Part shown: positions 1 through 64,000 of the stretch, in pieces
Layout: every line of letters starts with the position of its first letter
Numbering within the stretch: the first letter of the stretch is position 1
Assembly: GCF_004010195.1 (NCBI RefSeq)
Contig: NC_057718.1
Coordinates: forward strand, 44,107,809-44,171,808
DNA: 64,000 nt
Direction of reading: 5' to 3'
Source: Chiloscyllium plagiosum
Lineage: Eukaryota
Translations under genes and position numbers: made by a program
The notes under the pieces: generated by a model
Databases searched by the model: none
What the model was told of the DNA's origin: nothing
Seen by the model: only the letters and a program-made list of their open reading frames with translations

Positions 1-847
1 TGCTTAAAACCTATGTACTAATAAATTGAAGGTCTGTTTAATTGATTGCTTCTGTAGGGTTTATAAGCACCTGCTTTTCTCTCAAATGATTATGAATGGA
101 TTTTCTTTTTCCTCTAGCAACTTGATACATGCCAGTGTTACTATAGGGTTCACCATATCTATATAAGGTGTAAATGAGCACAGAGGTACCATTAATTGGC
201 ATGCAGTGTATAAGGGGTAATTTGGTCTGGGTGTGGTATGAGTTGTCATTGAGCTGGTATGGGAGATTTAAGGTACAGTTAGAGTAATAGGGTGGAAGGT
301 GTGTGATGGACTGATATTGGGAGTGCTAGAGGGACTTAAATGTGAGCAAAAGACCAGATCAAAGTCCCCTGTGGCTACTTCCAACTGCTTCTGAAATGCA
401 CTGACCCCTCCAATCCAAGGATCCCAAGATTTGGTATAACAGTGAGGAATTACTTCCAGCATTTCCACTGATCTTTCAGAAAGATTATTGGAGGAGAATG
501 GGAGAATATTGCAGTCATTCAAAGCCAGAGATATGTTGCTACAAAATGAATGCATAGTTCTAAAATCCAAGCTTACTGTTTGCATAATATGATGGAAATC
601 AAATTATCCCTATAATCCATACTAACTTTGAACTAAAAGACTAACTAAATTCTTTCTTTTTTATGTATGTTCCTTCATTGTATCAACTTTAGACTCACCT
701 TTAAATGTGTTTATGATATATGCAAGAAATATTGTTTCAAGTGAAAGAAATTTTAAATTCAACCAAAATTTACCCTGAGAACAATAGCATATGATTTACA
801 CATTACAACATTTTTTTAAGATATCTATGTGTGTCATTTAGACTAAA

Positions 848-1345
848 ACATAGAACATAGAACAGTACAGCACAGAACAGGCCCTTCAGCCCATGATGTT
901 GCGCCGACCATTAATCCTCATATCAGGTAAACCTAATGTACGAACCCTCAAATTTCTGTGACCATATGCATATCCAGCAGTCTCTTAAATGTCCCCAATG
1001 ACCTCGCTTCCACAACTGCTGCTGGCAACGCATTCCATGCTCTCACAACTCTCTGTGTAAAGAACCCGCCTCTGACATCCCCTCTATACTTTCCGCCAAA
1101 CCGCTTAAAACTATGACTCCTCGTGTTAACAATTTCTGCCCTGGGAAAAAGTCTCTGGCTATCAACTCTATCTATGACTCTCATTATCTTGTTCATCTCA
1201 ATTAGGTCCCCTCTCTTCCTTCTTTATTCTAATGAAAAAAGTCCGAGCTCAGTCAATCTCTCTTCGTAAAATAAGCCCTCCATTCCAGGCAGCATCCTGG
1301 TAAACCTCCTCTGAACTCTCTCCAAAGCATCCACATCTTTCCTAT
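848..1345 (-). mobile_element. CR1-group LINE, 3' fragment
   Basis: Minus-strand ORF 948-1196 encodes the CR1 ORF2 C-terminus (FFTQRVVRAWNALPAAVVEA...FKRLLD). It has a (CATAGAA)n-type tail at 848-863 and is near-identical to the + strand copy at 27096-27349. Confidence 0.9.
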
Positions 1346-2169
1346 TAGTTAGTTTACAATAGATAACAGCCAATCTATTTAAAGCATCAGCATTAGGCAT
1401 GCCTTAAAAGTAGTTTTTTTTTTAATATCAGGTAATAATTATAATGCATTTTCAGCCATCAGTTGGTTGAGCAAAGCCCATGTGTGCAGTTTCAACCATA
1501 TTGGGAATCAATTGTCACTTGAGAACATAACCCATTCTGGCATAAGCAGAGTCTATAAAGTAGTGGTTTATTTCTCCCAAAAGCCACTGTTGGAATTATT
1601 TACTCGTTCTACTAAAAAAGTGAAGTAGAAATAGGATAAATGACTTGTCAGCAGTGGTTTACTAAAAAATAAGTCATGTGGCATTGTGATTATATCACAC
1701 TCTTACCCTTTGATCTTTTGGATTGTGGTGTTTGGTATTGATGGCTACTCTCTATTAACAGCGTGTTTGAGAGTATTATGATTTCTAATTAAACAACCAA
1801 TAATATTTTTATTGTTGTGGCACAATTCTCCTGCTGATTCTTTACATATGCAGTCAGAAGTTTGCAATAATTCAATACACTTCTAGCTTGAATCTCATAA
1901 CTGCCATATTTAAACAACATATCACCAATCCCCCTGTATGCAATCTCTTTGTTTCAGGCACAATTTGAGCAGAAGGATTTCTAGAAGGCTTGAAAATCCA
2001 TCGGGGATGATTAGCTTCCCTGTTATTTTTTCTTATAATGTTTTATGCTGGAGATGCCCTTCTGTTGCTAACATGTTGCAATAGGACATTTTAGTTTCTT
2101 TTGCCATCGCCATTATCTCAGTCTTGACTCTGTCACTACCACTCTCCCATCTGACACAAATGTTGCAGA

Positions 2170-2700
2170 TTAGTGACCCACTTTAGGTCTTCAGTGCAGA
2201 AGTCTAGGTTGATACTCTGGTGCAGCTGTGTCAAAGTTACCATCTTTTGTTTGAGGCATTAAAGCAATGCTCTATCCTCAAATCATTTCTATAAAAACAA
2301 AAACAGAAATTGCAGGAAAAGCTCATCAGATCTTGAAGTATTCATGGAGAGGAAGCAGAGTCAACATTTTGGGTCAGTGATCTTTCTACAGAAGGGTTCT
2401 GCAGTTCTGAGAAAGGGTTACTGGAACTGAAACATTAACTCTGCTTTCTATCCATAGATGCGGTCAGACTGCTGAGTTTCTGCAGCAATGCCATTTTTAT
2501 TTTTGATTTCCAGCATCTGCGGTTCCTTGTTTTGCTTCCATAAAATAAACAGGTTATTTGATTATTTATCTTATTGCTGTTTCTAGGACATTGCTGTTTT
2601 AGAATAATGACTACACTAAAAAAAGACAATTGAAGTGCTCTCAAGTGTTTTGGGACATTCTACAGTTATGAAAGGTATATATAAATGTGAGTAATTTCTC
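2170..2700 (+). mobile_element. Old Deu-domain-type SINE remnant, interrupted by a hairpin element
   Basis: Degenerate core at ~2200-2280 and an L2-like tail (ttgggacattc...tgaaaggtatatataaatgtgagt) at ~2650-2692. Family assignment is from recalled consensus. Confidence 0.45.
2293..2533. mobile_element. Penelope-derived palindromic (hairpin) element
   Basis: Arm aaaacagaaattgcaggaaaagctcatcag...gcagagtcaacatttt is mirrored by gaaacattaactctgc...ctgctgagtttctgcagcaat. Related half-copies occur at ~5520-5630, 55340-55435, 61120-61210 and 63520-63625. Confidence 0.7.
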
Positions 2701-3216
2701 TGTGCATATAGACACTGAGAACTGATACAGATATTGTACTAATGATAAGGTTGTAAAGCAGCTATTATCTGTGTTGGTTCTCTATTGTGCCTTATAATCA
2801 TGCCAATTAAAACTGTAAAAGCACTAAAATATCTTTCAAGCAGTTTATTAAGTCTAATAAAAACCCAGTTATGTATGTTACCATTGTATAGATTATTTAA
2901 TAATAGATGCTTGTGTCAAAATAAATAATCTCATGATATAAAACATTGGGGTAAATATCCCATACAATTGGATAGTATTATATATAAAATGATCACTTTG
3001 TTTATTATCTATAGTTTATGATATTTACCACAATTAATGTGGTTCATTTGCTTATATGTCAGAAAATTTTACAGACTAAGAAATTCTGGACTTTAGATTC
3101 GGTGCATCTCTGAATAATTTACATCCATTAAGACATTAGATGCTCCATTCTTGAAAGATATAATGAGATTACTATATAACATCTCTCTCTATTTTATATT
3201 TTACTATTTTAGCAAG

Positions 3217-3411
3217 AACTCTTAGAATTGATTGGATATCCCTAGACGACCAAATGATATCATCCAAGGATATGAAATTAGGAGAAGAACATCGCATCAA
3301 TGTCTCATGTCATGAATTCAAAAGGCAGATCAAAACAGTCAATAGTGTGTTTATATTCAATAAAAAATAAATGAAAGTATCTGTGGTCAGGGATATCCTC
3401 TTATCTGCAAG
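3217..3411 (+). pseudogene. USH2A: Usherin pseudo-exon (about human exon 48)
   Basis: After AG at 3215-16 it reads RTLRIDWIS/PRRPNDIIQGYEIRRRTSHQCLMS*IQKADQNSQ*CVYIQ*KINESICGQ, versus recalled human RSLQIDWVSPRKPNGIILGYDLL...CKAVRCQKPESICGH. Lesions: 1-bp deletion at ~3241; stops TGA 3313, TAG 3343 and TAA 3361; the expected donor reads GGAGT rather than GT. Confidence 0.88.
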
Positions 3412-4180
3412 GGAGTCAAGTACTGAAATATATTAATTGTTTTGCAAATGCCATAAACTTTCTATAAATAGAAGACTGGAGGGAATTGTTTTGATACTTG
3501 AGGCAGAATCTTGAGATTATAATCCCTAGTGGAAAAGCAGGGTCATTTTTGGATCAGGATACCAATTTACTGGTCTGGGCAATACCAATGCTCTTTCCCA
3601 GACTAATACAAGCATCATCTGGTTTCTGGGTTTGCCAAACTCGCCATATTGGATTTTGAATGGATTTTTTTCCTGTTCTCTGAGAACAGCAGGAGGCGGC
3701 CTGCCAACACCACCAACATTTTTGTGCACAACTCTCCTCTGACCATCAAATCTTGGTGTCCTCTCCAACTTGCTTCTTAAATATCCATTTCATCAGATAA
3801 CAATCATGCACATCTCTTGCTCTATTGACCTTTTGCGCCCTTTTGCTCACAGTTACTTCCTACAAATATTGACCCTTTATCTTCAGCAATAATTTGACCT
3901 CTCACTAACTGTTTAAATTTTCTGATTGTAGGAGATTGTCCACCTCTCCAAGGGAGAAATTGAGTACTGTTGGTGCACCCATGGAAATCGTGATGTGGAG
4001 GTTCCATTGTTGGATGGGGATGGACAAGGTCAGAAGTTGCACGAGACCAAGTTATAATCCAACAGGTTTATTTTCGGAACGTTGTTCTTTTGTCAGGTGA
4101 AGTGTGGCCACCATTGAGAAGGAAACCCTGGAGATAACATCGTGTAGCAGCTCAGGCTGTTGTTGATGGGGAGACGAGTG

Positions 4181-4236
4181 ATCCATAGGCTTGATGACAG
4201 CATTCAATATCCATAGGCTTGATGACAGCATTCAAT
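4181..4236. repeat. 28-bp tandem duplication
   Basis: atccataggcttgatgacagcattcaat occurs twice back to back. Confidence 0.9.
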
Positions 4237-5084
4237 AGCACTTGGCACTTAAATTGTGCCTTTGTTAAATCAGTGTCACCGTACATTAGATGTCATGATC
4301 TGCATTATACTAATTTTGAATCCAATTTCACCTGCCTCATGACTGACTTGTGCCTCCCAGAATTCCAGTGACAGAGAAGATATGGGAGGAGTCTAGGAAG
4401 TCCCCTCACGAGTCCCAGTACTGTGATTCCTGCACAACCTCCATTAGCACAGATACATACACCTTGTGAGTCTAACACCAACAAAAGAAAAAGTGGCATA
4501 CAATAAAAAGCACATTATACATGAGCAAGTGTGGGCAATGGGCACAGAGGCAGCAGTGGAGAGTTCTTGTTTTAGGGCACAGGATGGTTTAAGCTCTGCT
4601 CAGCTGAATATGGTCATTAAGCCTTGGGGCCATACACTGATGTGATACCTGTGGAGTGGCGACAAAAGCTGTGTCAGCATTTCTGAAAAAAATGTGTACC
4701 CTTCACCATTAAATAGAGGAGTCCATTTATAGCACAAGTGTCTTGGTGTCTCAAACATTTGCATTGACGATCACCTCCACAGAATGAGTGCCCAATCTCA
4801 TGGACAATTAGATGCACAGGGCACAAGTACACAGTAGTCCACATCAATTGTCTGGCTGCCAGTTTACGTAAGATTAATCAAAATATGGTGGGTGAATGGC
4901 CTGCTGCCATGCAATTGAGTGCTCTCACATTCTTGGCTGAGAGGGAAGCCCAGCTGAGCCCTGAGAAGGAAGACAGAGAAAGATCTCATCATGCTAGTGG
5001 CTGTCCTTAGGCACTCAAACCTTTCAGCTCTATTCTTCCCTTCCTCCTGACAAAGCCGTGTGAGATGTTTCCAATCTAATGAGT

Positions 5085-5373
5085 ATGATGGTTAGTACAG
5101 TAGCCTCATAGCGCCAGGGACGCAGGTTCAATTCCAGCCTTGGGCGACTCTCTGTGTGGAGCTTGCACATTCTCCCTGTGTCTGCATGGGTTTCCTCCTC
5201 CAGTCCAAAGATGCGCAGATCAGGTGAATTGGCCATGCTAAATTGCCCATTGTATTAGGTGTATTAGTCAGAAGGAAACGGGTCTGGGTGGGTTACTCTT
5301 TGGAGGGCCTATGTGGAATTGTTGGGCCGAAGGGCCTGTTTCTACACTGTAGGGAATTTAATCTAATCTAAAA
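5085..5373 (+). mobile_element. tRNA-derived SINE (HE1-like)
   Basis: tRNA-like head (tggttag...ggttcaattcc), core ttgcacattctccctgtgtctgc, tail gggcctgtttctacactgtagggaat(ctaat)n. Confidence 0.85.
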
Positions 5374-6149
5374 CCCCAATGACAGAGTCAGACCTGCACA
5401 GATGTAAATGGGATAGTCTTTGACAGGGCTCTCATAGGCTTCAGAGCTCAGATGGTCTTTGCCACTGCCATTTTGTGGCTCAACAAAGGATTAAAACTCT
5501 GCCGTTAGTGTATTTCATGTAGCACCATTTGCCAATCAGAAGAGTCATTGAACTCAATAACTCCACTTTATGTCCACAGGTGTTGCCAGACCTGCTGACT
5601 TTCTCCAGTACCTGCTGTTTTGTTTTAGCCCGACTTTGATTGTTAGCAAATATTGCGAGGCTTGCTTTAGAGCAAATCATATGACCCTCCCCCCCCTTTT
5701 TTTCTTTAATTTAAAGACTGCCTCAAAAAATAATAATCTTGTAAATCATATAATTTTAAAGTCACCATCATCTGAACAGACCATAGGAAAGTTCCCTGAT
5801 TAGAGAGGGACAACTGGTTGTGGGGGTTACCACAATTCAGGCGGGTGGAGTGGTAAAGGAGGAGAATCCATTATGGTAACCTCAGCCAGTGCAGGAATTA
5901 AATCCACATTGTTGGCATCATTCTGGATCTCAAACTAGTCTTCCAGCCAAGTGAGCTAAACCAACCCCCACATAATTATAACAGTGCATCATAGAAATAG
6001 AAATCTCTAAGAGGGAAATCTATCCCTGAAGACACATCATGATACTCCCCATTTTGCTGATCTTCTTCCAATGATGTAGTATGATCTTCACTTTCTTCTT
6101 GCCTCTTATGACAGATCTAGTCCTCTATAATCCTGGACATTCTTGTTGG

Positions 6150-6790
6150 ATCATATTGAAGGGCATCACCAGATATGACCATGCAGCAGAACCTTTTCTT
6201 AAGTAATCCAATTATTTGGCATTTGGGCTTCAAGGGATGTCTTTTGGCCCCAAGAAGCCAAGTATGGAAGTGATCTGGAGGAAGGAAAACCTGCTGTATA
6301 TGGAACGGCCAAAAGATAAACAACTAGAGAAGCTCTCTGGATATCCAAGGACAGACTTGCATTATGGTCCTCTGATGAGAGCACAAGCCAGTTGCACGTT
6401 AAAGGGAATGGAAGTCATTCCTATGAACCAAAGCACCTGGCTGATACAATGTTGCCTTAATTACCATGTGAGTTCAGTTTCTGACCCCCTGGAGATGTGG
6501 ATAGCTGATAACTGAAGCAACCCCAAAAGCTCTCTGGATTTGACTGGAAGCAACTATAGTTGAGTTCTCTAATGCAAAGCAATCCTGTCGTGAGATGGAG
6601 ATTGTGAGATCCAACAGATGTCACCCACCAATGACACAAAACACACAGATGAAGATGATTTGAGAGTTACGCTCACCTTGACAGCCATGGGCAACACATG
6701 AGAGCCACTGATCTTGTTGGAGGCTTGCTTCCACAAGGTTGTAAATGCCTGCAATGGCCTGCTGCAAGAACCTCAGCCTTCTGAAACCCT
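6150..6790 (-). mobile_element. Decayed PIF/Harbinger transposase remnant
   Basis: Frameshifted minus-strand motifs in order: LPMAVKV, FHSL/NVQLAC, GYPES, WLLGAKRHPLKP. These resemble the HARBI1-type motifs LPVAVKV, FHSLNVQLVC, RYPGS and WLLGDKGYPL. Confidence 0.6.
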
Positions 6791-9483
6791 ACTTGTGAAT
6801 GAAAAGAACACAATGGCCATTTCAAGCATCGCTTTCAATGCCCGTACATAAGTATTTGCCAACACAATGAGAAGCTTACATCAAATACAGGATGTTCACG
6901 CACACAAACCCTAGAAAGTCCAGTGAGTAGCCACAAACTTCAAATCGTTTCCATGAGGTAACATCTTCTAAATATTACCAACATGCCTTTTTGAACAGGT
7001 TGTTCAGCCACCTTAAAATTCACTGTGCACATTCACGGCAAGTTGGGGTCACATTTCACCCCTTTTCAATTTCAGCCGACTGCCCAATCTTTCAGCAGGG
7101 GAGGATGGGGGCTGGAGAAACAGGATGGGGTTACAGGGCTAAAATTTCACCTTGCTTGGATGATTTCTTCCCTGAAGATGTTGTATGTTAAAAGATGTGG
7201 CTTCTGTTCAGCTTTTTGACAAAAAAGACTTATTTTACTGAAAAATAAATCACTTTGAAAGTAAAATGCAAGACAGAATCCACAATGAAAGTATATTGTG
7301 TGTTTTTGAATTATTGAGCAGTATTCTAAAATGACTTTACTTAAACTAAGATGCTGGAGAAACTGAGGGAGGACTATGTTTGAGAAGCAGCTACAGCTCA
7401 CCGACTAAGTCCCAAAATACTGATTTATAATCAATTCTGTGTGCAGCTTAAATATTTTATTTATTTCACAGGAATGCCAATAGTAAATATCTCTTTGTTT
7501 CAACAAAGGCTTTCCAAATATATGCTATTTTCTGATTGCTGCAAGAAAGTAATAGATTGTTTACATTTATGTTAAAAGGATTTCTCCTTTAAATCTTTTC
7601 ATCAACACAAGATTGAGCATTCATTAAAAATAGCTTCAGAGACAAATCTATGATTGTACTTGTATCATTCTTGGTAGTGAGTGTAGTGCTACGAAACACG
7701 GGTATGAGGGCTGCATTGCAGATATTCTGATAGCAGCAGCAGCAGAGTAAACTAAGAAACTTGAGATGGAATTTGAATCGGACCACACATTGACATTCAG
7801 ACTTCCTGTGGAGGATGAGTTATGCCAGGGAGAGTAGAAAAGTGATTGCGCAAAAACCAAAATGTTGATGAATTATGCCTTAACAAACGAATAATACCAC
7901 TGATATTTTCTTTGGAGACAAAGCAAGTTAGATTACTTGAACTAAGGAAGATAATGTTTCTATTGAAGGTTGGGGGATAATAGACATAAACAAATGGAAG
8001 ACACTAAAATTGTAACAAAGCTTATTCTACAGTATTAATCATCAGAATTAATGGGAAAATGATGTATATACCAAATTTATGTTTTTAATGCTTCTGAACT
8101 GAATTTAAGTCTTATTTTTTCTTTTGTACAGAACTGAACAATACGCTTTCACAGATCCCAGCCACCATTTTGCTTATATGGATATTCTTTATGTATGAGA
8201 CTAGGCTGTGAATGTCAGTGGTGTTATTGTGACAAGAGGAATGTGCTGATAATCATTCCCCACTACTCACACCATTAGTACAAATATTTTAACTTAATCA
8301 CCAAAATGGCCAATTGTTTCCCTTTTGCTATCCAGATTTTTAAACAAAATTCACCAAGTTCCTTTAATAAACTCAAGGCTAATCCTTTTATCATATGACA
8401 ACACTCCTAAACACAAGAGGCAAAACCGGAGAAAAGAAATTGTAACTTGGAATAAGACCTAATCCTCTTTTGATCCCAAAACAAATATGATCACTTAATA
8501 TAAAGGACAGCAAAGACTCTACAGGGATGATATTCTGAAAGAATAGAAAGAAATAAAACACCCTTATTAGCTAATGACTGTGTAACAAACATTAGAATAT
8601 GATGAATTTTGTCAGTTCACTGGGTATCTTCTGGACAAAATGGAATGGCTGACAGCCGTAAACTGATGAAAGATCTTCCAAGCATGCCCAATAGATGGAA
8701 ATCAGGCTGATTCCAACTCTTTGGGAAGCGATCACAGTTCAGTTTCTCAGGGTTGACAGGGTGTCAAAATATTGAGATGTGGAAACTTTATCAGGTTCCC
8801 AATAACATTAATTTCCTTCCATTTCCATTGCTCCCTCTGTCTCCTTGATTGAACCCCTCTTTGCTGATCAGTCACAGTTCCCTCTCTTCCAATCATTCCT
8901 CTATCTATCGAACTGTCTCTGTCTCTCCCTCTCTTGCAGAACTGGAAAAGAAATACAGCAACTCAAAATGTACATCCACTTCACTGGTGAGCAACTTGGA
9001 GACAGTGTGTCTACAACTCACCAACCAAATTTAATCAGGCCCAAGTTTCAAACAGGTCTTGGCATTTTGTTCTCATCCTGTCGGGCAGCAATGTCCAAAT
9101 TCATTCCTATTGACTTTAATTTGATCACTGTCTATGATACGTGAGTTTTTCTTTAGTAGCCTCATCACGTACCATTAATGTTTTCTGTGAACTGCATACA
9201 GTTCAACAGGGTTTTTGATGTGGCAAAATTAAAAAGCTATTGTAGTGGTCTGCTTTTGTTGAAAAACATACATGTGTAAGTGTAGATGGAGTCATTTATC
9301 ATAATTAACAATGCAAAGGTTAGTTTGTTGAGCAGCTTTGAACCATTTCAAACTCTTTCTTGATTCACTGAGTCCCAACTTTATAGTTGAGCAGCTTCAT
9401 TACCACTGAAGTTTTACTCAGTTGTTACAGTGGGAAAACTGATTATGTGTTTTGCATGAAATGCTCCATAATATTCTTAATAG

Positions 9484-9652
9484 GTTTGCTGTGATGGAGT
9501 GCTGTACAGCAGTCTGCCAGGCTATGCTTGCTGTGAAGACAGATACATTGTGTCAAGTTTGAATTCCTTCGTAGTTTGTTGTGGTGGGTTTCTCCACACT
9601 TTACAATCTGGATTTCACTGCTCTGGGACTTACTACATCAGAGCTCTGCCAG
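9484..9652 (+). pseudogene. USH2A: Usherin exon (about human exon 49), reading frame open
   Basis: AG 9482-83 and GT 9653-54 flank a 169-bp exon, the same length I recall for the human exon. It encodes VCCDGVLYSSLPGYACCEDRYIVSSLNSFVVCCGGFLHTLQSGFHCSGTYYIRALPG, versus human VCCNGVLYNPKPGHRCCEEKYIPFVLNSTGVCCGGRIQEAQPNHQCCSGYYARILPG. Confidence 0.93.
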
Positions 9653-10388
9653 GTAGGCAAGACTAATTTTTTGTGAGCTCTGTTGTTTGATTATGCACTG
9701 ACATTCAGTATTTGACATTTTTAGTATGATTAAATGACTTGTGCTCATTTACTCCTCAAATGAATCTCACGATCTTAAGTGTATCATGCACTAGAGACAT
9801 ACGTACTGGGAGTAAAAGAAAACTGACCTCTGTATAGTGATAGTATTCTACAAAGCTAAACTCTGTCAATATATGTCATCACAAATCATATCCATGTTAA
9901 AATCTAGTTTGCAAAATTACCCATGTGTTTCCAGTCGTCCAGAGCTATTAAAGATCTTTGAATAGAAAAGAATAGAATATCCTTTATTGTCATGTATACC
10001 CCAGTACAAAAGTACAGGAGTACAGTGAAAAGTATTTATAGAGGCTGCCTTTGATCACACCATCTTAGCTACAAATACCTAGGTATAAATTTAGATACAC
10101 AAGAGGATTAAAAGGAAAAGTAGTAGCATTACTTATAGTGTGTAGAAATTAAGTTAAAGATATGATAGTTGTAACAGAGTTAAAGGTTTACATTACAGTC
10201 CAGTAAAGAATTTCAGATCGCAGCAGCTCAGCATATGATCTGACCACAAGCACCAGGCACAAGCCCAACAACTGCCCCGCTGCTTTCCAGCCTCCAGATC
10301 CCTCCTCACTGGCACTCAGCTGGCACTCAGCTGCAACTAGGTAAGGCACATGGTACCAGGACTCATTTCACTTCGCACTGCACCAGAT

Positions 10389-13300
10389 CTCGGGTATTCC
10401 CCCTCACCCCGCTCCAATACTCGGATAATCCCCCCTCACAACGCCGCAATACTCCGGTATTAACCCCTCACCCCGCTCCAATACTCCGGTATTCCCCTTC
10501 ACACTGCTCCGATACTCGGGTATTCCCCCTACTCGGGTTTCCCCCTCACATCGCTCCGATACTCGGGTATTCCCCCTACTCGGGTTTCCCCCTCACATCG
10601 CTCCGATTCTTGGGTATTCCCCCTCACCCCACTCCAGTACTCAGGTATTCTCCCTCACATCGCTCCGATACTCGGGTATTCCCCCTCACATCGCTCCAAT
10701 ATTCGGGTATTCCCCCTCACACCGCTTCACTACGCGGGTTACCCCTCACATCGCTCCAGTACTCAGGTATTCCACCTCACATCGCTTCAATACTCGGGTT
10801 TCCCCCTCACTCCGCTCCAATACTCGGTATTCCCCCTCACACCACTCCAATACTCGGGTATTCCCCCTCACATCGCATCAATACTCGGGTCTCCCCCTCA
10901 CTCCGCTCCAATACTCGGGTATTCCCCCTCACACCGCTCCAATACTCGGTATTCCCCCTCACACCACTCCAATACTCGGGTCTCCCCCTCACTCCGCTCC
11001 AATACTCGGGTATTCCCCCTCACGTCGCTCCATTACTCCGGTTTCCCCCTCACACTGTCCCAAAACTCGGGTATTCTTACTCGCATCGCTCCAATACTCG
11101 GGTATTTCTCCTCAGCCTGCTCCAATACTCGGGTATTCCCCCTCAGCCCGCTCCAATACTCGGGTTACCCCTCACATCGCACCAATACTTGGGTATTCCC
11201 CCGCACATTGCTCCAGTACTCAGGTATTCCCCCTCACATTGCTTCAATACTCGGGTTTCCCCCCATACCCTCCAACACTCGGGTTTCCCCCTCAAACCAC
11301 CCCAATACTCAGGTTTCCCCCTCACACTGCCCCAAAACTCGGGTATTCTCACTCGCATCGCTCCAATACTCGGGTTTTCTCCCTCACATTGCACCGATAC
11401 TCAGGTTTCCCCCTCCCACTGCTCCAATACTCGGTATTCTCCCTCACATCGCTCCAATACTCAGGTATTCCCCCTCACATCGCACCAATACTTGGGTGTT
11501 TCCCCCCCAACCCGCTCCAATACTCGGGTATTCCCCCGCATACCGCTCCAATACTCGGGCATTCTCCCTCACATCGCTCCAATAAACGGGTTTCCCCCTC
11601 ATACCAATCCAATACTCGAGTCTCCCCCTCACTCCACTCCAATACGCGGGTTTCCCCCTCACTCCATTCCAATACTCGGGAATTCCCCCTCACTCCGCTC
11701 CAATACTCGGGTATTCCCCCTCACATCGCTCCAATATTCGGGTATTCCCCCTCACTCTGCTCCAATGCTCGGGTATTCCCCCTCAGTCCACTCCAATACT
11801 CGGTATTCTTCCTCACATCACTTCAATACTCGGGTTTACCCCTCACATCGCACCAATACTCGGGTATTCCCCCTCACACTGCTCCAATAGTCGGGTATTC
11901 CCCCTCAAACCGCCCCAATACTCAGGTTTCCCCCTCACACTGCCCCAACACTCATGTATTCTCACTCACATCGCTCCAATACATGGGTTTCCCCCTCACA
12001 CCACTCCAATGCTCAGGTATTCCCCCTCACACCACTCCAATACTCAGGTTTCCCCCTCACACCGCTCCAATACTCAGGTATTCCCCATCAGTCTGCTCCA
12101 ATACTCGGGTATTCCCCCTCACACCGCTTCAATACTTGGGTAACCCCCTCACACCGCTCCAATACTCGGGTCTCCCTCTCACACCGCTCCAATACTCGGG
12201 TTTCCCACTCACATCGCACCAATACTCGGGTTTCCCACTCACATCGCTTCAAAACTCGGGTATTCCCCATCAGTCCGCTCCAATACTCGGGTATTCCCCC
12301 TCACACCGCTTCAATACTTGGGTAACCCCCTCACACCGCTCCAATACTTGGGTCTCCCTCTCACACCGCTCCAATACTCGGGTTTACTCCTACCACTGCT
12401 CCAATACTCAGGTTTCCCCTTCACACTGCCCCAATACTCGGGTATTCTCCCTCACAATGCTCCAATACACAGGTCTCCCCCTCACACCACTCCAATATGC
12501 GGGTTTCCCCCTCACACTGCTCCAATACTCGGGTTTTCCCCTCACACCGCTTCAATACTCAGGTATTTCCCCTCAGCCCGCTCCAATACTCAGGTATTCC
12601 CCCTCACATCGCACCAATACTCGGGTATTCCCCATCAGTCCGCTCCAATACTCGGGTATTCCCCCTCACACCGGAGCAATACTAAGCTTTCCCCCTCACA
12701 CCGCTCCAGTACTCCGGATTCCCCCTCACATCACTCCAATACATGGGTTTCCCCCTCATACCCCTCCAATACACGGGTTTGCCCCATATACTGCCCCAAA
12801 AATCGGGTATTCTCAGTCGCATCACTCCAATACTCGGGTATTCTCCCCCACATTGCTCCAGTACTCGGGTTTCCCCCTCACATCGCTCCAATACTCGGGT
12901 TTCCCCTCACACCGCTTCAATACTCGGGTTTTCCCCTCACAACGCTCCAGTACTCAAGTTTCCCCCTCACATCGCTTCAATACTCAGATATTTCCCCTCA
13001 GCCCACTCCAATACTCAGGTATTCCCCCTCACATTGCACCAATACTCAGGTATTCCCCATCAGTCCGCTCCAATACTCGGGTATTCCCCCTCACACCGCT
13101 TCAATACTCGGGTAACCCCCTCACACCGCTCCAATACTCGGGTTTCCCCCTCACCCCGCTCCAATACGCGGGTATTCCCCCTCACACTGCTCCAATACTC
13201 GGGTTTCCCTCTCACATCGCTTCAATACTCAGGTATTCCCCCTCAGCCCGTTCCAATACTCAGGTATTCCCCCTCATATCGCACCAATGCTCGGGTATTC

Positions 13301-16300
13301 CCCATCCGTCCGCTCAATACTCGGGTATTCCCACTCACACCGCTTCAATACTCAGGTAATCCCATCATGTCGCTTCAATACTCGGGCTTTCCTCTCACAC
13401 CGCTCCAATACTCGGGTATTCCCCCTCACATTGCTCCAATACTCAGGTTTCCCCCTCACACTGCTGCAATACTTGGGTATTCTCCCTCACATCGCTCCAA
13501 TATTCGGGTTTCCCCCTCACACTGCTCCATACTCGGGTATTCCCCCTCACATCGCTCCAATACCCGGGTCTCCCCCTCCCACTGCTCCAATACTTGGGTT
13601 TCCCCCTCACACCGCCCCAATACTCAGGTTTCCCCCTCACACTGCCCCAATATTCGGGTATTCCCCCTCAGCCCGCTCCAATACTCGGGTATTCCCCCTC
13701 ACACCACTCCAATACTCGGGTATTCCCCCTCACACCGCTCCGATACTCGGGAATTCCCCCTCACACCACTCCAATACGCGGGTTTCCCCCTCACACCGCT
13801 CCAATAATCGGGTTTCGCCCTCACACCGCTCCGATACTCAGTTATTCCCCTCACAATGCTCCAATACGTGGGTTTCCCCCTCAGACCGCTCCAATACTTG
13901 GGTTACCCCCTTACACCACTCCAAGACTTCGTTATTCCCCTCACAATGCTCCAATACACAGGTTTCCCCCTCACACCACCCCGATACTCGGGTTTCGCCC
14001 TCACGCGGCTCCGATACTCGATTATTCTCATCACACCGCTCCAATATTCAGTATTCCCCCTCACACCGCTCTAATACTCAGTATTCCCCCTCACACGGCT
14101 CCAATACTCAGTATTCCCCCTCACACCGCAGCAATACTAAGCTTTCCCCCTCACACCGCACCAGTACTCCGGATTCCCCCTCACATCGCTCCAATATTCG
14201 GGTTTCCCCCTCATACCCCTCCAATACATGGGGTTCCCCCTCGAACCGCCCCAATACTCAGGTTTGCCCCTTATACTGCCCCAAAAATCGGGTATTCTCA
14301 GTCGCAACACTCCATTACTCGGGTATTCTCCCCCACATTGCTCCAGTACTCGGGTTTCCCCCTCACATCGCTCCAATACTCGGGTTTCCCCTCACATCGC
14401 ACCAATACTTGGGTTTCCCCCTCACATCGCTCCAATACTCGGGTTTCCCCCTCACATCGCACCGATACTCAGGTTTCCCCCTCCCACTGCTCCAATACTC
14501 GGTATTCCCCCTCCCACCGCTCCAATACTCGGGTATTCCCTCTCACACCGCTTCAATACTCGGGATTCCCCCTCACATCGCATCATACTTGGGTATTCCC
14601 ACTCAGCCCGCTCCAATATTTGGGGATGCCCCCTCACACATCTTCAATACTCGGGTTACCCCCTCACATCGCACCAAAACTCGGGTGTTCCCCCTCAGCC
14701 CGCACCAAAACTCGGGTATTCCCCCTCACACCAATCTAATACTCGGGTATTCCCCCTCACTCCGCTCCAATATTTGGGTTACCCCCTTACAGCGCTCCAA
14801 GACTTGGTTATTCCCCTCACAATGCTCCAGTACTCAGGTTTCCCCCCTTACACCACCCCGATACCCAGGTTTCGCCCTCACACCGCTCCAATACTCGGTT
14901 ATTCCCATCACACCGCTCAAATACTCAGTATCCCCCCTCACACCGCTCCAATACTCAGTTTTCCCCCTCACACTGCTCCAATACTCAGTATTCCCCCTCA
15001 CACTGCTCCAATACTCGGTTATTCCCATCACACCGCTCCAATACTCAGTATCCCCTCTCACACTGCTCCAATACTCAGTATTCCGCCTCACACCGCTCCA
15101 ATACTCGGTTATTCCCATCACACCGCTCCAATACTCAGTATCCCCCCTCACACCGCTCCAATACTCAGTTTTCCCCCTCACACCGCTCCAATACTCAGTA
15201 TCCCCTCTCACACTGCTCCAATACTCAGTATTCCGCCTCACACCGCTCCAATACTCGGTTATTCCCATTACACCGCTCCAATACTCAGTATCCCCCCTCA
15301 CACCGCTCCAATACTCAGTTTTCCCCCTCACACTGCTCCAATACTCAGTATCCCCTCTCACACTGCTCCAATACTCAGTTTTCCCCCTCACACTGCTCCA
15401 ATACTCAGTATCCCCTCTCACACTGCTCCAATACTCGGGTATTCCCCCTCACTCCGCTCCAATATTTGGGTTTCCCCCTCACATCGCTTCTATACTTGGT
15501 CATTCACCTCACAATGCTCCAATACGCGTGTTTCCCCCCTTCACACCACTCCAATATGCGGGTTTCCCCGTCACACCGCTCCAATAATCCGGTTTCGCCC
15601 TCACACCACTCCGATACTCAGTTATTCCCCTCACAATGCTCCAATACGTGGGTTTCCCCTTTAGATCACTCCAATACTTGGGTTACCCCCTTACACCACT
15701 CCAAGATTTAGTTATTCCCCTCACAATGCTCCAATACTCAGGTTTCCCCCCTCACACCACCCCGATACTCGGGTTTCACCCTCACACCGCTCCGATATTC
15801 GGTTATTCCCATCACACCGCTCCAATACTCAGTGTCCCCCCTCACACCGCTCCAATACTCAGTATTCCCCTTCACACTGCTCCAATACTCAGTATTCCCC
15901 CTCACACTTCAGCAATACTCAGGTTTCCCCCTCACATCGTTCCAATACTCGGTATTCCCCCTCACACCGCTACAATACTCGGGTTTCCCCCTTACCCCGC
16001 TCCAATACACGGGTATTCCCCCACAAACCGCTCCAGTACTCTGTTATTCCCCTCACAATGCTCCAATACACGGGTTTGCCCCTCACATCGCACCAATACT
16101 CGTGTATTCACCCTCAACCCGCTCCAACACTCGGGTATTCCCCCTCACATCGCTTCAATACTCGGGTAACCCCCTCACACCGCTCCAGTATTCGGGTTTC
16201 CCACTCACACCGCTCCAATACTCGGGTATTCCCCCTCACATCGCTCCAATACACGGGTTTCCCCCTCATACCACTCCAATACTCAGGTTTCCCCCTCACA

Positions 16301-19300
16301 TCACACCGATACTCAGGTTACACCCACCCACTGCTCCAATACTCGGTATTCTCCCTCACATTACTCCAATATTCGGATTTCCCCCTCACATCGCTCCAAT
16401 ACTCCGTATTCCCCCTCACACCGCTCCAATACTTGGGTTACCCCCTCACATCGCACCAATACTCGGGTATCCCCCCTCAGCCCGCTCCAATACTCGGGTT
16501 TCCCCCTCACATCGCTCCAATACTCGGGTTTCCCCCTCACACTGTCCCAAAACTCGGGTATTCTCACTCGCATCGCTCCAATACTCGGGTATTCTCCCTC
16601 ACACCGCCCCAATACTCAGGTTTCCCCCTCACACTGTCCCAAAACTTGGGTATTCTCCCTCACATCGCTCCAATATTCGGGTTTCCCCCCATACCCTCCA
16701 ACAATCGGGTTTCCCCCTCAAACCACCCCAATACTCAGGTTTCCCCCTCACACTGTCCCAAAACTCAGGTATTCTCACTTGCATCGCTCCAATACTCGGG
16801 TATTCTCCCTCACATTGCACCAATACTCAGGTTTCCCCCTCCCACTGCTCCAATACTCGGTATTCTCCCTCACATCACTCCAATAGTCGGGTTTCCCCCT
16901 CACATCGCTCCAATACTCCGGTTTCCCCCTCCCACTGCTCCAATGCTCGGGTATTCCCCCTCACACCGCTCCAATACTCGGGTATTCCCCCTCACACCGC
17001 TTCAATACCTGGGTTTCCCCCTCACATCGCACCAATACTTGGGTGTTTCCCCCCCAGCCCACTCCAATACTCGGGTATTCCGCTCCAATACTCGGGCATT
17101 CTCCCTCACATCGCTCCAATACACGGGTTTCCCCCTCATACCAATCCAATACTCGAGTTTCCCCCTCACTCCGCTCCATACGTGGGTTTTCCCCTCACAT
17201 CACTCCAATACTCGCGTATTCCCCCTCACACCGCTTCAATATTCGGGTTTCCCCCTCACACTGCTCCAATACTCGGGTTTCCCCCTCACATCGCTTCAAT
17301 ACTCGAGTTTCCCCCTCACATCGCACCAATACTTGGGTATTCACCCTCAGCCCGCTCCAACACTCGGGTATTCCCCCTCACATCGCTTCAATACTCAGGT
17401 TTCCCCCTCACCCCGCTCCAGTACTCGGGATTCCCACTCACACCGCTCCAATACTCGGGTTTCCCCCTCACACTGCTCCAGTACTCGGGTATTCCCCCTC
17501 ACATCGCTTCAATACTCAGGTTTCCCCCTCACCCCACTCCATTACTCGGGTTTCCCCCTCACAGCGCTCCAATACTCGGGTATTCCCCCTCCCATCGATC
17601 CAATACTCAGGTTTCCCCCTCACCCCACTCCATTACTCGGGTTTCCCCCTCACAGCGCTCCAATACTCGGGTATTCCCCCTCCCATCGATCCAATACTCA
17701 GGTTTCCCCCTCACCCCACTCCATTACTCGGGTTTCCCCCTCACAGCGCTCCAATACTCGGGTATTCCCCCTCCCATCGATCCAATCGGTATTCCCCCAC
17801 CCACAGCTCCAATACTTGATATTCCCCCTCACACCACTCCAATACTTGGGTATTCCCTCTCACACCGCTTCAATACTCGGGTTTCCCCCTCACATTGCTC
17901 CAATACTCGGGTTTCCCCCTCACATTGCACCGATACTCAGGTTTCCCCTTCCCACTGCTCCAATACTCGGTATTCCCCCTCACACCACTCCAATACTCGG
18001 GTATTCCCTCTCACACAGCTTCAATACTTGGGTTTCCCCCTCACATCGCATCAATACTCAGGTATTCCCACTCAGCCCGCTCCAATATTCGGGTATTCCC
18101 CCTCATGCTGCTTCAATACTCTGGTTACCCCTTCACATCGCACCAATACTCGGGTGTTCCCCCTCATACCGCTCCAACACTCCGGTATTCCCCCTCACTC
18201 CACTCCAATATTCGGGTTTCCCCCTCACACCGCTTCTATACTTGGTTATTCACCTCACAATGCTCCAATACGCGTGTTTCCCGCCCTCATTCAGCTCCAA
18301 TATGCGGGTTTCCCCCTCACACCGCTCCAATAATCGGGTATTCCCCCTCACACCGCTCCAATACTCTGTTCTTCCCCTCACAATGCTGCAATACTCGGGG
18401 TTCTTCCTCACATCGCACCAATACTTGGATATTCACCCTCAGCCCGCTCCAATACTCGGGTTTCCCCCTCACATCGCACCAATACTTGGGTATTCACCCT
18501 CAGCCCGCTCCAACACTCGGGTATTCCCCCTCACATCGCTTCAATACTCGGGTTTCCCCCTCACCCCACTCCAGTACTCGGGTTTCCCACTCACACCGCT
18601 CCAATACTCGGGTTTCCCCCTCACACTGCTCCAGTACTCGGGTTTCCCACTCACACCGCTCCAACACTCGGGTATTCCCCCTCCCATCGATCCAATACTC
18701 AGGTTTCCCCCTCACCCCACTCCAATACTCGTGTTTCCCCCTCACCCCGCTCCAATACTCAGGTTTCCCCCTCACATCGCTCCAGCACTCGGGTTTCCAC
18801 CTCACATCGATCCAATACTCGGGTTTCCCTACCACACCGCTCCAATATTCGAGTTTTCCCCCTCACACCGCTTCTATACTTGGTTATTCACCTCACAATA
18901 CTCCAATACGTGTGTTCCCCCCCTCACACCACTCCAATATGCGGGTTTCCCCCTCACACCGCTCCAATAATCGGGTTTCATCCTCACACCGCTCCGATAC
19001 TCAGTTATTCCCCTCACAATGCTCCAATACGTGAGTTTCCCCCTCAGACCACTCCAATACTTGGGTTACCCCCTTACACCACTCCAAGACTTAGTTATTC
19101 CCCTCACATTGCTCCGATACTCAGGTTTCCCCCTCCCACTGCTCCAATACTCGGTATTTCCCCTCACACCGCTCTAATACTCAGGAATTCCCTCTCACAC
19201 CGCTTCAATACTCAGGTATTCCCACTCATCCCGCTCCAATACTCGGGTATTGCCCCTCACACTGCTTCAATACTCGGGTTACCCCCTCACTTCGCACCAA

Positions 19301-21640
19301 TACTCGGTTGTTCCCCCTCAGCCCGCTCCAATACTCGGGTGTTCCCCCTCAGCCTGCTCCAATACTCGGGTGTTCCCCCTCACTCCACTCCAATATTCGG
19401 GTTTCGCCCTCACGCCGCTTCTATACTTGGTTATTCACCTCACAATACTCCAATACGCGTGTTTCCCACCCTCATACCGCTCCAATATGCGGGTTTCCCC
19501 CTCACACCGCTCCAATAATCGGGTATTCCCCCTCACACCGCTCCAATACTCTGTTCTTCCCCTTACAATGCTCCAATACTCGGGTTTCCCCCTCATATCG
19601 CACCAATACTTGGGTATTCACCCTCAGCCCACTCCAACACTCGGGTGTTCCCCCTCACATCACTTCAATACTCAGGTTTCCCCCTCACCCCGCTCCAGTA
19701 TTCGGGTTTCCCACTCACACCGCTCCAATACTCGGGTTTCCCCCTCACACTGCTCCAGTACTCAGGTTTCCCACTCACACCGCTCCAACACTCGGGTATT
19801 CCCTCTCACATCGATCCAATACTCGGGTTTCCCCCTCACCCCACTCCAATACTCGTGTTTCCCCCTCACCCCGCTCCAATACTCAGGTTTCCCCCTCACA
19901 TCAATCCAATACTCGGTTTTCCCTACCACACCGCTCCAATACCCGGAGTTCTCCCTCACTCCACTCCAGTACTCAGTTATTCCACTCACACCGCTCCAAT
20001 ACTGCGATTTCCCAATCATACCGCTCCAATACTCTGTTATTCCCCTCACAATGCTCCAATACTCGGGTTTCCCCCTCACAGCGCTCCAATACTTGAGTTT
20101 CCCCCTCACATTGCTCCAATACTCGGGTTTCCCACTCACACCACTCCAATACTCGGTACTGACCCTCACACCGCTCCAGTACTCGGTATTCCGCCTCACA
20201 CCGCTTCAATACTCGGGTATTCCCCCTCACTCCGCTCCAATATTCGGGTTTCCCCCTCACACCGCTTCTATACTTGGTTATTCACCTCACAATACTCCAA
20301 TACGCGTGTTCCCCCCCTCACACCACTCCAATATGCGGGTTTCCCCCTCACACCGCTCCAATAATTGGGTTTCTTCCTCACACTGCTCTGATACTCAGTT
20401 ATTCCCCTCACAATGCTCCAATATGTGGGTTTCCCCCTCAGACCGCTCCAATACTCGGGTTACACTCTTACACCGCTCCAAGACTTGGTTATTCCCTTCA
20501 CAATGCTCCAATACTCAGGTTTTCCCCTCACACCACTCCGATACTTGGGTTTTGCCCTCACACCGCTCCAATACTCGGTTATTCCCATCACACCGCTCGA
20601 ATACTCAGTATACACCTCACACCGCTCCAATACTCAGTATACCCCTCACACCGCTCCAATACTCAGTATTCCCCCTCACACCGCAGAAATACTCTGATAT
20701 CCCCCTCACACTGCTCTAACACTTGGGTTTCCCCCTCACACCGCTCCAGTACTCAGTTATTCCCCTCACTGTTCACTCAGATTGCTCCAGTACTCATGTT
20801 TCCTCCTCACTCCGCTCCAATACTCGGTATTCCCCCTCACACCGCTCCGATACTCAGGTTTCCCCCTTCACATCGCTCCGATACTCAGTATCCACCTCGC
20901 ACCACTCCAATACTCAGGTTTCTCCCTCACATCGCTCCAATACTCGGGTATTCCCCCTCACACTGCTCCAATATCCGGGTTACCCCCTTACACCGCTCCA
21001 ATACGCGGGTTTCCCCCTCACACTGCTCCAATACTCAGGTTTCCTCCTTACACTGCTCCGATACTCGGTATTCCCCCTCACATCGCTTCGATACTCAGGT
21101 TTCCCCCTCACACCGATCCGATACTCGGGTCTCCTCCTTCACACCGCTCCGATACTCGGTATCCACCGCGCACCACTCCGATACTTGGATTTCGCCTTCA
21201 CACCGCTCCAATACTCAGGTTTCCCTCCCACACTGCTCCATACTCGAGTTTCCCCCTCGCACCGCTGCAATACTTAGGGTTGCCTCTCACTCTGCTCCGA
21301 CACTTGGGATCCCCCTTACACCGTTTGTCCCCTTCACATTGCTCCAGTACTCAGGTTTCTGCCTCATGGTGCTCCAATACTCAGGTTTCCCCCTCCCATT
21401 GCTCCAATGCTCAGATTTTACCCTCATGGCGCTCCATCACTTGGATTTCCCCTCACACTTTTCTGGTATTCCGGTTTCCTCTCACACAGCTCCATCACTC
21501 GTGTTTCCCTCTCACACCATTCCGGTATTCGGGTTTCCCCCTCACTGCGCTCCAATACTCGGGTTTCCTTTCAGACAGCTCCGGAGCACTCTGGTTTCCC
21601 TCTCACGCCACTCCGGTATTCGGGTTTTCTCTCATGCCGC
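10389..21640. repeat. ~11.3 kb minisatellite, 30-32 bp unit (consensus ~CCCCCTCACACCGCTCCAATACTCGGGTATT)
   Basis: Directly visible tandem array with a C-rich + strand. It degenerates toward 21.3-21.6 kb and contains a homogeneous 30-bp sub-array at ~14880-15435. Confidence 0.98.
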
Positions 21641-22216
21641 CCCAGGATTGTTGAGAGAAAAATTAGAAGAGGTAGAAAAAGAACAGGTGGAGCAGAGGAG
21701 CGCCAGCTGAAGCATCCTACTCTGCTGCTATCTTTGGCCAAGTGAATAATCCTCTCTGACAAAACAAATGGCACAATGAGGCAGCTGAATTAGTTTTACG
21801 TTTTTATATTACATTGTTGTGCTTATTTGATGTTTGGAAGGATGAGACATTAATAGCATGAAAATGTTTTATGTTTCTTCTCAAGAGGCTAATAAACTTG
21901 AATTTCAGCCAATGGAAGTTTAATATTCAGTGACTGTTCTTCATACTTAACTCAGCATTTTGAATTTGAGATTGTAAAATTAGATTCAACTTTCCCCTCT
22001 CAAAACCTCCACACAAAATAGTGTGATCAGAAACTGTTTTTCTTAATTTCTGAACTTATGCTTTTTTTTCTACTAAGAACATTCTCAATGTAAGATTATC
22101 AATAACATTTGCCATTTGAATTTGATGTCAGGTAAAATTCCTTGAGAAATATATCATGTGATACGATAGCTCTAAGAATATTTGCACGATTTTATAACAC
22201 TCTTCCAGTGTCGTAG

Positions 22217-22413
22217 GGGTTACTGCATGAATATGCAACAAAATCAAACTTCCATTTGAATTGGAGATTTGTGTTACAGGAGATAACTACACTTTAAAGG
22301 AGGTGACCAGATCTGTAGTGGAAGTTCCCTTCATGATGACTTTAATCAACAGTGTTTTGGCAAGCAACTAGTTCACACAGATCTTTTGTGCTGCAGCATT
22401 GAAGAGAAAGGGA

Positions 22414-22416
<3 letters not shown>
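22217..22416 (+). pseudogene. USH2A: Usherin pseudo-exon (about human exon 50), cut by a LINE insertion
   Basis: Reads YCMNMQQNQTSI*IGDLCYRR*LHFKGGDQICSGSSLHDDFNQQCFGKQLVHTDLLCCSIEEKG, versus human CCPDEQHNRVSVGIGDSCCGRMPYSTSGNQICCAGRLHDGHGQKCCGRQIVSNDLECCGGEEG. Stops at TGA 22257 and TAA 22284; several cysteines are lost. Confidence 0.85.

Positions 22417-22451
<35 letters not shown>
22417..22451. repeat. (TG)n microsatellite
   Basis: Perfect TG run at the 3' tail of the adjacent LINE. Confidence 0.95.
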
Positions 22452-24511
<2,060 letters not shown>

Positions 24512-25774
24512 AAGATACAAAGGAAGCTGACTCAGGATTTGACAAAGGATAAAAATTGAGTCATTTCTGGTGAATTCAGAGATTCCTGTGTTGCTAATTA
24601 TAGTGGAAATTTGAATGCAAGTAACAATATTTGATCAACATTCAAGTCAACTAATAAGTAAAATTCACTGAAAACAGGAGTTTCACTACATAGCAAAAAA
24701 ATCTTCAAAATAGACTTGTTACAAAAATTAGGCTGTTCACTTAGCCTAAAAATGTCATGACAATTCTTTTTTGCTAAATGCAAAACATTGTTGAAAGAAA
24801 CATTTAATTATCTACAATTTAATTTTAAAGATACTTCTGTAAGTTCAAATGACAAATTTGGGGATTCCAACTTCAAAGCATGGGAATCTTGGTTTAAAAA
24901 ATTGTTTTATCAAAGTTTGTTAAGTCGTGAAATAATTAAATCAAAATAAGGCTTTTTGAAAAAACATGGTTCTCAGTTACTAAAAATAATTTGTGGTATT
25001 TTTGCATTTGTCCTGTAATTGCTATCATTACTCTGCAGGTTCACCTGTTCTGGTTTGTTTGACTTTTTGTTTATGCTTCTGCAAAGCTTATAATTAATTG
25101 GTACTGAGAGGTGCGGACTACTTTGTCTCTTTAATTGGTCAGACGTTTGATAATCTTTCTCTGTCTGACAGGACCAAAAAAAAACATGCATGTGCTCTGT
25201 ATAAATGTATTTACAATTTTCTTCGGTATAGAATTGAGGAGAAAATTTTCACCTTTTCAACTTAATTGCTCCAGATATCCTGAAGGTCAGATAGTTGTCG
25301 GAGCACTATAGTTCTACACTGGGACTGTGCAGCATCCTTGATGTGGCTGAGTCCCATTGCCTGGGAAATTGAACTTTCCAATGGGCAATTCTCCTGCATT
25401 TGAAACCCCTGGAAAAAAATCCTTTGAAGTTGGCAAATTCAGACCGTTGTGACTCAATGAAGTATAGTAGTTACCTCGGAAAGATTGGAGGTTTAGCTTC
25501 TCAATCTGAGCACTGATGTCATTATCAGCCTCAGCAGCAACTACTTCCCTATTTGCATATTGGAATCTTGGACAAATGAGATAAGTTCACATTTCCAAAT
25601 TTCTAGCAGTTTTGATTCCAATCCTAGGAATGATATAAAATGTGTTAACCTGCATCATCAATGTAGATGTTACAGACATCAAAGCCCAATGCTACGGAGC
25701 ATGCTCACTTATTACCACAGAATTAATCTGATCAGGAATTTTTTCAAAGACATATCCATTTTGAAACCTCATTA

Positions 25775-25960
25775 GAGACCAAAAAACTACAGAGGCTGGA
25801 ATCCAATGTAGGCAAGCAATAAGCTAGAAGAACACAGCAAGCTAGGCAGCATCAGGAGGTGGAGAAGTCACCATTTCAAGTGTAGATTTCGACTTCTCCA
25901 CCTCTTGAAGCTGCTTGGCTTGCTGTGTTCTTCCAGACTCCTGCCTGTCCGTTTTGTAAC
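25775..25960. mobile_element. Penelope-derived palindromic element (second family)
   Basis: gctagaagaacacagcaagctaggcagcatcaggaggtggagaagtc is mirrored by gacttctccacctcttgaagctgcttggcttgctgtgttcttccag. The same family occurs at 35950-36150. Confidence 0.75.
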
Positions 25961-26415
25961 CTCGGCAATGTCAAACAAAAGACCAATAGAAGCAGTGACC
26001 TTCTTTCCATTTCTCAACTTCATGTTTCCTTCACCCCATTTTTCACAAATCCACTTTCTCCCAGATCTCGTACATGGACAATAAAAATCTTTAGTTCCGT
26101 ACCATGATGCCATGATGAAAACTAATTAGAACATGTCAAACTAAAAGACTCTTTTATAGATGAGATGGGTGAAAATCCACAGAAAGATCTTCCCCTCTGT
26201 CCTTTAGATATCTTCCTGAGTCATTCAAAGTCAGAGATTGGGACACTTACAATCATATCACATTTTGTAACCCAATATCTATAAGGCGGTTGGAGTCAAT
26301 TTTATCGCAATTACATTCATCAACAATTCATGATAAGAATGCATTTTTTTCTATATGTGTATGGGACAAAATTGTGATATTGTTCTTTACAATACCATTG
26401 CACAATTCATGAATC

Positions 26416-27349
26416 AAGACATTTGATAATGTTCCCCATGGTAGGCTCATTCAGCAGGTCAGGAGGAATGGGATACAGGGGAACTTAGCTCTCTGGATAC
26501 AGAATTGGCTGGCCAACAGAAGACAGCGAGTGGTAGTAGAAGGAGAACATTCTGCCTGGACATCTGTGGTGAGTGGTGTTCCACAGGACTCTGTCCTTGG
26601 GCCTCTACTGTTTGTAATTTTTATTAATGACTTGGATGAGGGGATTGAAGGATGGGCCAGCAAGTTTGCAGATGACACAAAGGTTGGAGGTGTCGTTGAC
26701 AGTATAGAGGGCTGTTGTAGGCTGCAGCGGGACATTGACAGGATGCTGAGATGGGCTGAGAGGTGGCAGATGGAGTTCAACCTGGATAAATGCGAGGGAG
26801 ATGCATTTTGGAAGGTCGNNNNNNNNNNNNNNNNNNNNNNNNNNNNNNNNNNNNNNNNNNNNNNNNNNNNNNNNNNNNNNNNNNNNNNNNNNNNNNNNNN
26901 NNNNNNNNNNNNNNNNNNNNNNNNNNNNNNNNNNNNNNNNNNNNNNNNNNNNNNNNNNNNNNNNNNNNNNNNNNNNNNNNNNNNNNNNNNNNNNNNNNNN
27001 NNNNNNNNNNNNNNNNNNNNNNNNNNNNNNNNNNNNNNNNNNNNNNNNNNNNNNNNNNNNNNNNNNNNNNNNNNNNNNNNNNNNNNNNNNNNNNNGGGGT
27101 CATAGTTTTAGGCTGGTTGGAGGAAAGTATAGAGGGGATGTCAGAGGCGGGTTCTTTACACAGAGAGTTGTGAGAGCATGGAATGCATTGCCAGCAGCAG
27201 TTGTGGAAGCAAGGTCATTGGGGACATTTAAGAGACTACTGGACATGCATATGGTCACAGAAATTTGAGGGTGCATACATGAGGATCAATGGTCGGCACA
27301 ACATCGTGGGCTGAAGGGCCTGTTCTTTGCTGTACTGTTCTATGTTCTA
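26416..27349 (+). mobile_element. CR1-group LINE, 5'-truncated, spanning an assembly gap
   Basis: RT motifs FDNVPHGRL, SGVPQDSVLGPLLFVIFINDLD, KFADDTK, WQMEFN; ORF2 end FFTQRVVRAWNALP; tail gttctatgttct. Confidence 0.93.
26819..27095. other. Assembly gap (N run)
   Basis: Run of n. Confidence 1.
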
Positions 27350-27449
27350 AGGGTTACAATCTTTTCAGACAAATCAGCTCAATAGTTATCTTCTCATTCT
27401 TTATTTGGATATGAAAACTGCTGTGCAAACCAAGATAACATTTGAGTTT

Positions 27450-29130
27450 GAGTTTGAGTCTGATTTTTTGTTGTCAAATATACCAAGATACATTTATAAG
27501 TGTTGTTTTGTGAGATTGTACTATACATGTAGCAGAACAGGGTGCAAAATACCATGTTACAGCTACAGAGAATGTGCAGAGAGAGACATCAACCTTAACA
27601 TTTGAGAGGTCCATTCAAAGTCTGATAACAACTGGGAAGAAGCTGTTCTTGAATTTGTTTGTATGTGTATGCAAACTTTTATATACACATAATTGTATGT
27701 GTAAGAGCATAATTGACATAATTGAGTGTAAGATCGTATAACTAGGACAAAAAGGGGTCTTTGATTATGGAATCAATGGATGGAAGGCTGGTTTGTGTGA
27801 TGGACTGGGCTGTTTTCACAACTCTCTGTAATTTCTTGCGGGCTTGGGAAGAGCAGTTGCCATACCACGCTGTGATGCATCCTGGGAGGCTGCTTTCTAT
27901 GATACATCTACAAAAATTGGTAAGAGTCTTTGTGGATATGTCAAATTTCCTTAGCTTCCTGAGGAAGTAGAGGCATTGGTGTGCTTTCTTCACCGTTGCA
28001 TCAATGTGGGTGGACCAGGACAATTGTCGGTGATCAATTGTTGGGGCGGTACGATGGCTCAGTGGTTAGCACTGCTGTCTCACAGTGCCAGGGACCTGTG
28101 TTCAATTCCCACCTCGGGCAATTGTCTGTGTGGTGTTTGCACATTCTCCCCGTGTCTGCGTGGGTTTCCTCCGGGTGCTCCAGTTTCTTCCCACAATCCA
28201 AAGATGTGCAGGTCAGGTGAATTGGCCATGCTAAATTGCCCATAGTGTTAGGTGTATTAGCCAAGGGTGAATGTAGGGGAATGGGTCTGGGTGGGTTGCT
28301 CTTCGGAGGGTCGGTGTGGACTTGTTGGGCTGAAGGGCTTTTTTCCACACTGTAGGGAATCTAACCTAATCTAAAAAAAAATCACTCAAAAGGCCCTCTC
28401 AACCATCTCTACGTCAGCACCATTGAAGCAGACAGGGGTTTGCCATCTACTCCGCTTCCTGAATTCAATGACTAGCTTCTTCGCTTTGGTGACATTGATG
28501 GGGAGATTGTTGGCTTTACTCCATGCCACTAAGTACTCAATCTTTTTCCTCTATTCTGTCTTGTTACTGTTTGAGATCCAACCTACTATGGTGTTATCAT
28601 CAGCACACTTGTAAATGGAATTGGGGTGGAATTTGGCCACACCTTCATGAGTGTATAATGAGTATAGTAGGTTCTGAGTAGACAGCGTTATGGGGCATCA
28701 GTTTTGAGGATTATGGTGGAGGATATGTTGCCACCTATTCTTATTCTGATTATGGCCTATGAGTCAGGAAGTTGAAGATCCAGTTACAGAGAGATGAGCC
28801 AAAACCTAGTCTCAGAGCTTAGAGATGACTTTGGAACTATGGCATTGAAGGCGAAGCTATAGTCAATAAGTAGGAGCCTGACATAGGATAACTAGGGCCA
28901 GGGAGTTGGCATTTGCTGGAAACCTGTTGTACCAGTAGGTGAGTTGCAAAGGATCAAGGCAATTTGGAAGGCTGGAGTTGATGTGAGTCAAGACTAATCC
29001 ACCCAAAATTCTTCATAAATTTCGAAGTGAGAGCCACTGCGTTGTAGTTATTGAGGCATGCTGCATGACTTTTCTTTGGCACCAGGATGATGGTGGTGGT
29101 CTTGAAGTAGGTGAGGATTTCAGATCGTAG
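27450..29130 (-). mobile_element. Older Rex1/Babar-like LINE remnant with a nested SINE
   Basis: Minus ORFs FKTTTIILVPKKSHAACLNNYNAVALTS (RT N-terminal part) and SWSTHIDATVKKAHQCLYFLRKLRKF...IESSLPGCITAWYGNCS (C-terminus). Confidence 0.8.
28044..28380 (+). mobile_element. tRNA-derived SINE (HE1-like), near full length
   Basis: A-box tggctcagtgg, B-box gttcaattcc, conserved core, (ctaat)n/A tail. Confidence 0.9.
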
Positions 29131-43120: not shown

Positions 43121-43328
43121 AGCTGGGCTGTTATGGGCAGGACCTGGTGAATATATTGATTACCCTTTGTTGTATTGGACCTAATGGGTCAAGGAAATCC
43201 GTATCATTGCTGAAGCCCAAGTCAGATGGCGTGGTACTGAAGTTATATCCAGCAATGAGCAATGTTGTGTTCGGGTTGATTATAATCCCTCAGAGCAGGT
43301 CTGTGTTGACAGATCATCAGATAAAAAG
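43121..43328 (+). pseudogene. USH2A: Usherin pseudo-exon (about human exon 51)
   Basis: AG 43119-20 and GT 43329-30. Reads LGCYGQDLVNILITLCCIGPNG / frameshift ~43189 / KEIRIIAEAQVRWRGTEVISSNEQCCVRVDYNPSEQVCVDRSSDKK, versus human MFCCGQDYVNMSDTICCSASSG...PVKCCETELIPKSQKCCNGVGYNPLKYVCSDK. The 208-bp length does not preserve phase. Confidence 0.88.
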
Positions 43329-46300
43329 GTAATATATTTGCTTTACTTTGTCATTCCTACATACTGAATTCTTTGTTACTTCAAACCTTGATCATCAATT
43401 AAAGATGTAAATTTTCTTGCACGGACAGATACATGTTATTTGCCATGGATGCTAATAAAAGCATGCATCTGTCTGTGAATCGAGACAGCAAACAAAAACT
43501 TTTCTAGCTGTAGTTGCTTATGTAAAGTGGGATAATCAACATTTCCGATCAAAATAGTCTAGTCTCCTAATTATTTAACCAACAACAATATAAACAATAA
43601 ATCTCCCAAGCAACCTTTATATTTTCAATCATTTATCTATCAATTCTAAATGCCCATAATATGATACTGTAAGATTACAAAATGAGCCTTTCCTCTGCTG
43701 AATTTCTCAAAGAGAAAAGAATATGATTTGCTAGCTTTATTATTTGTTACTGAAATCACCATCATTTTTGAAGACCCAGTTCAAAAATCACCAATATAGA
43801 AGTTCTTTTTTTTTCATGATGTAAGAAGATGAAGAATGAAGGTGAGAGATATGGTAATCAATTTCTCACATACAGTCAATTCTGCTATAAAATGAGTTTG
43901 TTAACACAAGTTGGCTAAACACAAATTGAAGAATTTAGACCATTATTTGTAAAATCCAAACTTTCCTTACCTGGTCCCACTGGTTTAAGTAGTGCTGTTA
44001 TTACACGATTTTCTTATAACATGGGATCGCATGAGAACGGAACTATCGCATTATATCAGAACAGACTGCATAACAAAATTAAATCTACCTCCTGTGTTAA
44101 GGTCAATTGGTTTGATCTTTTTCTTTATTAATAAAATTTAAGCCATTCCTACAGCCAATATTTTGTGGTACTCACTGAAAGCCTTAATTTATATTTTGTG
44201 GTTATGGAAATGACTGCCTTTTAAGAAGGAAATTCCACTCCCTGCTACAATTAATGCCACACTCATTGAATCCATTACCAATTTTAATCTGTTCATTCCT
44301 ACATCCATTTGGTCACTTTGGTTTTCTGATGCAGCCATGTTGTACAAAAGATCACACCTAATCTAAGTGGTCTTTCTTCATGCATACAACTAGGTTGTGA
44401 TTGTTGGCAATTCATTATACAATGTGAGGCATTGCATACTACCCTCACCCCACATATATACTTGACATAGCAAACAAACACATTATTATCAGGAAAATAA
44501 AACTGGATTAATAATTTTCATTTTTGCAGTCCAAGGATGCAGTAGCCAAATATGGTTATTTTGTTAAACTCATAGAGTACTGCATGGGATTCATATCTTT
44601 ATATAGAATTACATGGTTAGTTTGTTTTACAGTTACCCCAGCAGACACTGCATTTACCCTATAAGTCACTGGAGCTCCTTAGCTTCATTATTGTGAAAAG
44701 AGATGTAATGTAGGAGTATAATAGCAAACAAAATGACAAAAGGATACATAAAGTATTTTACTTAAAAGCAAATTGCATATCACTTAATTTTAAGTGTGTG
44801 CTGTCATGTAGTGTTAAACGCCTAACAAAGCCTTAGTGCTCTAACAATAAAAAATGTATAGTTTTTAATAAGATTGCAATCACATTTTATGAATAATGAA
44901 AATATCCTTAATAAAATTGTTGTAGACTGTAATAATTAATTAGTAATATTTCAGTAAAAATGTAAATATAAAACTATCCTAGTTTATAAATGTTTGATAA
45001 TGTGTATAACATGTGTTATTAATTTGTAATAAACACTGGTTGTAAATCATTTAAAAATGTCTTCCTATTACATTTAGCTCCAGTATTGAAGGCTTATCTT
45101 GTAATCACAGATTTAAAAGAGATTCCTGGTTATGTTATTATTCCTTTTATGTGGAGGAAATTATTTGTAAATGTAATAACTTGCATGTAGTTTTACCTCT
45201 GCAAAATAGCACCCTTTCACATAAGCAGATGCACAGAAACCAAATACTCGGTTTCTCTATCATTTTGGTGTTGGTACTGAGATGCTAATAGCATGAAAGG
45301 ATTAGATCTGATCTGTTTTTTGTGAATGATATGCGTCAGTATGCTGCTAAATTAGATCTGTGATCAATGTTCTCTCTCCAAAAGTGTCAATCATTTACAA
45401 GACATTAGTAGCTGAAATCCTGCCCTTATGAATTTAGGATACTTCCACCATGTTATGCAGTGGGAGCAGAATTGCAATATTATTATGAGATGACCGCATC
45501 TTAGGGCACTATAGTCCTGGTGCAGAGCAGTGATCTCAGTACTGCAGCATGGACCATATTATTTGTGTTATATCAATTTAAATCTGCAGTACCGACACCT
45601 CTAAATTTACCTTCTGTGGACACTATAAAAAGAAACAGTTCGCAACAGAAATCAACAAGGGACTTCTGTAAAAAAAACTTTTGAATGATAGCCCAAAAAA
45701 GCTTCTGTCAACTCCTTTTTTTATTACTGTTTCTGATTTGTGAGTTATTTTTGCTCACAAATGCAAATTCAAGGGGAGCATATTCACCACGAAACACATC
45801 CTGAGATTCCTAATTTAGTTTGATTTCCTAACACTGATCCACAGTGGGACATCTAGTATTCTTAGTGAAATAAACAAAAATATCCTCCATATAATTCAAG
45901 CTATATCAGAATGAAGTTATTTTTGCTAGGTTTAAGTTTTAGAAAGTGTTCTGTTTTCTGTTCTGTGCCAGGATTTATAATCTGAGTGGAAAGCTTCATT
46001 TTTTAATCACTGCTGCTACCAATTATGTGATATTGATGGAATGCAAAGTATCAGATTTTGTTTCAAATATATATCATCTCTTACTATTTATGAGAATATA
46101 TTGACTGCTGACAAGTGAAGTGATGTTATTTTGACACAATCTGATGGCTTCAACTATAATCACAGTATTCTTATAAATATTCATAACCAGTGCTTATTAC
46201 TAATCAATAGCGCACATTACTCTATTATAAAGCATTTATAAGCCAGCACTAAGTGATTTGCTGAAATGCTACATATTATTTTGGTTTAATAACTCTAAAC

Positions 46301-48509
46301 ATAGTAAGCATTTTTAGCAATCTTGTCACAGTTATTAAACTGTAATTCCAAACCAGATAGAAATTAATAATTTCATCAGAAAAAGAATTTGAGGGCAGAC
46401 AACCCAAGTAAAGTTGTGAGCTAAAACTGCATTACAGTTAAGTCCGTTATGATCCCTGGAGATATTTATGAGGAGATTATGAAACTCCAGACTGGCAATT
46501 GCGTATTTGTGCAGATTTCTGTAACCACATCTATTAGGTGGAAGCCAGTTACGCTCAGCATTGAAAAGTCACCAGGAAACTTTTTTTATTGCTGCAGGAT
46601 TCTTCCAGACTGCAACAGGTGATTTTTTTTTTTTTGTCAGTTGTTCTGCAGTCCATATATGCAAAAGAAAATCCTTTACACATTCTTTGCCAGGACCAAT
46701 AACTACAGAAATTTCCAGTGGTCACCAACAAGTAAATCAAAAGATCTTCCCAGAATTCAGTGTGGCAGACATTACGCACATGTAACTACCAGGGCACAGG
46801 AAACTGATGAAAACAATTTTTGTTAAAATCCACTATTAAATATTCCCAAGAGATGTTTAATCTGGCTCCCCGTGGTCAGAAGTACCAATTAATTTATTAG
46901 ATATAGCATGATTTCATGAATAATTGCTGTACAAAGTAACAAATGGTCCTGGTGACTGGTAATTCACAAACACTGCTCCCATGTTTCATTTCTATTCACT
47001 TCCAACAAGCAGAGAACCTCAAAACAATTATGCCAAATGTAAAAATGTTGACTCCAATGATTCCAGTCACCTCTGAGGGTCATGCTGAGACTGACAGCAC
47101 ACTAAATGGGCATGTATGTGTGCACCTGAGGTGTGCAAAGTGGATGGGATAATCGTGTCAATGAACAACTAGTGCTGATTTGAAGCCTGAGCTGCAATTT
47201 TGGACTGTGCTTACCAGATCCACACAACTCTCACAAACGCAGCCAGCTGAACTTACATTCGGCTGCACAGCCAACCCATCTCCAAGTTTAAAGAGGCAAC
47301 CCATTTAACATCCAGGTGAGGTGCTTTGAGTTTACCTTCACTGCTTCAGAACTTGTGGAAGTACTCTGTTATTCCTTTTTAGAAGAATGTTCTTAGTCCT
47401 GAATTTTCAAGGACATGTTGCTGAACCCTGAAAAGGAATGAGGAGTTGTTTGGGCTGTCAATGCTTGAATAATGGAGTCCCTCATGAGCTACAGTAAAAT
47501 GTGGAAGTAGAAGGAATGTGCAAAGAGATATGGAAGAGAGTTCTTAATAGAAGGCCTTACTCACGAACGGTCTTAGGGAACAGTCAGCCTGAACTTGGAG
47601 CAATGGCTGAAGTGCCAATGCTTTAATTGTGTCACACAACTCTTACAATCTGACTTGCAGTCACACAGAAAGTTGAGGATGTGGCTGGCACTGACCATTA
47701 AACTCACCATACTCAAATCCGGAATCTGTTCGATCCTTTAAGGTATGCAGAGTAACAATGGCTGAGTTGGCAGCTGCAAGTGTCTGATCCAGTGACAACT
47801 CTTTTAGATTAAAAGTTAGTCTCACCCTTTCTCATGTAACTGCAGTGGCTGGCCAAGTGGCACTCATGGATGTCTGAAGCAGAAATAGAGAAGGGCATAC
47901 TGAGGTGAGAGAAGATGGGATGGAGTTAAAGAACATGTAGTACATGGTCACATTATCTGCAGTTTTGCAGATGACAAGAGTCATAAGGCAGTGACATTCC
48001 ACCATCCCGAATGTTCTCAGTAATGCTGGATGCAACAGCTTCGCTCACAGCTGACCCCATGAGGCAGAGGGCTCAAGTGATGCAGGCCAGTCCAGCTGTG
48101 TGATGTCATGATAGCGCCTCTATAATATGTCCAGGTCTGCATATCGCTGGAATCCACAGGCAGTGGCCCACATTCAGAAACAGCATGAGCACTATTCACT
48201 GTGATATTCTCCTTCCACCACCACCTCCAAGACTAATGCCTCCAGTACTGCACCAGAAAACCTGCGAGACCTCTCAGTTGCTTGTTGTCCATATTCTGTT
48301 TTACACTTTTGTTAAGAAGGACAAGCTTTTTTTTAGAAACCCAAGTAATCTTGCAGAAAGATCCCAAGCCTGAAATCAAGCCTCAGTGGTTCTCCTTCAT
48401 TGTGTTTAAAGAGAGTTTTACTGCATGTGGTAATACAAAGTGGCTGAAGATACTGGATAGAAGAAGGTTATTAACCTTTACAATATCCTGTCAGTAATAC
48501 TGAAGACCT

Positions 48510-49870
48510 GTGCTCCAGATCTATCTATATAACTAGCCCAGCTGTTCCAGTACGATAACGAGACTAGTATCTACCTGACAATGTGGAAAATTGCTTAAGT
48601 GTGTCCTTTCCATAAAAATCAGGAGAAATCCAATAGAGCCAATAACTGCTCTATCAGTCTACTTGTGATTATCAACAAAGTGATGGAAGATGTTGTCGAC
48701 AGTGCTATCAAGTAGCACTTACACACACATAGCTTGCTCACTGATGCTCAGTTTAGGTACCAGCAGTGTCAATCAGCCTGAAACATCACTATAGTCTTGA
48801 GCCAAAAATACGCAAAGGAGCTGGACTCCAAATGTGAGAGTGATTGCCTTTTACGTCAAGACAGCAAGGCAGCAAGGAGTTCTAACAAAACTGGAGTCAA
48901 TGGAAATCAGGGAAAGGCTCTTTCAGTTATACATAGTACAAGGGACTATGATCGTGGTTGCTGGAGGGTAACCATCTCAGTATAGGATCAGAACGGGAGT
49001 TCCCAGGGTAGTGTCATAGGCCCAACCATCTTCAGTTGCATCATCAATGATCTTGTCTCCATCATAAGGTCAGAAATGGGCATGTTCATTGATGTTTGCA
49101 CAATGTTCAACACCATTTGTGACTCCTCAGATATAAAAGCAATCCATATCCAGACACAGCAAGACCTCATTCAGGCTTGGGCTGATAAGTGGCAGGTACC
49201 AATCAACTATGAGTGCCCAGCAATAAGCATCTCCAATAAGAGAGATTCTGATGACCTCCCACTGATACACAATGATATTACTCTTGCTGAAACACCCACC
49301 ATGAAGTCCTGAGGGAGTTACCACTAGCCAGAACTGAACCACATAAATACTGTGGCTACAAGAGCAAGTCAGATCTTTGGGACAAGTAACTTACCTCCTG
49401 ACTGCCCAAAGCCTCTTCAACAAGATACAATTCAGGAGTGTACTGGAATATTCTCCACTTGCCTGGATAACTGCTGCTCCAACAAGAATCAAAAAGCGCA
49501 ACACCATTTAAGACAAAGCAACACGTGATTGGCACCCCTCCAATACCAATGTGGTGGTAGCAATGTGTATCATACAAGATGCATTAATTAACTTACTGAG
49601 AATCCTTACACTGCAGCTTCCAAACTCACAACCTTTACCACCCAGCAGAAAAAGGGCATAAGATGCATGGAAATGAATATCACCATATGCAAGTTTTCCT
49701 CCAACTCACACACCAGACTGATGTGCAATGATGTCAGCTTTGTTTTGCTATAGTTGGTTCAAAATATTGAAATTTACTGTGAGTGCACCCAAACCTGCAT
49801 CAATTCAAGAATACCATGCACCATTACTTTCTCAAGGACAATGAGGGAATAGTAAAAATGCTAAGATGCT
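48510..49870 (+). mobile_element. Old CR1/L2-group LINE RT remnant
   Basis: Degenerate LAQLFQY...WKIA.VCPFHK, GSSQGSVIGPTIFSCIINDL, MFIDVCTMF, IQAWADKWQV. Confidence 0.8.
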
Positions 49871-50844
49871 AAAAGCCCAGAAAAGAACAAAATAAGATAG
49901 AAATCAAAAATAAAATATTAACACATTGTAGAAGTTAACAGAAAATGTTGAAAATGCATGGAGATACATCACCATCTCAAATAGACTCATGAAAGTTGAT
50001 AGTAAATCCATCACGATTACTTCAGTTTTGATGAAGATTTCTAGCTGAGGTGTTAGTTACCTTTTTTTTTCAAATGCTAATAAATCTGCTGTCTCACTTC
50101 AACGTATTCTGTTCAAGAGTCAAAATCCAGGTTGCTGGAGATTTCTTGCGTGGAATGGAGTAAAGGAAGAGTTGATAATCAATCACTTTTAAAAGCCAGG
50201 AGACAAAAAATTAGTGTGAGTCCTTTCCTAGATTCAGACTTGATGATGCACAAGCAACATATAGTAAAGGCAAGCCCAAGGTATGATGAATGTGCCTCAA
50301 CAGGAAACTCACCTAAACACAAGACATTGCTGTCAGCTTCCCTGCCTCATGATCAGAAGGCCTCAGTCAAGTGCCAGGATGCAGGATTTGGAGAAAACAA
50401 TTAGGAAAGGTGATCGCGACCAATTCTGACACAACAGGACGAGTTTTTCATTAAAATTACTCAGAGCTGGCAGGAGTAATATTACTGAACAAAACCACTG
50501 ACTTACTCATCATCAACAAAATTCTCAATGGGGCACAGCAAATTTGCAGACCCCATCAGCCCTTGTGAAAAGGACTCCAAAAATTCAACACTTAGAAAGT
50601 TTTACAAAAAGCTGTTCCACCACTGAGTTGGTGTGTCCCCTGATAATCGACAGTCATAGTTTAGTCCTGTTGTAATGTATTTGCAACTTTTGCGCTATCC
50701 TATTTCATTTTATGCTCATCCTTTTTTCAAAAGTCCAATTTGCGAAAATTGCATTCTTCAAAATGTATCCTGGTTTTATATTTGCATTATTACTGCCTTT
50801 ACCAGATTGCCGGAATCACAAATGATAAAATTCTAACCCAACAG

Positions 50845-51039
50845 AAAACTCTGACATAAGTACTGAATATTCACTATTTTAAAGATCCACAGTATGTTGC
50901 AAGAGCTATAATTTCAGATCCAGTACTTATATTTGTGTGGTCAGAAACTCCTACTGTTGTGAATAAAGAATTGAGGGAAAAGCTTTGCTTTTTGTCAGAA
51001 AAGATTATATACACAGGAGGTTCCAGCAGAGATTTATAG
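50845..51039 (+). pseudogene. USH2A: Usherin pseudo-exon (about human exon 52)
   Basis: Reads (E)NSDISTEYSLF*RSTVCCKSYNFRSSTYICV / frameshift ~50938 / WSETPTVVNKELREKLCFLSEKIIYTGGSSR, versus human ETKECRILCPASMEATEHCGRCDFNFTSHICTV...EEMCSSAEETIHTGSVNT. AG 50843-44, GT 51040-41, stop TAA 50880. Confidence 0.72.
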
Positions 51040-52061
51040 GTATCTAAAATACTGTAATATTTATTTCTTGTCATGTTTTCAATTTCTGTATTTAGAATGT
51101 ATTTCTTAGGACAAGATGTAAGTATCTTTCATTGTGTTTGAAATATTTCTGTACCAGGAAACAAAACTCTAAATTCTCAAGGCCTAATTATGTACAAAGA
51201 CCAAGTTGCCACTTTGCTGCATGTTACTGAACTGATACAAGTGCTCACTCATCTTTTAGCATTTATTAATGTGGTTTGATGTAAAACTATTTGGGCTACC
51301 CTGCAGACAGTGCAACAATGGCATTATAATACATAAGACACGGTGCAAATCTGTATGTGGGGTTCAACAAAATGCCATATTCTTATTTTATTTGATATCT
51401 CTGTGGAAATTGTTGCCTGTTGTTAAAGTTATGTTTGGGGATTGAATCTTATATTCTTTTGGCTAAATACAAAATGCATCTGGTTTTTTTGGAGGGATTT
51501 CCATTATTAGGCCTAGCAAGGTTTCTCACTGTATCTTACAAAACTTACCTCATTAACTAACTACCCTTCCGTATAGCGTCGATCACATCCAATTCCGGCC
51601 CCATTTTATCTCGTGTTATTTCCAGAGAAACTCACCACTCACCAGATCTTCCCTGAAAAACTGGAACTCATGCCATCTTTAAAAGTCCTTGTACATGGTC
51701 AGTATGGATCTGCCTTGTATTTTCCTGATGGTTGTCCCGGTCTTGGCAGACTTGTGAAACTCGGCATCCCACTGTGTGTACAGTGTCCTGGAGCTCTGGC
51801 TGGACAGTTTGATGCAAAGTCAGGGCGTCATCTACCCTCAGGACCAGCAATAGAGACCAACACACCAGACCATGCCAGCCTAATCCAAGGTTAGCACCCG
51901 GATCAGTGAAGTCTCAGCCATCTGGAGAAGTGCTCAGCTCTGTAGGATAAGGTCAATGTCCTTTCCCACTCATGATTTGGAGATGCCGGTGTTGGACTGG
52001 GGTGTACAAAGTCAAAACTCACACAACACCAGGTTATAGTCTAACAGGTTTAATTGGAAGC

Positions 52062-52098
52062 ATACTAGCTTTCGGAGCGTTGCTCCTTCATCAGGTGA
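52062..52098 (-). ncRNA. Minimal hammerhead ribozyme motif
   Basis: The minus strand reads cac-CTGATGA-aggagc-aac-gctcc-GAAA-gcta-gtatg, with a fully paired stem II. Confidence 0.7.
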
Positions 52099-52146
52099 TA
52101 GTGCAGGGCTCAATCCTATCTGTGTGTTAGGATTGAGCCTTCCACT

Positions 52147-52185
52147 ATCATCTGATGAAGGAGCGACACTCTGAAAGCTAGTGTG
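52147..52185 (+). ncRNA. Minimal hammerhead ribozyme motif (slightly decayed)
   Basis: cat-CTGATGA-aggagcgacactct-GAAA-gcta-gtg. Confidence 0.62.
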
Positions 52186-54619
52186 CTTCCAATTAAACCT
52201 GTTGGACTATAACCTGGTGTTGTGTGATTTTTGACTTTCCCACTCAGCCAGTGTAAGTGCTACCACCTTCTTTCTGATACCTCACACTTTAAACCTGCTA
52301 CTGTACCCATTTGCCCGAAAGGTTCATGCTCTACCACTCTCAATAATGACAGCAACATTTTCTCTCCCACCACAAACCCTGGCACCACTAACCCTTCATG
52401 CCCACTGTGCTGCCTGATCTCTGACTCATGACACCACTCCACCTGCACTAACCGTAACAGCTGTACCGCACACTTACATCTCCCTTATTACCTGTGTCTC
52501 TCCCAATAAAGGAGGAAAGATCTGTCTAGTATAGCAGTTGGGTAATGGACTGCCTGACATTCAACTCCTCACCCCAATATGGAGAGCTTCCTGTCTCTGA
52601 CTGTCCTGAATGACTGACTGGACTAGTATCGGAGGCTGCCCTTGACTTATTGTGCTGGGATCTCCTGAGAGGAAGCTTCCTTTGTGTCTGTGCTAAATAG
52701 CAAGACAAGACAGAACCAATATGGGCCTCATACCTCTGGCTGAGTGGCAACATCCTAAGAAGGCAATGCTAGGCAGGGATGCTATGGGCATCTGGGTAGG
52801 ATCTGAGTGAGAGAATGCTATAACATTGAACAAAAGCCTGTAGATGTAGCCTGGTCCAGTCCATGAGCTGATGTAGTGTCCCTGAGCAGACAGTATCCAT
52901 ACTGAGCATTACATTGCTAGTTGCTGGTACAGCCCAAGTTGCAGCATTGAATTGCTGAAACATCCTGCAAGTGGATTGGAGATGTGCCATGCAGGTTAAT
53001 AGAGGGTGGCACATATCTGATGCCAGTGCCCATGAAGATTGGGTGTATATGGTCTGTACTCATGAAGCTTATCCTGAGATCTTGCTGCTTAGTGTTCAAC
53101 ATGGTGTTTGTTCAGACCAAATAGTGAAATGTGCTCACCAGGTACCTGCTCTAGTTTCCATCTTGAATTTTCTCGACATTAAGCATGTTTGGAGAGATGG
53201 AAAGCTGAATATTAATGGGGCTACTTGGGTCATGAACAAGGTGTTTAACAAACAATATTGCCCCTTAACTGGCAACTCGCTGCTATTTAGCAAGAAACTC
53301 CATAACATCATATCTACCCACCTTACCTACTTAGCTGCTACTCAACTGCTGCTCATCTATCATCCTCCTCCTTCACCCATTTACCTACCATTCTACTTCT
53401 TCAACCACCTGCCACCCTAAATACCTCATCCAGCCACCAGTCCAAATCCATCTCTTGGTTTCTTACAAGTCTTAGATATTTCAGGCATGGCATAATAGAC
53501 TAAATCAATTGAGGAGTAGCATACCCTTACTTAACCCCTTCACCCAACTACTTGCCACCCTGCTACCTCATCCACTTACCAAATAGCCCATCTGCTCAGG
53601 AAGTTACTGTGAGCACTCACCATTTCTCTGTAGATTGTTACATTTTTCCAGTTAAATAAAGGGCTGTAGTGCTGTTTCTACATTGCCGTGGAAGGCTCTG
53701 AGAATGGGTACACTCCACACGTCTCAAGAGATCTGATTTAGATATCTAAGCCAGAAATGCTGAACTCCTGGGCACAGTAACAGACACAAAGTGGAATAGC
53801 AACCAGATAGTGGTTGCCACTCTTCGGTAGATTTAGTCAATTATGTCATTCCTAAAATACCTTAAATCTGTAAGGCATGAAGAGATGGGCTTGAACTGAA
53901 TTTTCAAATACCAGTAGGGTTATGAATGTGGTTGTGAAGTAAATAAATAGTTTCTTTACTGCAACTTCAAATTTGCAAAGGCTTCTCAATACCATGCTAT
54001 TTTTGTCTGGCATTTTCATGATTAAGGAAGGCCTTGTGTAGCATACACTCCTTCTGAATGGCGAAATTGGCATTGTCAGTGCCATAGGAAATGTGAATGT
54101 CCTTCTCTGCATTAATTTTGTGTGCTGGTGAGTTTTGGAACATCTAACCTAAATCCACCAGGTTCAAAGTTTGTAACCATTGGGAAAAACTGAAACTGAG
54201 TAGTCTGAAAGAATCTTATAGATAAGTGTTAAATGTTTTGACAGCTTCAGGTGTCAGTATTATATATTGTGCTGTAACATAGATGTGTTTTTAATGTAAT
54301 GATTAATCATAGGGCTGTGTCCTGCCAAGTAAGTTGATCATTGTATTGACCACCATTGTGTAACAGTTGACATACAAGACAGTACTTCTACATTTTGTGA
54401 AAGTGCCATAACGCATTCAAACTGTGGAAAAATCTATTGAAAAGTGCAGGGATTTAAATATCCAGAAATCTTTTTCACAAAGTAACTCGAAGCTAATATA
54501 AAATTATAATGCCATGAATGCAAGACACTTAATATAAGAACAATTCTAGAAAAATTCTAGATATTTGGCTAAATCTGCAAAGTTCACTTTTTGAGTAGAA
54601 GATAAAATGTTTTATACAG

Positions 54620-55150
54620 TTGAAAGTGGAAGGGGTACATAGGAAAATAGGGGATGCTCAGAATAGAGTGGAGGGTGGGAGAATTTAACTATCAAAGGTG
54701 TCATGGAACACAACACAAAGGATGTGGTAGTGTTTTCAATGAAGAAGCAAAACATTTTTGGTGTAGGTGATAATAGCAGAATAAAGAGTATCTTTGTTTG
54801 AAAGTGAAAACATGGAAATGACACAGCCTCACGCTTGACAAAAGAAAAGAATCAAACCAGGGTACAGAGCTCATGGTATGAAATGTTGAACTTTATGTTG
54901 AGGCCAGAAAGCTATAAAGTGGTTATTCTTAAGCATGCATTGACCTTTGATGCACCATTGTAGAAGGCTGAAGACAGAAAGTAAGCATGAGACTAATGTG
55001 ATGAATGAAATAGCAAGCCTCCTGAAGGTCAGGATTATGATTCCGGTCTGAGCGGAAACATTTTGCTGAACAGATACTCAGTCTGCTTTTGGTCAGCCCA
55101 ATGTACAGGAGACCACATTGTGAGTGACAGCGATCACAGTATACCAAATT
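54620..55150 (-). mobile_element. Old Penelope-like remnant (GIY-YIG endonuclease region)
   Basis: Minus ORF VYCDRCHSQCGLLYIGLTKSRL. Confidence 0.7.
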
Positions 55151-56078
55151 AAAATAAGTAAATCACCAAAATAAATCTAAGCACTTACTCTGGTCCATCG
55201 ATTGACAAATAACCTGTTTTGAAATGGAAATTAAGAATTACCTGAAGGTTTGAAAGGGTCATCTGGTTTACTAATTTCTATGTTTACATTCCATTTTTTG
55301 TTTTAATATTATGACTACTTAACTGATTATTATCCCAGAAAGAAAAAGGGTCACTGAAGCTGAAATGTCAACTCTGTTTTCCCTCCACAGATCCTGCCAA
55401 AACTGCTGAGTTTCTCCAGCAATTTTTGGTTTTGTTTAAGGTGATGTGTGTGCATTTTTGAGAGGTTATTAAATAGTTTTTTTTATGCGATAGGTGGGCA
55501 TGTTTTACAAAAATTAGCCACTTGTGTAATTTTTACAATTTTTGAATGCCTGCATGAATAAGAATTTTATTATGTCGAGTGTCTTCAATTATGACACTAT
55601 CTTAGATTGTACACAGCCTGCTTTTTTCTATATATCTATTTCAAAGACATGGTGATGTCTGCCCAGGTGAGTGGCTTTCAAGGATATATGGGGGGGGGGG
55701 CATGAGGGGACATGGGAGTATGAAGGAACATAGAAAGGCTTGACAAAATGAGGGGGCATGGAGGGTATGAGGGATATAATGGGTCATGGATATGGCATAG
55801 AGGCTTTAAGAGGATGTGGATGGGCTGTGGTTGTAGGTGAGGGTAAGGGGCAAGAGCTAGGATCTATATGAACAAATTGAAGAGCTGAATTGATATCTTA
55901 GGTTTTCTAACCAGATAGCCTGATTCCCTGAACTTCTTTGACACCAGTGCAGAACTGAGTACACTTAAACTCTGCCCATTCTCACCTACAGGAGATAGAA
56001 GTCTGGTGGCTATGGGCAGGGGTAGAAGACTCAAGTTTCCAAACACAGGAAATGACACAGGAAATTTCTTGAATGCAG

Positions 56079-56101
56079 CACAAATAACCAGTTCCATTTA
56101 T
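56079..56101 (+). pseudogene. USH2A: Possible 5' piece of usherin pseudo-exon (about human exon 53)
   Basis: After tgcag it reads T N x P V P F I, loosely resembling VNLKPYM, immediately before the hairpin/provirus insertion. Short and weak. Confidence 0.3.
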
Positions 56102-56134
56102 CTGCTGGAGAAGCTCAGCAGATCAAGAAGGATG

Positions 56135-56909
56135 TGTCATATTCAAGTGACCATGGGCCCGTTTGGATATTCTAAATGGACCCACAGTTGGAGAAATCAG
56201 ACATGACAGAAAATTGGACAAATTAACCAGCAGCTATCAGCTACAAAGAACAATGGAAATCAAAATCAAAAATGTTATGGAGGTTCATCGGGAAACAATT
56301 ACAATAAACCCGAGGGTTGTGTATTGGAGAAGCATTGATTAGACATTCTGATATCTTTGCTGCCTGAGAATGTGCACTTTGTACCTCGTGGCATAGCAAT
56401 AGTGAAGGGTATTGGCAGGACCCCATTGGATGATTTGACCCCAGCTCATCACCCCATTGACCAAAGGCCACAGAACATTTCAGAAGGTCAGGGGTGAACA
56501 GGAATAAGAACGCACAACTTGATGTCACCCCCTCAGTGAAGGCTTACAGCAGAAGGCCACGCAGAAACCGAAGAAGACCCAGGATAAGATCCTCCCTGAT
56601 CTGTGAGACCCACCTTCATGGAAGAGAGCCATCCCTACATCAGAGAGGGAAAGAGACTTCAACAGCTCAGCTCAAGGATCATGGCAGGTAAAAGCCTCTC
56701 CTCAGCCTGATAATGCTAGATAAAGATTAAATATTGTGGGAATTTGGAAAATACTCCCATAGTGTTTTTACAAAGGAATATTTTGTTCGTAAAATCAAGT
56801 TGAATTGCAAACCAAAGTTTCAGTCTTTTTGTCCACCTCACCAACAACAGCACTTGGGTAAAGTGTTATTAATACATAAACTGGTCAAAGTGTCCAAAGC
56901 ACAGATACA
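56135..56909 (+). mobile_element. 5' LTR of decayed provirus
   Basis: Starts TG and ends ...gataCA. It is colinear with 61314-61400 plus 62761-63497 (shared blocks such as cccgagggttgtgtattggagaa, gacccagc.cat..cccattg, gatgtcac.ccctcagtg, taaatattgtgg). Confidence 0.82.
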
Positions 56910-57149
56910 ATGTTATCTCTGGATGATCTTCAACTAGAAGTGTCTGTATAACCTCCAAAGTCGAACAAACACCACCCACCTTTCTATCTGACCTCTCAGA
57001 CATCCAGCCTGAGCCCAAAAGAAGAGGGTAAATGCCTATATGATGGCCAGGATTCAAAAGGTTGAAAGAGGATGAAGGTTTCTGACCAGTGATTTGATCA
57101 TTAACCAAGTGCTTGTAATGTGAGGGGGAAAACACAGTTAGAGTTTGTA

Positions 57150-59084
57150 CAGAATCAGAACCCACAGAAAAGGAAATCTAGCATAGGCTAGTGCAGGTCA
57201 GGGATTTTGTGCAATGAACAGAGGCAAGGAGCCAAACAAAGGATCAGAGGACGAACAAGGTGGCAAGATGCCAGATATTGGAGACAAGGACTCACAAGGA
57301 TACAGAAAAGTTAGAGTAGGTCTAGGTCCCAGAGCTGTAGAGAAGCACAAAGGAAGCTAATATAGGGGCAGGAACCCATGAGAGAGAAAGCGAAATTGAG
57401 AGAGAGAGAGCAGTAAATTATAAGAAAACATACATAAGAAGTTCCCAGGTGGGTCAACTATTGCAGTGAGCAAATATTTGGTCCAAGATCCATAGGACAC
57501 AGATGCTGGGAGACTCCAGAAAGCTGAAGAGAAGCACACTGTGTGAACATCAGCAAGGTTTCAGCAATAACCATCTACATGGGAGCTACAGAAGTGAAGC
57601 TGAATGAAATGAAACAAGAGCTGGAACCAGTAAGAGTCAAAGCAGCAAAGCAGGAGCAGAGGAACCATGAGAATGTGGTACACTTGGGATAGATTTTGAC
57701 CCAGTGTGATAGACTGTACCAGGAGGAGTAGCGCTTGGTCAGTGATCAGGACATAGCCCAGAAGCTATGAATGAGCTGACCAAGAAAGTAAAAACCCATC
57801 GATTGTGCTCAGAGTCCTGCACCAGGCAGGCAAAGAAAACAGACCCCCATACTGTGGACTCTACAAAATGTCAGTGCAAGATTGAAAAATTAAAGTTCAA
57901 ACATTCCATGCATTTAGGACAATAGAATCAGTTGGGAACAGCAATTATGGGTTAGACTGGGAGGAAATGGAAGACCAAGTTTTTTGATACGCCAAGAGTA
58001 GCGAAGATTGGGAATCTGTTCCTCCTTTTCCAGAGGGAGTAAATCTTCAGCAACTCCAGGTTCTTACCCTGGCCTGAAGAACCAACTGATCACAACCTAT
58101 CAGCATGCCCAGAGTAATAATCCAATCACTTATACAGCCCCCGTTTTCAGTGGCATAATTGGTGGAGAGAGCAAAATAATCCCGTTTCTGAACCCACTGC
58201 TGACAACGTATGTTTAACCCACCAACAAAGGGTTCTCCATGGGCTCGATAGTGTCAAGGAGATAAAATTAATGTTAATGTACCTGAACCCCCATGATCCA
58301 TTCTGCCTTCCACAATCCTTAGCATATGAGAGGACAGGAGCTGCAGTCCATGACAACAGCAATCCTAGCCACTGTACAGTACAATTGGGGAAATGCTGTG
58401 GATGGATTAAATCAGCATAGGCAGCAGAAGGAGCAGCACCTAATTGTATTTGTCAAGAACCTGTAGAACAATTCACGGGAGTCTTCAGTAACTGAGATTG
58501 AATTAGGCTGACACCACAAAACAGGGTAAATTGGAACCAAATGCTTGTCTCACACACCACTGAGAGCACGAGGAAAGCCTGCAAAACCTTTGATCCCACA
58601 GACAACATCCAGACAAAATAATAGGTGATAAGGAAGATAACCCAAGCCTGGGAGAAAGATTCATGAATCAGAACACCCCAAATCAGGCCAAGGGAAAAAT
58701 GCACCCAATAAAAGCTCCAAACCCCAGTCCTGTGTGCAGGAATGAAGGGAGAAACAAGGGGTGTTATTATCACAGCCATCCACCTGTATACACCCATCCT
58801 GCAGAAAGAGGTAGGGATTGCCAATAGGAGGTCTGAGGCAGTAGCAGCTACCACAAGAGAAATGCTACAATTGTGGGCACACAGAGCACTTCTAAGGGAC
58901 TCCAGGGTACCTAGGGCAGTTAGTGCAGGAGCCAGGCTTCAGACCCCAGTTCATGCCAGTGGAAGAACCAGAAAGAAAACCAGCAGGTAGTTTGGTGAGG
59001 AAGATCATGCAGCCAAATTCAGAGGAGGAAACCCTGCTGTCTAAAACCTTATACCTCTGGTTGGATCCATTCCCCAAAGCATGA
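57150..59084 (+). pseudogene. gag: Decayed gag of provirus
   Basis: Coiled-coil-like segments, a zinc knuckle CYNCGHTEHF*xD at 58863-58900, and a second degenerate knuckle at ~58990-59020. Many stops and frameshifts; ends at TGA 59082-84. The 5' boundary is approximate. Confidence 0.65.
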
Positions 59085-60770
59085 TGGAGCCATGCCTCTC
59101 CCCAGTGGGTGTGCAGCACCAGATGGGCCAGTCCTGGTAAATGGAAAGAATGAAGGCTGCCCCATTGTGTTTATAAGGGACATAAGGGGGTCCAGAATGA
59201 ACACATCCTGAGATTTTGATAATGCACAGTGCACCCATTAAAAACCTTTTTCGAGTGGACTCATTGAAGGAAGGGGGCAGAGAAAGATGCCTTGAGTTTA
59301 AACTGGGAGAGTTAGTTTGCCATCACCCAGCAGTGTTGGTTAATCTCCACATGGATGTTGAGCACATTTTAAACTCAAATCTTATGAGGGCATGTTTTTT
59401 TTTGTTTCGATTTGGCAATTCCCTGAACTCGATGAAGCCCCAGTGGAGATTGTGACAGGCACATGCACACAGGGAATTTGTACCAAAGGGAACTGTGGAT
59501 AAGACCCACCAAAATGACTGAGGATCCAGCAACACAGGTAATTCTCGCAGAGCATAACTGTACATTCACCAACACAACTGCGAATCGTATCGAGGGTGAG
59601 ATAGTGATGGACAGACCTGACCCAAAACCACAAAGAAAATACACTTGCCGCAAGTAGGCAAGAGGGGGAGGTGGCCAAGATCATTAGCAACTTGTTAAAA
59701 CAAGGAGTACTATGTCCGATTGCATCTACCAATAACTCACCAATGTGGCCAGTTAAAAAACACATGGCTTTTGACAGCTCACCATTGATTACAGGAAATT
59801 AAATAAAACACCCCAATCACATCACCAACAGTAGTAGCAACTAGCCTCAAAACCATGATGAGACAGTGCCCCATGGGCTAAAATATTTCACTGTACTGGA
59901 CATTAGTAATAGATTTTACTCCATCCCCCTCCACAACCACTATCAATATAAATTCACCTTCACATTTCCAGGCCAACAATGCACACGGACCTGCTTGCCC
60001 CATGGATTTCATAATTCTCCATCAATAGTTCATCAGTGGTGATTTAAAGGACTGGAGAGGTTTTCCTGACTGGACTGCTTGGTACAACATGTGGAACATA
60101 TCTGCCTGCCCTTCAGAGACAATGACCAAACACTTGGTACTGTTAAAGAAATTGTCAACCATCCTCACTAAACTAAGACTAAATGTTAACCCCAAGAAAG
60201 CACAGATCACAAGGTTCCACCTCTCATACTTCAGAACTGAGAACCCTCTGGAGAAAAAACGGGAGCTATAGGGAGAGGCTGAACAGGCTGGGGCTGTTTT
60301 TCCTGGAGCGTCAGAAGCTGAGGGGTGACCTTATAGAAGTTTATAAAATTGCGAAGGGCATGGATAGGATAAACGTCTCTGGGGTGGGGGAGTCCAGAAC
60401 TAGAGGGCATAGGTTTAGGGTGAGAGGGCAAGTTTTTCATTCAGAGGGTGGCACATGTATGGAATGAGTTGCCAGAGGAAGTGATGGAGGGTAGTACAAT
60501 TGCAACATTTAAAAAGCATCTGGATGGGTATATGAATAGGAAGGGTTTGGAGGGATATGGGCCAGGTGCTGGCAGGTGGGACTAGATTGGGTTGGGATAT
60601 CTGATTGGCATGGACGAGTTGGATCAAAGGATCTGTTTCGGTGGTGTACATCTCTATGACTCTGAGGCCATAATCCTCCCCAGGGATCTGAGCTCGTTGT
60701 GTTCCTTTCTGGGCTTAGTGAGATACTGTCAGAATCACATCGACGTTTTCACCACTAAAACTATGTTGTT
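59085..60770 (+). pseudogene. pol: Decayed protease and reverse transcriptase of provirus, interrupted by CR1
   Basis: Protease-like PIVFIRDIRGS (DTGGS-derived, 59179). RT: LLKQGVLCPIASTNNSPMWPVKK, LTIDYRKLNK, KYFTVLDISNRFYSIPL..YQYKFTFTF, TCLPHGFHNSPSIVH, LVQHVEHI (YVDD-derived, 60088), VNPKKAQ. After the CR1 insert: LPRDLSSLCSFLGLVRYCQNHIDVF. Confidence 0.9.
60262..60663 (+). mobile_element. CR1 LINE 3' fragment inserted in proviral pol
   Basis: SYRERLNRLGLFFLERQKLRGDLIEVYKI..., tail ctctatgactct. RT homology resumes immediately after it. Confidence 0.9.
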
Positions 60771-61400
60771 CAGCCTGTTTACTTTGATCTACCTCACTGT
60801 CCTCCGTTGGAAGAAGAAACTCAATGAGAAACTAACCACGGACTCTATGCTATTATAGTGGGAACCAAGCACTTAATGAACACACACTGCATCATGAAAG
60901 GATGATGCCAATTGTTCAGTGGTATGAATTTTACTCTATTGAGAGCTGCTAATCACCTAAGAGGCTTAAGGGCTATCAAGTGAATGGAATTAGTAACTAA
61001 TTCTTAACTTCTATATTATTTGTATATAGCACTGTTAAGCTTGTTTATGTGCATATGGAAGATAGTTAATGTCTGGGATACAGCTGTCTATGTGCAATGG
61101 GGAATCTAGATAGTGAGGGACAAAAACAGGAATTGCAGTAAAAGCTCAGCAGGTCTGGTAGCATCTGTAAAAAGAAATCAGAGTTTTGGGTCCAGTTACC
61201 CTTTCTCAGAAGTGAGGGAGTTAGGCTAGCTGCCTGAGTCTTGACAAGTGCCTGCACAAGAGTATGATCAGAGTCTGTGATCTCATTTTTGCTTGACACT
61301 TCAAGGGATCAACTGTGGTCAAATGACCATAGGCCCAAAATTGGACATTCTAAATCAACCCACAGATGGAGAAATTGAGCTTGACAGAAAACTGGCCAAA

Positions 61401-62760
61401 AGGTGTGCCGCTGGAAAAGTACAGCAGGTCAGGCGGCATCTGAAGAGCAGGAGAGTCGACATTTTTGGCATAAGCCGTTCATCAAGAATGTTGGGATGGG
61501 CAACCAAAGGGCTTGAGAGATAAATGGGAAGGGGGATGGGGCTGGGGGAAGGTAGCTTGGAAGGCAATAAGTAGATGAAGGTGTGGGGTGATTAGATTAG
61601 ATTCCCTACAGTGTGGAAACAGACCCTTTGGCCCGACAAGTTAATACTGATCCTCCGAAGAGTAACCCCCCCCCAGACCCATTCCCCTACCCTACAGTTA
61701 CCCCTGATTAATACACTTAACACCAGGGGCAATTTAGCATGGCCAATTTACCTGATCTGCACATCTTTGGACTGTGGGAGGAAACCAGAGCACCCAAAGA
61801 AAATCCACGCAGACACAAGGAGAACGTGCAAACTCCACACAAACAGGTGCCCGAGGCTGGAATTGAATCTGGGACCCTGGTGCTGTGAGGCTGCAGCGCT
61901 AACCACTGACCCTCTGTGCCAATGATAGGTTGGAGTGCAGGGTGGAGTGGATAGGTGGGAAGGAAGATGGATAGGGAGGACAGCTCAAGAATGCGGTGCC
62001 GAGTTAGAAGGTTGGATCTGGGATGAGGTGGGGGGAGGGGAGATGAGGAAACTGGTGAAGTCAACATTGATGCCGTGTGGTTAGAGGGTCCCAAGGAAGG
62101 AGATGAGGCGTTCCTCCTCCAAGTGTTGGGTGGCTTGAATTTGGCAGTGAAGGAGGCCTCCTCTATATTGGGGAGACAGGATATCAACTTGTGGAATGGT
62201 TCAGGGAACATCTCTGGGACCCACACACACCCAACAATCCCAATGCCATGTGACCGAGCATTTCAATTCCCCCTCCCACTCCACCAAGGACATGCAAGTC
62301 CTGGGCCTCCTCCACCGCCAAATCCAAGCCACCCGATACCTGGACGAAGAACGCCTCATCTTCTACCTAGGGATCCTCCAACCACATGGGATCAATGTTG
62401 ATTTCATCAGTTTCCTCATCTCCCCTCCCCCCACCTTATCCTGGATCCAACCATCCAACTTAGCATCACCTTCTTGAACTATCCCACCTGTCTATCTTCC
62501 TTCCCGTCTATCTGCTCCACCTTCAGCTCTGACCTATCACCATCATCCCCCACCTTCATCAACTTATTGCCTTCTAAGGTACCTTCCTCTCAGCCCCACA
62601 CCCCTCCCATTTATCTTTCAACCCTTTGGACTGCCCCCTACCCTCCCCATGCCCAAAACATTGACTCTCCTGCTCCTCAGATGCTGCCTGACCTACTGTG
62701 CTTTTCCAGTGCCACACTTTTTGACTCTGTTCTCCAGCATCTGCAGTCCTCAATTTCTCC
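61401..62760. mobile_element. Penelope-like element with inverted structure (minus part 61401-62158, plus part 62159-62760)
   Basis: The plus part encodes GLLYIGETGYQLVEWFREHL...EHFNSPSHS...LDEERLIFYLGILQPHGINVDF (GIY-YIG). The upstream part is its reverse complement. Confidence 0.85.
61593..61921 (-). mobile_element. HE1-like SINE nested in the Penelope element
   Basis: Reverse complement of the SINE family at 28044-28380, with an (attag)n tail at ~61591-61603. Confidence 0.9.
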
Positions 62761-63624
62761 GACAAAATTGGCCAAACTAATTTAAACAGCAAGATCATAG
62801 AGGTTATAAAACTTCAGGGGAATCAGTTACAACCAGCCCGAGGGTTGTGTATTGGAGAACTTTTGATCAGACTTCCAGGCATCTTGCCTTCCAGCCAATG
62901 CCTGAGACCATGCACTTTACACCTCCTCAGAATGGCAACAGTGACTGGTGTTGGTGCGACCCCATTGGATAACTTGAACCCAGCCCATGATCCCATTGGT
63001 CAAAGACCAGAGAACATTCCCGAATGTCAGGAGTAAGGGGGTCTAAGAGCACACACCTGGATGTCACTCCCTCAGTGCAAACCCAACCTGACCCAGCAAT
63101 GGAGCTCCAACCATCTGGAGGGAGAGAGAGGCAGAGAGACAGAGACACAGAGACAGAGAGGGAAAGAGAGAATATCCATTCTGACCTGCAAGTGGCACCT
63201 TCATAGGAGACAGCCAGCCCTACATTGGAGAGGAAGGAGATTCCAACAGCCCAGCTAAAACGCATGAGTCATTGTAGGTAAAATCTTTCACAGATTGATT
63301 GAGCTAGACAAAGAATAAATATTGTGGTAATTTGGGAAAGGCTCACAAAGTGTTTTTAATAAGGAATATTTCATTAATAAAATCGAGTTGACCTGCAAAC
63401 AAATTTTGTGTTCCCTTGTCTACCTCATTGACAAAACTGCATGGGTAAATTATTTTTAATACATAAACAGGTCAAACTGTCAAGACCACAGACAATAATG
63501 TGAAAACAGAAGCAGAATGAACAGAGTTCCAAGAAGACTCACACTTGACTTGACCCTTTAACTCTTTTTTGCTCAACACAGATGCTGCCAGACCTGCTGA
63601 GTTTCTACAACGTATCCTGATTTT

Positions 63625-63760
63625 GTATCCATTGATTGCATTCACCTATGATAGGACAATACATAACTTGGATAATTCTACAACCAAAACAAAGATATTT
63701 GCAAAATTTAGTCCAGAGAGAGATTACTAGAGTTGAGAATGATGGCCATAATTCTACTTG
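63625..63760 (+). pseudogene. USH2A: Probable 3' piece of usherin pseudo-exon (about human exon 53)
   Basis: With frameshifts it reads YPLIAFTYDRTIHNLDNSTTK/QDILQN.SP../TRVEN, versus human YRISAWNSYGRGLSKAVRARTKEDVPQGVSPPTWTKIDN. Spacing is largely preserved but identity is low. Confidence 0.45.
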
Positions 63761-64000
63761 TGTTTTCCTTTATGATGCAAATAAAATAATGCTTGTAGAG
63801 TTGCTTACATCTGACAGAAGTTAACATTCTGGAGGTCAAGATTTCATATATTGACTTTAGGCAGATAAGCATTGATGATAGTGTCGGGCAGTCTAATGGC
63901 ATGATATGACTGAATTTGAGTTGCTAACATGTACAGATAATTTCAGCATTTACATATTTCAAAGGGGGAACTTTATTCAAAGCAAAATGGATCAAAGAAT

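Follow-up and report, generated by a model that had tools for sequence, protein, structure and literature searches.

The extracellular part of usherin appears to have been lost from the bamboo shark Chiloscyllium plagiosum. Analysis of the genomic DNA indicates that the ectodomain part of USH2A is a unitary pseudogene at a single syntenic locus, and that the tail exons have escaped decay and probably still make a mini-usherin, a reading to which a probability of roughly 0.8 is assigned. The new point is that the tail exons (residues 4881–5221) are free of lesions amid the decay of the ectodomain. No prior report of USH2A decay in sharks was found in searches of full-text articles, and the word 'Usher' does not occur in the body text of the paper on the bamboo-shark genome (PMC7677710).

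The cysteine-rich segment

The DNA analysed (the window) is a stretch of 64,000 nucleotides, C9:44107809–44171808 (NC_057718.1), from the middle part of the USH2A locus. Alignment of the DNA itself to the usherin of Cetorhinus maximus, using tblastn and a frameshift-aware method, revealed five collinear plus-strand USH2A exons that correspond to residues ~3140–3474. They correspond to the part of usherin in which Cys-rich (galaxin-like) repeats lie between FN3 domains, as had been recognised in a previous reading made from the letters of the window (the sequence-only reading). The per-exon E-values of 1e-12 to 1e-22, together with collinearity with 38 more exon groups beyond the window, exclude a chance match. 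Four of the five exons are broken, with six in-frame stops and three frameshifts in all, and exon B is intact.

Exon remnant A (3206–3423, + strand; Cetorhinus residues 3140–3217) contains the end of an FN3 domain and the start of the Cys-rich segment. The frameshift, three stops and missing donor that had been described for it were all found in the DNA: the frameshift is at 3236, the stops are TGA at 3313–3315, TAG at 3343–3345 and TAA at 3361–3363, and there is no GT at the expected site after 3405. Three of its seven invariant cysteines are lost. Exon B (9484–9652, + strand; residues 3210–3266) encodes dicysteine/galaxin-like repeats in an open frame with a canonical ag acceptor and gt donor, and has 74% identity to Cetorhinus; one CC pair is changed to CS and one of eight invariant cysteines is lost. 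The position of exon B was absent from the previous exon list. In a separate sampling of words from window positions 3000–9900, 64–76% were present in runs from a second study with the same organism label, a value that shows word presence only.

Exon remnant C (22209–22412, + strand; residues ~3267–3340) carries the two stops that had been claimed (TGA at 22257–22259 and TAA at 22284–22286), several CC pairs have lost one of their two cysteines, and 3 of 11 invariant cysteines are gone. At the 3′ end a (GT)n tract (~22417–22452) either replaces or adjoins the exon sequence. The LINE that had been counted among its lesions is located outside the exon, in the downstream intron, as LINE-like retroelement fragments on the minus strand (22916–24500) containing an endonuclease/reverse-transcriptase-type ORF (Exo_endo_phos_2, E 4.3e-5) and a second ORF that matches Pfam ALKBH8_N (PF09004, E 3.7e-8). 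Exon remnant D (43117–43328, + strand; residues 3341–3409) retains both splice sites, and the expected frameshift was located at ~43201, where it splits the exon into two usherin-matching halves in different frames; CC is changed to CY and WR, and three of eight invariant cysteines are lost. Exon remnant E (50859–51027, + strand; residues 3415–3474) has a stop (TAA at 50880–50882), a donor gt at 51039 and a single frameshift at ~50937, where several had been claimed, and has lost two of five invariant cysteines. Over the five exons 12 of the 39 cysteines judged invariant in five intact sharks are gone, consistent with the proposed loss of structural cysteines.

The sequence-only reading had listed six ordered usherin exons, five of them with lesions. 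Order and strand were confirmed for five exons and lesions for four (A, C, D and E). The "exon" at 56/63 kb was rejected, as its apparent fragmentation arises from two copies of a dispersed repeat without usherin similarity (56261–56905 and 62790–63492; best usherin E 0.47), which are 68.5% identical to each other over ~700 bases. An intronic minisatellite of ~360 copies of a 30-bp unit (10389–21323), with a strong skew of C over G, also lies outside the USH2A coding sequence.

The dicysteine repeat pattern of the window exons is shared with galaxin and galaxin-like proteins. In the usherins compared with exons A–E the CC pairs are preserved. The Pfam Galaxin_repeat model (PF24748) was found in the usherin of Elysia (E 4.5e-9) and matched exon B weakly (E 0.0035). 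The scores of 17.7 bits (exon B) and 15 bits, both below the cut-off of 28, and the flanking usherin FN3 exons led to the rejection of a stand-alone galaxin-like gene; the window exons align far better to the usherin Cys-rich segment than to the galaxin model.

The whole gene and its genomic setting

The USH2A locus covers ~960 kb of C9 (~43.43–44.40 Mb). Similarity to residues 188–5192 of Cetorhinus usherin was found as 51 collinear HSPs on one strand, in which the laminin N-terminal, EGF-Lam, LamG and FN3-array parts are all represented. Lesions were counted in 43 exon groups containing 3,224 aligned codons, 62% of the protein. This gave 30 in-frame stops and 31 frameshifts, with at least one lesion in 28 of the 43 groups, and a single uninterrupted frame of ~5,200 codons is absent. 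The lesions extend from residue ~245 to ~4810 through the laminin N-terminal, EGF, FN3 and large-exon parts. The presence of several independent inactivating lesions in still recognisable exons is a feature of unitary pseudogenes.

Intact usherins of cartilaginous fish include those of Cetorhinus maximus (XP_078412490.1, 5,221 aa), Carcharodon, Mustelus asterias, Heterodontus francisci, Scyliorhinus canicula/torazame and Callorhinchus milii. At the 2,343 sites that are invariant in five galeomorph sharks the C. plagiosum sequence is changed at 587 (25%), compared to 1.0–7.6% for single intact sharks in a leave-one-out test, and 36 of 135 invariant cysteines are lost gene-wide. Identity to the intact sharks is 68–70%, compared to 84.5–97% among the intact sharks over 2,991 shared columns. 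The proposal of an old, gene-wide decay rather than sequencing error was upheld by these counts. In a maximum-likelihood tree the sequence is sister to Lamniformes plus Carcharhiniformes, after Heterodontus, with a support of 98/100, which is where carpet sharks (Orectolobiformes) sit; this placement within the galeomorph sharks, and a C. plagiosum RefSeq protein encoded at the locus, agree with the shark genome that had been presumed. The branch length of 0.339 is 4–5 times that of intact sharks, the sister lineages having branches of 0.06–0.09. Unusual conservation is also shown by a few ectodomain exons (4/64, 2/40 and 3/44 invariant sites changed). They are located among broken neighbours at C9:43593358, 43612071 and 44006394, with a further one at 44063689 that itself bears a stop. 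The tail is thus not the only conserved part, and some of this conservation may be non-coding in cause.

Whole-genome protein searches using four usherins, with a stricter first pass that could miss weak matches, gave no second usherin locus; an intact USH2A elsewhere, which would have pointed to a dead duplicate, was not found. Usherin-level identity was found on C9 only, the other matches being generic FN3/EGF similarity of 22–55% identity. The synteny check that had been suggested identified two nuclear-receptor DNA-binding-domain exons (C9:43210224 and 43212606, + strand), on the same strand as USH2A, whose best solved-structure matches were ERR alpha/gamma/beta (E 1e-21 to 1e-22) with other receptors at 7e-16 or weaker. 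The ERR-family gene at C9:43.21 Mb lies upstream of USH2A, ~220 kb before the first exon detected. Such a neighbour is expected if the locus is the USH2A orthologue, as ERRgamma–USH2A synteny is described for the vertebrate orthologous locus (PMC7617844). The assembly is fragmented beyond the chromosomes (101,977 contigs). It keeps a 5,734-aa open frame on C7, a sign of its quality that also speaks against sequencing error as the source of the lesions. ADGRV1-like exons on C2 are clean, and regarding the co-decay of ADGRV1 that was to be checked, this candidate locus shows no decay at the resolution of nine domain matches.

The C-terminal exons

Residues 4881–5221 (349 codons) contain zero lesions, where 7.4 are expected at the rate of the rest of the gene (61 in 2,875 codons; Poisson P ~6e-4). 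Invariant sites are changed at 24/231 in this region compared to 563/2,112 elsewhere (Fisher p = 8.6e-9). No lesion is present in six consecutive exon groups and a 24-aa micro-exon, and their splice sites are canonical; this alternative cytoplasmic exon (C9:44386120–44386191) is 100% identical to the Stegostoma model. The transmembrane/tail exons are at C9:44383822–44384052, 44394366–44394587 and 44395473–44395559, and the 29 residues of the last exon are all the same as in Mustelus, ending in TDTQL, a class I PDZ-binding motif. The final ~195 residues consist of a short outer stub, a transmembrane helix and the tail with this motif. This region has 82–90% identity to other sharks, which is inside the range of intact sharks and indicates no faster evolution, and the carpet-shark tails of the C. 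punctatum and Stegostoma models are 94–98% identical to the tail encoded here.

The natural knockout put forward by the sequence-only reading holds for the decayed ectodomain exons, but not for the last exons, which encode the transmembrane helix and cytoplasmic tail and are intact and conserved. Constraint is not relaxed over the whole gene, as 25–27% of invariant sites are changed in the ectodomain and ~5–10% in the tail; the locus is therefore called a partial pseudogene.

The RefSeq protein 'usherin-like [Chiloscyllium plagiosum]' (356 aa) corresponds exon for exon to this locus, and its start is the first Met after an in-frame TAG at 44371686. The two FN3 exons within this model have 17/116 invariant sites changed, the loss of a conserved Cys and an identity of 80–84%, compared to 86–96% among other sharks. 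The raised level of change and the Cys loss suggest that the 356-aa model may exceed the real product. An internal promoter signal was sought, and the 7.3 kb preceding the stub exon contained no CpG-rich stretch. A start at the conserved Met would give a product with no signal peptide, so that its insertion into the membrane is presumptive.

Annotation lists, as distinct from DNA, contain C-terminal-only models for C. punctatum (195 aa), Stegostoma (219 aa) and Rhincodon (134 aa), and only C-terminal models of 83–222 aa for five rays, among them Hypanus, Hemitrygon, Mobula and Narcine. Among the best 120 of 266 matches, full-length chondrichthyan usherins were those of Cetorhinus/Carcharodon, Mustelus, Heterodontus, Scyliorhinus and Callorhinchus only. 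USH2A is intact in lamprey, chimaera and other sharks. The short models of carpet sharks, rays and a teleost share the arrangement of stub, transmembrane helix and tail ending in TDTQL or TDTNL. The short paralogue of Danio aesculapii (199 aa) has 43% identity to the tail of Danio rerio usherin, indicating that the teleost short protein is a separate gene that coexists with full-length usherin.

Discussion

The bamboo-shark locus resembles the intact usherin genes of cartilaginous fish in its exon and domain order, the dicysteine segment between FN3 domains, the TDTQL end and the ERR-family neighbour, and differs from them in an ectodomain that carries 30 stops and 31 frameshifts within the examined 62% of the protein. 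In the explanation proposed here the extracellular region of ~5,000 residues, comprising the laminin N-terminal, EGF-type, laminin-G, FN3-array and Cys-rich parts, would have decayed to exons that are recognisable and in order. Stops, frameshifts and losses of invariant Cys and Trp in most of these exons mean that no long, or short N-terminal, usherin is possible. Within the USH2 complex the usherin tail binds whirlin/PDZD7-type PDZ partners. The tail exons would still yield a 'mini-usherin' of ~195–220 residues, probably from an internal start, which would retain this scaffold binding without the ectodomain. The loss of the ectodomain would date to the early carpet-shark lineage. The wider proposal that carpet sharks, and possibly rays independently, reduced a 5,200-residue usherin to a mini-usherin of ~200 residues kept by purifying selection is given somewhat better than even odds.

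The tail exons might instead belong to a gene that is dead throughout, having survived by chance or through non-coding conservation such as ESRRG–USH2A regulatory DNA, with the RefSeq models being by-products of ORF finding. Some ectodomain exons are indeed equally conserved beside broken neighbours, the 7.3 kb before the stub exon gave no promoter signal, and the C. plagiosum model begins at the first Met past the last stop. However, six consecutive exon groups and a micro-exon are free of lesions (Poisson P ~6e-4 for no lesion), the tail reading frame and PDZ-binding motif are preserved, and three further carpet sharks also have a conserved tail, whose rate of change is no higher than in sharks that keep the whole gene. 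A wholly dead gene is considered unlikely.

It is much less likely again that the locus is a dead duplicate of an intact USH2A in missing or missed sequence. The fragmentation of the assembly outside the chromosomes and the stricter first pass of the searches leave some room for such a copy, but an intact gene should outscore a pseudogene and usherin-level identity was found on C9 only. The exon order is also complete over the ~960 kb of this locus, which contains the conserved tail exons and has the upstream ERR-family gene, and long usherins are absent for four carpet sharks among the named proteins listed, which include the long usherins of other sharks. A functional gene, in which the Cys-rich segment alone is skipped in frame or the lesions are assembly errors, is scarcely credible. 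The intact exon B and the retained splice sites of exon D would suit it, but lesions also affect the large exons and the exons for the laminin N-terminal, EGF and FN3 domains. Half of the lesions are substitutions to stops and a quarter of invariant residues are changed, unlike assembly errors, and the other long frames, on C7 and C2, are clean. The reading of a decayed ectodomain with a retained tail is preferred.

Unitary pseudogenes of sensory genes are known from regressive evolution, such as those of opsins and crystallins in cavefish and blind moles. As in those cases, a single-copy syntenic gene is decaying in place with many independent stops and frameshifts and without deletion; unlike them, the decay of bamboo-shark USH2A spares a terminal module. 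Carpet sharks are sighted and hearing, unlike blind cave or burrowing animals. For Sinocyclocheilus cavefish, just two amino-acid changes in Ush2a are reported (PMC4698820).

For annotators, the 'usherin' entries of 83–356 aa in several elasmobranchs may be a sign of gene decay and not of an incomplete model. Usher syndrome and recessive retinitis pigmentosa have USH2A among their common causes, and the size of the full gene exceeds the capacity of the usual viral vectors; a function of the tail alone would bear on the design of shortened USH2A constructs. A sighted, hearing vertebrate lineage without the usherin ectodomain would be a natural experiment on the need for this region, bearing on whether ADGRV1 forms ankle and periciliary links without it and on what the usherin tail does alone. 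If the reading is true, the usherin tail has a function independent of the ectodomain, and vertebrate photoreceptors and hair cells can be built without usherin extracellular filaments, presumably with ADGRV1 alone.

Usherin exons within the window

The identity of the cysteine-rich exons was examined by searching protein collections with the open frames of the window. The stop-to-stop frame at 9484-9663 gave a single match in a large protein collection, a partial sea-slug usherin (47% identity, E 5.5e-5), and aligned with the dicysteine repeats of that protein, which correspond to the Pfam family Galaxin_repeat. An exhaustive search from the intact FN3 exon nearby led to full-length usherins, the closest being that of the basking shark Cetorhinus maximus (P0003, 5,221 aa; used here for residue numbering), whose 90% cluster includes the white-shark usherin. 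A partial usherin from the catshark Scyliorhinus torazame (P0023) was also recovered. Alignment of the window with P0003 gave five collinear exons on the + strand, named A to E, covering residues 3140-3474, which comprise the end of an FN3 domain and the cysteine-rich segment. A galaxin-like gene was rejected as the identity of the cysteine-rich exons.

Exon A (3206-3423, +) contains a frameshift at 3236 and the stop codons TGA 3313, TAG 3343 and TAA 3361, and lacks GT at the expected donor. Exon B (9484-9652, +) is undamaged; both its splice sites are canonical, and it is 74% identical to Cetorhinus. Exon C (22209-22412, +) is interrupted by TGA 22257 and TAA 22284 and has a (GT)n tract at its 3' end. 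Exon D (43117-43328, +) has kept both splice sites and is broken by a frameshift at 43201, its two halves matching usherin in different frames. Exon E (50859-51027, +) is disrupted by a stop, TAA 50880, and by a frameshift at 50937. Of the 39 cysteines that do not vary among five intact sharks, 12 are missing from the five exons; the CC pairs are kept in all four comparators aligned over these exons (4/4). The sequence-only reading had proposed six usherin exons, five of them damaged. Five exons, four of them with lesions, were recovered; the sixth, placed at 56/63 kb, proved to be two copies of a dispersed repeat with 68.5% mutual identity over ~700 bases and had no usherin match (best E 0.47). 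The LINE assigned to exon C was likewise not borne out, as the LINE-like fragments begin ~500 bases downstream of the exon and lie outside it.

The window as a whole (C9:44107809-44171808, + strand) is AT-rich and contains many retroelement fragments. The intron separating exons B and C holds an 11 kb minisatellite (10389-21323; 30-bp unit, ~360 copies, 77% matches). It has a very large excess of C over G (GC skew as low as -0.55) and generates artefactual long open frames in several reading frames. Two runs of N mark assembly gaps, one at 26819-27095 within a reverse-transcriptase fragment and the other at 36801-37266, flanked by a 125-aa open frame without a Pfam match.

A single USH2A locus

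The assembly (3.56 Gb in 101,977 contigs) was searched as a whole with four usherin queries from mollusc, catshark, tarpon and amphioxus, P0023, P0008 and P0065 among them. Usherin-level matches were found on contig C9 only, collinear over 43.53-44.39 Mb, and every other match was to a generic FN3 or EGF domain; no intact USH2A that would make the locus a dead duplicate was found elsewhere in these searches. Two nuclear-receptor DNA-binding-domain exons, at C9:43210224 and 43212606, precede the first USH2A match by ~220 kb on the same strand. When compared with solved structures these exons gave ERR alpha, gamma and beta as the best matches (E 1e-21 to 1e-22), with other receptors at 7e-16 or weaker. 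An ERR-type neighbor agrees with the ERRgamma-USH2A synteny reported in PMC7617844 and argues against the USH2A locus being a stray duplicate.

Decay and divergence of the ectodomain

The extent of the damage was determined from 200 kb at the 5' end of the locus and short stretches around the remaining usherin matches. The aligned share amounts to ~62% of the coding length, the part left out being mainly residues 1295-2234. When plain tblastn matches were chained, 51 collinear HSPs covered 3,028 residues, with 39 stops and 9 frame changes. Frameshift-aware alignment of 3,224 codons in 43 exon groups gave 30 in-frame stops and 31 frameshifts, with at least one lesion in 28 of the 43 groups and a stop density of ~1 per 100 codons. 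The lesions extend from the laminin N-terminal domain, which has three stops at C9:43531751-43531951, to residue ~4810 (TAG 44371686). The base accuracy of the assembly was controlled using a 5,734-aa open frame on contig C7. This uninterrupted, FN3-rich frame (C7:43017919-43063089) probably represents a single giant exon encoding a protein of muscle or matrix type. In sequencing runs of a second study carrying the same organism label, 64-76% of the words sampled from window positions 3000-9900 were present, which supports the presence of the stretch and not of each individual lesion; for the related organisms B and C the fractions were 0.29-0.44 and ~0.2. No RNA run was among those listed for this interval.

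Constraint was gauged from amino-acid change at invariant sites and from branch length. Over 2,991 shared columns, five intact galeomorph sharks have mutual identities of 84.5-97%; identity of the C. plagiosum sequence to each of the five is 68-70%, and to the chimaera 59%. It differs at 587 of the 2,343 sites (25%) that are invariant in the five sharks, and leaving out each intact shark in turn gave 1.0-7.6% changed. Of 135 invariant cysteines, 36 have been lost. A maximum-likelihood tree (JTT+G4, 1,000 ultrafast bootstraps) placed the C. plagiosum sequence as sister to Lamniformes plus Carcharhiniformes, after Heterodontus, with support of 98 and 100, a position that the accepted shark phylogeny gives to the carpet sharks (Orectolobiformes). 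The branch leading to it measures 0.339 substitutions/site, compared to 0.06-0.09 when the sister lineages are measured from the shared node, suggesting that constraint on USH2A was lost during most of that branch. Both this and the density of stops point to an old loss.

As assembled, the ectodomain exons cannot encode usherin, and the pseudogene proposed from the window is supported and widened to the whole ectodomain. The locus would belong to a known kind, the lineage-specific unitary pseudogene, which is here partial. A full-text search of the literature, restricted to main texts, gave no account of USH2A decay in sharks.

Five ectodomain exons are far better conserved than their broken neighbors, with 83-94% identity to Cetorhinus (C9:43593358-43593552, 43612071-43612229, 43904839-43905006, 44006394-44006549 and 44063689-44063814). 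Each has 2-4 changes per 37-64 invariant sites, against the 25% average, and a stop is still present in one of them. Non-coding function, uneven mutation or chance are possible causes.

A retained C-terminal tail

What is added here to the sequence-only reading is a retained and conserved tail module. Neither stops nor frameshifts are present in the six C-terminal exon groups (residues 4881-5221, 349 codons), where 7.4 lesions would be expected from their frequency across the remainder of the gene (61 per 2,875 codons; Poisson P of zero ~6e-4). Changes at invariant sites are also fewer, at 24/231 in these groups versus 563/2,112 elsewhere (Fisher p = 8.6e-9). The final exon is identical to that of Mustelus usherin at 29/29 residues and terminates in TDTQL, the PDZ-binding motif. 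A 24-residue alternative cytoplasmic exon (C9:44386120-44386191) matches the zebra-shark model at every residue and is bounded by canonical splice sites. Between the conserved pre-membrane methionine and the C-terminus (195 residues), identity to intact-gene sharks is 82-90%, and these sharks have 81-97% mutual identity over that stretch. On this genomic evidence the tail exons are intact and conserved. The two FN3 exons directly upstream (residues 4881-5016) are open but have 17 of 116 invariant sites changed and one conserved cysteine lost, with 80-84% identity compared to 86-96% among other sharks, and may also be decaying. No CpG-rich, promoter-like stretch that would mark an internal CpG-island promoter was seen in the 7.3 kb upstream of the stub exon.

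Short usherin entries in other species

A search for short proteins with an usherin C-terminus returned a 356-aa entry, 'usherin-like [Chiloscyllium plagiosum]', which is encoded at the C9 locus with every exon matching and begins at the first methionine past the last in-frame stop. Other carpet sharks had short C-terminal entries only (C. punctatum 195 aa, Stegostoma tigrinum 219 aa, Rhincodon typus 134 aa), and the same was found for five rays of two orders (Hypanus, Hemitrygon, two Mobula and Narcine; P0324, P0326, P0397-P0399), with entries of 83-222 aa. Among the best 120 of 266 full-length matches, long usherins of cartilaginous fishes came only from Cetorhinus (clustered with Carcharodon), Mustelus, Heterodontus, Scyliorhinus and Callorhinchus; rays were not represented. 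For a sawshark the entry is a partial model of 1,201 aa, in which the FN3 domains are intact. The annotation fits an ectodomain loss common to carpet sharks, and hints at a second, independent loss in rays (batoids).

The short-protein list also contained the caecilians Rhinatrema and Geotrypetes, with only 222-250-aa C-terminal 'usherin' entries (P0335, P0338, P0342). Many teleosts have an 'usherin' of ~200 aa in which a stub and a transmembrane helix are followed by a tail with TDTNL at its end (P0373 and P0221 were compared). The short Danio protein (199 aa) shares only 43% identity with the tail of full-length zebrafish usherin, indicating a separate short paralogue and not an isoform. A stand-alone gene with the stub, helix and tail build therefore exists outside sharks.

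Implications for the USH2 complex

Sharing of the decay with a partner gene was examined for ADGRV1. Eight Calx-beta matches and one EPTP match, the architecture of ADGRV1, lie on one strand of contig C2 at 47.48-47.75 Mb; eight of the nine have no internal stop, and the ninth has a TAA that is perhaps in the flank. At this coarse resolution the decay of USH2A is not shared by ADGRV1.

In mammals the C-terminus of usherin binds the PDZ scaffolds of the USH2 complex. We infer that expression of the C. plagiosum tail exons continues, probably with an internal start. The predicted product is a small membrane protein with an outer stub of ~40 residues, one helix and the tail; the tail would bind these scaffolds. 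Extracellular links to which usherin normally contributes would then be made without it, or be absent.

Follow-up and report, generated by a model that had tools for sequence, protein, structure and literature searches.

A decayed shark provirus related by its reverse transcriptase to snakehead retrovirus

Related retroviruses

Endogenous retroviruses (ERVs) related to snakehead retrovirus (SnRV) have been known in a chondrichthyan since 2015, when the elephant shark's CmiERV lineage I was described as clustering with SnRV (Han 2015, PMC4422223), and across vertebrates since 2018, when clade Huo, or class III ERVs, was recorded in every major vertebrate lineage (Xu et al. 2018, PMC6001957). 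SnRV, which is P0015/L001 here and is identical to the SnRV row of Dataset S3 of PMC7947760, has a zf-CCHC domain with one CCHC knuckle in its Gag. Lokiretroviruses have an Env similar to the F protein of Mononegavirales, a CGIN1-related integrase and an optional smc (Wang & Han 2021, PMC7947760).

The provirus examined here occupies positions 56135–63497 of the window, the whole 64-kb stretch of DNA that was analysed. A previous sequence-only reading regarded its pairing of a class III-like reverse transcriptase (RT) with a CCHC-containing Gag as unusual, but this combination is not new because SnRV and, by eye, CmiERV-I have both. CmiERV-I resembles the provirus in its chondrichthyan host, in its RT motifs (NSPIWPV, LDISNGFWSIPL and LPQGFHNSP) and in a Gag CCHC knuckle (by eye, Dataset 1 of PMC4422223), of which the provirus has a probable partial remnant. 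It differs in being nearly complete, with integrase, a gamma-type env and a clear primer binding site (PBS), whereas the provirus is without RNase H, integrase and any env. The LTRs of the two are unrelated (by eye), and LTR divergence is 0.033 in CmiERV-I and approximately nine times that in the provirus.

Structure of the provirus

A pair of LTRs, the 3' copy split by an insert, encloses a decayed gag region followed by protease and RT (Table 1). The LTR-flanked structure that had been proposed is thus borne out, as are the protease and RT of the proposed LTR-gag-pro-RT-LTR order, while gag is assigned only by position and one partial knuckle. The LTRs were 78% identical across 115 columns and 76% identical across 660, giving K2P distances of 0.26 and 0.29, respectively (overall range 0.25–0.34), which are rough values because few transitions were counted relative to transversions (97/81). 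A 7-bp inverted repeat with 61314–61320 closes at 63490, a candidate end for the 3' LTR. An unambiguous target site duplication (TSD) was not found at the provirus ends, where three readings compete and none is decisive (GATG/GACA around TG...CA termini, ATG/ATG, or ATGTG/ATGTG). No recognisable PBS was found in the leader after the 5' LTR, and the PBS of CmiERV-I, which we take to be of the tRNA-Ser type, had no match there at ≤3 mismatches, in a region that is approximately 15% decayed. Neither tRNA genes nor Rfam matches occurred in the 64-kb window.

Table 1. Features of the provirus and of the elements inserted in it
Feature	Position	Strand	Remarks
5' LTR	56135..56909	+	76–78% identity to 3' copy; ambiguous termini, with the 3' end at 56903 or 56909
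Leader and decayed gag region	56910..59200	+	Labelled from its position; all three frames contain many stops
Single partial zinc knuckle, C-X2-C-X4-H	58863..58904	+	Broken by a stop; lacks the fourth Cys
Protease C-terminal part and linker	59264..59655	+	tblastn and frameshift-aware alignment to P0175; frameshifts near 59401 and 59487
Reverse transcriptase	59656..60262	+	RVT_1 match; alignment to P0175
Inserted LINE 3' end	60263..60665	+	Splits P0175 match between 60262 and 60676; boundaries approximate
Last RT/thumb residues before large deletion	60676..60774	+	33-aa match to P0175 361–393 at 67% identity, E=1.7e-8
AT-rich spacer	60775..61313	.	Unassigned; contains short host repeat 61120–61215
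3' LTR, first part	61314..61400	+	Similarity to 5' copy
Nested palindromic element	61401..62763	.	Splits 3' LTR; arms 78–82% identical
3' LTR, second part	62764..63497	+	Start approximate; end 63490 or 63497

The protease and RT match P0002/P0175, the nearest intact relative, over 59264–60262 and, beyond an interruption, over 60676–60774, with 195 of 327 aligned residues identical (60%, breaks included). The RT motifs lie where the sequence-only reading had placed them, and the identity of the RT is supported by a Pfam RVT_1 match that passes the cut-off (E=2.5e-8). The RT is broken by frameshifts near 59656, 59763, 59810, 59881 and 60110 and by stops at 59772, 60040 and 60067. Its catalytic site reads HVEH compared with YVDD in the relatives, so that both aspartates of YxDD are gone, and the provirus codes for nothing functional.

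The LINE insert in the RT is presumably of the CR1 type, and its end, once translated, looks by eye similar to the LINE-like N-terminus of P0110. No similarity to RNase H, integrase or env was found in the AT-rich spacer. A hydrophobic stretch at 60760 with RWKKK after it was considered as a remnant of an env transmembrane region and rejected, as another frame of the spacer scored equally high (2.15 versus 2.07). The palindromic element is flanked by a 13-bp duplication (61388–61400 and 62764–62776, 12/13 matches) and contains a dispersed repeat of approximately 320 bp at 61590–61912; other copies of this repeat are found at 28056–28371 and 5089–5368 in the window.

The gag region

The pattern C-X2-C-X4-H occurs once on the + strand of the element, at 58863, and is followed by a stop. 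The Pfam zf-CCHC match at this position (E=0.86) scored 10.3 bits against a cut-off of 20.8. Among 5000 resamples, the strict form of the pattern turned up once and the loose form in 3.5%. As it is unlikely to have arisen by chance in the resampling, it is probably a genuine though decayed zinc knuckle. Of the CCHC knuckles that had been read in Gag, one probable partial knuckle stands, without its fourth Cys and below the zf-CCHC cut-off. A search for homologues using one frame of the gag region as query found none among 1127 candidates at E≤0.01, which is weak evidence, and neither SnRV Gag, SnRV Env nor any of the retrieved proteins had a credible match in 56900–59300 or 60771–61330. The gag label is putative, drawn solely from position and the knuckle; no homologue scored.

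Placement of the reverse transcriptase

A phylogenetic analysis of the RT was performed on 74 rows and 259 columns, of which the provirus row fills 42%; the six Loki rows included were of fish or lamprey type, with amphibian Loki and Odin left out. The provirus paired with P0175 (support 99/96) within a 14-row clade (87/94), where the pair sits among amphibian and coelacanth ERVs. The non-foamy canonical retroviruses were recovered with support of 94/85, and the provirus fell inside the canonical retroviruses with Loki outside (100/97). It lies outside the foamy, class I and class II groups, within the grade that holds SnRV and ERV-L. In the tree, the backbone of that grade forms an open polytomy, and no clade uniting SnRV with the relatives of the provirus was recovered. 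When 24 regrafted alternatives were compared, only that placing the near clade as sister to SnRV survived (p-AU 0.32), while the provirus alone, or paired with P0175, was rejected as a direct sister of SnRV (p-AU approximately 5e-4). Over 108 columns, the RT identity of the provirus averaged 0.49 with the near clade, compared with 0.47 with SnRV (whose 0.47–0.49 is the highest among named exogenous viruses), 0.35 with foamy, 0.35 with Loki and 0.23 with Gypsy. Judged by its RT, the provirus is a member of the SnRV-related grade (class III non-foamy, 'Huo').

The sequence-only reading of a retroviral, class III-like and non-Gypsy element is upheld by the tree and the regrafts, which exclude an epsilon position as well; its suggestion of a lokiretrovirus-like basal lineage falls. 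That reading had listed an RT within Gypsy or among epsilon-like ERVs as evidence against itself, and neither grouping appears in the tree. Its list omitted the already known shark SnRV-related lineage.

P0002/P0175 and P0019, a gene model from Mustelus asterias, represent a shark ERV family that is 74% identical to the provirus over the core RT columns, and P0002/P0175 matches P0019 at 77/81 and 97/104 residues (93–95% identity by piece). The thumb sequence that follows the LINE insert in the provirus also matches P0175. The provirus differs in being broken and truncated, whereas P0175 has a 654-aa open frame that runs into RNase H. A dual RNase H (tether and RH) was found in the relatives P0003 and P0006, and the tether in P0175. 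The next named matches were Pol proteins of amphibians and the coelacanth. When metagenome contigs were scanned with P0175, 37 pattern matches yielded a single distant locus (31% identity), and hence no intact contig of the family that carried gag, integrase or env. P0034, which closely tracks the CmiERV scaffold-2 RT (by eye), falls inside the same 14-row clade as the provirus but on a separate sub-branch. The provirus may belong to the CmiERV-I sub-lineage, the tie being by eye and by proxy.

Divergence and age

The best explanation as a whole, which we hold with considerable confidence, is an old, dead SnRV-related shark provirus that integrated into the germ line and then decayed neutrally. 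The founding virus, a retrovirus of the SnRV-related grade (non-foamy class III, 'Huo') that was either exogenous or re-infecting, would have reached the germ line of an ancestral shark through the usual steps of reverse transcription and integration, apparently in a single event. Frameshifts and stops have gathered since, a deletion has removed the tether/RNase H, integrase and any env, the LINE 3' end has entered the RT and the palindromic element the 3' LTR, and the LTRs would have drifted apart to approximately 76% identity. The end branch of the provirus RT (0.40) appears to agree with approximately 0.15 substitutions per site in each LTR. In the internal region, CpG o/e is 0.14, compared with 0.44 in SnRV. 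The provirus is likely to be of great age, and the insertion is probably common to three organisms (A, B and C), i.e. orthologous.

The shark rate assumed by Han 2015 (PMC4422223), 2.2e-10 per site per year, gives approximately 670 My when applied to the LTR distance, which is impossible, and the epaulette pedigree rate of 7e-10 per generation also yields an impossible age. Because of this, neither rate was used to estimate age. The impossible 670 My, together with the absence of a clean 4–6-bp TSD with canonical termini, would suit a recombinant or mosaic element whose two LTRs came from different proviruses of the same lineage, so that their 24% difference overstates the age. We regard this as improbable, as the decay of the RT matches the LTR divergence in degree, the palindromic element, a later arrival in the 3' LTR, already has arms only 78–82% alike, and candidate duplications are available (GATG/GACA around TG...CA termini, or ATGTG/ATGTG).

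If the insertion is orthologous and an outgroup has the empty site, the SnRV-related grade would have a minimum age in elasmobranchs of well over 100 My, and the locus would help to test the neutral rate of sharks, for which the literature value gives an impossible age. More tentatively, this germ-line provirus might be among the oldest recognisable two-LTR shark proviruses, fixed before the split of A, B and C, with its lineage persisting, with little protein change, in open-frame copies such as those near Mustelus. Its sole use would be as a dating point, if orthologous, for how old the grade is and how fast shark non-coding DNA accumulates substitutions. So classified, the provirus is of little importance, as the copy is dead and half its genes are missing; its probable great age is mildly unusual.

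Other placements

A basal position near the lokiretroviruses, as suggested previously, would have made the provirus the first from a chondrichthyan, as the asterisk that apparently marks Loki-positive genomes is missing from all five rows for sharks or chimaeras found in Table S2. The two have in common an LTR-gag-pol layout and some generic RT motifs (NSPIWPV-like and DxxNGFW), but these motifs occur in HERV-L, SnRV and foamy rows too. Several relatives carry a 'NYNRIN-like' annotation, NYNRIN presumably being the CGIN1 to which the Loki integrase is reported to be close; this hint is overruled by the RT tree. The six Loki-type proteins form their own clade (100/100) outside the canonical retroviruses, and a Loki placement was rejected both when the tree was constrained (delta lnL 38.5, p-AU 0.0115) and in the regrafts (p-AU ≤0.002). 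In addition, xPFG is present in 24/24 published Loki RTs and in 6/6 of those in the tree, while the provirus has LPHG and its near relatives LPQG (12/14), VPQG or LAQG (the other two), with Q in all 14 and F in none. The xPFG motif is our own observation from Dataset S3 of PMC7947760, which does not state it as defining. A lokiretrovirus is thus very improbable, and the provirus does not fill the chondrichthyan gap in the distribution of this group.

The same very low probability attaches to a foamy-like (Spuma/clade Tu) ERV. Foamy RT structures were among the best PDB matches, behind MLV, and the LDISN-type motif fits, but zinc fingers are reported absent from spumaviruses (PMC2717909 and PMC8278194), and the provirus retains a knuckle remnant. 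The foamy clade (100/97) leaves the provirus out, and foamy regrafts were rejected (p-AU ≤4e-4). An epsilon-like (class I) shark ERV is equally implausible, and so is a retrotransposon of the Ty3/Gypsy or Odin kind. These groups commonly have CCHC knuckles and env is absent from the provirus, but its absence coincides with a deletion that took integrase too. Odin retrotransposons, reported from sea anemones only, are not among the rows of the tree, but Odin is reported as sister to Loki, a position rejected for the provirus. Regrafts to Gypsy (p-AU ≤0.006) and to WDSV/WEHV (p-AU ≤0.0015) were also rejected, and the full-length relatives have a tether and a second RNase H.

Structure of the provirus

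The element is a real, very old and dead provirus of the known grade related to the snakehead retrovirus (SnRV). The LTR-bounded layout proposed in the sequence-only reading was borne out by two long direct repeats that are 76–78% identical. The 5′ LTR (56135 to approximately 56909) aligned with 61314–61400 (78% identity, 115 columns, K2P 0.26) and with approximately 62775–63501 (76% identity, 660 columns, K2P 0.29), giving a K2P distance across the entire LTR of 0.295 (bootstrap 0.25–0.34; 97 transitions, 81 transversions). A 7-bp inverted repeat was found in the 3′ LTR, TGTGGTC at its start and GACCACA at 63484–63490. The similarity between the LTRs extends a few bases past the latter, and there are therefore three readings of the termini and TSD. 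The palindromic element that splits the 3′ LTR contains a repeat of approximately 320 bp, with two further copies elsewhere in the window. Copies of a short palindromic host repeat family lie on either side of the provirus, suggesting that it inserted into one such copy.

The presence of a retroviral reverse transcriptase (RT) was also confirmed, as a single frame of 59608–60165 (stops read as X) matched Pfam RVT_1 (E 2.5e-8). The best PDB match of the window RT was to MLV, with foamy virus RT next. A search with the RT frame recovered one intact relative, P0002, among 93 candidates. P0175, a member of the P0002 cluster, is an open 654-aa frame (PR-RT-tether) that matched 59264–60262 (195/327 residues), crossing seven frameshifts and three stops, and matched the window again at 60676–60774. 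The two matches are separated by approximately 400 bp of LINE 3′ end, presumably of CR1 type. The YxDD site reads HVEH. Only approximately 540 bp lie between the last P0175 match and the 3′ LTR, where full-length relatives have roughly 800 further Pol residues, and the tether/RNase H, integrase and any env have therefore been deleted.

P0175 also matched a Mustelus asterias gene model (77/81 and 97/104 residues), and this ERV family is therefore resident in sharks. In that model (P0019), pol pieces of the family are fused to the N-terminus of a lysophosphatidylcholine symporter-like protein, which most probably reflects an error of gene prediction where a provirus lies in an intron or upstream of the gene. 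The repeat content of the window appears shark-like.

Every frame of the gag region carries stops, and the region has no scored homologue. The CCHC knuckles claimed for it in the plural were not confirmed: a single one was seen, at 58863, incomplete and scoring under the Pfam threshold, although the strict knuckle pattern arose in only 1 of 5000 resamples.

Phylogenetic position of the RT

A set of 274 RT domains was extracted; a minimum length of 200 aa left 246 of them, and dropping rows more than 80% identical left 143. Foamy, walleye, gamma, delta, beta, alpha and lenti RTs were taken from viral contigs. SnRV (P0015 and L001, 10,688 nt) was identified as the SnRV row in the available part of Dataset S3 of PMC7947760, and lokiretrovirus (Loki)-type proteins were picked by eye against the Loki rows there. 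A careful tree was built from 73 hand-chosen rows and the window row, which came from one frame and provided 108 informative residues, with group labels assigned by hand and with Odin and the amphibian Loki sub-clade unrepresented.

In this tree, Loki (100/100) was sister to the canonical retroviruses (100/97), within which foamy viruses (100/97) were sister to the remainder (94/85). The window and P0175 paired (99/96) within a 14-row clade (87/94) whose named rows are from Xenopus tropicalis, Aquarana, Rhinophrynus and Latimeria. This clade, SnRV, the ERV-L-like rows and class I/II formed an open polytomy; a quick tree had united the clade with the ERV-L-like rows. P0006, a Latimeria member of the 14-row clade, lacks a CCHC knuckle ahead of the protease and has an RG-rich segment there, and nucleocapsid type is therefore variable inside the clade.

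The lokiretrovirus placement suggested in the sequence-only reading did not hold. Constraining the window and P0175 to Loki, with the tree re-optimised, cost 38.5 log units (p-AU 0.0115). The motif xPFG was present in 24/24 published Loki rows and 6/6 Loki rows of the careful tree; the window reads LPHG, and 14/14 near relatives have Q at the position of the F. Twenty-four regrafted topologies were also compared with other branches fixed under LG+F+G4, for which reason the p-values are too small. The AU test rejected 23 of the 24, including every move to Loki, foamy, Gypsy, WDSV/WEHV and ERV-L, as well as the window alone or paired with P0175 directly beside SnRV. The sole survivor placed the 14-row clade beside SnRV (p 0.32). 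Under the SH test, which is more conservative, several moves to SnRV, ERV-L or foamy escaped rejection, but every Loki, Gypsy and epsilon move was rejected.

Comparison with published lineages

The available text of Han 2015 (PMC4422223) describes elephant-shark CmiERV lineage I as clustering with SnRV, with an LTR divergence of 0.033. Inspection by eye of the accessible deposited sequence showed a CCHC knuckle, RT motifs matching those of the window and a close resemblance to P0034, a member of the 14-row clade. In the portion of Xu 2018 available (PMC6001957), clade Huo is defined as related to SnRV, with class III ERVs among its members and with hosts in every major vertebrate lineage; the member from lamprey has since been moved to Loki. 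SnRV has one zinc finger (available text of PMC2717909), as our Pfam search also found, and XtERV-S and foamy viruses have none (available text of PMC8278194). No chondrichthyan appears among the Loki listed in the available part of Wang & Han 2021 (PMC7947760), and sharks are unmentioned in that of the Odin paper (PMC9040795). Our literature searches turned up no account of this particular ERV family; the 452 ERV sequences of Xu 2018 or the supplements of bioRxiv 2021.11.23.469661 may contain it.

Age and sharing between organisms

Using t = d/2u and rates quoted in the available text of Han 2015, the mammalian rate of 2.2e-9 per site per year puts the LTRs at approximately 67 My, and the shark rate assumed there, 2.2e-10, puts them at 670 My, which is impossible; the true age can therefore be given only as large. 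A single old integration appears more likely than a mosaic provirus, because the LTR distance, the window RT end branch in the careful tree (0.40), the CpG o/e (0.14 in the internal region versus 0.44 in SnRV) and the arms of the later palindromic insert (78–82% alike) agree.

When 31-mers sampled from 56135–60250 were compared with sequencing runs, the 24 matches listed included organism A (0.46–0.93 of 31-mers, 8 runs, the best matches maybe being the window's own source), organism B (0.31–0.38, 9 runs, 4 studies) and organism C (0.25, 3 runs, 1 study). Judged from these sequences, orthology is the likely cause, since paralogues with such decay would have almost no 31-mers in common.

Other features of the window

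Repeats and mobile element fragments in the window
Feature	Position (strand)	Details
Palindromic element	61401–62763	Splits 3′ LTR; 13-bp duplication, 12/13 matching
Short palindromic host repeat family	56103–56137, 61120–61215, 63560–63626, 55370–55435, 2297–2498	
Tandem array, ~30-bp C-rich unit	10389–21323, decaying to ~21570	11 kb; ~361 copies, 77% match
LINE-like fragments	23338–24500 (−), 26413–27105 (+)	Endonuclease match under cut-off; RVT_1 match E 7.7e-14
LINE 3′-end fragments	1146–1400 (−), 41821–42060 (+)	Match LINE-like part of P0110, P0114
Near-perfect hairpin	52008–52238	111-nt arms, 92% complementary, 9-nt loop
Short tandem repeat, 60-bp unit	31278–31466	~3 copies

The hairpin is probably a MITE-like element. 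The C-rich tandem array yields many spurious long ORFs.
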